From: Bacteroidia bacterium
GTDB lineage: Bacteria; Bacteroidota; Bacteroidia; UKL13-3
Direction of reading: 5' to 3'
Assembly (NCBI GenBank): GCA_025454975.1
Contig: JALONK010000003.1
Coordinates: 838 to 64,837 of the forward strand
DNA length: 64,000 nt
Shown here: piece after piece, positions 1 to 64,000 of the stretch
How the letters are laid out: each line of letters starts with the position of its first letter
Position numbering within the stretch: the first letter of the stretch is position 1
The notes under the pieces: model-generated
What the model saw: only the letters and a program-made list of their open reading frames with translations
Databases searched by the model: none
Told to the model about the DNA's origin: nothing
Translations under genes and position numbers: made by a program

Positions 1-89
1 TTCACACTCCTTCAAATTTGTCTATCCGTGTCGCACTTTAAAAATTACCTTTTTATATCATGGCCAGGCAATCTAACTAGTGTTAGTCG

Positions 90-103
90 CCACTTTCGCC
101 CAC
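90..103 (-). promoter_or_regulatory. Inverted second copy of the MraZ operator
   Basis: Reverse complement of 90-103 is GTGGGCGAAAGTGG, 13/14 identical to 197-210 (GTGGGGGAAAGTGG). Confidence 0.55.
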
Positions 104-196
104 AAATTTAAATCATATATTACTCACTGATTTTGTGATATTTATAATTTACACTGTAGAAAATAAAACCATTATTTATCAATAATTTTCCACAAA

Positions 197-221
197 GTGG
201 GGGAAAGTGGAGGAATGTGGG
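197..221 (+). promoter_or_regulatory. MraZ operator (three GTGG(G/A) direct repeats, 10-bp period)
   Basis: GTGGG 197-201, GTGGA 207-211, GTGGG 217-221 directly upstream of mraZ; matches the known MraZ binding-site architecture. Confidence 0.85.
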
Positions 222-263
222 TTTTTTTGATTTAGTTTAGCGGAATCATAAAACACAAAAAAA

Positions 264-731
264 TTGTCGCAGCTACACGGAGAATATCAATGTAAACTGG
301 ATGCAAAAGGAAGGCTAATTATTCCTGCTGCATTGAAGAAACAATTGCCTGAGCAATCCGGTAACGTGTTTTTTATTAACCGAGGATTTGAGAAATGTTG
401 TGTGATTTATCCTAAGCAAGAATGGGATGCTATTGCAACAGAAATAAATAAGTTGAGCGATTACATAAAAAAGGAGCGGGAATTTAAACGATACTTTTTG
501 CGTGGTGCAAGCATGCTGGAAATGGATAATGCAAACAGAATTCTGGTCCCTAAAAATATGTTGGAATATGCAGGTGTTGAACAAGCTGACATTGTACTAC
601 TGGCTTATGGGAATAAGATAGAATTATGGAGCAAGGCCGGATATGAAAAAATGCTTAATGAAGAGCCTGAAGATTTTAGTGCACTTGCAGAAGAAGTAAT
701 GAGTAAAAGAAATAACAACCCTACTCTATAA
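264..731 (+). CDS. mraZ: Division/cell wall cluster transcriptional repressor MraZ (TTG start)
   Basis: Two DAKGRL / DNANRIL AbrB-like repeats; first gene of the dcw cluster. Confidence 0.97.
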   Translation: MSQLHGEYQCKLDAKGRLIIPAALKKQLPEQSGNVFFINRGFEKCCVIYPKQEWDAIATEINKLSDYIKKEREFKRYFLRGASMLEMDNANRILVPKNMLEYAGVEQADIVLLAYGNKIELWSKAGYEKMLNEEPEDFSALAEEVMSKRNNNPTL

Positions 732-743
732 TAATATTTATAA

Positions 744-1652
744 ATGTCAACTACCTATCACATACCGGTAATGCTGAATGAATGCCTTGAAGGTTTAGCG
801 ATTAAACCTGATGGTGTTTATGTTGATGTTACATTTGGCGGTGGTGGACACTCTAAAGCTATTCTGCAGGTATTAAGTGAAAAGGGCCGAGTAATTGCGT
901 TTGATCAGGATGAAGACGCTAAACGTAATTTACCACAAGACAGTCGTTTCATCTTTATTGATCAAAACTTCGAATACATCAGCAACCATCTGTTATATCA
1001 AGGTTTTGGTGAAGTTGATGGGATATTAGCCGACTTGGGAGTTTCTTCTCATCAATTCGATGAAGGGTCTAGGGGTTTTAGTTATCGTTACGATGAAGCG
1101 GCTTTAGACATGAGGATGAATAATACTGTAGGCACCTCGGCAGCCGATATTTTAAACACTGCAGATGAAGACAGTATTGCTAATATTTTCTATTTATATG
1201 GAGAACTTAATCATTCAAAAGCAATGGCCAAAAAAATAATTGCCGGCAGATTAAGTAAGAGGATTCATACTATTGGCGACTTGAAAATTACACTTCAATC
1301 TTTTGCACCCAAATTTAATGATTATAAATTTTGGGGACAGGTGTTTCAAGCTTTAAGAATTGAAGTGAACAACGAATTAGTTGTTCTAAAAAAGTTTTTA
1401 GAACAATGTTCAATGCTTATTAAGCCCGGAGGTAGGTTGGTGGTGATGAGCTATCATTCGTTGGAAGATCGCTTAGTTAAACATTTTATACAAAGTGGAA
1501 ATGTGGAGGGTAAGTTGGAGAAAGATTTTTACGGAAACCTTATTAAACCATTTAATGCAATTAATAGAAAAGCAATAACAGCCAATGATAATGAACTTAA
1601 TTTAAATAACAGGGCACGTAGTGCTAAATTAAGAATAGCAGAAAAAGTATAA
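744..1652 (+). CDS. rsmH: 16S rRNA m4C1402 methyltransferase RsmH
   Basis: HIPVML, DVTFGGGGHS, DLGVSSHQFD, LDMRM, SYHSLEDR and RARSAKLR motifs. Confidence 0.98.
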   Translation: MSTTYHIPVMLNECLEGLAIKPDGVYVDVTFGGGGHSKAILQVLSEKGRVIAFDQDEDAKRNLPQDSRFIFIDQNFEYISNHLLYQGFGEVDGILADLGVSSHQFDEGSRGFSYRYDEAALDMRMNNTVGTSAADILNTADEDSIANIFYLYGELNHSKAMAKKIIAGRLSKRIHTIGDLKITLQSFAPKFNDYKFWGQVFQALRIEVNNELVVLKKFLEQCSMLIKPGGRLVVMSYHSLEDRLVKHFIQSGNVEGKLEKDFYGNLIKPFNAINRKAITANDNELNLNNRARSAKLRIAEKV

Positions 1653-2036
1653 ATGAGTAACAGAATAATAACACCAGAAGAGCAAGAGCAAGCCGAAGAA
1701 ACTGTTAAGCCTAAAGAACCTTCACGCTTAACTAATACGGTTCAAAAAATTGCTGACTTTGATTTTAACCTCAATCGTGATTGGATGGTTAAACAAATTC
1801 CGTTTGCCTTTTTTGTTCTTTTTCTTTTGCTATTGCATATCTATAATGTTCATACCACTGAAAGAATAATTAGAAATACCGACCAATTGAATAAGGAAGT
1901 AAAAGAGCTTCACTCGGAATATATCACCATATTAAGTGAGCTAATGAGTGAAAGCAAACAGTCAACCGTTGCTTCAAAATTAGATACACTTGGAATAAAA
2001 GAATTAACAACACCACCAATAAAAATTACATACTAA
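1653..2036 (+). CDS. ftsL: FtsL-like cell division protein
   Basis: Lies between rsmH and ftsI; single TM helix followed by a coiled coil (LNKEVKELHSEY). Confidence 0.85.
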   Translation: MSNRIITPEEQEQAEETVKPKEPSRLTNTVQKIADFDFNLNRDWMVKQIPFAFFVLFLLLLHIYNVHTTERIIRNTDQLNKEVKELHSEYITILSELMSESKQSTVASKLDTLGIKELTTPPIKITY

Positions 2037-2042
2037 CCAGAA

Positions 2043-4172
2043 ATGGCAGCTAATGTTAGAAAAGTAATATTGATAAGAACTTACACCGCATTTACTTTAA
2101 TGTGTGTGTTTGCTGCTGCTATAGTATACACACTATTTAAAATTCAATTTATTGAGAAAGAAAAGTGGGTGCAAATGAGTGAAGACCTTAGCACAACTAT
2201 ACAAACAATAGAACCGGTGCGAGGTACCATATTTGCTAACGATGGAAGCGTGTTGGCTACCTCGTTACCTATTTACGATTTACGTATAGATGCTAAAGCT
2301 CCCGGATTTGCTAAAAATGACATTTTCGAAAATAATGTTGATTCGCTTTCTCTTTTATTATCTCAACTGTTTCAAGACAGAAGTAAAGGAGAATACAAAA
2401 GAATTCTTACCGGTATAAAAAGAAGAAAAGAACGCTACTATCTATTAAAACGAAAGGTAACCTACCCACAAATGAAGGCAGTAAAAAGCTTTCCAATTTT
2501 TAGGTTAGGGAAATACAAAGGTGGTTTAACTATTGAAGAAAAAAATAAACGAGAAAAACCATTCGGATATTTAGCAGAGCGAACAATAGGTTACAGTGTT
2601 AAAGGTGTTGCACCGGTAGGATTGGAAGGCGCTTACAACACTGAACTCAGCGGAAAAGAAGGTAAAAGAGCTATGCAAAGAATTGCAGGCGGTACATGGA
2701 TTCCTTTAAATGATGAGCAACAAATTGAAGCAAGGAATGGGAATGATATTCATACTACAATTGATGTAAATCTACAGGATGTTGCTACTCATGCTTTAAT
2801 GAGAACGCTTACCCAAAATGATGCTGCTTGGGGAACTGCAATTTTAATGGAAGTGAAAACAGGTGAAATTAGAGCTATTGCAAATCTTACCAAAGTGTCT
2901 GAAGGTGTATATACAGAAAATTATAACTATGCAGTTGGCGAGAGTTTAGAACCCGGATCAACCTTTAAATTGGCAAGTGCACTTGCACTTCTGGAAGATA
3001 AATATGTGAAAATGACCGACCAATTTGATACGGAAAACGGTGAAAAAAAATATTTTGAAACAGCAATAATGTATGATAGTGAAAGAGGAGGCCATGGTAT
3101 AGTTAGCTTTCAGCAAGCTTTTGAAATATCATCTAATGTTGCTATTTCTAAAGCTATTTATCAGTACTATAAAAGTAATCCAACCAAATACTACAAACAC
3201 TTGGAAAGGTTACATTTCACCACAACCCTTGGCCTTCAAATAAAAGGAGAAGGTAAACCTCGTATTAAACATCCTAAAGATAATGATTGGTATGGAACCA
3301 CTTTACCATGGAGTAGTATTGGTTATGAAGTGAAGGTTACTCCGATGCAAGTACTTACTTTATATAATGCCGTAGCCAATAACGGCAAGATGGTAAAACC
3401 TTTCTTTGTTAAAAAAATAACACAAACAGGGAAACTTATAAAAGAGTATAAAACCGAAGTTATTGAAGATAAGATTGCGGGCGAAGCAACTATTAAAAAT
3501 TTACGGATAATGATGGAAGGAGTTGTTGAACGAGGTACAGCCAGATCGCTTAAAAATCCAAACTATTCTGTTGGAGGAAAAACAGGTACCGCACTTGTAG
3601 CCGATGGAAGAAAAGGTTACAAGGAAAAAATTTATCGCTCCTCATTCTGTGGTTATTTCCCTGCTGATAATCCACAATATACTTGTATGGTTATGGTTAA
3701 TGCACCCAGTAAAGGTATTTATTATGGTGGAGCTGTAGCCGGACCTGTATTTAAAGAAATTGCCGATAAAGTATATGCCAACAGTCATAACCTTCATGGT
3801 GATATAAAATTGATACTGGCAAATAATAATGAACTGCCGATAGAAATAAAAAATGGATTTAAAACACATGTGAATACCGTACTATCAAAATTAGGTTACA
3901 ATTTAAAACTTGATTCAGATAGTATTGAAGAAAGTGGTAGCGAATGGATACAAGGAATTGTTAATACCAAACAAAGTAACATCTATACTAAAAATATACC
4001 TACCAAAATGGTACCAGATGTATCAGGTATGGGTATAAAAAATGCCATTTATTTACTGGAAAACATAGGCTTAAAAGTACAGGTAAATGGTGCCGGAAAA
4101 GTGAAAAGTCAATCCATTCCGGCAGGAACAACAATTATAAAAGGTGCAACAATAAAATTAATCCTAAGTTGA
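2043..4172 (+). CDS. ftsI: Septal transpeptidase PBP3/FtsI with C-terminal PASTA domain
   Basis: N-terminal TM, RGTI dimerisation motif, EPGSTFK (SxxK), SSN (SxN), GKTGT (KTG), PDVSGM PASTA-like tail. Confidence 0.95.
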   Translation: MAANVRKVILIRTYTAFTLMCVFAAAIVYTLFKIQFIEKEKWVQMSEDLSTTIQTIEPVRGTIFANDGSVLATSLPIYDLRIDAKAPGFAKNDIFENNVDSLSLLLSQLFQDRSKGEYKRILTGIKRRKERYYLLKRKVTYPQMKAVKSFPIFRLGKYKGGLTIEEKNKREKPFGYLAERTIGYSVKGVAPVGLEGAYNTELSGKEGKRAMQRIAGGTWIPLNDEQQIEARNGNDIHTTIDVNLQDVATHALMRTLTQNDAAWGTAILMEVKTGEIRAIANLTKVSEGVYTENYNYAVGESLEPGSTFKLASALALLEDKYVKMTDQFDTENGEKKYFETAIMYDSERGGHGIVSFQQAFEISSNVAISKAIYQYYKSNPTKYYKHLERLHFTTTLGLQIKGEGKPRIKHPKDNDWYGTTLPWSSIGYEVKVTPMQVLTLYNAVANNGKMVKPFFVKKITQTGKLIKEYKTEVIEDKIAGEATIKNLRIMMEGVVERGTARSLKNPNYSVGGKTGTALVADGRKGYKEKIYRSSFCGYFPADNPQYTCMVMVNAPSKGIYYGGAVAGPVFKEIADKVYANSHNLHGDIKLILANNNELPIEIKNGFKTHVNTVLSKLGYNLKLDSDSIEESGSEWIQGIVNTKQSNIYTKNIPTKMVPDVSGMGIKNAIYLLENIGLKVQVNGAGKVKSQSIPAGTTIIKGATIKLILS

Positions 4173-4173
4173 T

Positions 4174-5634
4174 ATGATACCCATAAAAAAACTAATAAAA
4201 GAAGGCAAGTTTTATGGCAATATTGATGTTGCTGTTGAAGGATTAATTTATGATTCAAGAGAAGCTAAAAGTGGTATGCTATTCTTTGCTGTTAAAGGAA
4301 CGCAAACCGATGGTCATGTATATATTGAAGATGTTATAAATAAAGGAGTTTCTGTTATATGTTGTGAAACCTTACCAAACCGGTTGCATGCCAATATCAC
4401 TTATATACAAGTTGAAAATTCGGCTGAGACAATGGGTATAGCAGCTTCGCAATTTTATAATGAGCCTTCCAAAAAATTGAAATTAGTAGCGGTAACAGGT
4501 ACCAATGGAAAAACAACTGTTGCCACTTTATTATTTAAATTATTCCGCTCATTCAATCATGATTGTGGCCTGTTATCTACTGTTCAAAATCAAATCAACG
4601 ACCAAATCATCCCTTCTACGCATACTACCCCTGATAGCATAAAAATTAATGCTCTTCTACACCAAATGGTTCAGCAGGGTTGTGAATATGCTTTTATGGA
4701 AGCAAGCTCCCATGCCATACATCAGCATCGTATTAGTGGACTTTACTTTGCAGGTGTTGTTTTTACAAACATTACTCACGACCATTTAGATTATCATGGA
4801 ACATTTGCAAATTACATTCAAGCGAAGAAAAAATTATTCGATGATGTGAATTCGGATGCCTTTGCTTTAACAAATAAAGACGATAAAAATGGCTCAGTGA
4901 TGTTGCAAAACACAAAAGCTACAAGATATACTTATGCCATAAAATCAACAGCGGATTTTAAAGCTAAGATTATTGAAAGTGACTTTACTGGCATGCTATT
5001 GTCTATTAATGACCAAGAAGCGTGGTTTCGATTGGTTGGTAACTTTAATGCATACAACCTATTGGCCATATACGGTACAGCATTCCTTCTTGGTAAAGAC
5101 AAACATGAAATTATCACCCATCTAAGTAATCTTGAGGCAGTAAAAGGAAGATTTGAATATGTAAGAAGTGAACTCGGCACTATTGCTATTATTGATTATG
5201 CTCATACACCTGATGCACTAAAAAACATCCTTGATACCATAAATGAAATTCGAACAAAGAATGAAAAATTAATAACGGTTGTGGGTTGTGGAGGTAATAG
5301 AGATGCTGCTAAAAGACCTGTGATGGGAGATATAGCGTCGGAACTAAGTACACACGTAATCTTTACAAGCGACAATCCAAGAAACGAAAATCCTGAAACC
5401 ATTTTAGATGATATGCAAAGTGGAGTTAAACCACTTCATTATAAAAAAACATTACGCATATCAGATAGAAAGGAAGCTATTAAAGCCGCAGTCGCACAAT
5501 CAGGCAAAGGAGATATCATTCTTATTGCAGGTAAAGGACATGAAAACTATCAAGAAATAAATGGTATTAAATATCCCTTTGATGATAAAGATACCGTAAA
5601 TGAATTATTTAAAATTATGCATCAACAAAACTGA
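4174..5634 (+). CDS. murE: UDP-MurNAc-dipeptide meso-DAP ligase MurE
   Basis: [10 protein letters not shown]-loop, [19 protein letters not shown] meso-DAP specificity motif. Confidence 0.97.
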
Positions 5635-5648
5635 TAATCCCTAACACC

Positions 5649-6917
5649 ATGCTCTACTATTTATTTGATTATTTAAACAAAGAATTTGACTTCCCGGGAG
5701 CCGGAATGTTTCAATACATTTCTTTTAGGGCTGCTATGGCTATAATTTTATCGCTAACCATTACAACAATTTTTGGGAAGCGATTGATCAACATGTTACG
5801 TAATTTACAAGTTGCTGAAACTGTAAGGAACTTGGGACTTGAGGGCGAAAAGCAAAAACAAGGTACGCCAACAATGGGTGGATTAATTATTCTTGGAGCC
5901 ATATTGTTACCTACCTTATTATTTGCTCGTTTAAGTAATGTATATATCATTCTTATTCTACTATCAACAATTTGGCTTGGTTTAGTAGGCTTCTTAGATG
6001 ATTACATTAAAGTATTCAAGAAAAACAAAGAAGGTCTTGCAGGGCGATTTAAAGTAATGGGACAAGTAGGACTAGGTATTATTGTTGCAACTACTTTGTA
6101 TTTTAATCAACATGTAAAAATTAGAGAATTTTACAAGCCCGAAGAAGTAACAACTGAATTTATTAAAGAACATCATTTAGTAAGTACAATGGTTGATGGC
6201 GAAATGATGTTAGCTAAAGATTCGCGCTCAACAACTACTACCATTCCATTTTTTAAATCATCATATTTCGATTACGCCAACCTCTTGAAATTTATTGGAA
6301 ATAGCTATAAGGATTACAATTTTATAGTGTATTTATTAGTAGTTATTTTTATCATCACTGCCGTATCAAATGGAGCAAATATTACCGATGGTATTGATGG
6401 TTTAGCAGCAGGAGCATCAGCAATAATTGGAGTTACTTTAGGAATTCTTGCCTATGTATCAGGGAACGTTGTTTTCAGTAAATACTTAAACATTATGTAC
6501 ATCCCGCACTTGGGTGAAATGGTAATATTTGCAGGAGCCTTCGTTGGAGCATGTGTTGGCTTTCTTTGGTATAACAGCTACCCTGCACAAGTATTTATGG
6601 GTGATACAGGAAGCTTAGCTTTAGGCGGAATCATTGCATCATTTAGTTTAATGATTAGAAAGGAACTTCTCATTCCTATCCTCTGTGGAATATTTCTAAT
6701 CGAAAATCTATCTGTAATCCTTCAAGTGTATTATTTCAAGTATCAAAAGAAAAAGCATGGAATTGAATATGCTAGAGAACATAGACTATTTCGTATGTCA
6801 CCTCTTCATCATCATTACCAAAAAGGAGGATACCATGAAGCTAAAATTGTTACCAGATTTTGGATCATCGGAATTTTACTTGCTGTTGTAACCATATTAA
6901 CACTAAAGATTAGGTAA
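5649..6917 (+). CDS. mraY: Phospho-MurNAc-pentapeptide transferase MraY
   Basis: [43 protein letters not shown] motifs. Confidence 0.98.
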
Positions 6918-6922
6918 ACAGT

Positions 6923-8263
6923 ATGAAAAGAATAGTGATTTTAGGTAGTGGAGAAAGCGGAACAGGAGCAGCATTACTGGCCCAAAAAGTCGGTTATGAT
7001 GTTTTTGTATCTGATGCAGGAACTATTCCTTTAATTTTCAAAGAAGAGTTGCTACAAGCTAATATCTTATTTGAAGAAGGTACTCATACCCTATCACTAA
7101 TTTTAAGCGCTACAGAAATTATAAAAAGCCCGGGTATCCCTGACCACGTTGATATAATTAAAAAAGCTCGAGAACTAAATATTCCGATAATTAATGAATT
7201 GGAGTTTGCATACCGTTATACTCAAGCAAAAATTATAGGTATTACAGGTACTAATGGAAAAACAACAACTACTAGTTTAATATATCACCTACTTAAACAA
7301 GCAGGTTACGATGCTGCACTTGCAGGCAACATAGGCACAAGTATGGCAAGGCTTCTTGTAGAAAGAGATTATGAATATTTCGTATTAGAAATAAGCAGCT
7401 TTCAACTTGATAATATGTATGATTTTAAAGTGAACTATGCAGTATTATGTAACATAACACCCGACCACCTTGACCGTTATGAGTATGAGTTAAAAAATTA
7501 TATCAGATCTAAATTTCGAATCACACAAAATCAAACACAAGAAGACGTTTTTGTGTATTGTGGCGATGATGAATTAAGTATTAATAATATAAACTTAAAA
7601 AATACCGGAGCTAAACTTATTCCATTTTATTACCAAACACCTACCGATGTAGGTGCCTATATATCCAATGGTGTAATTACCGTAAATACATCTGAAAATA
7701 AAAATCCATTTACTATGCAAATAAATGAACTGGCACTAAGAGGCCGACACAATGCCTACAACTCAATGGCAGCAGCCATTATTGGTCAAGTACTCAACAT
7801 CAAAAAAGAAACCATTCGCGAAAGTTTGATGAATTTTACAAACATCGAACATCGCCTAGAAAGTGTTCAAACAGTTGGTGGTATTGAGTATATTAACGAC
7901 TCAAAAGCAACTAATGTAAATTCAGCTTGGTATGCTTTAGAAAGCATGGAAAAACCGGTGGTTTGGATTGCTGGGGGTGTTGACAAAGGAAACGATTACT
8001 CGATGCTTAAAGAATTAGTTAAAGAAAAAGTACGAATCATTGTTTGTCTTGGTTTAGATAATAGAAAACTTCATGAAGCCTTCGGAACAGATGTTGATAT
8101 GATGGTTAATACGAGCAGTATGAAAGAAGCGGTTCATGTGGCCAAACAACTAGCCAAAAAAGGTGAAGCCGTTTTGCTTTCGCCTGCCTGTGCTTCATTT
8201 GATTTGTTTAAAAACTATGAAGACAGGGGAAGACAATTTAAAAAAGAGGTAAAAGAGTTATAA
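6923..8263 (+). CDS. murD: UDP-MurNAc-L-Ala-D-Glu ligase MurD
   Basis: [38 protein letters not shown] motifs. Confidence 0.98.
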   Translation: MKRIVILGSGESGTGAALLAQKVGYDVFVSDAGTIPLIFKEELLQANILFEEGTHTLSLILSATEIIKSPGIPDHVDIIKKARELNIPIINELEFAYRYTQAKIIGITGTNGKTTTTSLIYHLLKQAGYDAALAGNIGTSMARLLVERDYEYFVLEISSFQLDNMYDFKVNYAVLCNITPDHLDRYEYELKNYIRSKFRITQNQTQEDVFVYCGDDELSINNINLKNTGAKLIPFYYQTPTDVGAYISNGVITVNTSENKNPFTMQINELALRGRHNAYNSMAAAIIGQVLNIKKETIRESLMNFTNIEHRLESVQTVGGIEYINDSKATNVNSAWYALESMEKPVVWIAGGVDKGNDYSMLKELVKEKVRIIVCLGLDNRKLHEAFGTDVDMMVNTSSMKEAVHVAKQLAKKGEAVLLSPACASFDLFKNYEDRGRQFKKEVKEL

Positions 8264-8278
8264 TTTTTAAATTATAGA

Positions 8279-9457
8279 ATGACAACCTGGGAGAAAATAA
8301 GACCTAGAGGCGACTTCTTTATGTGGATGGTTATCTTTGTTCTCAGTTTTTGGGGACTGGCAGCTATCTACAGCAGCACCGGTGCACTTGCATATAAAAA
8401 GCAAGGTGGCATCGTTGAAATTTATTTACTCCAACAAGTTGCTCTAATTACCGGTGGGTTCTTCTTAATGTTTATTGTTCATTCTATCCATTATAAATAC
8501 TTCATCGGCCTTTCTAAACTGCTTATTTGGATAACATACCCATTGCTAATTTACACCTTGATTTTTGGCATAGAAATTAATGGTGCACGTAGATGGATAA
8601 ATTTGTTCGGAGTTACTTTTCAAACTTCCGACTTTGCAAAATTAGCAATCATAATGTTTGTTACCCGTGAGCTGTCGAGAAAACAAGATACCATTGATGA
8701 TTTCAAAAAAACTTTCCTACCTATATTAGGCCATATAACAGCAATCTGTTTATTAATTGCACCGGAAAATTTAAGTACAGCAATGGTTTTGTTTGCAACT
8801 TGTTTTCTGATTTTATTTATTGGAAGAGTAAAAATTAAACATCTAGCATTAATAACAGGTATTGTTGGTATAACAGGAATTTTATTTTTTACTTTACTCT
8901 TTTTAGCGCCCGAAAAAACACTGAAAGGAAGAATGCTCACTTGGAAAAACAGGGTTGAATCATTTAGTAAAAAAGAAACTGATCCTGATAAAACCTACCA
9001 AAATGACCATGCTAAAATAGCTATAGCCACCGGAGGAATATTTGGTAAACTTCCGGGAAATAGTGCCGAAAGAAACTTTTTACCTGAAGCTTATTCCGAT
9101 TTTATCTATGCAATTATCGCAGAAGAATATGGTCTTGTAGGAGCACTTATAATGCTAATGCTGTATATCTTCTTTCTTTACCGATCTATCAGAATTGTTA
9201 TAAGAAGTCCGAAAGCTTTTGGTGCACTAATTGCCGTTGGTTTAAGTTTTTCATTAGTGTTGCAAGCTATGATTAACATGGCCGTTGCAGTTAATTTATT
9301 TCCTGTTACCGGACTTACATTGCCTTTAGTGAGTAAAGGCGGAACCTCAATATTATTAACTTCGGTTGCCTTTGGTGTAATTATGAGTGTAAGCAGATAT
9401 GTTGAGGAAGATGAGCCGGAGATTGCCGATCCTAAAGCAGAACAATTAAGTGTATGA
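8279..9457 (+). CDS. ftsW: SEDS glycosyltransferase FtsW
   Basis: Multi-TM protein; GARRWI, FLPEAYSDFI, TGLTLPLVSKGGTS; dcw position. Confidence 0.95.
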   Translation: MTTWEKIRPRGDFFMWMVIFVLSFWGLAAIYSSTGALAYKKQGGIVEIYLLQQVALITGGFFLMFIVHSIHYKYFIGLSKLLIWITYPLLIYTLIFGIEINGARRWINLFGVTFQTSDFAKLAIIMFVTRELSRKQDTIDDFKKTFLPILGHITAICLLIAPENLSTAMVLFATCFLILFIGRVKIKHLALITGIVGITGILFFTLLFLAPEKTLKGRMLTWKNRVESFSKKETDPDKTYQNDHAKIAIATGGIFGKLPGNSAERNFLPEAYSDFIYAIIAEEYGLVGALIMLMLYIFFLYRSIRIVIRSPKAFGALIAVGLSFSLVLQAMINMAVAVNLFPVTGLTLPLVSKGGTSILLTSVAFGVIMSVSRYVEEDEPEIADPKAEQLSV

Positions 9458-10551
9458 GTGCCGATAAAAAATATAAAATAATTATAAGTGGAGGCGGAAC
9501 AGGTGGTCATATCTACCCGGCCATTGCTGTTGCACAAGCACTGCAAAAAAAATTCAATCAAGTAGAAATACTTTTTGTTGGAGCCAAAGGAAGAATGGAA
9601 ATGGAAAAAGTTCCTAAAGCGGGATATCCAATAATTGGTTTATGGATTAGTGGACTTCAAAGAAGTTTATCTGTTAAAAATCTATTGTTTCCTTTTAAAG
9701 TAATTATTAGTGTTTGGAAAAGTTTATCAATTATTAGAAGTTACAAACCGGATGCTGTAATAGGCTTTGGAGGATATGCGAGCGGAGCTATGGTATATGC
9801 TGCTACGTTAAAAAAAATACCTGCCATTATACATGAACAAAATTCATTTGCAGGTATTACAAATAAAATACTAAAAAATAGGGTTAACAGTATTTGTGTT
9901 GCTTATGATAATATGGGACGATTTTTTCCTGAACGTAAGCTTATTAAAACCGGTAATCCGATTCGCATGGATTTATTGGAGGTTGATAAAAATAAGTCGG
10001 TTGCCTATGCACATTTTGGTTTAAGCGAAAATAAAAAAACTGTATTGGTGATTGGTGGTAGCTTAGGTGCACGCACAATTAACGAAAGTATATTTGAAGG
10101 TTTACACGAATTTGCTAAACACGATATACAGGTGTTATGGCAAACAGGGAAAAATTTTTCAGCTTCAACAACTGTAACTCAAGAAGGAATAAAAGTTACT
10201 TCATTTATTTATGAAATGAACCTGGCCTATGCAATTGCAGATGTAGTTATTTCGAGAGCCGGAGCATTAAGCATCGCTGAGTTGGCACAAGTTAGAAAAC
10301 CTGTAATACTCGTTCCTTCGCCAAACGTTGCCGAAAACCATCAAATGAAAAATGCATTATCGCTGGTTGAACTAGATGCAGCAGTTTTGGTAGAAGACAA
10401 GGATGCCAAAGGCAACTTGGTATCTACTTGCATTGCGCTGGTTCAGAATGACATAAAACAGGTACAATTAAAAAATAACATCGCCACATTTGCCATACCT
10501 GATGCAGCTGATAGAATTGTGCAGGAAGTGGTAAGGGTTATCAAACATTAG
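9454..10551 (+). CDS. murG: Undecaprenyl-PP-MurNAc-pentapeptide GlcNAc transferase MurG
   Basis: GGGTGGHIYPA, HEQN, GGSLGA, SRAGA, HQMKNA; 4-bp ATGA overlap with ftsW. Confidence 0.98.
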   Translation: MSADKKYKIIISGGGTGGHIYPAIAVAQALQKKFNQVEILFVGAKGRMEMEKVPKAGYPIIGLWISGLQRSLSVKNLLFPFKVIISVWKSLSIIRSYKPDAVIGFGGYASGAMVYAATLKKIPAIIHEQNSFAGITNKILKNRVNSICVAYDNMGRFFPERKLIKTGNPIRMDLLEVDKNKSVAYAHFGLSENKKTVLVIGGSLGARTINESIFEGLHEFAKHDIQVLWQTGKNFSASTTVTQEGIKVTSFIYEMNLAYAIADVVISRAGALSIAELAQVRKPVILVPSPNVAENHQMKNALSLVELDAAVLVEDKDAKGNLVSTCIALVQNDIKQVQLKNNIATFAIPDAADRIVQEVVRVIKH

Positions 10552-10556
10552 CAAAC

Positions 10557-11966
10557 ATGAACTTAAGTGATATAAAGCAAGTGTATTTTTTAGGTATAGG
10601 CGGAATTGGTATGAGTGCCATTGCTCGTTACTTTAACTCGAAAAACATCCCTGTTTCAGGATACGATAAAACAAAAACTGAGCTCACTTATCAACTCGAA
10701 CAGGAAGGAATCAAAATCCATTATCATGACAGTGGAAGCCAACTTGCAGATGTAGGTTTTAATAAAAATAATACGTTGGTGATTTTAACACCTGCCATTC
10801 CTAAAAATCATGAAGAGTGGAATTGGTTTAAACAAAATGAATTCACCATACTGAAACGTTCACAAGTATTAGGTTTAATTTGTGATGCTTATAAAACTGC
10901 AGGAGTTGCCGGCACTCATGGTAAAACCACTACGTCAACATTATTGGCCCACCTATTCAAGCAAAGTCATATTGATTGTGCTGCATTCTTAGGTGGTATA
11001 TCTACCAATTATGAAACCAATTTATTATGTATCGAAAACGAAAGTGTTAAGGAACAGAAAATAATGGTTGTTGAAGCGGATGAATTTGACCGATCGTTTT
11101 TAACTTTAAATCCGTATTACGGTATTATAACATCAACCGATGCTGATCATCTCGATATTTACGGTGAACATCAATCGTTATTAGAATCATTTGCATTGTA
11201 TGCACAAAAAGTAAGTGGTAAACTATATATAAAAAAAGAACTTGAACTCTACCAAACACTAAAAGATGAAGATAATCAAAATAGAATATTCAGTTACAGC
11301 ATAAAATCGGAAGCAGATATTTATGCAACGGATATAAAAATCGTAGGCGATAAATACATATTCAATCTACATATAGGTGGTGTTATTATAACAGATTTAT
11401 ATCTTGGCATACCGGGTTTACATAACTTAGAAAATGCTGTGGCGGCAAGTGCTATAGCCTTGTCTGAAGGCATTACTGAAGATGAGCTCAGAACTGGATT
11501 AGCTTCATTTAAAGGCGTAAAAAGACGTTTTGAATATATTTACAAATCAGATAAGTGTTTATATATTGATGATTATGCTCATCATCCAACTGAGTTAACA
11601 GCAATTATCAGTTCCATAAAAGCAATGTATCCTAATAAGAAATTACTGGCAATATTTCAGCCACATTTATTTAGCAGGACAAAAGATTTTGCTCAAGGAT
11701 TTTCGGAAAGTTTATCCCTTGCTGATGAAATAATATTACTTGATATTTATCCTGCCCGTGAATTACCAATGCCGGGGGTTCATTCGGGTATGCTTATGGA
11801 TAATATCACAACAGTAAAGCAACTAAGTACAAAAGAAGAAGTACTCGAACTGATCAAAACAAAATCGTTTGATATTTTACTTACTGTTGGCGCGGGTGAT
11901 ATAGATACACTAGTGAACCCTATTAAAAACTGGTTATTAACTTCAATAGTACCTGATGGCGTTTAA
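10557..11966 (+). CDS. murC: UDP-MurNAc-L-Ala ligase MurC
   Basis: GIGGIGMSA, AGTHGKTTT, EADEFD, DDYAHHP, FQPHLFSRT. Confidence 0.98.
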   Translation: MNLSDIKQVYFLGIGGIGMSAIARYFNSKNIPVSGYDKTKTELTYQLEQEGIKIHYHDSGSQLADVGFNKNNTLVILTPAIPKNHEEWNWFKQNEFTILKRSQVLGLICDAYKTAGVAGTHGKTTTSTLLAHLFKQSHIDCAAFLGGISTNYETNLLCIENESVKEQKIMVVEADEFDRSFLTLNPYYGIITSTDADHLDIYGEHQSLLESFALYAQKVSGKLYIKKELELYQTLKDEDNQNRIFSYSIKSEADIYATDIKIVGDKYIFNLHIGGVIITDLYLGIPGLHNLENAVAASAIALSEGITEDELRTGLASFKGVKRRFEYIYKSDKCLYIDDYAHHPTELTAIISSIKAMYPNKKLLAIFQPHLFSRTKDFAQGFSESLSLADEIILLDIYPARELPMPGVHSGMLMDNITTVKQLSTKEEVLELIKTKSFDILLTVGAGDIDTLVNPIKNWLLTSIVPDGV

Positions 11967-12756
11967 TAAAACATTATTTCTAACCCGACTTAAAAAGGTA
12001 ATGATAATAACCATGTGGATTAGCCTAATCACATCGTTATGTTTCAGTATGGCTTTTGTAAACAAAATGGAAGGAAATATAAAATGTACAGCCATTAATG
12101 TTCACATCACATCAGATGCACCGGCAGGCTTTGTTGATAGGGAAATGGTGCTTAAAAGTGTTATGCCCGGAGGAAATGAAAGTAAAATACTTGGAAGCAA
12201 AATTGAGGAATTGGATGTGAGTAAAATTGAGAACAAGTTATTACGAAATCCAATGATTAAGTGGGCAGAAGTGTACACTGATATGAACGGTAAACTTGAT
12301 ATCCACATCAAACAACGTAGGCCAATACTACGAATTTTAAATGCATTTGGCGAAAGCTATTACATAGATGAGGATGGATTAAAAATGCCGCTATCGCCTG
12401 ATTTCACGGCACAAGTACCCGTAGCATCAGGTTATATTTTTGAACACAATACCGGCAAAGATAGCATGCAAAGTTTCATTGGTAAAGAATTGTTTAAGAT
12501 AGCCACATATGTTGATAAAGATACCTTCTGGAACGCTCAGATTGAACAGATATTTGTTACAGCAGAAAATGAGTTTAACCTCTACCCTTCTATTGGCGAT
12601 CAGGTTATTCTTTTTGGCAACTCAACAGATATAGAAGACAAGTTTGCAAGACTGTTTCTTTTTTACAAAGAAGCGATGACCAGAATCGGCTGGAGCACCT
12701 ATTCTTCCATATCAGTTGAATATAAAAATCAAATTGTTGGAAAACGAAAAAATTAA
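11956..12756 (+). CDS. ftsQ: Cell division protein FtsQ/DivIB
   Basis: TM helix plus POTRA-like region and QRRPILR motif; lies between murC and ftsA. Confidence 0.88.
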   Translation: MAFNKTLFLTRLKKVMIITMWISLITSLCFSMAFVNKMEGNIKCTAINVHITSDAPAGFVDREMVLKSVMPGGNESKILGSKIEELDVSKIENKLLRNPMIKWAEVYTDMNGKLDIHIKQRRPILRILNAFGESYYIDEDGLKMPLSPDFTAQVPVASGYIFEHNTGKDSMQSFIGKELFKIATYVDKDTFWNAQIEQIFVTAENEFNLYPSIGDQVILFGNSTDIEDKFARLFLFYKEAMTRIGWSTYSSISVEYKNQIVGKRKN

Positions 12757-12768
12757 GTTATAGCTGCA

Positions 12769-14079
12769 ATGGAGCAAAGTAAAAAAGTAATCGTTGGTCT
12801 TGATATCGGAACCACAAAAGTTTGTGCCATCGTTGGTACAAAAAATGAATTCGGTAAAGTAGAAATACTTGGCATGGGTAAAGCCGATTCACTAGGAGTG
12901 ATACGTGGCGAGGTTCGAAATATAGACAAAACGGTAAAAGCCATTAGAGAAGCAGTTGACAAGGCAAAAGCAAGCATGGAAAACCATAATATCAGAGTTG
13001 AAATTAACTCGGTTCATGTTGGTATTGCAGGGCAACACATAAAAAGTAAACAGCACAGAAACAGTGTTAGTCGTAATAACCCTGAAAACGAAATCATTGC
13101 TGATGAAGTAATCGCTTTTATTAAAGAAACAGAAAAATTAGCGTTACCTCCAGGCGACCAAATTATTCACGTGCTTCCTCAGGAATATCAAGTAGATGAT
13201 TTTGCTGATGTAGCCGACCCGGTTGGTATTGCAGGGGTTAGACTTAGTGCAAACTTTCATATTATTACCGGTCATGTAGAAGCCATAAAAAATATTCATA
13301 AAAGCGTTAATCGTTCAGGATTACATGTGGCTGATTTAATTTTAGAGCCGTTATCATCATCAGAAGCGGTTCTTACTCCGGAAGAAATGGAAGCCGGCGT
13401 ATGCTTGGTTGACATTGGAGGAGGTACTACTGATGTGGCCATATTTAAAAACGGAATAATCAGACATACAGCGGTAATACCTTTTGGTGGTAATATTATA
13501 ACAGAAGATGTGGTTGAAGGTTGTCAAGTATTAAGGAATCAAGCCGAATTATTAAAAATAAAATTCGGTTCGGCAGTTGCCGAGGAAAACAAAGAAAATG
13601 AAATAGTTTGTATACCGGGATTCCATGGACGTCCGCCAAAAGAGGTTTCAATAAAAAACCTTGCTATGGTTATTCAAGCACGTGTAGAAGAAATTTTTGA
13701 ATCTGTTCTTTACCAAATTAAAAGCTCAGGACTAGAACGTAAACTTAATGCAGGCATTGTTATAACCGGTGGAGGTTCACAACTTAAAGATTTAAGCAAA
13801 TTAGTAGAATATGTAACAGGTATGGATGCCAGAATCGGTTACCCTAATGAACATATAGCTAAATCAATTGCCGATGAAATTAAAAGTCCGATGTATGCCA
13901 CAGGTGTTGGTTTGGTTATTAAAGGACTAAATGATAATTGGAATGAAATGGAATCTGAGCAAGAGGAAAATAACGAGCATAAATTAGATTCAAAAAGAAA
14001 AACCGGAGGATTCTTAAGTTCATGGCTGGAAAAAGGAATGGCATGGCTTAACGATGATGATATGAAAGATTATAATTAA
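12769..14079 (+). CDS. ftsA: Cell division protein FtsA
   Basis: GLDIGTTKV, VDIGGGTTD, GIVITGGG, YATGVGL. Confidence 0.98.
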   Translation: MEQSKKVIVGLDIGTTKVCAIVGTKNEFGKVEILGMGKADSLGVIRGEVRNIDKTVKAIREAVDKAKASMENHNIRVEINSVHVGIAGQHIKSKQHRNSVSRNNPENEIIADEVIAFIKETEKLALPPGDQIIHVLPQEYQVDDFADVADPVGIAGVRLSANFHIITGHVEAIKNIHKSVNRSGLHVADLILEPLSSSEAVLTPEEMEAGVCLVDIGGGTTDVAIFKNGIIRHTAVIPFGGNIITEDVVEGCQVLRNQAELLKIKFGSAVAEENKENEIVCIPGFHGRPPKEVSIKNLAMVIQARVEEIFESVLYQIKSSGLERKLNAGIVITGGGSQLKDLSKLVEYVTGMDARIGYPNEHIAKSIADEIKSPMYATGVGLVIKGLNDNWNEMESEQEENNEHKLDSKRKTGGFLSSWLEKGMAWLNDDDMKDYN

Positions 14080-14099
14080 ACCCTTTAATAAAAAAGAAT

Positions 14100-15809
14100 A
14101 TGAATACTTTAAAATTTGATCTTCCTAAAGATAAATCAAGCATTATTAAGGTGCTTGGGGTTGGCGGTGGTGGCGGCAATGCCGTAAATCACATGTTTAG
14201 CCAAGGCATTAAAGGGGTTGACTTTGTTATTTGCAATACTGATTTACAAGCACTGGAAGCCAGTGCAATACCAAATAAAATTCAATTAGGTGCTAGTTTA
14301 ACATCAGGACTTGGAGCCGGAGCTGATCCTGATAAAGGACACAAAGCTGCTATGGAAGCCATAGAAGATATAATTGAAGTACTTGGCGTAAATACAAAAA
14401 TGCTGTTTATTACTGCCGGAATGGGCGGTGGTACAGGTACAGGTGCAGCTCCTGTTATTGCAAAAGCAGCAAGAGAACTTGATATATTAACTGTTGGTAT
14501 TGTTACTACACCATTCAGCTTCGAAGGTAAAAAAAGAAAAGGTCATGCCGAAGAAGGTATTGAACAATTAAAAAGAAGTGTTGATTGTTTGCTTGTTATT
14601 AATAATGACAAAATAAAATCAATGTATGGTAATTTACCACTTCGTACCGCATTTAGTCATGCAATTGATATCTTAACAATTGCTGCTAAAGGTATTGCAG
14701 AAATAATTACCGATACAGGTTATATCAATGTTGACTTTGAAGATGTGAAAACAGTGATGAGAAATAGCGGAGTTGCATTGATGGGAAGCGCAAGCGCTGA
14801 TGGCGAAAACAGAGCTGTTGAAGCCGCTAAAGCTGCATTGGCATCTCCATTGTTAAATGATAACCAAATTCGTGGCGCTAAAAATATATTGTTAAATATA
14901 TCATTTGGTACAAGTGAAGTGTTAATGGATGAAATTGATATTATCACCAGCTATATTCAAGAACAAGCCGGACAAACAGCCGATGTTATTTTTGGAACTT
15001 CAATTGATGAAACATTAGGCGAAAAAATTTCTGTAACCCTAATTTGTACAGGATTCGAAAGTCGTGATAATAAAATCATTTTTCATTCACCTGAAGTACA
15101 AAATATAGAACAAAAAACCAAACATGTATTGTATGAAACTCCTGTTAAACCTAATATGATTATAGGTAATCCACTTGAGAATTTAATTGCACCAAAGGTT
15201 GAAAAAGTAGAAGAAATTATTGAACCTGTGGTTGATGAAATACAACCTGTGGAAGAAGAAACAATAAGACACGAATTGATTGTAGATACTCAAGACAATA
15301 TGCAACATATTGAACCTGTTATTGAGCAACCAACCAACATCGAAAACGAATTGGAAGAGGAAGAGGAAACGGAAGAAGTAATGGAACCATTTTTGAAAAC
15401 AATAACTCCTGTAAACGAAATTGAAATTCCTCCAATTAAAGAACCGGAACAAGAATTGAGTATTGATGAACCTGTGGCTTTTAATACTGTAAACGAAGAG
15501 GAAACCCTACATTTTAGTATTGATGAAGAGTTTCAATTTGAAGAACAAAATCAACAAGTTGAACAGGAAGAAAGAATCAAACAAAGTATTGCTCGACTAA
15601 AAAAAATAAAAGAGCTTAACCTTCAAATAAGTTCACCCGGTGGAGTTAGAGACCTTGAAAAAGAACCTGCATACATCAGAAGACAAAAAAAGTTAAATGA
15701 AGTACCACATTCCTCTGAGCAATCAGTTTCTAGACTAAGCTTGTTTGATGACGGTACCAATAATGGTATTCGCACCAATAATAGTTTTTTACATGATAAC
15801 GTTGATTAA
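14100..15809 (+). CDS. ftsZ: Cell division protein FtsZ with a long acidic linker
   Basis: GVGGGGGNA, GMGGGTGTG tubulin signature, NVDFEDV; Bacteroidota-type C-terminus EPAYIRR...SFLHDNVD. Confidence 0.99.
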   Translation: MNTLKFDLPKDKSSIIKVLGVGGGGGNAVNHMFSQGIKGVDFVICNTDLQALEASAIPNKIQLGASLTSGLGAGADPDKGHKAAMEAIEDIIEVLGVNTKMLFITAGMGGGTGTGAAPVIAKAARELDILTVGIVTTPFSFEGKKRKGHAEEGIEQLKRSVDCLLVINNDKIKSMYGNLPLRTAFSHAIDILTIAAKGIAEIITDTGYINVDFEDVKTVMRNSGVALMGSASADGENRAVEAAKAALASPLLNDNQIRGAKNILLNISFGTSEVLMDEIDIITSYIQEQAGQTADVIFGTSIDETLGEKISVTLICTGFESRDNKIIFHSPEVQNIEQKTKHVLYETPVKPNMIIGNPLENLIAPKVEKVEEIIEPVVDEIQPVEEETIRHELIVDTQDNMQHIEPVIEQPTNIENELEEEEETEEVMEPFLKTITPVNEIEIPPIKEPEQELSIDEPVAFNTVNEEETLHFSIDEEFQFEEQNQQVEQEERIKQSIARLKKIKELNLQISSPGGVRDLEKEPAYIRRQKKLNEVPHSSEQSVSRLSLFDDGTNNGIRTNNSFLHDNVD

Positions 15810-15820
15810 GTAACTCATAT

Positions 15821-15849
15821 AACCCCGCTTACGCGGGGTTTTTATTTTT
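15821..15849 (+). terminator. Intrinsic terminator of the dcw operon
   Basis: AACCCCGC-TTAC-GCGGGGTT hairpin followed by TTTATTTTT, 11 bp after the ftsZ stop. Confidence 0.9.
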
Positions 15850-15858
15850 ATAGCCATC

Positions 15859-16428
15859 ATGAAGTTCGCCAAAAAATATGATAAAGACATTTTTTGTCTA
15901 GAAGGTGATTGGAGTAAAGACCTTAAACAACAAACCTCCGTTCAGGCAGTATTATTATTCCTGAAACAAAACCGTAATATCAACTTTATACATCGTCATT
16001 GCGGAACTCGTGAAAACTTAGCGTATTATTTAAAACAAGTTCAGCTTAAAAAATATAGTAAGTATAGCATCATCTATATTGCATTCCATGGTAAACCAAA
16101 TGAAATATTAATTGGAAAAGATAGGGTAACCTTAGATGAATTGGCAGATATGCTGGGCCCAAATTGTAATGACAAAATAATTCATTTTGGTACTTGCCAT
16201 ACCTTAAATACTGATCTTCGAAACATCAAACGCTTTTTAAGAAAAACTAATGCTTTATGTGTATGCGGATTCGGTAAAGAAATTCCTTTTGTTGAAAGTA
16301 GTGTGTTTGATATACTGTTTATAGATATGCTTCAAGAATTCCGTAATATCGCTACTGTTAGTCAAAAAATTAATGATGACTATAAATCATTTGCACAAAA
16401 ACTAAGTTTTAAAATTGTTTATCTGTAA
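15859..16428 (+). CDS. DUF6642-like protein; possible clan CD (caspase/CHAT-like) peptidase
   Basis: IFCLEGDW N-terminus recalled from this Bacteroidota family; IIYIAFHG (H77) and IIHFGTC (C113) resemble caspase-fold catalytic strands. Confidence 0.65.
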   Translation: MKFAKKYDKDIFCLEGDWSKDLKQQTSVQAVLLFLKQNRNINFIHRHCGTRENLAYYLKQVQLKKYSKYSIIYIAFHGKPNEILIGKDRVTLDELADMLGPNCNDKIIHFGTCHTLNTDLRNIKRFLRKTNALCVCGFGKEIPFVESSVFDILFIDMLQEFRNIATVSQKINDDYKSFAQKLSFKIVYL

Positions 16429-16434
16429 TGTTTA

Positions 16435-17388
16435 TTAGTGCTTACGTTTTCTATTACTCATATATGTTTTAATTGCCTCGTTTGTTGTATACCATACTCT
16501 TCCCTCTTTATATGCATCAATCACACCTCTTCTAGCCAGTAAACTCAAATATTCCTGACCATACGGAATATGTTCCTCAGCTACTATATCCGATATTGAT
16601 CTATACTCATCAGCATAGTTATCAAATGTTGAAATGTATATATTTAAGCTACGCTCAACAGCTTGACAAATCAATAAAATGAGTTTATTGTAATCACCTT
16701 CATTAGCCTGGTTTAAAGCATTGTAATATTTTTTACGATCGTTACGCAAAATAATAGCCGGAGGGAAACCCTCTTTCATTAATAGCAAGTTGTAAAGTAA
16801 TCTGGCTGTGCGACCATTGCCATCAAAAAAAGGATGTATCCATACAAAACGATGATGAAATATAGTTGCTCGAATAACCGGATGCAAATCATTAGCGGCG
16901 TTATTTGTCCATTTCATTAATTCATGCATCAATTCATATACTTTTAAAGCATTTGGAGGAGTAAAATTAGCCCCTGTTATACGCACACCCGCATTACGAA
17001 ATCTTCCGGCATAATCTTTTTCAATTTTATCTAATACCAAACTATGTGTGTGAAGAATATCGTACTCAGTAATCAGGTAATGAGGATGAACAATGGATTC
17101 AATAAATTGAACAGCTTCAAAGTGATTAACAGCCTCAAAATGCTCTCGTAATGATTTACCTCTAACAGTTATTCCATCTTGCAATACCATCTTAGTTTCT
17201 TGAAGTGTTAATGTATTCCCTTCTATACTGTTGCTGTTGTAAGTCCATTCAATTGATAATTCATTTGTAATTCGCTTAAGCGCAGAAACGGGCAAAGGTC
17301 GTAGTTTTTTAAGCACGGATAGTTTTTCATCCAGTCTATTCAATAATGCTTTTGACTGCTCATCTAAATTAATTACTGGCCACTTCAT
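16435..17388 (-). CDS. Fic family protein (class II) with C-terminal HTH
   Basis: HPFFDGNGRTAR Fic motif (185-196); N-terminal inhibitory SNSIEG (S52-G57); C-terminal YLSLLARRGVIDAYKEGRVWY excisionase-like HTH. Confidence 0.93.
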   Translation of the reverse strand: MKWPVINLDEQSKALLNRLDEKLSVLKKLRPLPVSALKRITNELSIEWTYNSNSIEGNTLTLQETKMVLQDGITVRGKSLREHFEAVNHFEAVQFIESIVHPHYLITEYDILHTHSLVLDKIEKDYAGRFRNAGVRITGANFTPPNALKVYELMHELMKWTNNAANDLHPVIRATIFHHRFVWIHPFFDGNGRTARLLYNLLLMKEGFPPAIILRNDRKKYYNALNQANEGDYNKLILLICQAVERSLNIYISTFDNYADEYRSISDIVAEEHIPYGQEYLSLLARRGVIDAYKEGRVWYTTNEAIKTYMSNRKRKH

Positions 17389-17573
17389 CCCTCAAATATC
17401 GGTTTTTTCATAATATTTTATATCCGATAATATAATTATAAATCATTTACTCGGATAGTTTCACATAAAAACATGAATTTCTCAAAAGATTAAATTGTAT
17501 TACCTAAACTTAATATTAAGTTCAAATACCATACGGTACTTTGTCAATTAGTAAAATCCTATTAAAGGTTTGT

Positions 17574-20500
17574 ATGAAAAATTTATACTTTATTAAGGTA
17601 TTATGTTTGCTACTACTAATATGTATTGGTAAAAACAGTGTTGGACAAACAACATTGTTCAGCGATAATTTTAGCACAAGCAGAGGAACAACATACACCA
17701 CAACTGTCGGTGCCATCGGGTCTGATGCCAACTGGCTGATTTCGCGCTCCGGCTCTGATATGGGCGCTCGAATTGATGGCGGTATATTAGATTTAACAAA
17801 CGATGCAAGCGCAACAAGTAACGCAAATGGTTGGGTTTTTGGATATAGAGACATCAACTCACTTTCAGGATGGAACACAACCCTATCAAGCAACACAGGA
17901 ACTGTTAGCTGGGAATTTAATATGCGCCAAATTAGAACTGACCCGGCAGGATTTGGTGCAGGTTCATATGGAGTTGCTTTTGTACTTGCAAGTACTAATA
18001 CAACAGTTAGTACATCAGGTAGCGGCTATGCTGTAGTTTTAGGTCAAAGCGGCTCAACCGATGCTATAAGATTGATTCATTTTAATAACGGTTTACAAGG
18101 CACATCAACAAATATTATTAGCAGTAATACAACAGGATTAACTGATTTTGGTAACGAATACCTAAGTGTTAGGGTAACTTATATTCCAAGTTCAAACACT
18201 TGGGAACTGTTCTTAAGGAATGATGGCACAACAACCTTTACAGACCCAACAGGTGGTACTGCATTAACCTCTCAAGGTACCGCCAATAACTCAACATATA
18301 CATCAACTAGTGGGATGAGATATATTGGTGGATATTGGCAAGGTTCAACAGCAGCGAATCAAACAGCATTTTTTGATAATGTTTATTTAAAAGTAACTTC
18401 TGCCTCATCAGCTACTATAACCGGGACTGCTACAACCTCTGCTTTTACAACAACTTATGGTACTGCTTCTGCGGCTCAACAATTCAGTATTTCCGGTAGT
18501 AATCTTACAGCTAATTTGATAGCAACCGCCCCTACCGGATTTCAGGTTTCAAACGATGGAACAAATTTTGGTACAACCGCAACATTCAATCAAACAAGTG
18601 GTAACGCATCAGGAACATTACATATACGCTTAGCAGCAACTGCAACAGTTGGCAATTATAATAATATGCAAATTGTTCTTTCAAGTACTGGTGCTACATC
18701 AGTTAACATCACAACACCAATAAGTGGAAATACGGTTACAGCAGCAACAATAACTATAACCGGACTTACAGCAAGTAATAAAGATTTCGATGGAACCACA
18801 ACTGTTTCTGTAACAGGTATACCAAGCTATAACGGACTAGTAAACAGTGAATCTTTTTCTGTTACCGGAAGTGTAACTTGGGCGTTTCCTGATGCAAATG
18901 TTGGGAATAATAAAACCTTAATAAGAACAGGAAATTATAATGCACCATCTACCAACTATACAGTTATCCAACCAACATTAACAGCAAACATATCTGCAAC
19001 AATACCCGGTGCACCTAATATTACTAATATAACTAATGGAAATGGTGAAGTTACTGTAATATTTAACACACCAACATCTAACGGAGGTAGCGCAATAACC
19101 AATTATAAATATTCAACTGATAATGGTTTAAATTATATAGCCCTCTCACCAAATGTTACTACAAGTCCACTTATAATCACCGGACTAACAAATAATACCA
19201 CCTATCAAATAAAGATTAGAGCCATTAATGCCATTGGTGATGGTGCAGAAAGTAACATGATTCAAGCTACTCCAACCAATAACACACCACCCTCAGTAAA
19301 TATATCATCTGCCACCGGTATTACATCAACAGCAGCTACCTTAAATGGAGAAGTAACAAATGAAGGTTCGGTAAGTGTTACTGATAGAGGATTTGTGTAC
19401 AACACTACCTCCGGTGTAACCATAGCTAATAATAAAACACAAAGTGGATCAGGTTTAGGTTCATTTTCTATTACACCAACTTTAACAGTTAACACACAAT
19501 ATTATTTCAAATCGTATGCTATAAATTCAGCAGGAACAACTTTAAGTACGGAACTTAACTTTTGGACATTGGCAAATATACCTACGGCACCAATTGTAAA
19601 TTCACCTAGTGCCACTACCTTAAATATTGCAATTGGAAATAGCGATGGAAATCCAAACAATACAACCTATGCCATAAGGGAAAACAATAGTGGGAATTTC
19701 GTTCAAATAAATGGATCATTAGGGGTTACCGAAATTTGGCAAACAGCAGCAACATGGGGCACTATTACCATAACCGGATTAAGCTCATCCACAAGTTATA
19801 CCTTTAGTGTTAAAGCTAGAAATGGTAATGATGTGGAGACAAGTTATGGAAGCAATACCTCTGCTTCAACGTCGGCATCCATTGTAACCATAGCAGGATG
19901 GAATTTTGATGGCCTCACGGGTGCCGGAGCTAGTCCGCAAAATGCAAATACCATAGCAAGTAACGTTAGCATAACGGGGCTTACACGAGCAAGTGCATTA
20001 GGAAATTCAGGTTCGCCTGCAAGTAATGCATGGGGTTCAACGGTAAATGTTACAGGACTAAGTGACGCCTCAGCCGCAATTAATGCTAACAGTTTCATCA
20101 CCTTCACAGTTAAAGCAAATAGTGGATACCTAATCAGCTTAAATGAAATTTCAACTTATAACATTAGGCGTTCAGTCTCGGGCCCAACTTCGGGTCAATG
20201 GCAATACAGTATAGATGGCACAACCTTTACTAATATTGGCACTACGATAACTTGGGGTAGCACAACCAATGCTGCAGGTAATGCACAAACTGCTATTAAT
20301 TTATCCGGAATAACAGCTTTACAAAACGTTTCAGTAAACACTACCATTACTTTTAGATGCATAATATGGGGGGCAAGCGGTGCATCCGGCACTTGGTACT
20401 TTAATGAGTTTCAAACCGGGAACGATCTAATTGTTCGTGGTACAGTTGAAGTAAATACTTCACCTTTCATTGAAGTATCAACAACGCAACTTTCCGGATT

Positions 20501-23500
20501 TACACAACTTACTTCAGCTCCCAGTAACGAACAATCATTCGTAATTTCAGGAAGTAATTTAACAACAGACGTAACAATAACACCAACCACAGGGTACGAA
20601 ATTTCAACATCAACCGGAGTGAGTTTCTCTGCCACAAACCCTCTTACATTAAATGTGTCAAATGGAAATATTACAGGACAACCCATTACTATTTATATAA
20701 GACAAAATTCAAATACATTTGGTATAAACACCGGTATCATTTCACACACATCGGTAGGAACGAATAATCCTAATATTTCGGTATCCGGACAACGAAATGG
20801 TACATATTACAGTAAGGCTTCAGGCGATTTAAATGAGTTGAATACTTGGGGTACAAATAGTGATGGAAGTGGTACTTCGCCAAATAATTTTACTACCAAT
20901 GGAATTATATATGAAATTAGAAATCGAGGTAATGCAACAATTAATGCTAATTGGACAGTATCAGGAACAAATAGTAAAGTGGTGGTTGGGGATGGAACAA
21001 ACAATACAGACTTCACTATACCTGCTAACTTCTCACTTTCGGGAACAATTGATGTAAGCAATGAAGCAGAATTAACAATAGAGAACACTACATCACCTAC
21101 GATTGGGACCTTGGCGAATGGCAGTACGATAGAATATAATAATATTGCCATTACACTATCAAATTTAATTACTTATAGAAATTTAAAATTAACCGGTAGT
21201 GGAACAAAAACATTTCCTATAAATAATACTACAATTACCGGAAATTTAATATTCGACAATATTACTTTTAATGGTGCCGGAGCCAATCCATTTAGTACTA
21301 TTTTACTTGGAGGAAATTTAACTTACATAGGCAGCATAACACCACCAACGGATGCTAACGTTATTACACTTTCAACAAATGGAACTGCCGGTGGAACGCA
21401 AACATTTACCGGAGCAGGTAATACTTTGCGTTGGTTTCGTATTACAACTACAACAGCGAATACCATACTATTATCTACAACGGGCGGTTCCAGTCATTTA
21501 TCCTTAGGAAATAACTCAGGTGGCGGAGTTTCATTAGTAGATGGATCTATATTAAATTTAAATGGAAATGACTTTACATTATTTAATAGCAATAGCACTT
21601 CAAATGCTTTTATATTAAATAATACCGGATCAATTTCTGCAACTGCAAACAGTGACTTTATTTTGTCGCGAATAGGTAATGGTAATTTAGGAACCATACG
21701 TTTTACAGATAATGCAAGTACCATTGGTAACTTAACTTTAAACCATACGGGAGTTACAAACCGCAGACTTGATTTGGGAAGCTCTCTTACTATAACCGGA
21801 ACACTTACTTTAACCTCCGGAACTTTATTAGTAGGCACAAACACCTTAACCTTAAGTGGCGATGTTGTTAGAACAAATGGAGTAATTGATGCGAGTAACA
21901 CATCTGCTGTTGTTACTTTCGGTGGTACTAATGCACTTAACCTATCCCCTAATTTTTTTACAGGTAATTTAAATAATGTAACAGTTAATAAAACCACCGG
22001 TGTTATATTGGATCAATCATTAACTGTAGCTAATGATTTAATTTTAACAGAAGGTTTTTTAGATATATCAAATTATAGTTTAACCATCAACGGTGGTGTA
22101 ACGCGAACAAATGGAAGCATTCGTACGAATGGAGGTGAAATTATTATCGGTGGAGGTAGCCAAAACATTAGTCTACATTTTGATCAAACCCAATTAGGTG
22201 TAACCAACTTATTGCAAAATTTAACCATCAACAGAAACGCATCAACCATAACACTGGCTAATCCTTTGCGTGTATCCGGAACAATTACTCCAACATCCGG
22301 AACCTTAAATGCGAATGGAAATTTACTACTTGTTTCTACATCATCAGGAACGGGTAGAATAGCACAAATTCAAACCGGTGCTGATATTACTGGTAATGTA
22401 ACTGTTCAGCGCTTTATACAAGGTGGTGCAGGATTTAGAGGCTGGAGATTAATTGCATCCCCAACATCAGGGTTCGGGTTAACTCAACTTATGGATAATA
22501 TTTTTGTTACCGGTCCGGGAGGAATAACTAATGGATTTGATGCAGCAACTTCTACTTCATCTATTCTAACTTATCAAGAGAATACAACCGGTGGAAGAGG
22601 ATGGAAAAATATATCCAACATTAATGCATCAATAAATACTACCTCAGGTATGTTTATGTTTTTTAGAGGCGATAGAAGTCAAACAGCAAGTTTAACCAAC
22701 GCAAGCATAATTCCTAATGCAACACAATTGCATTTTACAGGGAATATAAATAAGGGCTCAATAAATACTAATCCTGTAAACTTATCATATACTAATACCG
22801 GTAACGTTTCGGGTGATGGATTCAACTTACTCGGCAATCCGTACCCATGTGAAATTAATTATGGTAGCATTACCAAAACTTCAGGTGTAAGTAATACGTT
22901 TTGGACATGGAATCCTGCAACCGGAAATTATGTAAATCTTACTTCGGCAAATGATATAGCTATTGGACAAGGATTTTTTGTACAAGTAAATAGTTCATCA
23001 GAAAGTATAACATTTGAAGAGAATAATAAAACTGCCTCTTCTCCTACTGCCTACTTTAAAACTCAAACAGAACCTTTTAACATTAAAATGTATATAGACA
23101 GCAATAGGTTTGATGTTGCCTGGCTATCATTTAATAATGGTGCAAGTAGTCATTATTTATTCAATGAAGATGCAGTTAAAATGCAAAATAGTATTTTTAA
23201 CCTTGCCTTTGTAACTTCAAATCAAGTGCAGATGCAACGAAATGTTGTAAACGAACTATCATTAAATTCATCAGATTCATTTGTAATAAATGCAAGAAGC
23301 ACACAAAGTGGAAACTATTGGTTATCGTTCGAAAATAGTAACGAATTACCTACAAATAAAAATGTTTACTTGCTGGATTTGTTTAATAATAATTGGATAG
23401 ACATCAAGAATGTAAACACTTATTCATTCACAATCAACAATGGTAATCCTCTAACATTTGGTAATAGATTCATATTAATTATTACAGATGTAGTTGCTGC

Positions 23501-24026
23501 GTTACCGGTTAATATGATTCATTTTACTGCTTCAGCAAAAGAAAACATGCATTGTATTGAATGGAAAACTGCTGATGAACATAATATCAATCATTACGAA
23601 ATACAACAATCGTTTGATGGGAAAAGCTTTACTTCTATTGGATTAATAAAAGCCAATAACAGTAAATTAATTCAACATTATCAATATAAAACTCATGCAG
23701 TAATCGGGAAAGTTTATTATCGAATGAAGATAGTTGAGTTTAATCCTTCAATACAAGCCTATACAAAAACAGTTGTAATTGATGATTATGCTACAACTAA
23801 TTTTTATCGTATGTTTCCTAACCCTGCTAATGATTGGGTTACCATCGAATTCTATTCAAATGAAGATGTACCCCAAACCATCACCATTTTGAATTTAGCA
23901 GGTGAAATTATTGAAACAATTTATGGAGATAAAAACCGGTTTGTTTTTTCTATAAAACAGTATAACAATGGTGTTTATTTAGTAAGGTTACCAAACGGAC
24001 AATTATCAAAATTGGTTGTACATTAA
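17574..24026 (+). CDS. Large T9SS type A cargo protein 1 (2,150 aa): putative lectin-like, YDG-like, FN3, beta-solenoid and GNPY-region domains
   Basis: ATG 17574 gives signal peptide MKNLYFIKVLCLLLLICIGKNSVG|Q; NKDFDGTT YDG-like; PGAP..NGGSAITNY FN3; FNLLGNPYP; ALPV..F..EWKT FN3-like; MFPNPAN type A CTD. Domain names are by eye. Confidence 0.85.
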   Translation: MKNLYFIKVLCLLLLICIGKNSVGQTTLFSDNFSTSRGTTYTTTVGAIGSDANWLISRSGSDMGARIDGGILDLTNDASATSNANGWVFGYRDINSLSGWNTTLSSNTGTVSWEFNMRQIRTDPAGFGAGSYGVAFVLASTNTTVSTSGSGYAVVLGQSGSTDAIRLIHFNNGLQGTSTNIISSNTTGLTDFGNEYLSVRVTYIPSSNTWELFLRNDGTTTFTDPTGGTALTSQGTANNSTYTSTSGMRYIGGYWQGSTAANQTAFFDNVYLKVTSASSATITGTATTSAFTTTYGTASAAQQFSISGSNLTANLIATAPTGFQVSNDGTNFGTTATFNQTSGNASGTLHIRLAATATVGNYNNMQIVLSSTGATSVNITTPISGNTVTAATITITGLTASNKDFDGTTTVSVTGIPSYNGLVNSESFSVTGSVTWAFPDANVGNNKTLIRTGNYNAPSTNYTVIQPTLTANISATIPGAPNITNITNGNGEVTVIFNTPTSNGGSAITNYKYSTDNGLNYIALSPNVTTSPLIITGLTNNTTYQIKIRAINAIGDGAESNMIQATPTNNTPPSVNISSATGITSTAATLNGEVTNEGSVSVTDRGFVYNTTSGVTIANNKTQSGSGLGSFSITPTLTVNTQYYFKSYAINSAGTTLSTELNFWTLANIPTAPIVNSPSATTLNIAIGNSDGNPNNTTYAIRENNSGNFVQINGSLGVTEIWQTAATWGTITITGLSSSTSYTFSVKARNGNDVETSYGSNTSASTSASIVTIAGWNFDGLTGAGASPQNANTIASNVSITGLTRASALGNSGSPASNAWGSTVNVTGLSDASAAINANSFITFTVKANSGYLISLNEISTYNIRRSVSGPTSGQWQYSIDGTTFTNIGTTITWGSTTNAAGNAQTAINLSGITALQNVSVNTTITFRCIIWGASGASGTWYFNEFQTGNDLIVRGTVEVNTSPFIEVSTTQLSGFTQLTSAPSNEQSFVISGSNLTTDVTITPTTGYEISTSTGVSFSATNPLTLNVSNGNITGQPITIYIRQNSNTFGINTGIISHTSVGTNNPNISVSGQRNGTYYSKASGDLNELNTWGTNSDGSGTSPNNFTTNGIIYEIRNRGNATINANWTVSGTNSKVVVGDGTNNTDFTIPANFSLSGTIDVSNEAELTIENTTSPTIGTLANGSTIEYNNIAITLSNLITYRNLKLTGSGTKTFPINNTTITGNLIFDNITFNGAGANPFSTILLGGNLTYIGSITPPTDANVITLSTNGTAGGTQTFTGAGNTLRWFRITTTTANTILLSTTGGSSHLSLGNNSGGGVSLVDGSILNLNGNDFTLFNSNSTSNAFILNNTGSISATANSDFILSRIGNGNLGTIRFTDNASTIGNLTLNHTGVTNRRLDLGSSLTITGTLTLTSGTLLVGTNTLTLSGDVVRTNGVIDASNTSAVVTFGGTNALNLSPNFFTGNLNNVTVNKTTGVILDQSLTVANDLILTEGFLDISNYSLTINGGVTRTNGSIRTNGGEIIIGGGSQNISLHFDQTQLGVTNLLQNLTINRNASTITLANPLRVSGTITPTSGTLNANGNLLLVSTSSGTGRIAQIQTGADITGNVTVQRFIQGGAGFRGWRLIASPTSGFGLTQLMDNIFVTGPGGITNGFDAATSTSSILTYQENTTGGRGWKNISNINASINTTSGMFMFFRGDRSQTASLTNASIIPNATQLHFTGNINKGSINTNPVNLSYTNTGNVSGDGFNLLGNPYPCEINYGSITKTSGVSNTFWTWNPATGNYVNLTSANDIAIGQGFFVQVNSSSESITFEENNKTASSPTAYFKTQTEPFNIKMYIDSNRFDVAWLSFNNGASSHYLFNEDAVKMQNSIFNLAFVTSNQVQMQRNVVNELSLNSSDSFVINARSTQSGNYWLSFENSNELPTNKNVYLLDLFNNNWIDIKNVNTYSFTINNGNPLTFGNRFILIITDVVAALPVNMIHFTASAKENMHCIEWKTADEHNINHYEIQQSFDGKSFTSIGLIKANNSKLIQHYQYKTHAVIGKVYYRMKIVEFNPSIQAYTKTVVIDDYATTNFYRMFPNPANDWVTIEFYSNEDVPQTITILNLAGEIIETIYGDKNRFVFSIKQYNNGVYLVRLPNGQLSKLVVH
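22140..24026 (+). repeat. Shared C-terminal cassette, copy 1 (paralogous to ~29125-31021)
   Basis: Collinear protein segments, e.g. GTLNANGNL.LVS.SSGT.RIA.IQ.GADITGNVTVQRF, GFNLLGNPYPCEINYGSI.KTSGVS.TFWTWNP, FNEDAVKMQNSIFN; many synonymous differences. Confidence 0.95.
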
Positions 24027-24220
24027 GTTTTTGAATACTCATTAAAATGAAGCTAAGCTTTAAATCCTGACTTAAGAATGTTAAATTATCTTAACATTGC
24101 AGTTGTTTATACGCTAATACCTCTATTTGTTTAATTATTACACCATTAAAACGAGGTTAACAATTCTCAGATTATTAATAGAAAAAACGCATTAAATTAG
24201 GGGCAAATTTCATATTGAAC

Positions 24221-27200
24221 ATGAATATACTTACCTATACATTAAATCGTTTTATTATTGTTGTTTTTGGGATTTTAATTTCAAATGTTGGATGGGGGCA
24301 ACTTTCTATCACCAGTAATAGTGCAAATACTATTGACTTTAACAGCTTAGGTTCATCAGCCACTGCTACTTTACCCTCAGGTTTTAGAATTGGAACAGAT
24401 TGGAGCACGGGAACAACTGCAACTACCTTAGCATATGGCACTTCGGGTACGGGAGTAGTTACCGGAACTTCATCAGGTGGTGTAATCAACTGGGCAAATG
24501 GCGTCACAGCTTCATCAACCGATAGGGCATTGGGTTTTTTAACCACAGGTTCTTTCACATCACCTAGAAGTATCATCTTTGCTTTTACTAACAATACCGG
24601 TTCAACTGTAACTTCTATAGACTTATCATGGAATTATGAAAAATTCAGATCCGGCTCACGAGCATTTGATTGGACATTTTTTCATGGAAGTACGTCAACA
24701 GCTAGCACCGCCCAAACCTCAGGCGACCAAGCTTATGCAGCCGATGCAAACAATAATGTAATAAGCAATCCTCCAACTTCAACAGCTAAATCATTTTCTA
24801 TAACAGGATTAAGTATATCTAATGGTTCAACCTATTATTTGAGATGGACTTACACCGGTAATGGAGGATCAAGTAATGCTCAAGGTCTTGGAATTGATGA
24901 TCTTTCAATAACATTGGTAAGTCCTGTTCCAAGCATTGCTTTGTCATCGCCAACAATACCAACAAGTAATATTAATGGAGGAACAACTAATAATATTATT
25001 GGAGCCGTTCAACTTGATGTTACTACTGCAAATGCAACATTAAATGCAGTAACTTTTACTACTTCGGGTACTTATACCGCAGCAGATATTACAAGTACCG
25101 GTTTTAAATTTTGGTTGAGTAGCAGTGCCACTGATATTTCGGGAGCAACAAGAATTGGCTCAGACGTGGCTGCAGCAGGCAATGGAAGCAACATTTCTAT
25201 TTCAGGTTTTACATCAACCATTACCAGCGGCACAACTCGATTTATTGTATTAACTGCAGATTTAGCTGCTTCTCCAACCGATGGTGCAACGATAGGTATT
25301 TCATCTACTTCACATACAAATATTGGTTTTGTAAGCGGTACTAAAACAGGAACCAATCCTGTTGCTGCCGGAACTACAAGAACTATTGCTAACCTTGTAC
25401 CTGAAATAGCTTTAAGCTCACCGGCCGCCTCATCAAGTAATATTACACAAGGTATAAGTAACCAAGAAATTTATCGCTTTGATTTAGCAGTTACAACTGC
25501 TTCAGCTACTTTAAACAGTGTTAGCATAACAACTACAGGAACCTATGCTGCATCTGACTTAACAAACTTTAAATGTTGGTTTTCTACTGATAATACCTTT
25601 AATGCTGGTAGTGATGAATTATTATCTACCAAATCTACAAGTCTTGGAACAGGAACTCATGCATTCTCGTCTATTTCGAAAACAATAGCTGCTTCAACTA
25701 CAGGCTTCATATTTATTACTGTTGATTTACCTTTTACTTCCACATCAGGAAATACAATAGCTGTTAATGCCATTACAACAAGTGATATTGGATTTGTTAC
25801 CGGAAATAAAACAGGAACAGCAAATGCGAGTGGAACCAAAACCATCATAGATTGTACACCAACAAACGTAACCGGATTAGCGGCAACAAGTGGGAATACT
25901 ACTTTAAATGTAAGTTGGACAAATCCGTCTTGTTTTGATGAAATCATGATTGTTGCTAAACCTACCTCTACTGTTGGCGCAGCACCAAGTGGAAATGGTA
26001 GTGCCTACACAGCTAATTTAGCATTCGGAACAGGTGGAGCAACTGCTTTTGATGGTACGGGCTTTGTAGTTTATAAAGGGAGTACAAGCCCACAAACCAT
26101 AACCGGCTTAACAAATGGTACTACCTATTTTATAGATGTATTTACCAGAAAAGGATCAACTTGGAGTAGTGGAACCGAAGTGAGTGCTACACCAAATTTA
26201 ACGAATGCAACCACTATTTTATGGAGCAGTTCAGGTGGCTCGGCGTGGCTTACAACAGGTAACTGGACTGGTGGTGCAGTACCTACAACTGCGCAAACCG
26301 CGCAATTCGGATCCAATCCTACAGGCACCACAATAGGTATAAATATGGGTGGCTCAACTAATAATGGTACTTCAAATCAAATTACCGGTGCGATAGAGAT
26401 AACTAACAGCAGAGCTGCAGCATTAAATATTGGAAACAGTTCAGGAAGTACCGCCGGAACTTTAACATTGTCAGGAGTGGTAGTAAATTCTACAGAAAAT
26501 GTTATCGTAAGAAACAATAGTAACCAGTTGCTCACCATTCAGGCAAATCAGTCGAGTGCAATGACTTTAACATTAGCAAATACAACTAATAATGTAGTAT
26601 TGATTAATGGAACAGGTGGGGTTACCATAACATCTGTAATTATTGGCGCTTCAAGAAATCTAACTAAAAGAGGCACAGGAAGCGGAGTATTAACCTTAGA
26701 AGGCGCAAATACTTACAGCGGACTAACAACAGTTGCAGAAGGAACGTTAAGATTAAACAGAACCGGCGGAACTACTATACCTGCGACCAACAATGTTACT
26801 ATCGAAGGAGGAATCTTTAGAGTTAGTACTAATCAAACATTAAATAATTTAACCATAACCGGAGGCGAACTTCTTGTTGATGCAGGAGTAACCTTAACCA
26901 TCAATGGTACCTTAAGTTATTCAGCCGGAACTATAACCCTAAATGGAAACATTTCTTATGGAGTGTCTTCAACTGTTACATTCTTAAACAGCAGTGCCTA
27001 TACTTTACCGGCAGGCTTGTTTACCAATAGCCCGAATAATGTCACCTTAAACACATCAGGTGGAATTACTTTAAGTGCAAATGCTACTGTTACAGGCACG
27101 CTTACATTTACCTCAGGGGTATTAAGTACTTCAACACATATTCTAACAGCAAATACCATTGATAGAACATCAGGACATGTAAACGGTAATTTGCTAAGAA

Positions 27201-30200
27201 CAGTGAGTAATGGAAATAATGTTTTTCATACCGGTAGTGCATCTGTATACGCACCTGTTACACTTAATTTTTCCGGTATTAGCGGAACAGTAAATATAAC
27301 ACTAGCCGCGGTATTAGGAACGCCTACAACAGGTAGTAATATTAGCTCAGGTAACAATCATTATATTGCTTTGAGTAAATCAGGTGCAGGAACTTTTACT
27401 TCATACAATGCCGCAATTAATTTAGCCAATACTACTTTCAGTGGCGACTCTGCACTTTATTTTGTGCGGTTCTATAATGCAGCAAGTTTAACCTGGAGCA
27501 GTGTTGATTTTTATAAAAATTCTCATACATACAATATCATTAATCAAACTGCATTTGGCGAAATTGCATTTGGTGAATTAAGTACAGGGTACAAAGCAAT
27601 TCAAATAATCGGTATCGAACAACCATATAACATCACTATCCCAACTACAACTGTAGGTTCAAGTTCTGATGTTGCAGCAGCATTTCAATACAGTTGGAAT
27701 GGCTTAAACGAAAACATGAATATTAATGCTCCTACCGATTTTCAAGTGGCTTATGACGATGGTGTATTATCAGCCTATAACTCGACCTTTTCGTTTACTA
27801 CCGACCCATTTGTAACGCCGCCACCTGTTGATTTATATATTAGATATTCGCCTACCACTGCCATCGGAACCAATACCAGTTATTTAACCTTTTCATCAAC
27901 CGGTGCTGCTACAAAAAGTATTGCTTTGGTTTCAACCTCAATAGCCGCACAACCAACTACATCTGCAACAGTTTCATTTAGTAACCAAACTGCAAATGGA
28001 GTAAGGATTTTATTTAGTGGAGGTAATGGCACTAAAAAAATAGTTGTAGTTCGTGCAGCATCTGCTGTAACCTTTACTCCTACAGATGCAACTCAATATT
28101 CAACAGGTATTAATACCAATTTCGCCGTTGCGAACGATTTAGGGAGTGGAAATAAGATTGTTTACAACGGCACTGAAACAACAATTGATATAACAGGCCT
28201 TTCACCGGGAACCTATCATGTTGCTGTTTACGAATACAATGAAGGAACATCAAATTCACAAAATTATTTAGCCACTGCTGCTACCGGAAGTGTTACACTT
28301 GAAGCAGCACAATATGCTAATGGCGCATCAGCTGCTGCCTTAACACAAAACTTTGCAACGCTTGTAAATACCGGAAGTAGCAGTGTATTACCTGATGGAT
28401 GGTATACTAACGAAAGCGGAACAAATGCCAATACTTCATATACAGCAAATGATGGCAGTACCTCAACCGGTGATATTTCAAGCTTTGGTACCGGAACTGC
28501 AACCGATCGTGCTTTGGGTTCAATTCGCGATGCTAATTTAACACCAATGTTCGGAACCCAACTTATAAATAATACAGGAAATACAGTTACAAGTGTTTCG
28601 TTGATGTACGTAGGTGAACAATGGAGATTAGGCAATACCGGCAGAAGCGACCGTTTGGATTTCCAATATAGTACTGATGCTACCTCACTTACAACAGGAA
28701 CGTGGAATGATGTAAATAGCCTTGACTTTTCATCTCCTATTACAACAGGAAGTGTTGGTGCATTGGATGGAAATAATAGTGCAAATCGAACAACCATTCA
28801 AGGTTCAATTACCGGTATAAGTGTTTCTAACGGCTCTCGTTTATGGATTCGATGGGTTGATGATGATGCAACAGGTAATGATGATGCATTAGCTATTGAT
28901 GAGGTTGAATTTAGAATGTTTAATACAACAGTAACAGGAGGCAGTGTGTCTTCCGGTACATTCGATAATATAAATATTACATCTAATGCAACACTTTCAG
29001 GCAATGTTACTGTAACAGGCGCGCTTTTCACAGGCACATCAGAAATTGTAATTGGTGCGAATATCCTTACTTTAAATGGTGATATATCAGGAACTCCAAC
29101 CTTTGAAGGTGGAAGTGGAGCGCAATTAATTATTGGAGGTACAGGTACCGTTGGAACCTTACAATTTGATCAGTCTACTCCCGGTACCACTAATAGAATT
29201 AATCAATTTACTGTAAATAGAAGCAGTGCTACCGTTACACTTGGTAATACCCTACAAATTGCTCCGAACGGAACTGTAACACCAACCGCTGGAACCTTAA
29301 ATGCAAATGGTAATCTTGTATTGGTGTCTTCTTCATCAGGTACTGCAAGAATTGCTGAAATACAATCAGGTGCTGATATTACCGGTAATGTAACTGTGCA
29401 GCGTTTTGTGCAAGGTGGCACCGGATTACGCGGTTGGAGATTAATTGCAGCACCAACTACAGGTTTTGGATTGAGTCAACTCATAGATAATATTTTTGTT
29501 ACAGGCCCGGGTGGTACTACTAACGGGTTTGATGCAGCAACAACAACATCCTCAGTACTTAATTACCAAGAAAGTACCACGGGAGGAAGGGGATGGAAAT
29601 CCATCAGTAACATCAGTACGTCATTTTCACCGGGTGCCGGACTGTTTGTATTTTACCGTGGCGACAGAACTCAAACAGCAAGTTTAACTGTACCTTCTAC
29701 TGTTCCTAATTCAACTGTACTTGATTTTAATGGTACAATTAATAAAGGCACGTTCGGTATAACTCCTGTTAATTTATCCTACACAAATACCGGTAGTGCT
29801 TCGGCTGATGGATTTAACCTGCTTGGCAATCCATATCCATGTGAAATTAATTACGGAAGTATCAATAAAACTTCCGGAGTTAGTACTACGTTTTGGACAT
29901 GGAACCCAACTACAGGAAATTATGTAAACTTAGCTGCATCTAACGATATTGCTATTGGTCAAGGATTTTTTGTACAGGTTAACGGTACATCTGAAACCGT
30001 AACTTTTGAAGAAAGTGATAAAAGAACAACTACCCCAACAGCATACTTTAAAACTAATGAAGAACCATTTACAATAAAAATGTTTATTGATAGTGTTAGA
30101 TATGATGTTGCTTGGTTGTCGTTTAAAACTGCTGCTAACAATGACTATGTATTTAATGAAGATGCAGTAAAAATGCAAAATTCAATATTCAATATCGCCT

Positions 30201-31021
30201 ACGTTACTCCAAACCAAATACAAGTGCAACGTAACGTGGCCGAAGAACTGAATACAAATGCCTCTGATACTTTTGTAATAAATACACGTGGTACACAAAA
30301 TGGAAATTATTGGTTAACCTTTGAGCAAATAGATATGCTACCGGCTAACAAAAATGTTTTCTTGCTTGATTTGTTTAACAACAATTGGATTGATATTAAA
30401 ACAACTAATAGCTATGCGTATTCAATCAACAACACAAATCCTGCTACATTTGGCAATAGATTCCGACTAATAATTACAGATCAATCAAGTGCTTTACCTG
30501 TAAATATTATTGCATTTAAAGCTTATAAAGAAAAAAACATGCACCATGTTGTATGGAAAACTGCAGAAGAGAAAAATATTTCACATTATGAAATACAGCA
30601 ATCAACAGATGGTATCAATTTTAGTTCAATAGGATTAATAAAGGCCAATAACAAAAATATCATTCAACAATATACATTTAAAACAAAAGCTATTGATGGC
30701 AAAGTGTATTATCGCTTATTTGTAGTTGATTTTAATCCTGCCTATAATAAATACAGTAATGTGGTAGTGATAAATGAGGAAACCAATGATGAAAATGATT
30801 TAGTTATTTATCCTAATCCTGCGAATGAAAGCATTACCATACGTTTAAACCATTCTTCAACCAAAAACGAAATTATAACCATAACAGATTTAACCGGAGG
30901 AATAGTTGACGAATTTGTTTGTAGTGATATGCAAGCATCTTATAGTGTAAAGCACCTCAATAAGGGCGTTTATTTGGTAAAAACTTCCTCTGGAGCAATT
31001 TCAAAATTAGTAATTAACTAA
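24221..31021 (+). CDS. Large T9SS type A cargo protein 2 (2,266 aa): duplicated jelly-roll-like domain, tandem Ig-like pair, FN3, PATR repeat, GNPY region
   Basis: ATG 24221 gives signal peptide MNILTYTLNRFIIVVFGILISNVGWG|Q; LTKRGTGSGVLTLEGANTYSGLTTVAEGTL PATR; FNLLGNPYP; ALPV domain; IYPNPAN type A CTD. Confidence 0.85.
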   Translation: MNILTYTLNRFIIVVFGILISNVGWGQLSITSNSANTIDFNSLGSSATATLPSGFRIGTDWSTGTTATTLAYGTSGTGVVTGTSSGGVINWANGVTASSTDRALGFLTTGSFTSPRSIIFAFTNNTGSTVTSIDLSWNYEKFRSGSRAFDWTFFHGSTSTASTAQTSGDQAYAADANNNVISNPPTSTAKSFSITGLSISNGSTYYLRWTYTGNGGSSNAQGLGIDDLSITLVSPVPSIALSSPTIPTSNINGGTTNNIIGAVQLDVTTANATLNAVTFTTSGTYTAADITSTGFKFWLSSSATDISGATRIGSDVAAAGNGSNISISGFTSTITSGTTRFIVLTADLAASPTDGATIGISSTSHTNIGFVSGTKTGTNPVAAGTTRTIANLVPEIALSSPAASSSNITQGISNQEIYRFDLAVTTASATLNSVSITTTGTYAASDLTNFKCWFSTDNTFNAGSDELLSTKSTSLGTGTHAFSSISKTIAASTTGFIFITVDLPFTSTSGNTIAVNAITTSDIGFVTGNKTGTANASGTKTIIDCTPTNVTGLAATSGNTTLNVSWTNPSCFDEIMIVAKPTSTVGAAPSGNGSAYTANLAFGTGGATAFDGTGFVVYKGSTSPQTITGLTNGTTYFIDVFTRKGSTWSSGTEVSATPNLTNATTILWSSSGGSAWLTTGNWTGGAVPTTAQTAQFGSNPTGTTIGINMGGSTNNGTSNQITGAIEITNSRAAALNIGNSSGSTAGTLTLSGVVVNSTENVIVRNNSNQLLTIQANQSSAMTLTLANTTNNVVLINGTGGVTITSVIIGASRNLTKRGTGSGVLTLEGANTYSGLTTVAEGTLRLNRTGGTTIPATNNVTIEGGIFRVSTNQTLNNLTITGGELLVDAGVTLTINGTLSYSAGTITLNGNISYGVSSTVTFLNSSAYTLPAGLFTNSPNNVTLNTSGGITLSANATVTGTLTFTSGVLSTSTHILTANTIDRTSGHVNGNLLRTVSNGNNVFHTGSASVYAPVTLNFSGISGTVNITLAAVLGTPTTGSNISSGNNHYIALSKSGAGTFTSYNAAINLANTTFSGDSALYFVRFYNAASLTWSSVDFYKNSHTYNIINQTAFGEIAFGELSTGYKAIQIIGIEQPYNITIPTTTVGSSSDVAAAFQYSWNGLNENMNINAPTDFQVAYDDGVLSAYNSTFSFTTDPFVTPPPVDLYIRYSPTTAIGTNTSYLTFSSTGAATKSIALVSTSIAAQPTTSATVSFSNQTANGVRILFSGGNGTKKIVVVRAASAVTFTPTDATQYSTGINTNFAVANDLGSGNKIVYNGTETTIDITGLSPGTYHVAVYEYNEGTSNSQNYLATAATGSVTLEAAQYANGASAAALTQNFATLVNTGSSSVLPDGWYTNESGTNANTSYTANDGSTSTGDISSFGTGTATDRALGSIRDANLTPMFGTQLINNTGNTVTSVSLMYVGEQWRLGNTGRSDRLDFQYSTDATSLTTGTWNDVNSLDFSSPITTGSVGALDGNNSANRTTIQGSITGISVSNGSRLWIRWVDDDATGNDDALAIDEVEFRMFNTTVTGGSVSSGTFDNINITSNATLSGNVTVTGALFTGTSEIVIGANILTLNGDISGTPTFEGGSGAQLIIGGTGTVGTLQFDQSTPGTTNRINQFTVNRSSATVTLGNTLQIAPNGTVTPTAGTLNANGNLVLVSSSSGTARIAEIQSGADITGNVTVQRFVQGGTGLRGWRLIAAPTTGFGLSQLIDNIFVTGPGGTTNGFDAATTTSSVLNYQESTTGGRGWKSISNISTSFSPGAGLFVFYRGDRTQTASLTVPSTVPNSTVLDFNGTINKGTFGITPVNLSYTNTGSASADGFNLLGNPYPCEINYGSINKTSGVSTTFWTWNPTTGNYVNLAASNDIAIGQGFFVQVNGTSETVTFEESDKRTTTPTAYFKTNEEPFTIKMFIDSVRYDVAWLSFKTAANNDYVFNEDAVKMQNSIFNIAYVTPNQIQVQRNVAEELNTNASDTFVINTRGTQNGNYWLTFEQIDMLPANKNVFLLDLFNNNWIDIKTTNSYAYSINNTNPATFGNRFRLIITDQSSALPVNIIAFKAYKEKNMHHVVWKTAEEKNISHYEIQQSTDGINFSSIGLIKANNKNIIQQYTFKTKAIDGKVYYRLFVVDFNPAYNKYSNVVVINEETNDENDLVIYPNPANESITIRLNHSSTKNEIITITDLTGGIVDEFVCSDMQASYSVKHLNKGVYLVKTSSGAISKLVIN
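29125..31021 (+). repeat. Shared C-terminal cassette, copy 2
   Basis: Collinear with 22140-24026 from the IIGG..L.FDQ motif to the CTD. Confidence 0.95.
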
Positions 31022-31042
31022 AAAGATATTGGTTTCATAAAT

Positions 31043-31080
31043 AAAAGGGTAACTTGTTCGGTTACCCTTTTTTATTTTTT
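31043..31080 (+). terminator. Intrinsic terminator after cargo 2 (possibly bidirectional)
   Basis: AAAAGGGTAAC-TTGTTCG-GTTACCCTTTT followed by a T-rich tail. Confidence 0.9.
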
Positions 31081-31703
31081 ATTAATAGCAGTAAATGAAT
31101 TCTTGAATAAAATCAAAAATAATTTTCATCCTGCATAAATAAAATTAAACATCAATTGTATTTGCCTTTATTATAGTTTATTGTTTAACTAATCATTATA
31201 GGATTGAAAACTGATCAATCTTATTGTAACAGGCTAATCAGCTTTAAAACTCCATTGATATACTTGTTTTAACAAACCCTAAGATATATAATCTAAGAAA
31301 TTCCAAAGAAGAATACGAAAACAGTATAACCATATCAAACCAATCTAACCAATTTACGCCTGTAAAGAATAACAAAAATTAAAATTAAACTGACCTGTTT
31401 TTGTTTTCAAATCTTATCAAACATTCTTATCTATCAAAAGTACCCTATGTTACAAACTTTTTATACTGTATTGATTTTGAAATTAATTAATCATAATAAA
31501 ATAAGAAAGCACATGAAAATTAATACATGATTTAGAACATCGTGTTTATTGGTTTTATAAAACATTTCAAAGGTTTACGAGTACTAAAAAAAAATCAGGC
31601 AAAATGAAATTAGTTAATATGATGGAATGAGGTGTTAGCATAACATTTTAACTTGGTATAATAAGAATCGTTAACCATCAATAGAGAATCAATAGAGTTG
31701 AGT

Positions 31704-31740
31704 AAATAAAAATGGCTGCCTGATAAATCAAGCAGCCATT
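31704..31740 (-). terminator. Intrinsic terminator of the giant gene
   Basis: AATGGCTGC...GCAGCCATT stem (31711-31740) with an A-rich run to its left, i.e. a U tail on the minus strand, 20 bp past the stop. Confidence 0.88.
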
Positions 31741-31760
31741 AAATTGATAAGAATAATCAA

Positions 31761-34700
31761 TTAATCATTCTTTAGAACCCGTTTCACTATTTGTTGATTA
31801 TCATGTTGTATAATTAACATATACATACCATCAGCTAATCCGCTTAAATCGAGTTGATCTAATACTGAATTACCTGATGCATATGATATCAGCATCACTT
31901 GTTTTCCGAATGCATCAATTAAGGTAAGTTGTGTTGCACCAGCAGAGGTAAAGTCGAGTTCAACATTTAACATTCCATTTGTAGGATTCGGATATACTTT
32001 CACATCCCCAAATTGTTGAATTGAACTTATACCAATATTAGTTACATTAAATGAATCAGAAATATTTGTACATCCAAAGCTATCAACCATTACTTGATAC
32101 CAACCGTTGTTAGTTATTCGAACTGTACGTTGCGTAGCACCTTGAAGGATAGTTCCATTTCTATACCATTGGTATGAATTTGCAACAGCACTTGTGCTCA
32201 GGCTATCAATATTTCTTGTAATTGTAGGCTTATTCGGATTACGTTTTACTTCAACTAGTGGTGCAGTGGCAGTATCACGAGTACGAGTTACACATCCAAC
32301 CGACGAAGTAAGTACACAACGAATAATATCACCTGCTCCCAAATTTGTTACCAATAATGTTGTACCGGTATCCGATAAAAGTAATCCATTTCTCAACCAT
32401 TGGTAGCGTGGTGTTAAACCTCCATTTTGAGTTGCTGTTGTATATGAAACACTACTTCCTGAACAGATACTTCCTTCTGATGCAAAAATTGAAACAGAAG
32501 GTGTAACAGGATTACTAATGGTAACACCAACTTTTTCAGATGTTGCTGTTGGTCGTGTTTTACATAAAGCATTACTTGTTAAAACTACCCAAACGCTATC
32601 ACCATTGTTCAGAACAGAAGTAATGAATGTATCGTTATTAAACCCAACATCAATACCATTTCGCTTCCATTGAAAAGTTGGAGCCAAACCACCACCGGTA
32701 AATTGTGCCGAGAAAGTGACTTGTGCTCCTGAACAAACAGAAGTTGAGGATGCGGTTACATTAACCGACGGATTAACTGTGGTATTAACATTTACTTTTA
32801 CAACATTAGAAATTAAATTTTGTTGGGTGGCACAAGCATCGTTCACTTGAACCTCCAACCAAACACTGTCATCTAAATGAAGCATATTGGTAATATATGT
32901 ATTTGTATTATTGCCAACATCAAATCCATTTAGCTTCCAACGATAGGTAGCTGCATTACCACCTTGTATTAATGTACCTGTAAAAATAACACTATCACCG
33001 GAACAAATACTGCTCTTATTGGCTGTAACAGTAATTGAAGGATTTAATACAGGTCGAACATTAACTCTTATTCTGTTTGAACTTACTACAGCTGGATTCG
33101 CACAAACAGCATTCGATGTTAAAGTTACCCAAATACTATCTTGTGAAGTTAAATTTGTGAATTGTTGTGATGTGTTATTTCCTCCAAACAGCGAACCATT
33201 TCTGCGCCACTCTAATTGTGGATTGTTACCACCATTTTGCAGGTTAGCTGTAATAGTTACAAGGTTTCCGGCACAAATAGTATCAGAAGAACTACTTAAA
33301 CTAACACTAGGTGTAAGAATTGGATTAACTAAAATTCGTTTGTTATTGGAAACTGCAGTTGGTGTACTTGAACATGATGAAGAACTTGTAACAACAACCC
33401 TAATTGTATCTAATGTACTAGGTGTATAGCTAAATGTTGCACTGTTTGTACCAACATTAGTACCGTTTCGTAACCATTGGTAAGAAGGAGTAGTTCCGGC
33501 ATTTGTTGCAACAGCCGTAAAGGTTATCGAAGTTCCGGCACAAACAGTGTCGGCAGTTGAACTAATTGTAACTGATGGAGAAGTTATAGGTGCAACATTC
33601 ATTATAATTCGGTTCGACAACAATACAGAAGGTGTTGCGCACAAAGTATCTGTTTGTACCCTTAATTGAATACTATCACCTTGCTGTAAAGAAGAACTAC
33701 TAAATGTAGATAAACTGCTAACTGAAACTCCATTCAACAACCACTGATAAGTTGCATTCACACCTGCATTTGTTACATTAGATGTGAAACTAACCGCGGT
33801 TCCAACACAAACAGACGGAGTTAATGTATTAATAGTTGCACTGGTATTTACAACCGGACGAACAGTGACTCCTATTTTATTTGACACCACGGTTTGAGGA
33901 ACTGCACATAATGCATTACTAAGCAATTGCACACTAACGGAATCGCTATTATTCAGATTTGACAAAATGATACTGTCGTTATTATTACCTACCACTGTGC
34001 TGTTTATCCTCCATTGATAAATAGGATTTGTACCTCCATTTATTGAGTTAGCGACAAATAATAATGGAGTATTGGCACATATAGATGTGGAAGCAGTTTG
34101 TATCACAACCGACGGCACCTGAACTGGATTTACCGTTAAAACATGAATAGCAGAAGTATCGGTAGCAGGGCTGGCACAGCCCAACGAACTAATTAAAACA
34201 ACTCGAACTGAATCATTATTAACAGGTGTACTATTCACATAAGATGCAGAATCGCCGCCTACCAATACACCGTTTTTAAACCAACGGTATTGAGGCGAAC
34301 TTCCTCCGTTACTTTGAGTAGCAGTATATGTAACTACATTACCTGCACATACTGCATTAGCGGATGCGCTTATATTAACATCAGGTGCAACTGTTGTCCC
34401 TACATTCATTTTGATTGCATTTGATACAACAATTGATGGAATAGCACACGTTGCAGATGAAGATAAAATAACAACTATCGAATCATTATTTGCCAAAGTT
34501 GAAGATATCAATGTATCACCATTAAAAGGTAAGGTAATTCCATTTCTTCGCCATTGAATTACAGGTGTTGTGCCTCCTCCCGTATAGCTTGCAATCAAAG
34601 TTACAGGCTGTCCTGTACAAATATTTGTTTGAGAAGCTGAAAGAGAAATGGTTGGAGTTACCGTTGGATTGGTGGTAATTACTCGATATGTGGTATCATT

Positions 34701-37700
34701 ACTGAAGATAGTATCATTTCCTGAATTAGGTAAACTTGAATATACAGCTAATTGATAACTACCACCCGGGAACGAATAACTACCTGCATTTATTTGTGAA
34801 CTAACTGCACCAGGTTGTAAATTGCCGTTCCATGTAACTGACCCAGCAAATACACCATCGATGGCCACATTTATATTAGCAGAATTTACTACTTGGTTGC
34901 CATAATTCCTTAACCTAACTACCACGTTCCTATTCCCTCCGCAGAAAATGGTAGTTTGTGGCGAATCAATTGAGCTTATACCCACATCTAATAAACCAAA
35001 ATATTCGTCAGCTCCAATATCTGGTGGTGTAGCTCTTAACTGGCCTTGTATATCAGTTGTAATACCCAAAGTTGGGTCACCTTTTTGGGTTGAAGCATTT
35101 AAAAATAAATTACGTGATGAAGTAAAACCGGTGGTTGTATTAAAACCGTTTGCATTATATCCACCACCATTTATATAGTTTGCATTGGTATAATTAACAG
35201 CGTTTACATTTAATAAATTTATTGAAGCACTGTTATTGTAGTTATTGTAATTAATTACAGTTTGAACAGTTGAAGAAAATAGTGGTAAACCGCTTCCTGT
35301 TGCTGCAGAGTAAGCCAATATATTATTTGCTATTCGTGAATTACCTGAGGATAAAAATGCCATAGCAGAAGATTGATTGCTAGTGGTTGCAAAGTCAAGA
35401 TTAACCGAGTTATGATACACATTCCAATTCGTAGAACTTTGCATAAATAAACCTGATGCATTTGATGCACGGAATCCACCGCCTAACATATTATTATAAA
35501 ATTGATTAGTTGCCGATACTGATCCGGAGCTAATAAATATGTAAGCCCCGTATTGTCCGGCATTAATAATTTGATTGGCATTAATTTGATGAAAGACCCC
35601 GGTATTATTGAAGCATGCAAACAGATAAATACCTGCAGATACTGTATTACCCACAACACGCATATTTATTCTGTTTCCAATCACACGTAAACCTGATGCA
35701 TATTGAATATATAATCCATAATAGAAGGTACTATCAAAATTGTTATTTCTAAACATGTTATTGTTCGAATAAGGCGTTGATGAACTTCTTCCATTAAATA
35801 CTACGCCATAATAACCACTAAAAATTTGATTACTGTCAATCTCACAATTATTTACAAATGCGCCTGTTCCACCAAATGCACTGTTTACATCAGTACTGCT
35901 GCCAATCCAAACACCAATATAGCCTGTATTTGAAGAAGTAGCACCGGTACCAGAGATTCGTATATTACATTGTTTGATGTGAATTTGATTACCTGATCCT
36001 AATATATGAACAGGAGCTCCAAAATTAGCGCCTGTTGATTGGATGGTAATATTTCTTATTCTTACAAACGATGCATTATTTAAACGTAAAGTGTGTGCAG
36101 CATTTATATTATTTGGTGCAAACGTAAGTATTGTAGAATTTAAACTTGTCCCAATAAAACTAACAGTATTAGTATCGTTGGCACCTGTAATAGTTCCGAT
36201 ATTTATTTGTTCGGTATAAGTACCAGGTGACACACTAAAGGTTACATCGTCAGCAATACCTCCGCAGTTAAGCGCTTGAATAGCTGAAGCAAATGAAACA
36301 TAGTTTGTTGCTCCGCTTCCGGCCGGATTGATGGTATAGTTACCACTTAAGGCAGAACATATCGGACCAACAGTAACCGTATCATCAATATTGTTAGCAT
36401 CCGGAACTCCATTTGGTAGCGAACTATAAGCCCTGATTGTGTAAGCAACACCTGTTTGGAAATTAAATGCATTTGTACCATTAAATACTACCAACATGGT
36501 ATCACATGGCTGTATAGTATCCGTAACCTGCAAAGTAACCGGAGTTCCTCCATTCACCTGATATGAAACGTTAGCTTGGCTAACAGCATTATTACCTAAG
36601 TTAGCTAAAATTACTGATATAGGTTGAATGCCTGAAATCAATGGCGAAGTTGGTTGTAAAATAGTAGTAACACCAATATTATTATTAAATCCGGTAATCA
36701 CTTCATCTGCACCAACATCAGGAGGTGATGTACGAGTTTGTCCATCAATGTCCGTTGTAATTGATGCAATAGTAATTCCATTATTACAACCATTACCAAC
36801 ATGTAAATCGGTACGGGAAGCAAATAAAGGATCCCTGCTAAAAGAATTTAGATTAACACCATTGGCTCCAATAAAATTATTGACTCCAAATAATGATCCA
36901 TTAAATACCAATGCATTTTGAGCACCATTTTTATAGTAGTTATTATAATCTAATGCTGATGTGTTACCCGTAGTTGCAGCAAAAAATGGAATACCGTTAG
37001 AATTGGCATTTGATACAGCAAAAATGTTATTACGTACATTTAAATTATTTGAACCGGTTGCATGAAATGCTCCAAACTGTGCATTTGAAATAGTATCACA
37101 ATGAATACTATTAAACCAGATATTCCAACTTGACGACGATTCGGAAAAAATTCCTGCGTGTTGTGTGGTATTTCTAAAACCGCCTCCAATAAAGTTATTA
37201 GCAATTAATGAAGGTGTGATAAACGAACCGCTGGATACAAAAAGATGTATACCATATTGACCCATATTAGAAATCCTGTTACCTGTAATTTCATGAATAC
37301 TGTTATTAGATGTTCCTAAAACAAAGAGGTAGGCTCCTACACTATTTACATCCCCTGTTGGCGACATATTAATTGTGTTGTTTCTAAACTTCAACTCATT
37401 TGCATTATACAAATACAAGCCATAATAAATAGGTTGATTAAAGGTATTTCGATTAAAGTTATTAGCTAAACTTTGCTGGTTGTAACTAAACACCGAAGCG
37501 TAACCTCCGTTAATTTGATTAGAATCTAAGGTTATACTATCAACCCTAATGGTAGTGAACAAACTGTTTAAAGAACCACTCACAACAACATTTACATAAT
37601 TATTATTATTTGCGGTAGCACCTATGCCTGTTATTTCGATAACATTATTACTCAAGGTAATATTTCTACTTCCGTTAAAAATATGTACCGGCCATGCAAA

Positions 37701-40700
37701 AGTTGCTCCCGAATTTCTAATAGTTAAATTACGTAAGGTTACATATTGAGCATTATGAAACCTTACAGTTTGTCGTGCATTGGTAGTTGTTGCACCAAAA
37801 GTTAAAATTGCAGTTGAAGCATTAATACCATCAAATGTAATTCTATTGGTGAATGATGCTCCCGCAATTGCAGGAATAACTAATTGTTCGGTATAAGTAC
37901 CGGCTGCCACATTAAAATTCACCGGACCCGAAACGCCGGCGCACTGCAATGCACTAATAGCGGCTTGAAATGAGGTATAGTTTGTTGCTCCGGTACCTGT
38001 TGGATTAATAGTATAAGTCCCTTGCATAGCAATACATAAAGCCGGAGTTGTAAATGTATCATTGATATTATTTATATCAACACTATCATTCGGTAAAGTG
38101 GTAAATACTTGAATGGTATAATTGACACCTGATAAGAAGTTAAATTGATTTGTACCGGTGAAGGTAACAATTGCAGTATCACAAGGAGCAATGGTATCAT
38201 TAAAGACTAAACTAACCGGAGCTCCACCATTAACCCTATAATTAACCGTGCCTTTATAAATGATGTTAGTGCCAAAGTTTTTAACTATAACTCTAATATC
38301 TTTTAAACCTGCTATAAGCGGAAGTGTAGGCTCTAATAAAGTAAGGATACCTATATCATTATTAGCATCTGTAACCTCATCAGCTCCTATATCTCCGAAA
38401 ATTCCTCTTGGTTGACCATCAATATCAGTAAGCACTCCTAATGAATCTCCATTAAAACATCCATCAATTGTGCGAAGATTTAAAGCACTTCTAAATCCTG
38501 GCTCACGATTAAATGAATTTAAGTTGTATCCTCCTCCTCCGATATAATTAACAGGAGTATAGAAGGTGCTCACAAAAATTAAATTATCATTATTGGCGAT
38601 GCCTGTTTTAAAATAATTATTAAAATTTAGACCTCCTGTAGCTAGGTTAGTTGTGTTTGAATAAAAAGCCAAGCCTTGCCCACCGGTAGCTGTATATGCA
38701 AGATGATTGTTTCTTACACGAACATTAGCTGTTGAACCTGCTAAATACAAGGATGAATAAATTGTTGAACTTGTAGCGAAATCAAGATTTACAGAGTTGT
38801 GATAAATATTCCAATTAGAGCTGTTTACCAAATAAATTCCATTGGCAAAAGATGATTGAAATCCACCACCAATCATATTATTATACAACTTTGCAGGATT
38901 CGTTGCATTCCCATTTACTCCGCTTAAAAAGATACCATTGGTTCCCGGATTAGTAATTATATTACCATCAATCTCAAACAAAGCTTGAGCAATATATGGA
39001 GCACTATTAGATATTGAAATTGCCTGGCTATTCGGACTTACACCTGCGCCTCTCAAATTCATTACATTTCTGTTTAGTTGAAAACCTTCAATCGAATTCA
39101 TATAAACACCATAATAAAAGGCGTTTTCCATATTATTAAATCGAACAAGAATTGCTGTATCATTTGTTGTTGTATTACCCCAAACAGAAACTGCGTAATA
39201 GCCATTCCTGAATTGATTAGAATCAATAACAAAATCCGAAAAACTACCCGAACTCGTTACAGTTGTATTTGATGCCGAAGCTACAAATCCCGCAAATCCG
39301 GTTGATGTACTTGAAGGAGCAACTGTTCCTGCATTATCTATAATACAATTTTTCACCGTGATGAATCTAGATGTAGATAAAGCATGAATAGCCCATCCAA
39401 AATTTACACCTGTAGTTCGAATGGTTAAATTATTTAAGATGTAAAACTGAGACGAATCAATCCTGATGGTGTGTCGCGCTGTTGTAGAAGTGGCATTAAA
39501 ACTTAGAATTCTTGTTGAAGCATTACCCGCACCTCCGTTAAAGGTAATAGTATTAATTGCTGAGGCACCTGATATGCTTGGTAATTGTATTTGTTCATTA
39601 TAAGTACCGGCAGCAACATTAAATTCAACAGGACCGGTAATACCTGCACAACGCATAGCATCAATTGCTTCTGTAAAACTAACAAAATTAGTAACCCCTG
39701 TTCCACTTGCATTGATAGTATAAGTTCCATTTAAAGGTCCACATAAGGAAACTCTTAAAGTATCATTTGCCCTATTATTATCAACTCCTCCATTCGGATT
39801 TGAAGTGAATACGCTTATTAGTGAACGACCGGAAGGGAAGTTAAATGGAGTCGTAAAATTTAATGTGGTTGTGCTGCAAGGCTGTAACGTTAATCCGGTA
39901 AATGTTTGTGTTACGTTTCCTGCTCCATTAATGTTGTAAGTTAAGGTAATGGCATTTATTACATTACCACCAAAATTACGAACTGAGATAGCAACTGTTT
40001 GACTACCGGCATTAATTGGTTGTAATGGAGATACAACACCAATAACTCCTGCATCCAAAGTAGCTGCTTCGTCTGCACCAATATCAGGAGGGTTGTTTCT
40101 AACTTGACCATCAATATCGGTTGTAACTGTAGGAATAAATATACCTTTAAAACAACCACCGGCACGTAAGTTTAAATTATTTATGAAACCGGGATTCACA
40201 TTCATTGAATTCGCATTATAACCACCGCCGTTAATGTAGTTTGATGTATTATAAACGGTTGAACCAGCAAACAACAAGCTTGTAGATGATGCATTGAAAT
40301 AGTTATTATAGTTTAATGCTGTTAAGGTTTGATCAGAATAGAATGGCAAACCTGTACCTGAAGTTGCACTATAAATTAAATGATTATTCCTTACATCATT
40401 ATTAGACGAGATAAAGCTAATATGTAAAGCCGCATTTTGATTTGAAGTAGTTGCTCTATCTAAATTTATTGTGTTATGCCAAACATCCCAAAATGTAGCA
40501 ATCTGCATAAATACTCCAAAAGAAGCATTGTTTTGAAACCCTCCTCCTATCATATTATTAACAAAACGTCCGCGAGCAGTTGTTGAATTTTGAGCGGATG
40601 AAATAAACGCTCCATATCTGCCACTTTGAATAATGCGGTTCCCTTCTACAATGTGTCGTTGTCCTGTATTGTTTATAGCATTTTGTAAATTATAGCCTAT

Positions 40701-43700
40701 TGAATTTAGCTGCCCGGTGCGCATGTTAATTACATTGTTCAATGTACTTGAACCACTTGCATAGTTTATGAATATACCATAAAATGTATTGCTATCTAAT
40801 TGGTTTGCTCTTACAACTAATCCATTTGCATAAGGAGAGGTAGTAATACCTGAGAAACAAATGCCATAATAACCATGGATAATTATGTTACTATCAATTA
40901 CAATATTGTTTGCATTAATACCATTACCCATAGGGTTTTGAACATTGTTTTCATTATTAATTAATACGCCTATAAATCCAAGGTTGGTTGAGCCAAATGC
41001 AGATGAACCAAATGTGATTATATTTTTGGTAATATTAGTGTTGGAAGAAGTACCTGATATATGAACAGGATTACCAAAATTGCTACCATTTGAAATAATA
41101 GTCATATTCCTAACAATTACGTTTGGCGTATTGGTTATTCGAATCGTATGCGCAGAAGTATTTATTGTTGGAGTAAATTGCAAAGTTACTAATGACGGAT
41201 TTACGCCATCAAATGTGATTGTGTTGATAGCAGATACTCCACTTACATTAGTTATATTCACTTGCTCTGTATACACCCCGGGAGATACAGTAAATACGAC
41301 CGGACCTGCAATTCCTCCGCAATTTATTACACCTGCTGCTTGAGTGAAAGAAATGAAATTATTAATACCGGTACCGCTAGGGTTTATCGTATAATTACCG
41401 GCAGGAAGCATTGGGCAAGTTTGTACAGTTAATGTATCATTGTTTCGGTTACCATCTGGCTGCGCATTTGGTGTTTCACTCCATACTTTTATTTGATAAG
41501 AAACACCACTTACAAAGGTGAAATTTGTGGTTGATATCGTTAGTGATATAGTATCACATGGAGCTAAATTTCCTGTATAACTAAATGTAACCGGTGCCGA
41601 ATTGTTGATGCTATATTTAAGTACTGCTGTAGTTATATTATTCGCACCGAAATTATTTAACCTTACATTTATTGGATAAGACCCCGGACTAAATGGAATA
41701 AAAGGACTGTTTAAAAAAGTAATTCCGATATCATTGTTAATCCCACCGGTAAATTCGTAAGCACCAATATCAGGAGGTGATAAGCGTGGATTGCCATTAA
41801 CATCATTTGTTACCGTTGGTATGGTTACACCATCAATACAAGCATTTGTTAAATTTAAAGATGTATTTGACACGAAAGCAGGATTTACATTCCTACTGTT
41901 TGCGTTAAATCCTCCTCCATTAATATAGTTCAAATTATTATAAGATGTACCAACTATACTTAATAAGGTTGAAGCAGCGCTGTTAAAATAATTATTATGG
42001 TTTAGAGTAGTTATTTGATTTGCCGTTGCCGCTTGAAACGGAAGTCCCGAACTTTGGCTTGCTGCCTGTATAAACTGATTATTCCTTATATCTAATTGTA
42101 GACAATTAGAAACTGAGGCTACAGAATTCGACTCTGCATTGGTTGATTGACTAACCACAAATGTATTAAACCATACATCCCAATAATATCCATACTGCAT
42201 CAGTAAGGCATTAGCTTGATTCGATCTGAAGTTTCCACCAACAACATTATTAATAAGTCGGCTGCGATTTGAGCTGGCATTATTATAAGCGAACCAAATA
42301 TAAAAACCATATTGTCCGGCATGATATACTTGGTTATTAGTAATTGTAATAATATTGGTTGATTGAGCAAAACAGTTGGATAAATAAATACCTGCCGAAT
42401 TATTCGAACCCGTTTGTCGCATATTTACCGTATTTCTATCTATTACTAACCTATCAGTAAACTGATAAAAGGCTCCATAAAAGAATGAACTATCAATACG
42501 ATTTCCTCTGGTAAAAATGTTATTGGTATAGGTTGAGGTATTTCCATAAACATAAATACCATAATAACCACTACGAATAATACAACTATCAATATAAATA
42601 TCAGCAGAATTGATTAAACCTGTACTCGGACTAAAGATATTTGTAGAACCAGATACTAATGCTCCTATAAATGATGTTGCTGTTGAAGTTGGAGCTCCAC
42701 CTGCTACATCTAAAATACAATTACTCACATAAACATTATTTGAATTATTGGCGATTTGAACAGCACCACCCAGTGATGAACCTGTACTTCGTATGGTTAA
42801 GTTTCTGAGGGTTACAAATGATGTATTTTCAAATTTAACAACAAATCCGGCTGTATTTAAAGTAGTGTTAAACTCAATAATCCGATTTGATGCACTATCA
42901 CCATTAAACGTGATGGTATTAATTGCAGATGCACCATTAATTAGTCCAATATTAAGTTGTTCGTTATATGTTCCCGCAGCAACATTAAATACAACTGGTC
43001 CACTAACTCCACCGCAAGTTAACGCTGTTAAAGCATTCGTAAATGATGTAAAATTATTGGCACCACTTCCACTAGGATTAATGGTATAGTTACCTGATAA
43101 GAATACACAAGTTGGTCCAAGTATCGCAGTATCATTTGTAATATCCGGATCCGGTTGAAGATTTGGTGAAGTAGTATAGGCTTCAATGGTATAGGTAACT
43201 CCTGATAAGAATGTAAATTGATTTGCCCCGGTAAAAACTACCGTTGTGGTATCACATGGATTTAATGAGCCTGACCAGGCTTGAATTCTAGGTAAACCTC
43301 CATTTACTCTGTAAGCAACTGTTGCAGATGTTAAGGTATTAGAGCCAAAATTTCTAATAACAACCCTTACGTTTTGTGAACCCGACGAAAAAGGAGCAAT
43401 TGATTCAACACCAACATCGTTTAAAAATGCCGTTGCTTCATCTGCACCATAATTTGTTAATGAACTTCTTACATTTCCATCATAATCTGTTGTTACATTA
43501 CTTAGCCTAACTGTTCGGCCTGCACAAGCATTTGTTAAATGTAAATCAGTATTAGAAACAAAACCCGGATTGATATTTAAGGCAACAGAATTGTATCCTC
43601 CTCCTCCAATAAAGTTTTGTTGTGTGTATGTAGTGGGTTGAATAAATAATAATTGGTTGCCACTTGCCGAACCTTGACGGAAATATATATTTTGATTTAA

Positions 43701-46700
43701 AATAAATGCACCTGTTGGAACATTCTGAACGAATACAGGTAACCCTACACCTGCAGAAACAAAGATGTTGTTTCTGACATCAATATTACTTCCACTTGAT
43801 AAATAAAATGCACCAAATTGATTACTAGTTGTGGTAAAATCAACATTTACACTGTTATGGAAAAAGTCGAACGACTGAACACTACTGATAAACATGCCAT
43901 AACTATTTGTACTTCTAAATCCACCACCAATCATGTTATTTGCACATAAACTTTTTGTTGTGCCACCACCACTGGTTATGTAAATACCTCCCTGTCCTGC
44001 ATTGGTAATTTTATTTGCTAATATCTGATGTGACGTTCCACTTAAACTATTAAAGCAATTAATCATATACAATCCATATCCATTTAAGCTTCCTGTTGTA
44101 CGTAACTCAATTTCATTATTGTTAAAAGTTAGTCCTTCATAATAATAAAAATATGATCCATACAAGAATGCATTCAACATACGATTACGTCGGTATTGAT
44201 GTTGAGTTGAGTATGGTGTATTAAAAGTACCATATGCATAAAGGTTGTAATATCCCGAGTTGAAAGTGTTACTATCAATTTCTAAAAAGTCAACTTTACT
44301 CATGCTGGTGGGAGATGTAATATTTGTTGAATTCGAAATTAACATCCCAATAAATGATGTTGATGTTGAACTCGCCCCCGTTGTAATATTGATATTACAA
44401 TTTTTTACAGCAGCATTATGACTCGAACCACTTATAAATACAGCAGCGCCATTCGAACTTCCGGATGCATTAATGGTTAAATTTCTAAGCTGTATAAATG
44501 GTGAATTGTCAATCCTTACTGTCCAGAAGTTAGTTGTAGTATTAGCAGCAGTATCAATAATTCTTGTTGATGCATTACCTGTTCCACCATCAAAAACAAT
44601 TGGTCGAACTGCAGAAGCACCATTTATTGCAGGGATATTAACTTGCTCGTTATAGGTACCGGCTGCTACCTGAAATGTTACACGTCCGGATATGCCAGCA
44701 GTTATTAATGCTTGCACTGCCGCTCTAAAACTTGTATAATTTGTTATTCCTGTTCCTGAAGAATTTATTGTATAAACTCCATTAAGTCGTGGAATGCGCG
44801 GACCAATGATAATACTGTCGTTAATTTGATTGTTATCCGGAACACCATTTGGATTATGAATAAACACTTTAAATGTTGTACTAATTCCACCTGCTATTAA
44901 TGCTCGTTTACTTCCCGACATAATTATCCTTAGCGTGTCATTAGGACCTAAATTAATACCGGTCAATAAGGTATCTTGAAGATTTAGGTTATTTACAGTA
45001 TGACGTAAGTTAAAGGAATTGATAGTAGTTGACCCAAAATTTCTAACTAAAGCAATAACATCACGTGTACCACTTGATAGAGAAGTATCAGGAGAAATTA
45101 ATTGAACAATACCTAAATCGTCACTAAAACCTGAACCTATTTCATAGGCTCCAATATCAGGAGGATTATTTCTAAATGAGTCTTGTATGTCATTGAATAC
45201 CGAACTGATTTGAATTCCATTATTATTTGTTAGTGTAGGAATCAATTCTTCACCAACTGTATAACCCGAATTATTACTGATTGAATTTAATCCGCCAAAG
45301 TTTTGATAATTTAAAGGTGTATAATTAATTCCTGCAACTTGAATCAAATTAGTAGGTGTACCGGCTTTAAAATAATTATTGAAATTTAATGCAGGCGTAA
45401 AGGTTGTTCCACTAACCGATCTAAATGGTAAATTATTAACTCCCGATAACGAATCGGTGACAGCTAAATTATTATTTCTAAAATCAATCCCTGTACCTGA
45501 TGCAAAATATGCGGCAGCCGAAGTGGTTGAACCCACTGCATTATTACGCAGCAAAACAGAATTAAAGTAAATATCCCAGTTATTAGATGATGTAAAGTGG
45601 ATACCTGAAGGTGCTGTATTTCTAAATGTTCCTCCAATGCTATTATTAATAAGCTGGGCCCTGGTTGTTGTAGCAGTTGATGAATTTACCTGAATTCCAA
45701 ACTGGCCGGCATTAATTATTCTATTTCTATTAACTTCAGTAAAACCTGTTGCATTACTAATTACAGATGTTAAAAATATACCCCACGATGTGGTTGATAC
45801 CGTTCTCATCCTAATGGTATTCGTATTCAATTTCGGTGCTATAATATTACTTACATACAAACCGTAATTGTCGGCATTGGTTAATAAATTATTCCTGAAA
45901 ATAACATTATTGTTGGTACCATTACCGGAAAAATAAACATTAGAAAAACCGCCTGATAATCTACAGTTTTCAATGAGTAAATTATTGAATGTAGCAGTTG
46001 ATGTCGGAGAAGTTTGACTTCCACTAGCTACTAATCCTATAAAATTATTAGATGTTCCATTAAAACCCGTACCTTGAATTTGAACATTAATATTTCGTAA
46101 CACAAGTTGATTGGTATTACCAAATATATGAATAGGCCAAGCTAAGGTTGCACCGGTACCTCTAATGGTTAAATTTTGCATGGTAATAAATCTTGTGTTA
46201 TTAAATAACACAGTATGTCGAGCACCATTTAATGTTGCCGCGAAGGTTATAATTCGTGTTGAATCATTACCTAATCCACCATCAAAAACAATAGAATTAG
46301 TTTGCGAAATACCCGGTATATCACCAAACTCCAGTTGGCCTGAATAAGTTCCTTGTAATACATTAAATGTTACAGGTCCCGAAATACCTCCACAATTTAA
46401 CGCCTGCACCGCAGAGGTAAATGTGGTAAAAGTAGTAGGGCCTGCTACGCCTCCACTATCAATGGTATATGCACCATTTAATGAAACACATAATGGCCCG
46501 TTTGTTATGGTATCATTTAATAAATTACCGTCGGTTGATGAATTTGGATTTGAACCATATATCGTAATGCTATAGGTAAAACCCGGTAAAAAATTAAACC
46601 TTTGATCAGTTCCACCCGCACCGCTGGTTGCATTAAACTCAGCCACTGCAGAATCGCAAGGGTTTAAGTTCCCGGTCCAAGTGGTACTTTGAACAGCCCC

Positions 46701-49700
46701 CCCATTTATGCTGTAATGAATCGAAGCATTTGTTATTGCGGTATTTCCATTATTTCTAATTAAAACGCGAATATTTTGCAAACCACCTTGCAAAGGAATA
46801 CTAGGTTGTATAAGTTCTGTTACAGCCAAATCATTGGCTACAGCATTAATATTTTCATAAGCACCAATATCAGGTGGATTACTGCGCAGATTACCTTCTA
46901 TATCAGTGGTAACACTGCTTATCCATTCGCCATGATTACAACGTAGCGCAGATCTTAGATTGATATTTGATAAATAAGCAGGATATACATTTACTGAATT
47001 AACATTAAATCCTGCCAATCCTTTATAATTCGCAGAACTAAGATTATTTCCATTCCATTGAATTAATCGCAATTGATTTGGCTTATAATAATTGTTATAG
47101 TTGAGTGAAGTATATTGATTGGTATTATCACTCCAAAAAGCAAAAGCTGTTGAAGCAACATTGGTTACAGCCAAATTATTGTTTCTAACATCTAGTCCCG
47201 TGTTATTACTTTGAATACGTAAAGCAGCAGACGTTTGTGTTGTTGAAATATTATCCATCAACACACTATTAAACCATACATCAACATTTATATTAAAAAA
47301 GTTCAAATAAATACCTGATGCGTCTGTACTTCTAAATGTTCCACCTATCACATTATTCATAACCCTTGCACGAAGATTTCCGGTACCTCCTTGCATATAA
47401 TATATATTTAAACCGTATTGACCGGCGTGCATTACCTGATTGCCTATGATTTCTTTACCATAAGCGCCATTTGACAAAGGAAAGTTAGCGAAAATTCCAC
47501 TTGAATTTATCGACCCGGTAATGCGCATATTAACCGTATTATGATTCATGCGAAATGCTCGAGTGTAATAGGCATAAATACCGTTTTGATTTGCATTATT
47601 GATGGTATTCCAACGGATATTTATATCTTCACTATTCTGCCCATATAACCAAATACCATTATTACCACCGGTAATACTGTTACTATCAATTTCTATATTA
47701 CTAAATGTGGCACTGTTAAATAAGGATGTAGAACTGTTGGATGCAACTATACCGGTAAAATTATCACTAGTTGCATTTACACCATTACCACCAACAAAAT
47801 CAACAATACAGTTTTTGATTTTTATATTATTAACATTATTACCGAATAAAAATATTGGCCACGCAAAAGCTGTACCGGTTCCTCTAATAGTTAAATTTCT
47901 CAAAGTAACAAATGATGAATTATTTAACCTTATGGTGTGTGATTCTGCTTGTGAAGTTGCTGCGAAGGTTATTATACGTGATGCCGCATTGCCTTGACCA
48001 CCATCAAAGGTAATCGTATTCGTAGCAGAAGCTCCTGCAATTTGTCTGAGCGTTATCTGCTCGTTATACGGTGCAGTGCCCAGTACATTAAATAATACCG
48101 GACCGATAACACCTCCACTGTTTAAAGCAGCCGCAGCACTTGTAAATGAAACAAAGTTTGTTGGCCCCGCAGGTGAAGCCTGATCAATTGTATACGTACC
48201 TGTTAAACCCGAAAATATCAAAGGCACTGAGGAAGTATCATTAAATATATTTCCATCTGTTAATCCATTAGGTAAATCAGAAAATGCTTTAATTTCATAA
48301 GGTGTGTTAGGTAAAAAGTTAAACTGAGCACCGGCTGAGAATGTAAACGTTGTTGACGCACAAGGAGCAATGCTACCTGTGAATGGGAGGGTTACCGGAG
48401 TAGCACCATTTATAATATAACTTACATTAGCAGAAGTGATTGTATTAGAGCCATAATTCCTTAATGTTACTACTATATTTTGTAAACCGGGTGAAAATGG
48501 CAGAACAGGCGCTGTTAGTACTTCAACACCTAAATCATTAGTAACCGGTATTACCTCAAATGCTCCTAAATCAGGGGCAGTAGTACTTCTAGAAACTGAG
48601 TTAATATCAGTTGTAACAGAAGCTATAGCTGTTCCATTGTTACAAGGATTAAATGGCATTAAGTTAGTAGAAGATATAAATCCGGGATTTCTACTGATTG
48701 AATTTGCGTTATGGTTATTATTATTTATAAAATTACCTACTGTTAATGGTGTACCACCATTCCAAATGATTGGGTCATTAGTATTAGCTCCTGCCTTAAA
48801 ATAATTATTGAAGTTTAATGCCGCTGATGAGGCAACAGCAAAATTATACCCATTAGGCATAAATAATGTCCACGCGGTTGAGTTATTCCCAGTAACAGCA
48901 AAAATATTATTTCGTATATCCAATAATGTTGAACCTGTTGTACAGCAATTACCAATAAATAAAGATGCATTTTGCGTTCCGGTTGTATTTAAGTCTAAAT
49001 TTACCGAGTTGTGAAAAACATCCCAATTGTAAGAATTACCGGTAAAATTTATACCAACGGCAGATACTGTATTTCTAAATCCCCCACCAACTGAATTATT
49101 AACTAATAAACTTCTTGTGGTTGCCTGTCCGGTTGAACTTGAAATATTTATACCAATACTTCCAGCTTGTATTATCCTATTTGAGATGATTTGATGCGCG
49201 TTACTCGTGGTTGTTGAGGTATTTGTGAAATTAATACCTATACCATTAATATTACCTAGTGACAATAAATTTATAGTATTGCGATTTACTTGAGCAGCAG
49301 CTATACTCTGTACCTGAACACCTATAGAAAATGTACTGTCAATTTTATTCCCTCTTATGAATATACCTGTATTGCTTCCGTTACCTAAAAAATAATTACC
49401 AAACCCTCCTAAAATTGTATTACTATCTAATTCAACATTAGTAATTGAGGTACCTGCACCGGTTGGACTAGCAGTACTGTTGTTCATAACCACACCACAA
49501 AAGTTGGTTGAGTTGTGAACAGTAAATGCTGTAGTAAAACGTATTATACAATTTCTAACAATAGTATTGGAGGATATATTAAAAATATGTAAAGGCCATC
49601 CAAAACCTGTACTTCCCGATTGAATTGTCAAATTCATTAACCGAACAAACTGCTGGTTGTTTATTCTTACAGTAAAGGCGGTTGCCAATGATGTTGAACC

Positions 49701-50063
49701 ACTGAATGTTATTATTCTTGTGGAAGCATTACCTTGACCACCATTAAATGTTATGGTATTGGTTGCACTAACACCTGTTATCCCTGTAATATCCAACTGA
49801 CCGGTGTAGGTACCGGCTGCAACATTAAATAATACAGCGCCTGTAACTCCGGCACCGTTTGGAGTTCCTCCATCCGATCTGGTTCCTAACCGCATATCAC
49901 TTATGGCTGATGCGAAGTCAAGATAATTTGTTGAACTTGGTGCTTGAGAGGAATCAATAGTGTAGGTTCCATTTAAAGCAGCTTTTGCCGAATAAGAAAA
50001 AATTAAGAAAAAGAACAATAAAGAAAATGTGCTTTTTACACAAAAAGTTAGGCGTTTTTTCAT
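31761..50063 (-). CDS. Giant T9SS type A cargo (6,100 aa): 9x(parallel beta-helix + DIGAxE cap + CARDB-like), 9x Ig-like, CTD
   Basis: Uninterrupted 18.3-kb ORF; ATG 50063 gives signal peptide MKKRLTFCVKSTFSLLFFFLIFSYSAKA|A; repeats visible; C-terminal VKVYPNPTNG...IVKRVLK type A CTD. Confidence 0.92.
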   Translation of the reverse strand: MKKRLTFCVKSTFSLLFFFLIFSYSAKAALNGTYTIDSSQAPSSTNYLDFASAISDMRLGTRSDGGTPNGAGVTGAVLFNVAAGTYTGQLDITGITGVSATNTITFNGGQGNASTRIITFSGSTSLATAFTVRINNQQFVRLMNLTIQSGSTGFGWPLHIFNISSNTIVRNCIIRFTTAFTVHNSTNFCGVVMNNSTASPTGAGTSITNVELDSNTILGGFGNYFLGNGSNTGIFIRGNKIDSTFSIGVQVQSIAAAQVNRNTINLLSLGNINGIGINFTNTSTTTSNAHQIISNRIIQAGSIGINISSSTGQATTRSLLVNNSVGGGFRNTVSAVGINFTGNSYNWDVFHNSVNLDLNTTGTQNASLFIGNCCTTGSTLLDIRNNIFAVTGNNSTAWTLFMPNGYNFAVASSAALNFNNYFKAGANTNDPIIWNGGTPLTVGNFINNNNHNANSISRNPGFISSTNLMPFNPCNNGTAIASVTTDINSVSRSTTAPDLGAFEVIPVTNDLGVEVLTAPVLPFSPGLQNIVVTLRNYGSNTITSANVSYIINGATPVTLPFTGSIAPCASTTFTFSAGAQFNFLPNTPYEIKAFSDLPNGLTDGNIFNDTSSVPLIFSGLTGTYTIDQASPAGPTNFVSFTSAAAALNSGGVIGPVLFNVLGTAPYNEQITLRQIAGASATNTITFDGGQGNAASRIITFAATSQAESHTIRLNNSSFVTLRNLTIRGTGTAFAWPIFLFGNNVNNIKIKNCIVDFVGGNGVNATSDNFTGIVASNSSTSLFNSATFSNIEIDSNSITGGNNGIWLYGQNSEDINIRWNTINNANQNGIYAYYTRAFRMNHNTVNMRITGSINSSGIFANFPLSNGAYGKEIIGNQVMHAGQYGLNIYYMQGGTGNLRARVMNNVIGGTFRSTDASGIYLNFFNINVDVWFNSVLMDNISTTQTSAALRIQSNNTGLDVRNNNLAVTNVASTAFAFWSDNTNQYTSLNYNNYYKPNQLRLIQWNGNNLSSANYKGLAGFNVNSVNVYPAYLSNINLRSALRCNHGEWISSVTTDIEGNLRSNPPDIGAYENINAVANDLAVTELIQPSIPLQGGLQNIRVLIRNNGNTAITNASIHYSINGGAVQSTTWTGNLNPCDSAVAEFNATSGAGGTDQRFNFLPGFTYSITIYGSNPNSSTDGNLLNDTITNGPLCVSLNGAYTIDSGGVAGPTTFTTFTSAVQALNCGGISGPVTFNVLQGTYSGQLEFGDIPGISQTNSIVFDGGLGNDSTRIITFAATLNGARHTVLFNNTRFITMQNLTIRGTGATLAWPIHIFGNTNQLVLRNINVQIQGTGFNGTSNNFIGLVASGSQTSPTSTATFNNLLIENCRLSGGFSNVYFSGNGTNNNVIFRNNLLTNADNYGLYVSNIIAPKLNTNTIRMRTVSTTSWGIFLTSVISNATGFTEVNRNRIINAGQFGIQVNSSTATTTRAQLINNSIGGTFRNTAPSGIHFTSSNNWDIYFNSVLLRNNAVGSTTSAAAYFASGTGIDFRNNNLAVTDSLSGVNNLPFRSVSGTTFTPALNFNNYFKAGTPTNLIQVAGINYTPLNYQNFGGLNSISNNSGYTVGEELIPTLTNNNGIQISSVFNDIQDSFRNNPPDIGAYEIGSGFSDDLGIVQLISPDTSLSSGTRDVIALVRNFGSTTINSFNLRHTVNNLNLQDTLLTGINLGPNDTLRIIMSGSKRALIAGGISTTFKVFIHNPNGVPDNNQINDSIIIGPRIPRLNGVYTINSSGTGITNYTSFRAAVQALITAGISGRVTFQVAAGTYNEQVNIPAINGASAVRPIVFDGGTGNASTRIIDTAANTTTNFWTVRIDNSPFIQLRNLTINASGSSNGAAVFISGSSHNAAVKNCNINITTGASSTSTSFIGMLISNSTNITSPTSMSKVDFLEIDSNTFNSGYYNLYAYGTFNTPYSTQHQYRRNRMLNAFLYGSYFYYYEGLTFNNNEIELRTTGSLNGYGLYMINCFNSLSGTSHQILANKITNAGQGGIYITSGGGTTKSLCANNMIGGGFRSTNSYGMFISSVQSFDFFHNSVNVDFTTTSNQFGAFYLSSGSNIDVRNNIFVSAGVGLPVFVQNVPTGAFILNQNIYFRQGSASGNQLLFIQPTTYTQQNFIGGGGYNSVALNINPGFVSNTDLHLTNACAGRTVRLSNVTTDYDGNVRSSLTNYGADEATAFLNDVGVESIAPFSSGSQNVRVVIRNFGSNTLTSATVAYRVNGGLPRIQAWSGSLNPCDTTTVVFTGANQFTFLSGVTYTIEAYTTSPNLQPDPDITNDTAILGPTCVFLSGNYTINPSGSGANNFTSFTNALTALTCGGVSGPVVFNVAAGTYNEQLNIGLINGASAINTITFNGDSASNRIIEFNTTLNTAGFVVKFENTSFVTLRNLTIRSTGSSLGGAVQIANNSNNVYVSNCILDVAGGAPTSTATSFIGALVSGSTNIFSPSTGLINSADIYIDSCIIRSGYYGIYVYGNTSTYTNNIFTRGNRIDSSFFYGAFYQFTDRLVIDRNTVNMRQTGSNNSAGIYLSNCFAQSTNIITITNNQVYHAGQYGFYIWFAYNNASSNRSRLINNVVGGNFRSNQANALLMQYGYYWDVWFNTFVVSQSTNAESNSVASVSNCLQLDIRNNQFIQAASQSSGLPFQAATANQITTLNHNNYFNSAASTLLSIVGTSYNNLNYINGGGFNANSRNVNPAFVSNTSLNLTNACIDGVTIPTVTNDVNGNPRLSPPDIGAYEFTGGINNDIGITFLNSPFIPFSPGSYPINVRLNNFGANNITTAVLKYSINNSAPVTFSYTGNLAPCDTISLTISTTNFTFVSGVSYQIKVWSETPNAQPDGNRNNDTLTVQTCPMLPAGNYTINPSGTGINNFISFTQAAGVINCGGIAGPVVFTVSPGVYTEQVNITNVSGVSAINTITFDGVNPSLVTLQFTPTINTSAHTIRITNTPNVIVRNMTIISNGSNFGNPVHISGTSSNTNITKNIITFGSSAFGSTNLGFIGVLINNENNVQNPMGNGINANNIVIDSNIIIHGYYGICFSGITTSPYANGLVVRANQLDSNTFYGIFINYASGSSTLNNVINMRTGQLNSIGYNLQNAINNTGQRHIVEGNRIIQSGRYGAFISSAQNSTTARGRFVNNMIGGGFQNNASFGVFMQIATFWDVWHNTINLDRATTSNQNAALHISFISSNNDVRNNHLIYSATSGTGLPFYSDQTLTALNYNNYFNASSTSLLFAGSTVYNTSNYINGGGYNANSMNVNPGFINNLNLRAGGCFKGIFIPTVTTDIDGQVRNNPPDIGADEAATLDAGVIGVVSPLQPINAGSQTVAISVRNFGGNVINAITLTYNINGAGNVTQTFTGLTLQPCSTTTLNFTTPFNFPSGRSLISVFTSNPNGGVDNNRANDTLRVSLCGPLNGTYTINASGTGVTNFVSFTEAIDAMRCAGITGPVEFNVAAGTYNEQIQLPSISGASAINTITFNGGAGNASTRILSFNATSTTARHTIRIDSSQFYILNNLTIRTTGVNFGWAIHALSTSRFITVKNCIIDNAGTVAPSSTSTGFAGFVASASNTTVTSSGSFSDFVIDSNQFRNGYYAVSVWGNTTTNDTAILVRFNNMENAFYYGVYMNSIEGFQLNRNVMNLRGAGVSPNSQAISISNSAPYIAQALFEIDGNIITNPGTNGIFLSGVNGNATNPAKLYNNMIGGGFQSSFANGIYLVNSSNWNIYHNSVNLDFATSSTIYSSLYLAGSTANVRVRNNHLAYTATGGQGLAFYSNTTNLATGGLNFNNYFKTGIANNDNLIFVSTFYTPVNYIGGGGYNLNSFNREPGFRSALNLRTIDGCFNGDSLGVLTDIDGQPRGIFGDIGADEVTDANNDIGILTLLEPTLPLIAGLKDIRVIVKNFGTNIIYKGTVNYRVNGGAPVSLVFNDTIAPCDTAIVTFTGTNQFNFLSGVNYTIQVFTTLPNDSVDINNINDTFTTPALCIAMQGTYTINPTGTGATNYTSFQAAISALQCAGVSGPVNFNVAAGTYTEQLVIPAIAGASFTNRITFDGINASTAILTFGATTTNARQTVRFHNAQYVTLRNLTIRNSGATFAWPVHIFNGSRNITLSNNVIEITGIGATANNNNYVNVVVSGSLNSLFTTIRVDSITLDSNQINGGYASVFSYNQQSLANNFNRNTFNQPIYYGLYLYNANELKFRNNTINMSPTGDVNSVGAYLFVLGTSNNSIHEITGNRISNMGQYGIHLFVSSGSFITPSLIANNFIGGGFRNTTQHAGIFSESSSSWNIWFNSIHCDTISNAQFGAFHATGSNNLNVRNNIFAVSNANSNGIPFFAATTGNTSALDYNNYYKNGAQNALVFNGSLFGVNNFIGANGVNLNSFSRDPLFASRTDLHVGNGCNNGITIASITTDIDGQTRTSPPDVGADEVITGFNNNIGVTTILQPTSPLISGIQPISVILANLGNNAVSQANVSYQVNGGTPVTLQVTDTIQPCDTMLVVFNGTNAFNFQTGVAYTIRAYSSLPNGVPDANNIDDTVTVGPICSALSGNYTINPAGSGATNYVSFASAIQALNCGGIADDVTFSVSPGTYTEQINIGTITGANDTNTVSFIGTSLNSTILTFAPNNINAAHTLRLNNASFVRIRNITIQSTGANFGAPVHILGSGNQIHIKQCNIRISGTGATSSNTGYIGVWIGSSTDVNSAFGGTGAFVNNCEIDSNQIFSGYYGVVFNGRSSSTPYSNNNMFRNNNFDSTFYYGLYIQYASGLRVIGNRINMRVVGNTVSAGIYLFACFNNTGVFHQINANQIINAGQYGAYIFISSGSVSATNQFYNNMLGGGFRASNASGLFMQSSTNWNVYHNSVNLDFATTSNQSSAMAFLSSGNSRIANNILAYSAATGSGLPLFSSTVQTVINYNNYNNSASINLLNVNAVNYTNANYINGGGYNANGFNTTTGFTSSRNLFLNASTQKGDPTLGITTDIQGQLRATPPDIGADEYFGLLDVGISSIDSPQTTIFCGGNRNVVVRLRNYGNQVVNSANINVAIDGVFAGSVTWNGNLQPGAVSSQINAGSYSFPGGSYQLAVYSSLPNSGNDTIFSNDTTYRVITTNPTVTPTISLSASQTNICTGQPVTLIASYTGGGTTPVIQWRRNGITLPFNGDTLISSTLANNDSIVVILSSSATCAIPSIVVSNAIKMNVGTTVAPDVNISASANAVCAGNVVTYTATQSNGGSSPQYRWFKNGVLVGGDSASYVNSTPVNNDSVRVVLISSLGCASPATDTSAIHVLTVNPVQVPSVVIQTASTSICANTPLLFVANSINGGTNPIYQWRINSTVVGNNNDSIILSNLNNSDSVSVQLLSNALCAVPQTVVSNKIGVTVRPVVNTSATINTLTPSVCVGTAVSFTSNVTNAGVNATYQWLLNGVSVSSLSTFSSSSLQQGDSIQLRVQTDTLCATPSVLLSNRIIMNVAPITSPSVTISSTADTVCAGTSITFTAVATNAGTTPSYQWLRNGTNVGTNSATFSYTPSTLDTIRVVVTSSSSCSSTPTAVSNNKRILVNPILTPSVSLSSSSDTICAGNLVTITANLQNGGNNPQLEWRRNGSLFGGNNTSQQFTNLTSQDSIWVTLTSNAVCANPAVVSSNRIRVNVRPVLNPSITVTANKSSICSGDSVIFTGTLIQGGNAATYRWKLNGFDVGNNTNTYITNMLHLDDSVWLEVQVNDACATQQNLISNVVKVNVNTTVNPSVNVTASSTSVCSGAQVTFSAQFTGGGLAPTFQWKRNGIDVGFNNDTFITSVLNNGDSVWVVLTSNALCKTRPTATSEKVGVTISNPVTPSVSIFASEGSICSGSSVSYTTATQNGGLTPRYQWLRNGLLLSDTGTTLLVTNLGAGDIIRCVLTSSVGCVTRTRDTATAPLVEVKRNPNKPTITRNIDSLSTSAVANSYQWYRNGTILQGATQRTVRITNNGWYQVMVDSFGCTNISDSFNVTNIGISSIQQFGDVKVYPNPTNGMLNVELDFTSAGATQLTLIDAFGKQVMLISYASGNSVLDQLDLSGLADGMYMLIIQHDNQQIVKRVLKND
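32240..34665 (-). repeat. Nine tandem ~88-90-aa Ig-like repeats
   Basis: Each reads PSV.I......(I/V)C.G..V.F......GG..P.(Y/F)QW..NG...D.(I/V).V.L.S...C; nine copies counted. Confidence 0.92.
34670..49976 (-). repeat. Nine tandem ~1.69-kb (~563-aa) beta-helix/CARDB units
   Basis: (P)DIGA(D/Y/F)E-type motif at ~48560, 46861, 45148, 43444, 41761, 40075, 38382, 36708, 35011 (spacing about 1.67-1.71 kb). Each unit opens with G.YTI...NF.SF..A..AL..G..G.V.F.V..GTY.EQ. Confidence 0.95.
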
Positions 50064-50248
50064 ACGGTACTCATTAATATTTAAAAATAAAATCACCACA
50101 TACCCGCAGCACAACAAGGATTCATAAGGTTTTATTGTGTCTAAAAAGGCAAACTCGAAATTTCAATAAAAATCTAACCTAATTAATTTTAAATTAAAAA
50201 GCAAGTGGATTTTAATTTAACTAGCTGAATAAAATCATCATAAATTAA

Positions 50249-50269
50249 ATAGTTGATATAGTCAACTAT
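50249..50269. promoter_or_regulatory. Palindromic operator, probable MarR binding site
   Basis: Perfect ATAGTTGA-N5-TCAACTAT inverted repeat ending 28 bp upstream of the marR start. Confidence 0.75.
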
Positions 50270-50282
50270 ATTAATATTAGAA

Positions 50283-50290
50283 TAATTTTG
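50283..50290 (+). promoter_or_regulatory. Bacteroidota primary-sigma -7 promoter element
   Basis: TAATTTTG matches TAnnTTTG, 7 bp before the marR ATG. No correctly spaced -33 TTTG seen. Confidence 0.6.
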
Positions 50291-50297
50291 CATCGAT

Positions 50298-50753
50298 ATG
50301 TCGAAGCTAAATCAGAACTACACAGCGTTACAAAATGAAGACGAACCCTTCTCTATAACTATCAGAAAATTGGTAAAAAAATATGATGAAAAGGTTAGTT
50401 TAGAATTAAGCAACTTACCTATAAATAAGTATTTTTATGTGTTGTTTTTAATTAGTAACCGTGAGCTAATCTCGCAACAATGTATTGCCGACTGTCTTCA
50501 AATTGATAAAGCGGCAATTAAAAGGATTGTTGACTATCTATGTAAATCGAAGCAAGTGGTTAGAAGAAAACATCCTGATGATAAAAGAATGTATTTATTA
50601 TCACCAACAACTCAAGGTAAATTATCAGCTAAAAAAATCCATCAATCATATAAAAATTTGAATAACGTATTGTTTAAGAATGTTTCTAGTAAAGAAAAAG
50701 AGATGCTGGAAAAGGTATTACAAAAGATGGAATTAAACTTAAATGCACTATAA
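50298..50753 (+). CDS. MarR family transcriptional regulator
   Basis: 151 aa; SQQCIADCLQIDKAAIKRIVDYL HTH and HPDDKR wing motif. Confidence 0.93.
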   Translation: MSKLNQNYTALQNEDEPFSITIRKLVKKYDEKVSLELSNLPINKYFYVLFLISNRELISQQCIADCLQIDKAAIKRIVDYLCKSKQVVRRKHPDDKRMYLLSPTTQGKLSAKKIHQSYKNLNNVLFKNVSSKEKEMLEKVLQKMELNLNAL

Positions 50754-50764
50754 TCAGCTTAATA

Positions 50765-51817
50765 ATGAATAATAAAAAGAGAACAATTTTAATTTATATA
50801 CTGTTAGGTTCCGGCCTTATTGCTCTGCTATACCCAAAGTTCTTCGATAAAAAAAATGAACCTGTCAAATCAAATTCAACAATTAAGAAAACAGAAGTAA
50901 AAACATTAATTGTTAAGGAGAGTTTAACAAATTTTGACATAAGCAGCACAGGTGTTTTACAAGCCAATGAAGAGGTAACTATCTATCCCGAATTACAAGG
51001 TAAAGTTGTAATAATAGGTTTTCGTGAAGGACAATATGTAAATAAAGGAGATTTACTAATAAAGTTAAACGACAAAGAACTAATGGCCCAAATTAAAAAA
51101 GCGGAGGCCATACTTGCATTAAAAAATCAAAATGAAACACGTAACAAGATTTTATTAGAAAAAGGGGCAATAAGTAATGAACTTTACGACTTATCTTGGT
51201 CAGAGAAACAAACTGCTGAAGCCGAGTTAGAACTTTTGAAAGAACAACTCAGTAAAACCGAAATCAGGGCTCCATTTCCAGGGAAAATCGGATTAAGAAA
51301 AATTAGTACAGGTAGTATTATTAATCCCACTACAGAAGTAACAAACTTACAGCAAATAAATCTGCTTAAACTTGAATTTACCGTTAACGAAGCAGAAGCA
51401 TATCAACTAAAAACTGGGATGCAAATTTCATTTACTACAGCTAATGGCAAAAAAAATATTGCAAACATTTATGCTATTGATCCAAAAGTTGATCAAACTA
51501 CAGGTACAGTAACTATTAAGGCTTATGTTACCAATCAAGATGGAAATTTACTTCCTGGTTCGTATGCACAAATTAATATAAATGTTGAACAAAACAGACC
51601 TGTTGTATTGTTACCAACGCAGGCAATTATTCCAATCTTAAAAGGACAAAAAGTATATGTAGTGCAAGGCGATTCTGTGATAGATAGGAAAATCCAAACA
51701 GGCAAAAGAAAAGATGCAGTAATTGAAGTAGTGAATGGTTTGGTAAATGGAGATGAAGTGGTTATAGAAGGTGTACTGTATTTAAGAGCCGGAAGTAAAA
51801 TAACTAAAAGGAAATAA
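50765..51817 (+). CDS. RND efflux periplasmic adaptor (MFP)
   Basis: N-terminal TM; GQYVNKGDLL lipoyl half-motif; IRAPFPGKIG; LLPGSY. Confidence 0.95.
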   Translation: MNNKKRTILIYILLGSGLIALLYPKFFDKKNEPVKSNSTIKKTEVKTLIVKESLTNFDISSTGVLQANEEVTIYPELQGKVVIIGFREGQYVNKGDLLIKLNDKELMAQIKKAEAILALKNQNETRNKILLEKGAISNELYDLSWSEKQTAEAELELLKEQLSKTEIRAPFPGKIGLRKISTGSIINPTTEVTNLQQINLLKLEFTVNEAEAYQLKTGMQISFTTANGKKNIANIYAIDPKVDQTTGTVTIKAYVTNQDGNLLPGSYAQININVEQNRPVVLLPTQAIIPILKGQKVYVVQGDSVIDRKIQTGKRKDAVIEVVNGLVNGDEVVIEGVLYLRAGSKITKRK

Positions 51818-51820
51818 CAG

Positions 51821-54800
51821 ATGAATTTAAGTACACTTAGTATCAACAGACCTGTACTGGCCACAGTTTTTTCTATTGTTATTTTATTATTTGGCGGTAT
51901 TGCCTACAGTTATTTGGGGGTAAGAGAGTATCCATCAATTGACCCACCGGTAATAACCGTACGTACAAACTATACCGGGGCTAATCCTGAAATTATAGAA
52001 TCACAGATTACTGAACCACTTGAAAAAGCAATAAATGGCATTGCAGGTATTCGCTCTATTTCATCAGCCAGCAACCAAGGAAGTAGCGTTATTACCGTTG
52101 AATTTGATTTAAGTGTTGAACTAGAAGCTGCAGCAAATGATGTACGTGATAAAGTTTCACAAGCTGTTCGACAATTACCTCAAGATATTGACGGACCTCC
52201 GGTTGTATCTAAAGCTGATGCAAACTCAGATGCAATTTTAACCCTTACCGTTCAAAGCAAATCACGCACCCACTTAGAAATAAATGATTATGCAGAAAAC
52301 GTATTGGTTGAAAAATTTCAAACAATACCGGGTGTAAGTACAATTCAAATTTGGGGGCAAAAAAGATATGCCATGAGAATATGGTTGGACCCAAATAAAC
52401 TCAAAGCCTTTGAATTAACTGCTCTAGATGTTCAATCTGCATTAAATCGAGAAAGTATAGAATTACCCGCAGGAAAAATTGAGGGTAATACCACTGAGTT
52501 ATCAGTAAAAACAACAGGAAGGTATAGTAGTGAAAAAGAATTTAATGAAATGATTATTGGTGGTTCCAATAATAAAATAGTGCGATTAAAGGATATTGGC
52601 TATGCTATTTTAGGGGCAGAAAATGAACAAACTGTTTTAAAACAGAATATGGTTCCGATGATTGGATTAGCTTTAATTCCTCAACCCGGGGCTAATTATA
52701 TTGAAATAGCTGACGAATTTTATAAAAGGTATGAGCAGTTAAAATCAAATGTCCCAGAAGATATCATACTTAATGTAGCGTTAGATAATACGACATTTAT
52801 ACGTAAGTCAATTACCGAAGTTAAAGAAACACTGATCATAGCATTCCTGTTGGTTGTGGTTATCATCTTTTTGTTCTTCCGAGACTGGCTCATCGCTTTC
52901 CGTCCATTAATTGATATTCCAATTTCATTAATAGGTGCATTTTTTATTATGTATGTTTTTGGTTTCTCCATTAATATCTTAACCTTATTAGCTATAGTTT
53001 TAGCTACCGGATTGGTGGTTGATGACGGCATTGTGGTGACTGAAAATATTTTTAAAAAAATGGAGGATGGTTTATCACCAAAAGACGCAGCTATTAAAGG
53101 TTCTAATGAAATATATTTTGCAGTTATATCCACTTCCTTAACCTTGGCAGTTGTTTTTCTTCCTATCATTTTTCTGGAAGGTTTTGTTGGCCGATTGTTT
53201 AGAGAATTTGGAGTGGTGGTAGCAGGTGCTGTTTTAATTTCTGCATTTGTATCATTAACTCTAACACCTGTATTGAATGTAAAACTTCAACGTAGAAATA
53301 AAAAATACTCCTCATTTTATACATTCACTGAACCTTTTTTCGTAGGCTTAAACTTAGCCTATCAACGCAGCTTAGAAAGATTTATGAGTCGCAAATGGGT
53401 GAGCTTAGTGGTTGTTGGCGTCGCTATTTTACTAATCATATTTATAGGTAAAAATATCCCATCTGAATTAGCTCCTTTAGAAGATAGAAGTGTAATGAGA
53501 ATTGCTTCAACTGCACCTGAAGGTGCTTCTTATGAGTATATGGAATGGTATATGGATCGTGTTGCACAACTTGTAATTGATTCAACACCTGAAAGAAGAA
53601 CCATGCTTTCTGTTGTAGCTCCGGGTTTTATTGGCAGTGGTGCAGTAAATACAGGGTTCACAAGAATATTCTTAACTGAACCACATGAACGCAAACGCTC
53701 TCAACAACAAATTGCACAACATATTCAGCAACAATTAGGTGCATATACTGAATCTAAATCATTTGTTATTCAAGACCAAACCATAAGCGGTAGCGGAGGT
53801 CCAAGAGCCGGGTTACCTGTTCAGTATATTTTGCAAAATCAAGATTTTAACAAACTACAAGAATACCTACCGAAATTTATTGAAGAGGTAAATAAAAACG
53901 CAACCTTTCAAGGCGTAGATGTAAACCTTAAATTTAATCGTCCTGAATTAGCACTTATTATTAATCGAGACAAAGCCAGAACTCTTGGTGTAAGTGTTGC
54001 TCAAATTGCTCAAACCATTCAGTTTGCAATCGGAGGAATTCGTTATGGCTACTTTACGATGAAGGGTAAGCAATATCAGGTAATTGGACAGGTAAATCGT
54101 GAAAGCAGAGATGAAACAAAAGACTTAGATAATTTATATGTAAAAAACAACCAAAATAAATTAATCAAATTAAGTGCCGTGGTTGCTATTGTAGAGCAAA
54201 GTTCACCACCTCAATTATATCACTATAACCGTTATAAATCAGCAACTGTAAGCGCAGGACTTGCACCCGGAAAAACCATAGGTGATGGGATTGAAGCTAT
54301 GAATAAAATTAAAGAAAAAGTTTTAGACGAATCATTTAGCACCGACCTAGGCGGACCATCCAGAGATTTTGCCGAAAGTTCATCAAATACATTGTTTGCA
54401 TTTCTATTTGCTCTTACTTTAGTTTATTTATTGCTTGCAGCGCAATTTGAAAGTTTTATTGACCCAGTGATTATAATGATTACTGTTCCATTAGCATTGG
54501 CAGGTGCCCTATTATCCCTTTGGTATTGTGATCAAACCTTAAACATCTTTAGCCAAATCGGAATAATAGTTTTATTAGGATTAGTAACTAAAAATGGAAT
54601 TCTAATTGTAGAATTCGCTAATCATCAAATCAACCAAAGCATGCCAAAACAACAAGCAGTAATTACAGCGGCAGTATCCAGGTTACGTCCAATATTAATG
54701 ACTAGTTTAGCAACAATTTTAGGAGCTCTTCCAATCGCTTTAGCATTAGGTGATGCAGCTTCAAGTAGAATGTCGCTAGGTACTGTAATTATTGGAGGAT

Positions 54801-54889
54801 TATTTTTCTCGGGATGGCTAACCCTTTATGTAATTCCGGCCATTTATATCTATGTATCAAGAAGAAAATCATCTACTATTCATGAATAA
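51821..54889 (+). CDS. RND (HAE1/AcrB-type) efflux permease
   Basis: 1,022 aa; GLVVDDGIVV (proton-relay Asp pair), GLVTKNGIL (Lys), RLRPILMTS. Confidence 0.97.
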   Translation: MNLSTLSINRPVLATVFSIVILLFGGIAYSYLGVREYPSIDPPVITVRTNYTGANPEIIESQITEPLEKAINGIAGIRSISSASNQGSSVITVEFDLSVELEAAANDVRDKVSQAVRQLPQDIDGPPVVSKADANSDAILTLTVQSKSRTHLEINDYAENVLVEKFQTIPGVSTIQIWGQKRYAMRIWLDPNKLKAFELTALDVQSALNRESIELPAGKIEGNTTELSVKTTGRYSSEKEFNEMIIGGSNNKIVRLKDIGYAILGAENEQTVLKQNMVPMIGLALIPQPGANYIEIADEFYKRYEQLKSNVPEDIILNVALDNTTFIRKSITEVKETLIIAFLLVVVIIFLFFRDWLIAFRPLIDIPISLIGAFFIMYVFGFSINILTLLAIVLATGLVVDDGIVVTENIFKKMEDGLSPKDAAIKGSNEIYFAVISTSLTLAVVFLPIIFLEGFVGRLFREFGVVVAGAVLISAFVSLTLTPVLNVKLQRRNKKYSSFYTFTEPFFVGLNLAYQRSLERFMSRKWVSLVVVGVAILLIIFIGKNIPSELAPLEDRSVMRIASTAPEGASYEYMEWYMDRVAQLVIDSTPERRTMLSVVAPGFIGSGAVNTGFTRIFLTEPHERKRSQQQIAQHIQQQLGAYTESKSFVIQDQTISGSGGPRAGLPVQYILQNQDFNKLQEYLPKFIEEVNKNATFQGVDVNLKFNRPELALIINRDKARTLGVSVAQIAQTIQFAIGGIRYGYFTMKGKQYQVIGQVNRESRDETKDLDNLYVKNNQNKLIKLSAVVAIVEQSSPPQLYHYNRYKSATVSAGLAPGKTIGDGIEAMNKIKEKVLDESFSTDLGGPSRDFAESSSNTLFAFLFALTLVYLLLAAQFESFIDPVIIMITVPLALAGALLSLWYCDQTLNIFSQIGIIVLLGLVTKNGILIVEFANHQINQSMPKQQAVITAAVSRLRPILMTSLATILGALPIALALGDAASSRMSLGTVIIGGLFFSGWLTLYVIPAIYIYVSRRKSSTIHE

Positions 54890-56216
54890 GATTAAAATAC
54901 AAAACATGGTTAAAGTTGTTGGTTTCATTATCGCCTTCTTATCAAATGTTAAAGCAGTGCAATCACAGCCGCTCTTAAATTTAAATGAAGCTCTTCAACT
55001 GGCACTACAGAATAACTTTAGTATTCTGATTGCCGCAAATGAATCTAAAATTTATTCTATTCAGAACCATGCCGGAGAAGCCGGAATGTTACCAATGATA
55101 ACCGGCACAGGTCAACAAGATAATCAAGTAATAAATACCCGTCAAGTATTCTTAAACCGAACTGAGAATAATAGAGATGGAGCAAAATCAGATGTACTAA
55201 ATGCTGCTGTAGAAATGAATTGGACTGTATTTGATGGGTTTAGAATGTTTGCAGCAAAAAACCGTTTAAGCGAACTTGAGTCAATTGGTAAACTACAACT
55301 AACACAACAAATAGAAAGAACGTTTAGCAGGGTAACAATAGCTTGGTGTAATGTAGTTTTCTATCAACAACAGTATCAATTAATGATACAATCCTTAGAA
55401 AACAGTAAAAAAAGAATTGAGTTTGCTGAACTTAAATTCAAAGCCGGAAAAATTGCGCGTATCGAATTATTAAAAGCAAAAGTGGATGCGAATACAGACG
55501 AGGCTAATGTTTTAAAAGCTGCTCATGCACTTGAAAACCAAAAAGCTTCATTAAACCTTTTACTTTCGAGAGAACCCGGAATTAATTTTACTGTTCCGGA
55601 TAGCATAATCATTAACGAATCCTTAGTCATGGATGAGCTTATCAATACCTCATTAGAAAGAAATTCATCGTTAATGGGACTCAAGAAAATGCAACGAATC
55701 GAACTTCTTTCAAGAAGAGAATTACAAGCACAAAGATTCCCAACCGTTCAAATTAGAAGTGGATATTCTTTCAGTCGTTCAACCTCTGAAGCCGGCTTCT
55801 TGCAATCAGCAAGAAATAACGGATTTCATTACGGAGCCGGGATTTCACTTAATTTATTTAACGGCATGACCTTACATAAGAGATTAACAGCAAATAAAAT
55901 TCAATTGGAGTCGGTGGATATGATGCTTAAAGATTCAATCATGCGAATCAAAAATGCAATCGTGCAGTCATATAACGCCTATAAACTTCATCTGGCTTTA
56001 GTTAATAATGAAAAAAATAATGTATTGATAGCCGAAGAAAATTATGCTATTGCCAATGAACAATTTATACAAGGGGTGATAACGTCTATTGAGTTAAGAG
56101 AAGCACAATTAAATTGGGTAAGCACCAAACAACGTTTATTGCAAGCTATGCTAGAGGCAAAACTTAGTGAGACCGAATTATTTTTGATCAGCGGAAAACT
56201 AGCTCCTACAAGGTAA
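54882..56216 (+). CDS. TolC family outer membrane efflux protein (444 aa)
   Basis: ATG 54882 overlaps the RND stop by 8 bp; LNLNEALQLALQNN start of the mature region, duplicated OEP repeats, ELREAQ motif. Confidence 0.93.
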   Translation: MNKIKIQNMVKVVGFIIAFLSNVKAVQSQPLLNLNEALQLALQNNFSILIAANESKIYSIQNHAGEAGMLPMITGTGQQDNQVINTRQVFLNRTENNRDGAKSDVLNAAVEMNWTVFDGFRMFAAKNRLSELESIGKLQLTQQIERTFSRVTIAWCNVVFYQQQYQLMIQSLENSKKRIEFAELKFKAGKIARIELLKAKVDANTDEANVLKAAHALENQKASLNLLLSREPGINFTVPDSIIINESLVMDELINTSLERNSSLMGLKKMQRIELLSRRELQAQRFPTVQIRSGYSFSRSTSEAGFLQSARNNGFHYGAGISLNLFNGMTLHKRLTANKIQLESVDMMLKDSIMRIKNAIVQSYNAYKLHLALVNNEKNNVLIAEENYAIANEQFIQGVITSIELREAQLNWVSTKQRLLQAMLEAKLSETELFLISGKLAPTR

Positions 56217-56225
56217 TTATTCGTG

Positions 56226-56765
56226 TTATTCTTTGATAAATTTTGTGAATCCTCTTTCGGTATAAATAAAATATAACCCGGATGCTAATTCGCCGCAATC
56301 AATTATGTTAAACTTTGAACATTTTTTTACTAAGACTCCGTCAATATTAAATATTTCAGCGATTTGAATTTCCTCAGAAAAATGTAAAAGATGTTTTACA
56401 GGGTTAGGATAAAAGAACAACTGGTTTAATTGTGTTTCATACAATCCATTTGGTACCTCCTGAACAATTACTAATTGGGGATTTCCCATTGATGATACTA
56501 AAGTAACGCTGCCAATTCTTTTGGTCGTTTGGTTCGCACTAATTTGTATACGTATCGAATCATTACCGATTCCCGACAATGGTGTAACACTAATCCATTG
56601 CTCACCTCCGGTTCCTGTTAGCCAGCTCACTGTCGACTTTACCTGCACATGAAATGTTCCGCCGGAGGCACCTACAAACAAAGTATCAATAGTGAATGAA
56701 GTACTATCATTAGCAAACGCTGTTTTAAAAAAACAAATACCTAAAATAATAATCAAAAATCGCAT
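56226..56765 (-). CDS. Small T9SS cargo: BACON-like domain + type A CTD (179 aa)
   Basis: Signal peptide MRFLIIILGICFFKTAFA; GGTF...SW....WISVTP.SG.G...I.I..N...R.G.V BACON pattern; FFYPNPVK CTD. Confidence 0.8.
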   Translation of the reverse strand: MRFLIIILGICFFKTAFANDSTSFTIDTLFVGASGGTFHVQVKSTVSWLTGTGGEQWISVTPLSGIGNDSIRIQISANQTTKRIGSVTLVSSMGNPQLVIVQEVPNGLYETQLNQLFFYPNPVKHLLHFSEEIQIAEIFNIDGVLVKKCSKFNIIDCGELASGLYFIYTERGFTKFIKE

Positions 56766-56876
56766 GTTCAAATAAACTAAAAAGTACTTTATCAAACACA
56801 ACTTTTATTGTTCACTTGCAATCAATAATGCGCCTTGGGTATACTTATTCCACTTTGTAAGAAAATACTTTAAGCT

Positions 56877-56913
56877 ATAAAAAATCCCTCACCGATTAGT
56901 TGATGAGGGATTT
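56877..56913 (-). terminator. Intrinsic terminator downstream of the small ORF
   Basis: AAATCCCTCA...TGAGGGATTT stem (56882-56913) with an A-run on its left. Confidence 0.75.
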
Positions 56914-56933
56914 GAAATGGTAATTATGAAATA

Positions 56934-57065
56934 TTATGCATGCATTTTTCTTATATCAGAAATATAAGTGCTAATCATTTTACCCAATGTTGGTGTATAA
57001 TCAATCAAACTTAACTTGCCTTTTAAGTTATCAAAGTCAAATTTATCAATGATTTCATGTAACAT
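56934..57065 (-). CDS. Candidate 43-aa small protein or gene remnant (not in the ORF track)
   Basis: Hand translation: MLHEIIDKFDFDNLKGKLSLIDYTPTLGKMISTYISDIRKMHA*; AAA before the ATG; lies between two terminators. Confidence 0.35.
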   Translation of the reverse strand: MLHEIIDKFDFDNLKGKLSLIDYTPTLGKMISTYISDIRKMHA

Positions 57066-57071
57066 TTTAAA

Positions 57072-57099
57072 ATATAAAAAAACCCACCGAAGTGGGTTT
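57072..57099 (-). terminator. Intrinsic terminator of nrdJ
   Basis: Minus strand AAACCCAC-TTCG-GTGGGTTT followed by a T run; c(UUCG)g tetraloop. Confidence 0.92.
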
Positions 57100-57119
57100 C
57101 TTTTATTGTTATAAATTAA

Positions 57120-60100
57120 TTAACTACAGCCGGTTTGTGTACCGCAGTTCATGCATTTGTAGCAAGCACCACTGCGTATGGTTAAGCTACCACAACTTGG
57201 GCAAGCCGGACTATCACCAAAACTTTTCAAGTATGCTTGAGTTTGATCCATGGCACCGGAAGCCGATTCAACAATTTGCTTTAACTCGGCAACCGGAGCA
57301 ACTTTTGTTTCAGCAACAACAACCGGTTTCATAAATCCAATCGGTGTTGGTGTTGATATCTGTGCTTGATTTTGAGTAGCTGCATTATTCTGAACAGCTA
57401 AAGCATTTAACTTATGTTGATTAATTGCTAATCCTTGGCGTTGCGAATCAGTTGGCGGAACTTGAATAAAATCTTCTCTTCCCAAATATTCAAATCCTAA
57501 CATACGGAACATGTAGTCAATAATAGAAGTTGCATTCTTAATATTGTCATGTCCGGTTACCATACCTGCCGGCTCAAAACGAGTAAATGTGAATTTGTCA
57601 ACATACTCTTCCAATGGAACACCGTATTGTAAACCTAATGAAACTGCTATCGAGAAACAGTTCATTAACGAACGTAATGTTGCTCCTTCCTTATGTAGGT
57701 CAACAAAAATTTCACCTAATGTTCCATCTTCATATTCGCCTGTTCTTACGAAAATTGTTTGACCTCCAACTGTTGCTTTTTGGGTAAATCCACCACGCTT
57801 ACCCGGTAATTGTTTGCGTTCAACTATCCTAGCGAGTTTACGTTTAAACTCGGTGTCGTGCGAACGATTTAGAATTGCAGTTGCGGCCTCTAATACTTGT
57901 TCAGGCGACAATTCACCAACCGGTTTGTTTGCATCTGCACCTAAAACTGCCTCAACTGTTTCTTGTACTTCATCTTCGTCTTTTACGTCAGATTTATTAC
58001 TTAGTGGTTGAGATAATTTACATCCATCGCGATATAAAGCATTTGCTTTTAAACCTAGTGTCCAACTTAAATAATAACAGTCTTTAATTTCATCAACTGT
58101 TGCTTCATTTGGCAGGTTGATTGTTTTAGAAATGGCACCTGATAAAAACGGTTGAGCTGCTGCCATCATGCGAATATGACCTTGCGGAGCAATGTAACGA
58201 ACTCCTTTATTACCACATTTGTTTGCGCAATCAAAAACAGGTAAATGCTCGTCTTTTAAATTCGGTGCACCTTCAACAGTCATTGTACCGCACACATAAT
58301 CGTTTGCCGCTTCAATCTCTGCTTTGGTAAAACCTAATTTACGCAGCAAGTTAAATTTAGGATTGTTATACTCTTCCGGTTTAAAGCCAAGGCGCTGTAA
58401 GCAATCTTCACCTAATGTCCATTGATTAAATGCAAAGCCAATTTCAAAAGCACCGGAAGCTGCAACGTTTAATTTTTCAATTTCTTCTGCGGTAAAACCA
58501 CGGAACGCTAACGATTCAGGATTGATAAATGGAGCACCTTTAAGCGTTGCATGACCAATAGCGTATTTAATAATTGCATCTGTTTCAGCGTCGGTATAAC
58601 CTAAATTAGTTAAGGCAGCCGGAACCGATTGGTTAATGATTTTAAAATATCCACCACCTGATAATTTTTTAAATTTTACCAATGCAAAATCAGGCTCAAT
58701 TCCTGTTGTATCGCAATCCATTACTAAACCAATAGTACCCGTAGGAGCAATAACTGTGGTTTGAGCATTGCGATATCCATATTGTTCGCCAAGTTGTAAG
58801 GCAGCATCCCATGATGATGTAGCTGCACTTAATAAATAGTCAGGACAGTATTTTGGATCAATTCCAACAGGATTAATGCTAAGTCCTTCGTACGCCTCAG
58901 TGGTATTATAGGCTGCATAACGATGGTTACGCATTACACGAAGCATGTGTTCTTTGTTTTCTTCATATTTAGGAAATGCACCTAAATGCTTGGCCATTTC
59001 AGCCGATGTAGCATAAGATGTTCCTGTTAGCACTGCAGTTATCGCTCCGCAAATAGCAAATGCTTTTGGTGAGTCGTAAGGAATTCCCGACACCATCAAT
59101 GCTGTTCCTAGGTTAGCATATCCTAAACCTAAGGTGCGATATTCATAAGATAGCTGTGCAACTTCTCTTGAAGGGAACTGGGCCATTAAAACTGAAATTT
59201 CAAGAACAACAGTCCAAATACGAGAAGCATGCTCAATACCTTTAACATCAAACTCACAAGTTGCAGCATCGAAGAAACGCATTAAGTTTAATGAAGCTAG
59301 ATTACATGCAGTATTATCTAAGAACATGTATTCTGAACATGGATTAGATGCATTAATTCTTCCGCCTTCCGGACAAGTATGCCACTCATTGATAGTTGAG
59401 TCGTACTGTACACCAGGATCGGCACAAGCCCAAGCTGCATCCCCAATCATATCCCACAATTCTTGAGCAGGAATTGATTTCATTACTTTTCCGTTAGAAC
59501 GAGCAACTAAATCCCAATTTTTGCCTTCTTCCAAAGCTTTGAAGAAACTGTGTGGAATACGAACAGAATTGTTGGAGTTTTGACCCGATACAGTTGCGTA
59601 AGCTTCCCCTTCGTAGTCGCTTGGGTATCCCGCAGCTATTAATGCCGCTACTTTCTTTTCTTCATGTTTTTTCCAGTTGATAAACTCAACTATTTCGGGA
59701 TGATCTAAGTCTAAACAAACCATCTTAGCAGCGCGTCGTGTGGTTCCACCTGATTTAATTGCACCTGCTGCGCGATCACCAATACGAAGAAAACTCATCA
59801 AACCGGAAGAAGTTCCTCCACCTGATAATTTTTCACCGGCACCGCGAATACGGCTAAAATTTGTTCCTACCCCTGAGCCATATTTAAAAATCCGTGCCTC
59901 ACGAACCCATAAATCCATTATTCCACCTTCATTCACTAAATCGTCATCTACTGAAAGAATAAAACATGCGTGTGGTTGAGGACGCTCATAGGCAGAAGTT
60001 GATTTTTCTAATTTACCGGTTTTAGGATTAACGAAGTAATGTCCTTGAGGCTTTCCTGTGATACCATAAGAACTATGTAAACCGGTATTAAACCACTGAG

Positions 60101-60515
60101 GAGAATTTGGAGCAGCATGTTGTCCGATAATCATGTACACCAACTCATCGTAAAAACGATTAGCGTCTTCAGTAGTGGCAAAATATCCATACTGTTCGCC
60201 CCACGATTTCCAACAATGAGCCATTCGATGAGCAACCTGTTTAATAGAGTTTTCGCTACCTGTAGTTCCATCAGCCATTGGTACACCTGCTTTTCTGAAG
60301 TATTTTTGAGCTAACACGTCAGTAGCCACTTGACTCCAAAATTTTGGAACCTCTACATTGTTTAGTTCAAATACTTTTTCTCCATTAGGATTTTTAATAA
60401 CGGAAGAGCGAATGTCATATTCGAACATATCGAATGCAGACACACCTTCCTTAGTAAAGAAGCGATCTATACGAAGGCCACTTTGCTCACTTTTTTTCGT
60501 TGTTTTGGTGCTCAT
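57120..60515 (-). CDS. nrdJ: Class II (adenosylcobalamin-dependent) ribonucleotide reductase
   Basis: [45 protein letters not shown]-like domain, C-terminal CPSC..CYKCMNC..TGCS. Confidence 0.96.
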
Positions 60516-60619
60516 ATGCGGAACTTTTTCAGGTTTATTTATTGTTAAATTATCGTTACCCTTTTTTAGGGGGTTTTTTCATCAAAAATCCACGAGAAAC
60601 GGATTAGAATCAAACTGCA

Positions 60620-60718
60620 TTTTCCACACCCTATTTTTTGCCAACATTCCACAGGCACGTTTCATAAGGGATAAGGTATGTGCATAACCAAATTATTCAC
60701 ATAAAAAGTTGTGTAAAT
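60620..60718. promoter_or_regulatory. Cluster of DnaA-box-like 9-mers
   Basis: TTWTNCACA matches at 60620-28 (+, TTTTCCACA), 60679-87 (-, TTATGCACA) and 60693-701 (+, TTATTCACA); near matches at 60645-53 and 60710-18. Confidence 0.6.
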
Positions 60719-60940
60719 ACAGGAGTTTTCAACTTTTTTAATTTACTCATAATGAGCGGATTTGTTGTTAAAAATAGACAGTGAGGCAGTTACGAAACTT
60801 GATTTTCTTGAAACCCTTACCAGTATTGACTAAGCGATGTTAAGGGTGTGTTTTGTCCTTAATTTTAAAGAGTATCTCTACATAATTTGGCAAAATGTGC
60901 TTTATTTGTAAGGAATCAATCCAGTATAATATATTTTATT

Positions 60941-61687
60941 TTGACAAACGGGGTATTTCATTTTATACAACAACAAAAACAATCAGGTAAGAAATTACTT
61001 GCAGTACTTATTGACCCTGACAGCATAAGTGATGTGCAACAACTAACCCTAATTTGCGAAAAAAGTACCGAAGCAAATGTTGATTTAATCTTAGTTGGTG
61101 GAAGTTTAATAACGAATGGCTTTTTTGATACCTGTATTCAAGTCGTAAAAAAATTAACCAATATACCTGTGGTTTTATTCCCGGGAAATATCATGCAAGT
61201 GAATAAACATGCTGACGCTATATTGTTTTTATCATTAATTAGCGGCAGAAACGCGGATTTATTAATTGGTAAACATGTGCTTGCAGCACCTGTACTTAAG
61301 GAAAGCGGTATCGAGGTAGTTCCAACCGGATACATGCTTATAGACGGAGGAAATATCACTTCAGTTAGTTATATGAGTAACACAACTCCTATTCCAGCCG
61401 ATAAACACGGCATAGCAGCTTGCACTGCGCTGGCCGGTGAGATGTTGGGATTGAAAGTAATTTATATGGATGCAGGAAGTGGAGCAAATAAGCCTGTGCC
61501 TCAAAAAATAATTCATGCAGTATTTGAACAAGTGAATGTTCCAATATTTGTTGGAGGCGGTATTAAAACTCCCGGTGCTGCTATTGAGGCTTGCGAAGCA
61601 GGAGCAGATGTAGTAGTTGTTGGAAATGCATTTGAACAAGATGTAACCTTAATTAAATCAATTACCGAGGCCGTGCATCAGTTCTAA
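60941..61687 (+). CDS. Group II geranylgeranylglyceryl-phosphate synthase family protein (248 aa from TTG 60941)
   Basis: LIDPD, LVGGS, LFPGN, LSLISGRN, TGYMLIDGG, YMDAGSGA, VGGGI, VVVGN motifs. The start is inferred from family length; the track uses upstream TTG 60887. Confidence 0.9.
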   Translation: MTNGVFHFIQQQKQSGKKLLAVLIDPDSISDVQQLTLICEKSTEANVDLILVGGSLITNGFFDTCIQVVKKLTNIPVVLFPGNIMQVNKHADAILFLSLISGRNADLLIGKHVLAAPVLKESGIEVVPTGYMLIDGGNITSVSYMSNTTPIPADKHGIAACTALAGEMLGLKVIYMDAGSGANKPVPQKIIHAVFEQVNVPIFVGGGIKTPGAAIEACEAGADVVVVGNAFEQDVTLIKSITEAVHQF

Positions 61688-61692
61688 TTGTT

Positions 61693-62694
61693 TTATTGTA
61701 TTGGAGTAGAAAAAACAACCTCAAGAAGAGTTTGACCAACTGCCTTCAAAGTATTTTTGTCAATTACTTTCATATCATCCTTATGGGTGTGCCAGTGCAT
61801 TGGAAACCCGGATGACGAAACTGCGTCGTAATGAATAATATCAATCGTAGGAATTTTTGCAATCTTATTTACATAATAGTGATCATCAATGATGCCTCCT
61901 TTTTGGTAATACATAAAATAGTTTCCATAACCTAATTGATGTGCTAATTGCCAAGTGTTTTGTAATACTGGCTGAGCTGCGTCAATAGAAACTTGTTCCC
62001 ATGCAAATTTAGCATCTGTTGCCCCAACCATGTCTAATAAAATTCCAAATGATGCAGAATAACCCGGTATGTGAGGATTTTTACTCCAGTACTGCGACCC
62101 TAAACAAAAACTATTTTCGTGTTCTGATTTTCCTAAATCTTCTGCATCAAACAAAACTAGGTCAACACCAACCATGGGGTTTTTCTGATTTAATACTCTT
62201 GCTATTTCAAGAAGCACACCTACTCCGCTGGCACCATCATTTGCGCCTAAAATTGGTTTATCCTGATCTTTAGTATCCATATCTGCAAAAGGCCTACTAT
62301 CCCAGTGTGCACATAACAAAATACGTTCTTTTAATTTGGGTTGAAAGGATGCAATGATATTCCTAACGTTTAATTTTTTACCATCAAAATGAGTGATCAT
62401 AGTTCTTTGCTCAATCACTTGATCGCAATATTGCTTAAGTACTTTTACCATCCAATCACCACACTTACGGTGAGCTTCACTATTGGTAACACGAGGGCCA
62501 AAACCAACTTGTTTCTCTACGAAATAGTAGGCTGAATCAGCATTAAAATCAGGTGATTTCTTAATAAATGTTGCTTCTTCCTTCGGCTTGGTTTCAGTTA
62601 CTTTTTCTTTGCTCGCTTGCTCACTTCCGCATCCGGAAAGTAATAAGCCTAATATACCCAATAAAATAAAACTGCTGTGTGTTTTCCCCTTCAT
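61693..62694 (-). CDS. M28-family lipoprotein, Bacteroidota glutaminyl cyclase-like (333 aa)
   Basis: ATG 62694 gives lipobox LSG|C; FNADSAY..V..QV.FGPR, AHWDSRP, GANDGASGVGVLLE, FDAED, CLGSQYWS.NPH, LLDMVG, DDH, HWHT..D, matching the P. gingivalis QC pattern as I recall it. Confidence 0.85.
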   Translation of the reverse strand: MKGKTHSSFILLGILGLLLSGCGSEQASKEKVTETKPKEEATFIKKSPDFNADSAYYFVEKQVGFGPRVTNSEAHRKCGDWMVKVLKQYCDQVIEQRTMITHFDGKKLNVRNIIASFQPKLKERILLCAHWDSRPFADMDTKDQDKPILGANDGASGVGVLLEIARVLNQKNPMVGVDLVLFDAEDLGKSEHENSFCLGSQYWSKNPHIPGYSASFGILLDMVGATDAKFAWEQVSIDAAQPVLQNTWQLAHQLGYGNYFMYYQKGGIIDDHYYVNKIAKIPTIDIIHYDAVSSSGFPMHWHTHKDDMKVIDKNTLKAVGQTLLEVVFSTPIQ

Positions 62695-62722
62695 ATTGTG
62701 ACTATAATGTTTTGTATAAAGT

Positions 62723-64000
62723 TTAGATGATATGATAAGAAGTACCTTCTTTACCATCCTTAATTTCAAAACCAAGACTTTTTAATTTATCTCTGATTAA
62801 ATCTGACGTTGAAAAATCTTTCTTCGCTTTTGCCTCACTTCTCACCTCTAAAATCATCTGCATTAAACCATCTAATTTATCAGCCCCGGATTCTTTTTCG
62901 GGCATTAAACCAAGCACATCAAAAACAATTGACTTAGTCACCTTACTTAAATTTTCCTTCTGTACACTTGAGATGGTTTCATGTTTAGCATAAATACTAT
63001 TGATTAGTCGAACCGCCTCAAATAAATGTGCCAGTGCTACAGGAGTATTGAAATCATCATCCAAAGCCTCATAAATATTATCTGAAATGGCTGTAAAGTC
63101 GGCAGTACCATTTTCATGAGTTGGTAATTCATCAATTAACGCTAATGCATTCATCAACCTCACATAGCCTTTTTCGGCGGCCTGCAAGGCCTCGTTACTA
63201 AAATCTAAGGTACTTCTATAATGTGCTTGTAACATAAAGAATCGTACAGTCATCGGACTGTATCCTTTGTCTAATAAACGGTGAGTACCGCTAAATAGTT
63301 CATGAGGCAGAAAAGAATTGCCAAGGCTTTTACTCATTTTCTGTCCATTAACGGTAAGCATATTGGTATGCATCCAAAACTTTACCGGTGTTGCATGATG
63401 TGAGCAAGCAGTATTTTGTGCGATTTCATTGGTATGATGTGTAGGGGCTAAATCCATTCCTCCTCCGTGTATATCAAACTCTTCACCTAAATATTTCCTA
63501 CTCATAGCAGAACATTCCAAATGCCAACCAGGAAATCCTTCGCCCCATGGGCTAGGCCACTTCATGATGTGTTCAGGTTTTGCTTTAATCCAAAGAGCAA
63601 AATCAAGTCGCCCTCGCTTTTCGTCTTGTCCGCCTAAGTCGCGAGTACCGGATAACAGATCATCCAAATTTCTACCGGTTAAAATAGTATATGGATAGGT
63701 TTTGGCGTACTTTTCTACATCAAAATAAACCGTACCATTTACTTCATAAGCATAACCATTATTTAAAATTTGTTTGGTCATTTCAATTTGTTCGATGATA
63801 TGACCTGTAGCAGTAGGCTCGATACTTGGAGGCAAAGTATTAAAAGCATTCATTACTTCATGAAAATCTAACGTATAACGTTGTACGATTTCCATAGGTT
63901 CTAATTGTTCCAGTCTTGCTTTTTTCCCAATTTTATCTTCTCCTTCATCTGCATCGCTTTCTAAATGTCCGGCATCCGTTATATTTCTTACATATCTTAC
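62723..64000 (-). CDS. cysS: Cysteine--tRNA ligase, 5' end truncated by the window edge
   Basis: Frame stays open to 64000 (VRYVRNITDAGHLESDADEGEDKI); GFPGWHLECSAM, DIHGGGMDL, HHTNEIAQ, KMSKS. Confidence 0.98.
   Translation of the reverse strand, partial: VRYVRNITDAGHLESDADEGEDKIGKKARLEQLEPMEIVQRYTLDFHEVMNAFNTLPPSIEPTATGHIIEQIEMTKQILNNGYAYEVNGTVYFDVEKYAKTYPYTILTGRNLDDLLSGTRDLGGQDEKRGRLDFALWIKAKPEHIMKWPSPWGEGFPGWHLECSAMSRKYLGEEFDIHGGGMDLAPTHHTNEIAQNTACSHHATPVKFWMHTNMLTVNGQKMSKSLGNSFLPHELFSGTHRLLDKGYSPMTVRFFMLQAHYRSTLDFSNEALQAAEKGYVRLMNALALIDELPTHENGTADFTAISDNIYEALDDDFNTPVALAHLFEAVRLINSIYAKHETISSVQKENLSKVTKSIVFDVLGLMPEKESGADKLDGLMQMILEVRSEAKAKKDFSTSDLIRDKLKSLGFEIKDGKEGTSYHII

What the first reader, a model, noticed from the sequence alone, without database searches (positions are those of the whole stretch)
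34670..49976. Cysteines co-vary in strict pairs across the nine units, giving a readable inter-domain disulfide map
Seen in the translation. Pair A is the Cys ahead of the TTDIDG..DIGA cap (NPC, LRC, NAC, NAC, GGC, DGC, NGC) and the PC Cys in the following CARDB: both present in units 1,2,4,5,6,7,8 and both absent in 3 and 9. Pair B is the CARDB-exit linker Cys (GPLC, GPTC, QTC, SLC, ALC, PIC) and the AL.C.G helix Cys of the next unit: both present at junctions 2/3, 4/5, 5/6, 6/7, 7/8, 8/9, both absent at 1/2 and 3/4, and unit 1 (no preceding linker) also lacks the helix Cys. No orphan occurs in 17 comparisons. Inference: disulfide staples lock each CARDB to the beta-helices on both sides, making a rigid or redox-tunable rod.
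Basis: partly seen in the sequence, partly recalled or inferred. Interest (0 to 1): 0.78.

Follow-up and report, generated by a model that had tools for sequence, protein, structure and literature searches.

The report
Paired cysteines staple giant surface protein modules
A 6118-residue secreted surface protein of an uncultured Bacteroidota bacterium is built of nine beta-helix-plus-CARDB modules whose cysteines appear and disappear strictly in pairs, a pattern that hundreds of related modules share and that is best read as ordinary structural disulfide bonds at the module junctions, not as a new mechanism.

Summary
One ORF (window 31761-50117, minus strand) encodes a signal peptide, nine beta-helix+CARDB units, about nine Ig-like repeats and a T9SS sorting domain. 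Pair A Cys are present in units 1, 2, 4-8 and absent in 3 and 9. Pair B Cys are present at junctions 2/3 and 4/5-8/9 and absent at 1/2 and 3/4.

In 1163 homologous units from 224 proteins the coupling holds:
- Pair A: 166 both, about 6 true singles, about 615 neither, about 16 concerted changes on a tree.
- CARDB-to-helix junctions: 270 of 734 have no Cys, 432 have exactly one donor plus one acceptor Cys, and 9 have a lone Cys.

Pair A is inter-domain. Pair B is a 31-32-residue loop tying the linker to the next helix's N-cap, not the CARDB body. AF2 global confidence fell from 0.78 to 0.55 for two units, so a rigid rod is unproven. Redox tuning has no support. About 20 other Cys in the units, including C5059, are unpaired.

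The parts
31761..50117 (-). Giant ORF, 6118 codons as listed. The likely start is ATG at codon 19; JGI calls 6112 aa.
49980..50063 (-). Probable Sec signal peptide, MKKRLTF...SYSAKA|A (aa 19-46)
   Evidence: by inspection of the translation; no predictor was run
48231..50000 (-). Unit 1 (beta-helix + CARDB), aa 40-629. Pair A present, no pair B. It has an 11-residue insertion at the N-cap helix end.
46506..48230 (-). Unit 2, aa 630-1204. Pair A present; junction 1/2 has no Cys.
44811..46505 (-). Unit 3, aa 1205-1769. Pair B present, pair A absent.
43125..44810 (-). Unit 4, aa 1770-2331. Pair A present; junction 3/4 has no Cys.
41430..43124 (-). Unit 5, aa 2332-2896. Pairs A and B present.
39759..41429 (-). 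Unit 6, aa 2897-3453. Pairs A and B present.
38052..39758 (-). Unit 7, aa 3454-4022. Pairs A and B present. Modelled with AF2.
36375..38051 (-). Unit 8, aa 4023-4581. Pairs A and B present.
34692..36374 (-). Unit 9, aa 4582-5142. Pair B present, pair A absent. Its CARDB carries the lone C5059.
48360..48644 (-). Pair A, unit 1: codons C492...C586
46656..46940 (-). Pair A, unit 2: C1060...C1154
43254..43526 (-). Pair A, unit 4: C2198...C2288
41556..41840 (-). Pair A, unit 5: C2760...C2854
39876..40154 (-). Pair A, unit 6: C3322...C3414
38181..38459 (-). Pair A, unit 7: C3887...C3979
36504..36788 (-). Pair A, unit 8: C4444...C4538
46392..46490 (-). Pair B, junction 2/3: C1210...C1242
43014..43109 (-). 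Pair B, junction 4/5: C2337...C2368
41319..41417 (-). Pair B, junction 5/6: C2901...C2933
39648..39743 (-). Pair B, junction 6/7: C3459...C3490
37941..38036 (-). Pair B, junction 7/8: C4028...C4059
36264..36359 (-). Pair B, junction 8/9: C4587...C4618
34941..34943 (-). C5059, a lone Cys in the A-B loop of the last CARDB (profile column 478). In homologues this column is the donor of the CARDB-to-next-helix pair (type C).
32268..34670 (-). About nine Ig-like repeats (Ig_3 / Ig_7 CHU_C-associated / PKD_3). Each has two Cys 56-57 residues apart, 49 in the last repeat.
31776..31997 (-). T9SS type A C-terminal sorting domain
   Evidence: PF18962 46.2 bits (cut-off 27); TIGR04183 41.5 bits (cut-off 23)

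Best explanation
The ORF encodes a giant cell-surface protein. [quoted passage not shown] It consists of nine tandem modules, each a right-handed beta-helix followed by a CARDB (Ig-like) domain, then Ig-like repeats and the sorting domain. The two sets of co-varying cysteines are structural disulfides, formed in the oxidising periplasm before export of the folded protein. Pair A ties the irregular C-terminal cap of a beta-helix to the loop of its own CARDB that faces that helix. Pair B closes a 31-32-residue loop that pins the linker leaving the previous CARDB onto the C-terminal end of the N-cap alpha-helix of the next beta-helix. Together they stabilise the caps and shorten the tethers at module junctions. 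They probably add thermal and proteolytic stability and reduce hinge freedom. They are optional reinforcements, not essential elements. Shown: the pairs exist and the partner assignment follows from covariation. The domain architecture and the secretion signals are also shown. Inferred: that the pairs are oxidised, that they are within bonding distance, and what they do mechanically.
For: Within the window all 17 comparisons agree. The orthologue P0075 is collinear and 49.7% identical. It keeps 26/26 paired Cys and gains none at the empty sites, but keeps only 12/20 of the other Cys (Fisher p=4.8e-4). Across 1163 units from 224 proteins, pair A shows 166 both, 8 apparent singles (2 are alignment shifts) and 613-618 neither, phi 0.97. 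Fitch parsimony on a tree built with the Cys columns masked gives about 16 shared changes out of 19-20 (84%). Unrelated Cys columns share 14-38%. Pair B shows CC 153, singles 20, with 49 of 56-57 changes shared. The census of 734 CARDB-to-helix junctions gives 270 with no Cys, 432 with one donor plus one acceptor, and 9 with a lone Cys. Homologues use alternative donors for the same N-cap acceptor site: the CARDB A-B loop m477/478 pairs with m41 (193 both, 0 cases of 478 alone), and F-strand m541-546 pairs with m37. The N-cap therefore lies against the preceding CARDB. AF2 gives pLDDT 92.6 and places B2 in the last turn of the cap helix, B1 3 residues before strand 1, and A2 in the loop after CARDB strand 4, the end nearest its own helix. 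The T9SS sorting domain is above cut-off. T9SS exports folded cargo via the periplasm (PMC9251779). Periplasmic disulfides are documented in Bacteroidota (PMC12365241).
Against: pTM drops to 0.55 for the two-unit construct, so stiffening is not demonstrated. The staples are missing from units 3 and 9, from junctions 1/2 and 3/4, and from entire homologues (P0084). The helix-end Cys (m37) stands alone in about a dozen homologous units that follow an Ig-like domain instead of a CARDB. C5059 and 68/89 terminal CARDBs carry a lone Cys in a 'donor' column, so not every Cys at these sites need be bonded.
Confidence: 0.72

Rival explanations
1. The co-occurrence is inherited by descent. Units with both Cys are simply copies of an ancestor that had both, and no bond is implied.
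For: The units arose by tandem duplication. The per-unit pattern [-A][-A][B-][-A][BA]n[B-] is shared by orthologues, so the four 'absences' in the window are old events, few in number. The within-window p of about 1e-3 ignores ancestry.
Against: With the Cys columns masked from the tree, about 16 (A), about 49 (B) and about 61 (C) changes hit both partners on the same branch. That is 84-97% shared, against 14-38% for unrelated Cys columns. Singles are about 1-3% of units or junctions. Paired Cys are far better conserved than other Cys in the orthologue.
Confidence: 0.04
2. The disulfides form a redox-tunable mechanical switch. Reduction in the environment loosens the rod and changes reach or adhesion.
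For: The pairs sit at module junctions. Junction staple type varies from module to module and from protein to protein.
Against: No feature of labile or allosteric disulfides was tested. No redox partner is encoded nearby. Many junctions and whole homologues do without staples. The extracellular freshwater milieu is oxidising (inference).
Confidence: 0.05
3. The paired Cys do something other than form intramolecular disulfides: metal coordination, intermolecular cross-links between copies, or a different pairing such as A2 with the next B1.
For: The lone conserved Cys in terminal CARDBs shows that some Cys in this family have no intramolecular partner. By its entry title, the CARDB 3idu is a di-metal complex.
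Against: Two thiols alone make a poor metal site. A and B occur independently of each other: unit 1 has A without B, units 3 and 9 have B without A, and phi between the sets is 0.2-0.35. This excludes cross-pairing. The exact 1:1 donor:acceptor count at junctions fits intramolecular pairs.
Confidence: 0.05

Closest known systems
Very large T9SS-exported surface proteins of Bacteroidota, e.g. SprB of Flavobacterium johnsoniae (6497 aa)
   Same: Sec signal peptide, size of about 6000 aa, tandem repeats, and a C-terminal T9SS sorting domain (PMC9251779).
   Different: No SprB-type repeat family was reported by Pfam. The repeat here is a 565-590-aa beta-helix+CARDB module. No link to gliding was examined.
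Giant repetitive adhesins stiffened at domain junctions by Ca2+ (RTX/BIg type, e.g. the Marinomonas ice-binding adhesin, SiiE) - own knowledge
   Same: The concept is shared: a long extender made of tandem modules whose junctions are reinforced.
   Different: The reinforcement proposed here is covalent (cystine) and optional per junction. The secretion route is T9SS, not T1SS. No RTX or BIg families were detected.
CARDB domain (PF07705; PDB 3idu / 2kl6, Pyrococcus PF1109)
   Same: The Pfam hit is above cut-off. Foldseek gives prob 1.0 and TM 0.64-0.72 on the target.
   Different: Only about 19% identity. In HMMER's alignment to 2kl6/3idu the A2 column is K (...SLGPKEEK...), not Cys. Here the domain is embedded between beta-helices.
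Pectin-lyase-fold beta-helix enzymes and phage tailspikes (best Foldseek hit GH136 lacto-N-biosidase LnbX, 5gqc)
   Same: Right-handed three-stranded beta-helix with an N-terminal capping alpha-helix. PF13229 is above cut-off.
   Different: TM is only 0.2-0.5 with 8-14% identity. No enzyme family HMM matched. Catalytic residues were not examined. Nine copies in tandem suggest a structural or binding role.

Membership tests
T9SS type A cargo protein | C-terminal sorting domain (Por_Secre_tail / TIGR04183) above the curated cut-off | tested here: met
   PF18962 46.2 bits vs 27; TIGR04183 41.5 bits vs 23
T9SS type A cargo protein | N-terminal Sec signal peptide | tested here: met
   MKKRLTF + hydrophobic core + AKA|A, by inspection only; no predictor was available
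T9SS type A cargo protein | T9SS machinery present in the genome; secretion shown | not testable with these tools
   Only a 64-kb window of a metagenome contig was available. Two neighbouring ORFs also carry the sorting domain.
CARDB domain (PF07705) | HMM score above gathering threshold and Ig-like sandwich fold | tested here: met
   36.4 bits vs 22.7 (only the best copy scores individually). Foldseek to 3idu/2kl6 gives prob 1.0, TMt 0.64-0.72.
Right-handed parallel beta-helix (PF13229, pectin lyase fold) | HMM above threshold; repeating three-strand rungs | tested here: met
   31.3 bits vs 25.9. The AF2 strand pattern has pLDDT 92.6. All top Foldseek hits are beta-helix proteins.
Structural intramolecular disulfide | The two Cys are gained, kept and lost together across homologues | tested here: met
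Structural intramolecular disulfide | The protein folds in an oxidising compartment | tested here: inconclusive
   Inferred from the signal peptide plus the T9SS domain and from the literature. No Dsb-type gene was sought in the genome.
Structural intramolecular disulfide | SG-SG about 2.0-2.1 A (Cbeta-Cbeta below about 4.5 A) in a structure or confident model | not testable with these tools
   Models m7169a246a741 and mc5565c0bc850 exist, but coordinates are not exposed.
Structural intramolecular disulfide | Cystine peptides seen without reduction | not testable with these tools
   This is an experiment.
Glycoside hydrolase GH136 / polysaccharide lyase / tailspike depolymerase | Sequence-family membership and catalytic residues | tested here: not met
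   No such family appears in Pfam or NCBIfam. PDB sequence search finds nothing below E 0.2. Only generic fold similarity, TM <=0.5. Catalytic residues were not examined.
RTX / BIg Ca2+-stiffened giant adhesin | RTX repeats, T1SS signal, BIg domains | tested here: not met
   None were reported by Pfam.

The most novel reading that the evidence does not exclude
The family carries a combinatorial 'staple code'. There are four interchangeable disulfide types (A, B, C, D). Types B, C and D are mutually exclusive alternatives at a given junction (one donor, one acceptor), and pair A never shares a unit with a type-C donor Cys (0/745). On this reading the types are chosen module by module to set the stiffness of each junction of a micrometre-scale surface fibre. 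The lone, conserved Cys on the last CARDB (C5059 here; 68/89 terminal CARDBs) would be a free thiol used for covalent intermolecular coupling or for redox sensing.
Probability: 0.12. Interest if true: 0.7.

Novelty: new variant of a known kind. Interest (0 to 1): 0.42.

Why it matters
The module (beta-helix + CARDB) defines a very large, unstudied family. 12945 representative proteins match at E<=1e-3, and many are 3000-7800 aa with 3-16 modules. No paper in the searched library describes it. The cysteine covariation gives residue-level contact restraints for free. It shows which face of the CARDB meets its own helix and which meets the next helix, and that the N-cap helix end is the docking site. 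That helps model these fibres, design stable fragments for structure work, and choose Cys-to-Ser mutants to test how junction stiffness affects function. It does not reveal a new biochemical principle, since structural disulfides in exported proteins are ordinary.

Tried and rejected
- The first homologous-protein run timed out. The repeat worked, but it returned only proteins of 1078 aa or fewer.
I spent the single genome-contig scan on the ribonucleotide reductase to place the organism.
- A profile search of PDB sequences found nothing below E 0.2. Foldseek gave only generic beta-helix and CARDB matches, so no solved structure shows the equivalent Cys.
- I looked for model files to measure distances and found none exposed.
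- I searched for a partner of C5059 and of the terminal-CARDB Cys in three places: same-unit columns, downstream domains, and Cys counts. No consistent partner emerged.
- I considered reading the offsets of linker and cap Cys as a strand-register ladder. I dropped this because the offsets are not monotonic and depend on alignment indels.
- I considered m138 ('NC', in 532 units) as a partner of the orphan helix Cys. There is no association.
- Cross-pairing between sets A and B is rejected because each occurs without the other.
- NCBIfam has no model for the unit.

Full report
**What is there**

The finding lies inside a single open reading frame, window 31761-50117 on the minus strand, 6118 codons. 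The likely start is the ATG at codon 19 (MKKRLTF..., a typical Sec signal peptide ending AKA|A). The JGI gene call on the source contig gives 6112 residues.

The architecture, from Pfam and NCBIfam:
- nine units of 562-590 residues, each a right-handed beta-helix (PF13229, 31.3 bits against a cut-off of 25.9) followed by a CARDB domain (PF07705, 36.4 against 22.7);
- about nine Ig-like repeats of roughly 90 residues (Ig_3, Ig_7 'CHU_C associated', PKD_3), each with two Cys 56-57 residues apart (49 in the last repeat);
- a T9SS type A sorting domain (PF18962 46.2 bits against 27; TIGR04183 41.5 against 23).

The window comes from a 204.5-kb freshwater-type metagenome contig (JGI 3300037462). 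Its class II ribonucleotide reductase is 91% identical to that of a Bacteroidota MAG. It is 67-73% identical to cultured Chitinophagaceae and Mucilaginibacter. The gene sits in ordinary chromosomal context: a dcw cell-division cluster, two more T9SS giants, and a MarR/RND efflux operon.

**Check of the observation**

- Pair A: C492/586, 1060/1154, 2198/2288, 2760/2854, 3322/3414, 3887/3979, 4444/4538. Both columns are empty in units 3 and 9.
- Pair B: C1210/1242, 2337/2368, 2901/2933, 3459/3490, 4028/4059, 4587/4618. Both columns are empty at junctions 1/2 and 3/4 and in unit 1.

Two qualifications apply.
- The units hold 20 more Cys (for example the 'NC' column, and C391/C392). These have no partner column, so 'no orphan' is true only for the four chosen columns.
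- The two Cys of pair B are only 31-32 residues apart. The two Cys of pair A are 90-94 apart.

**Test in homologues**

A word-indexed search gave 73 relatives, the best 39% identical. An exhaustive profile search gave 12945 proteins at E<=1e-3. The best 150 are giants of 1650-7800 residues with 3-16 units. With an HMM of the nine units I extracted 1163 units from 224 proteins.

Pair A (columns 428 and 522):
- 166 units have both Cys, 8 have one and 613-618 have neither. Two of the eight singles are one-column alignment shifts. Phi is 0.97.
- I built a UPGMA tree from 682 complete units with all Cys columns masked. On it, A1 and A2 each change 19-20 times, and about 16 of those changes fall on the same branch (84%).
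- Pairs of unrelated Cys columns share 14-38% of their changes.

Pair B:
- 153 units have both Cys, 20 have one and 433 have neither.
- 49 of 56-57 changes are shared.

The collinear orthologue P0075 (49.7% identity over 6114 residues):
- It keeps all 26 paired Cys and gains none at the empty sites.
- It keeps only 12 of the 20 other Cys and has about 24 private ones. Fisher p is 4.8e-4.

Shared ancestry therefore cannot explain the coupling.

The homologues reveal a broader rule for the CARDB-to-helix junction. Of 734 junctions:
- 270 have no Cys.
- 432 have exactly one 'donor' and one 'acceptor'.
- Only 9 have a lone Cys.

The acceptor is always at the end of the N-cap alpha-helix or in the loop after it (columns 37, 38, 41 or 42). 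The donor takes one of three forms:
- Type B: the linker. This is the window's type, 195 junctions.
- Type C: the A-B loop of the preceding CARDB (columns 477/478) pairing with column 41. This covers 221 junctions; in the pairwise test there were 193 with both and none with 478 alone.
- Type D: the F strand of the preceding CARDB (columns 541-546) pairing with column 37, 15 junctions.

At a given junction the three types are mutually exclusive alternatives. Types C and D are true CARDB-body-to-next-helix links. They show that the preceding CARDB packs against the N-cap of the next helix.

Pair A and a column-476-479 Cys never occur in the same unit: 0 with both, against 167 and 263 with one, and 315 with neither. 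Some proteins use one type throughout (P0087, P0088 and P0091 are all type C). Some mix types (P0079, P0086, P0090). Some have none (P0084).

Two classes of exception remain:
- About a dozen helices follow an Ig-like domain instead of a CARDB and carry a lone column-37 Cys.
- Terminal CARDBs carry a lone Cys at 476-479 in 68 of 89 cases. The window's C5059 is one of them and is conserved in the orthologues.

**Structure**

AF2 on aa 3454-4160 (unit 7 plus the cap and first rungs of unit 8) gave mean pLDDT 92.6 and pTM 0.78. In this model:
- B2 is in the last turn of the cap helix (H28-38).
- B1 is three residues before strand 1.
- A1 lies in the irregular C-terminal cap (r401-468).
- A2 lies in the loop after the fourth CARDB strand. 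By strand alternation this is the end of the sandwich nearest its own helix, and the A-B loop (column 478) is at the far end.

This agrees with the partner assignment from covariation, but it is an inference from topology, not a distance.

The two-unit construct (aa 3454-4650) gave pLDDT 88.2 but pTM only 0.55. Local folds are confident, but AF2 does not commit to the overall arrangement of two modules, so 'rigid rod' is not supported by this measure.

Foldseek against the PDB found only generic beta-helix enzymes and tailspikes, plus the isolated CARDB domain:
- GH136 LnbX 5gqc, with TM 0.38 on the query;
- rhamnogalacturonan lyase, pectin methylesterases and CBA120 tailspikes;
- the CARDB domain 3idu/2kl6, with TM 0.64-0.72 on the target.

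A profile search of PDB sequences found nothing below E 0.2.

**How it most likely works**

The protein crosses the inner membrane by Sec, folds in the periplasm and is exported folded by the T9SS. The route and the capacity for cargo of about 6500 aa are stated in PMC9251779. Periplasmic disulfides in Bacteroidota are documented for PorK-PorG (PMC12365241).

The paired Cys are best explained as structural disulfides. Pair A clamps the helix C-cap to its CARDB. Pair B pins the incoming linker to the N-cap of the next helix. They would stabilise the helix caps, which are the weak ends of beta-solenoids (general knowledge). They would also shorten the junction tethers.

They are optional, being missing at four places here and in whole relatives. 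I therefore read them as reinforcement, not as an essential element. My confidence in the disulfide reading is about 0.7. Stiffening of the whole fibre is plausible but unproven. Redox tuning is speculation.

**Comparison with what is known**

The protein meets the tested criteria for a T9SS type A cargo, and for CARDB and beta-helix domains. It is not a member of any enzyme family by sequence.

It works like other giant repetitive surface proteins whose junctions are reinforced (the Ca2+-stiffened RTX/BIg adhesins; own knowledge). It differs from them in using cystines, and it is exported by a different system.

Searches of the paper library found no description of this module family or of its cysteine pattern.

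**Verdict**

This is a real, statistically solid pattern in a large uncharacterised family. Novelty: a new variant of a known kind (disulfide-reinforced tandem-module surface protein). Interest is moderate.

Noticed in passing
window 34941-34943 (C5059, unit 9 CARDB): A lone Cys in the CARDB A-B loop of the last module, conserved in orthologues P0074/75/76/82. Family-wide, 68 of 89 terminal CARDBs have such a lone Cys, although at internal junctions this column always pairs with the next helix. It may be a free thiol or an intermolecular link.
   Followed up: partly
window ~49848-49889 (aa 77-90 of unit 1): The first (N-terminal, presumably cell-distal) unit has an 11-residue insertion, GTRSDGGTPNGAG, exactly at the N-cap helix end where internal units carry the acceptor Cys. 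Similar insertions occur in 37 of 90 first units of homologues and in none of 779 internal units.
   Followed up: partly
homologues (units from P0074-P0223); profile columns 428/522 vs 476-479: Pair A and the type-C donor Cys never occur in the same unit (0 of 745). A further intra-helix pair, columns 67/132, also co-varies (23 both, 2+2 single).
   Followed up: partly
window 34692-50000, C-terminal end of every CARDB (P556, N557, D561, D567 of the unit alignment): An invariant PN...D.....D motif, the last D followed by T/S ('NDT'), sits just before each linker. It resembles the acidic, metal-binding end of CARDB (3idu is a di-metal complex by title). The D-[ST]-x tripeptide fits the Bacteroidota O-glycosylation sequon in 7 of 9 units (own knowledge).
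   Followed up: no
window 17541-24026 (+) and 24215-31021 (+): Two more very large ORFs (2161 and 2268 aa) with T9SS sorting domains, fn3/YDG and PATR hits lie next to the giant gene. That makes three consecutive T9SS cargo genes.
   Followed up: no
window 34692-50000 (nine units): Extreme composition: N 14%, T 10.6%, G 10%, S 9.8%, but K 0.6% and E 1.1%. The fibre is nearly uncharged and Asn/Thr-rich.
   Followed up: no
window 48942-48947 (C391-C392) and 49497-49550 (C190...C207), unit 1: A vicinal Cys-Cys and a further Cys pair in the first beta-helix are conserved in orthologue P0075 but are not part of pairs A or B.
   Followed up: no
window 744-15809 (+); 50298-56216 (+); 16435-17388 (-): A dcw cell-division and peptidoglycan cluster (MraW, PBP, Mur ligase, MraY, FtsW, MurG, FtsA, FtsZ). 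A MarR regulator plus RND efflux operon is divergent from the giant gene. There is also a Fic-domain gene.
   Followed up: no
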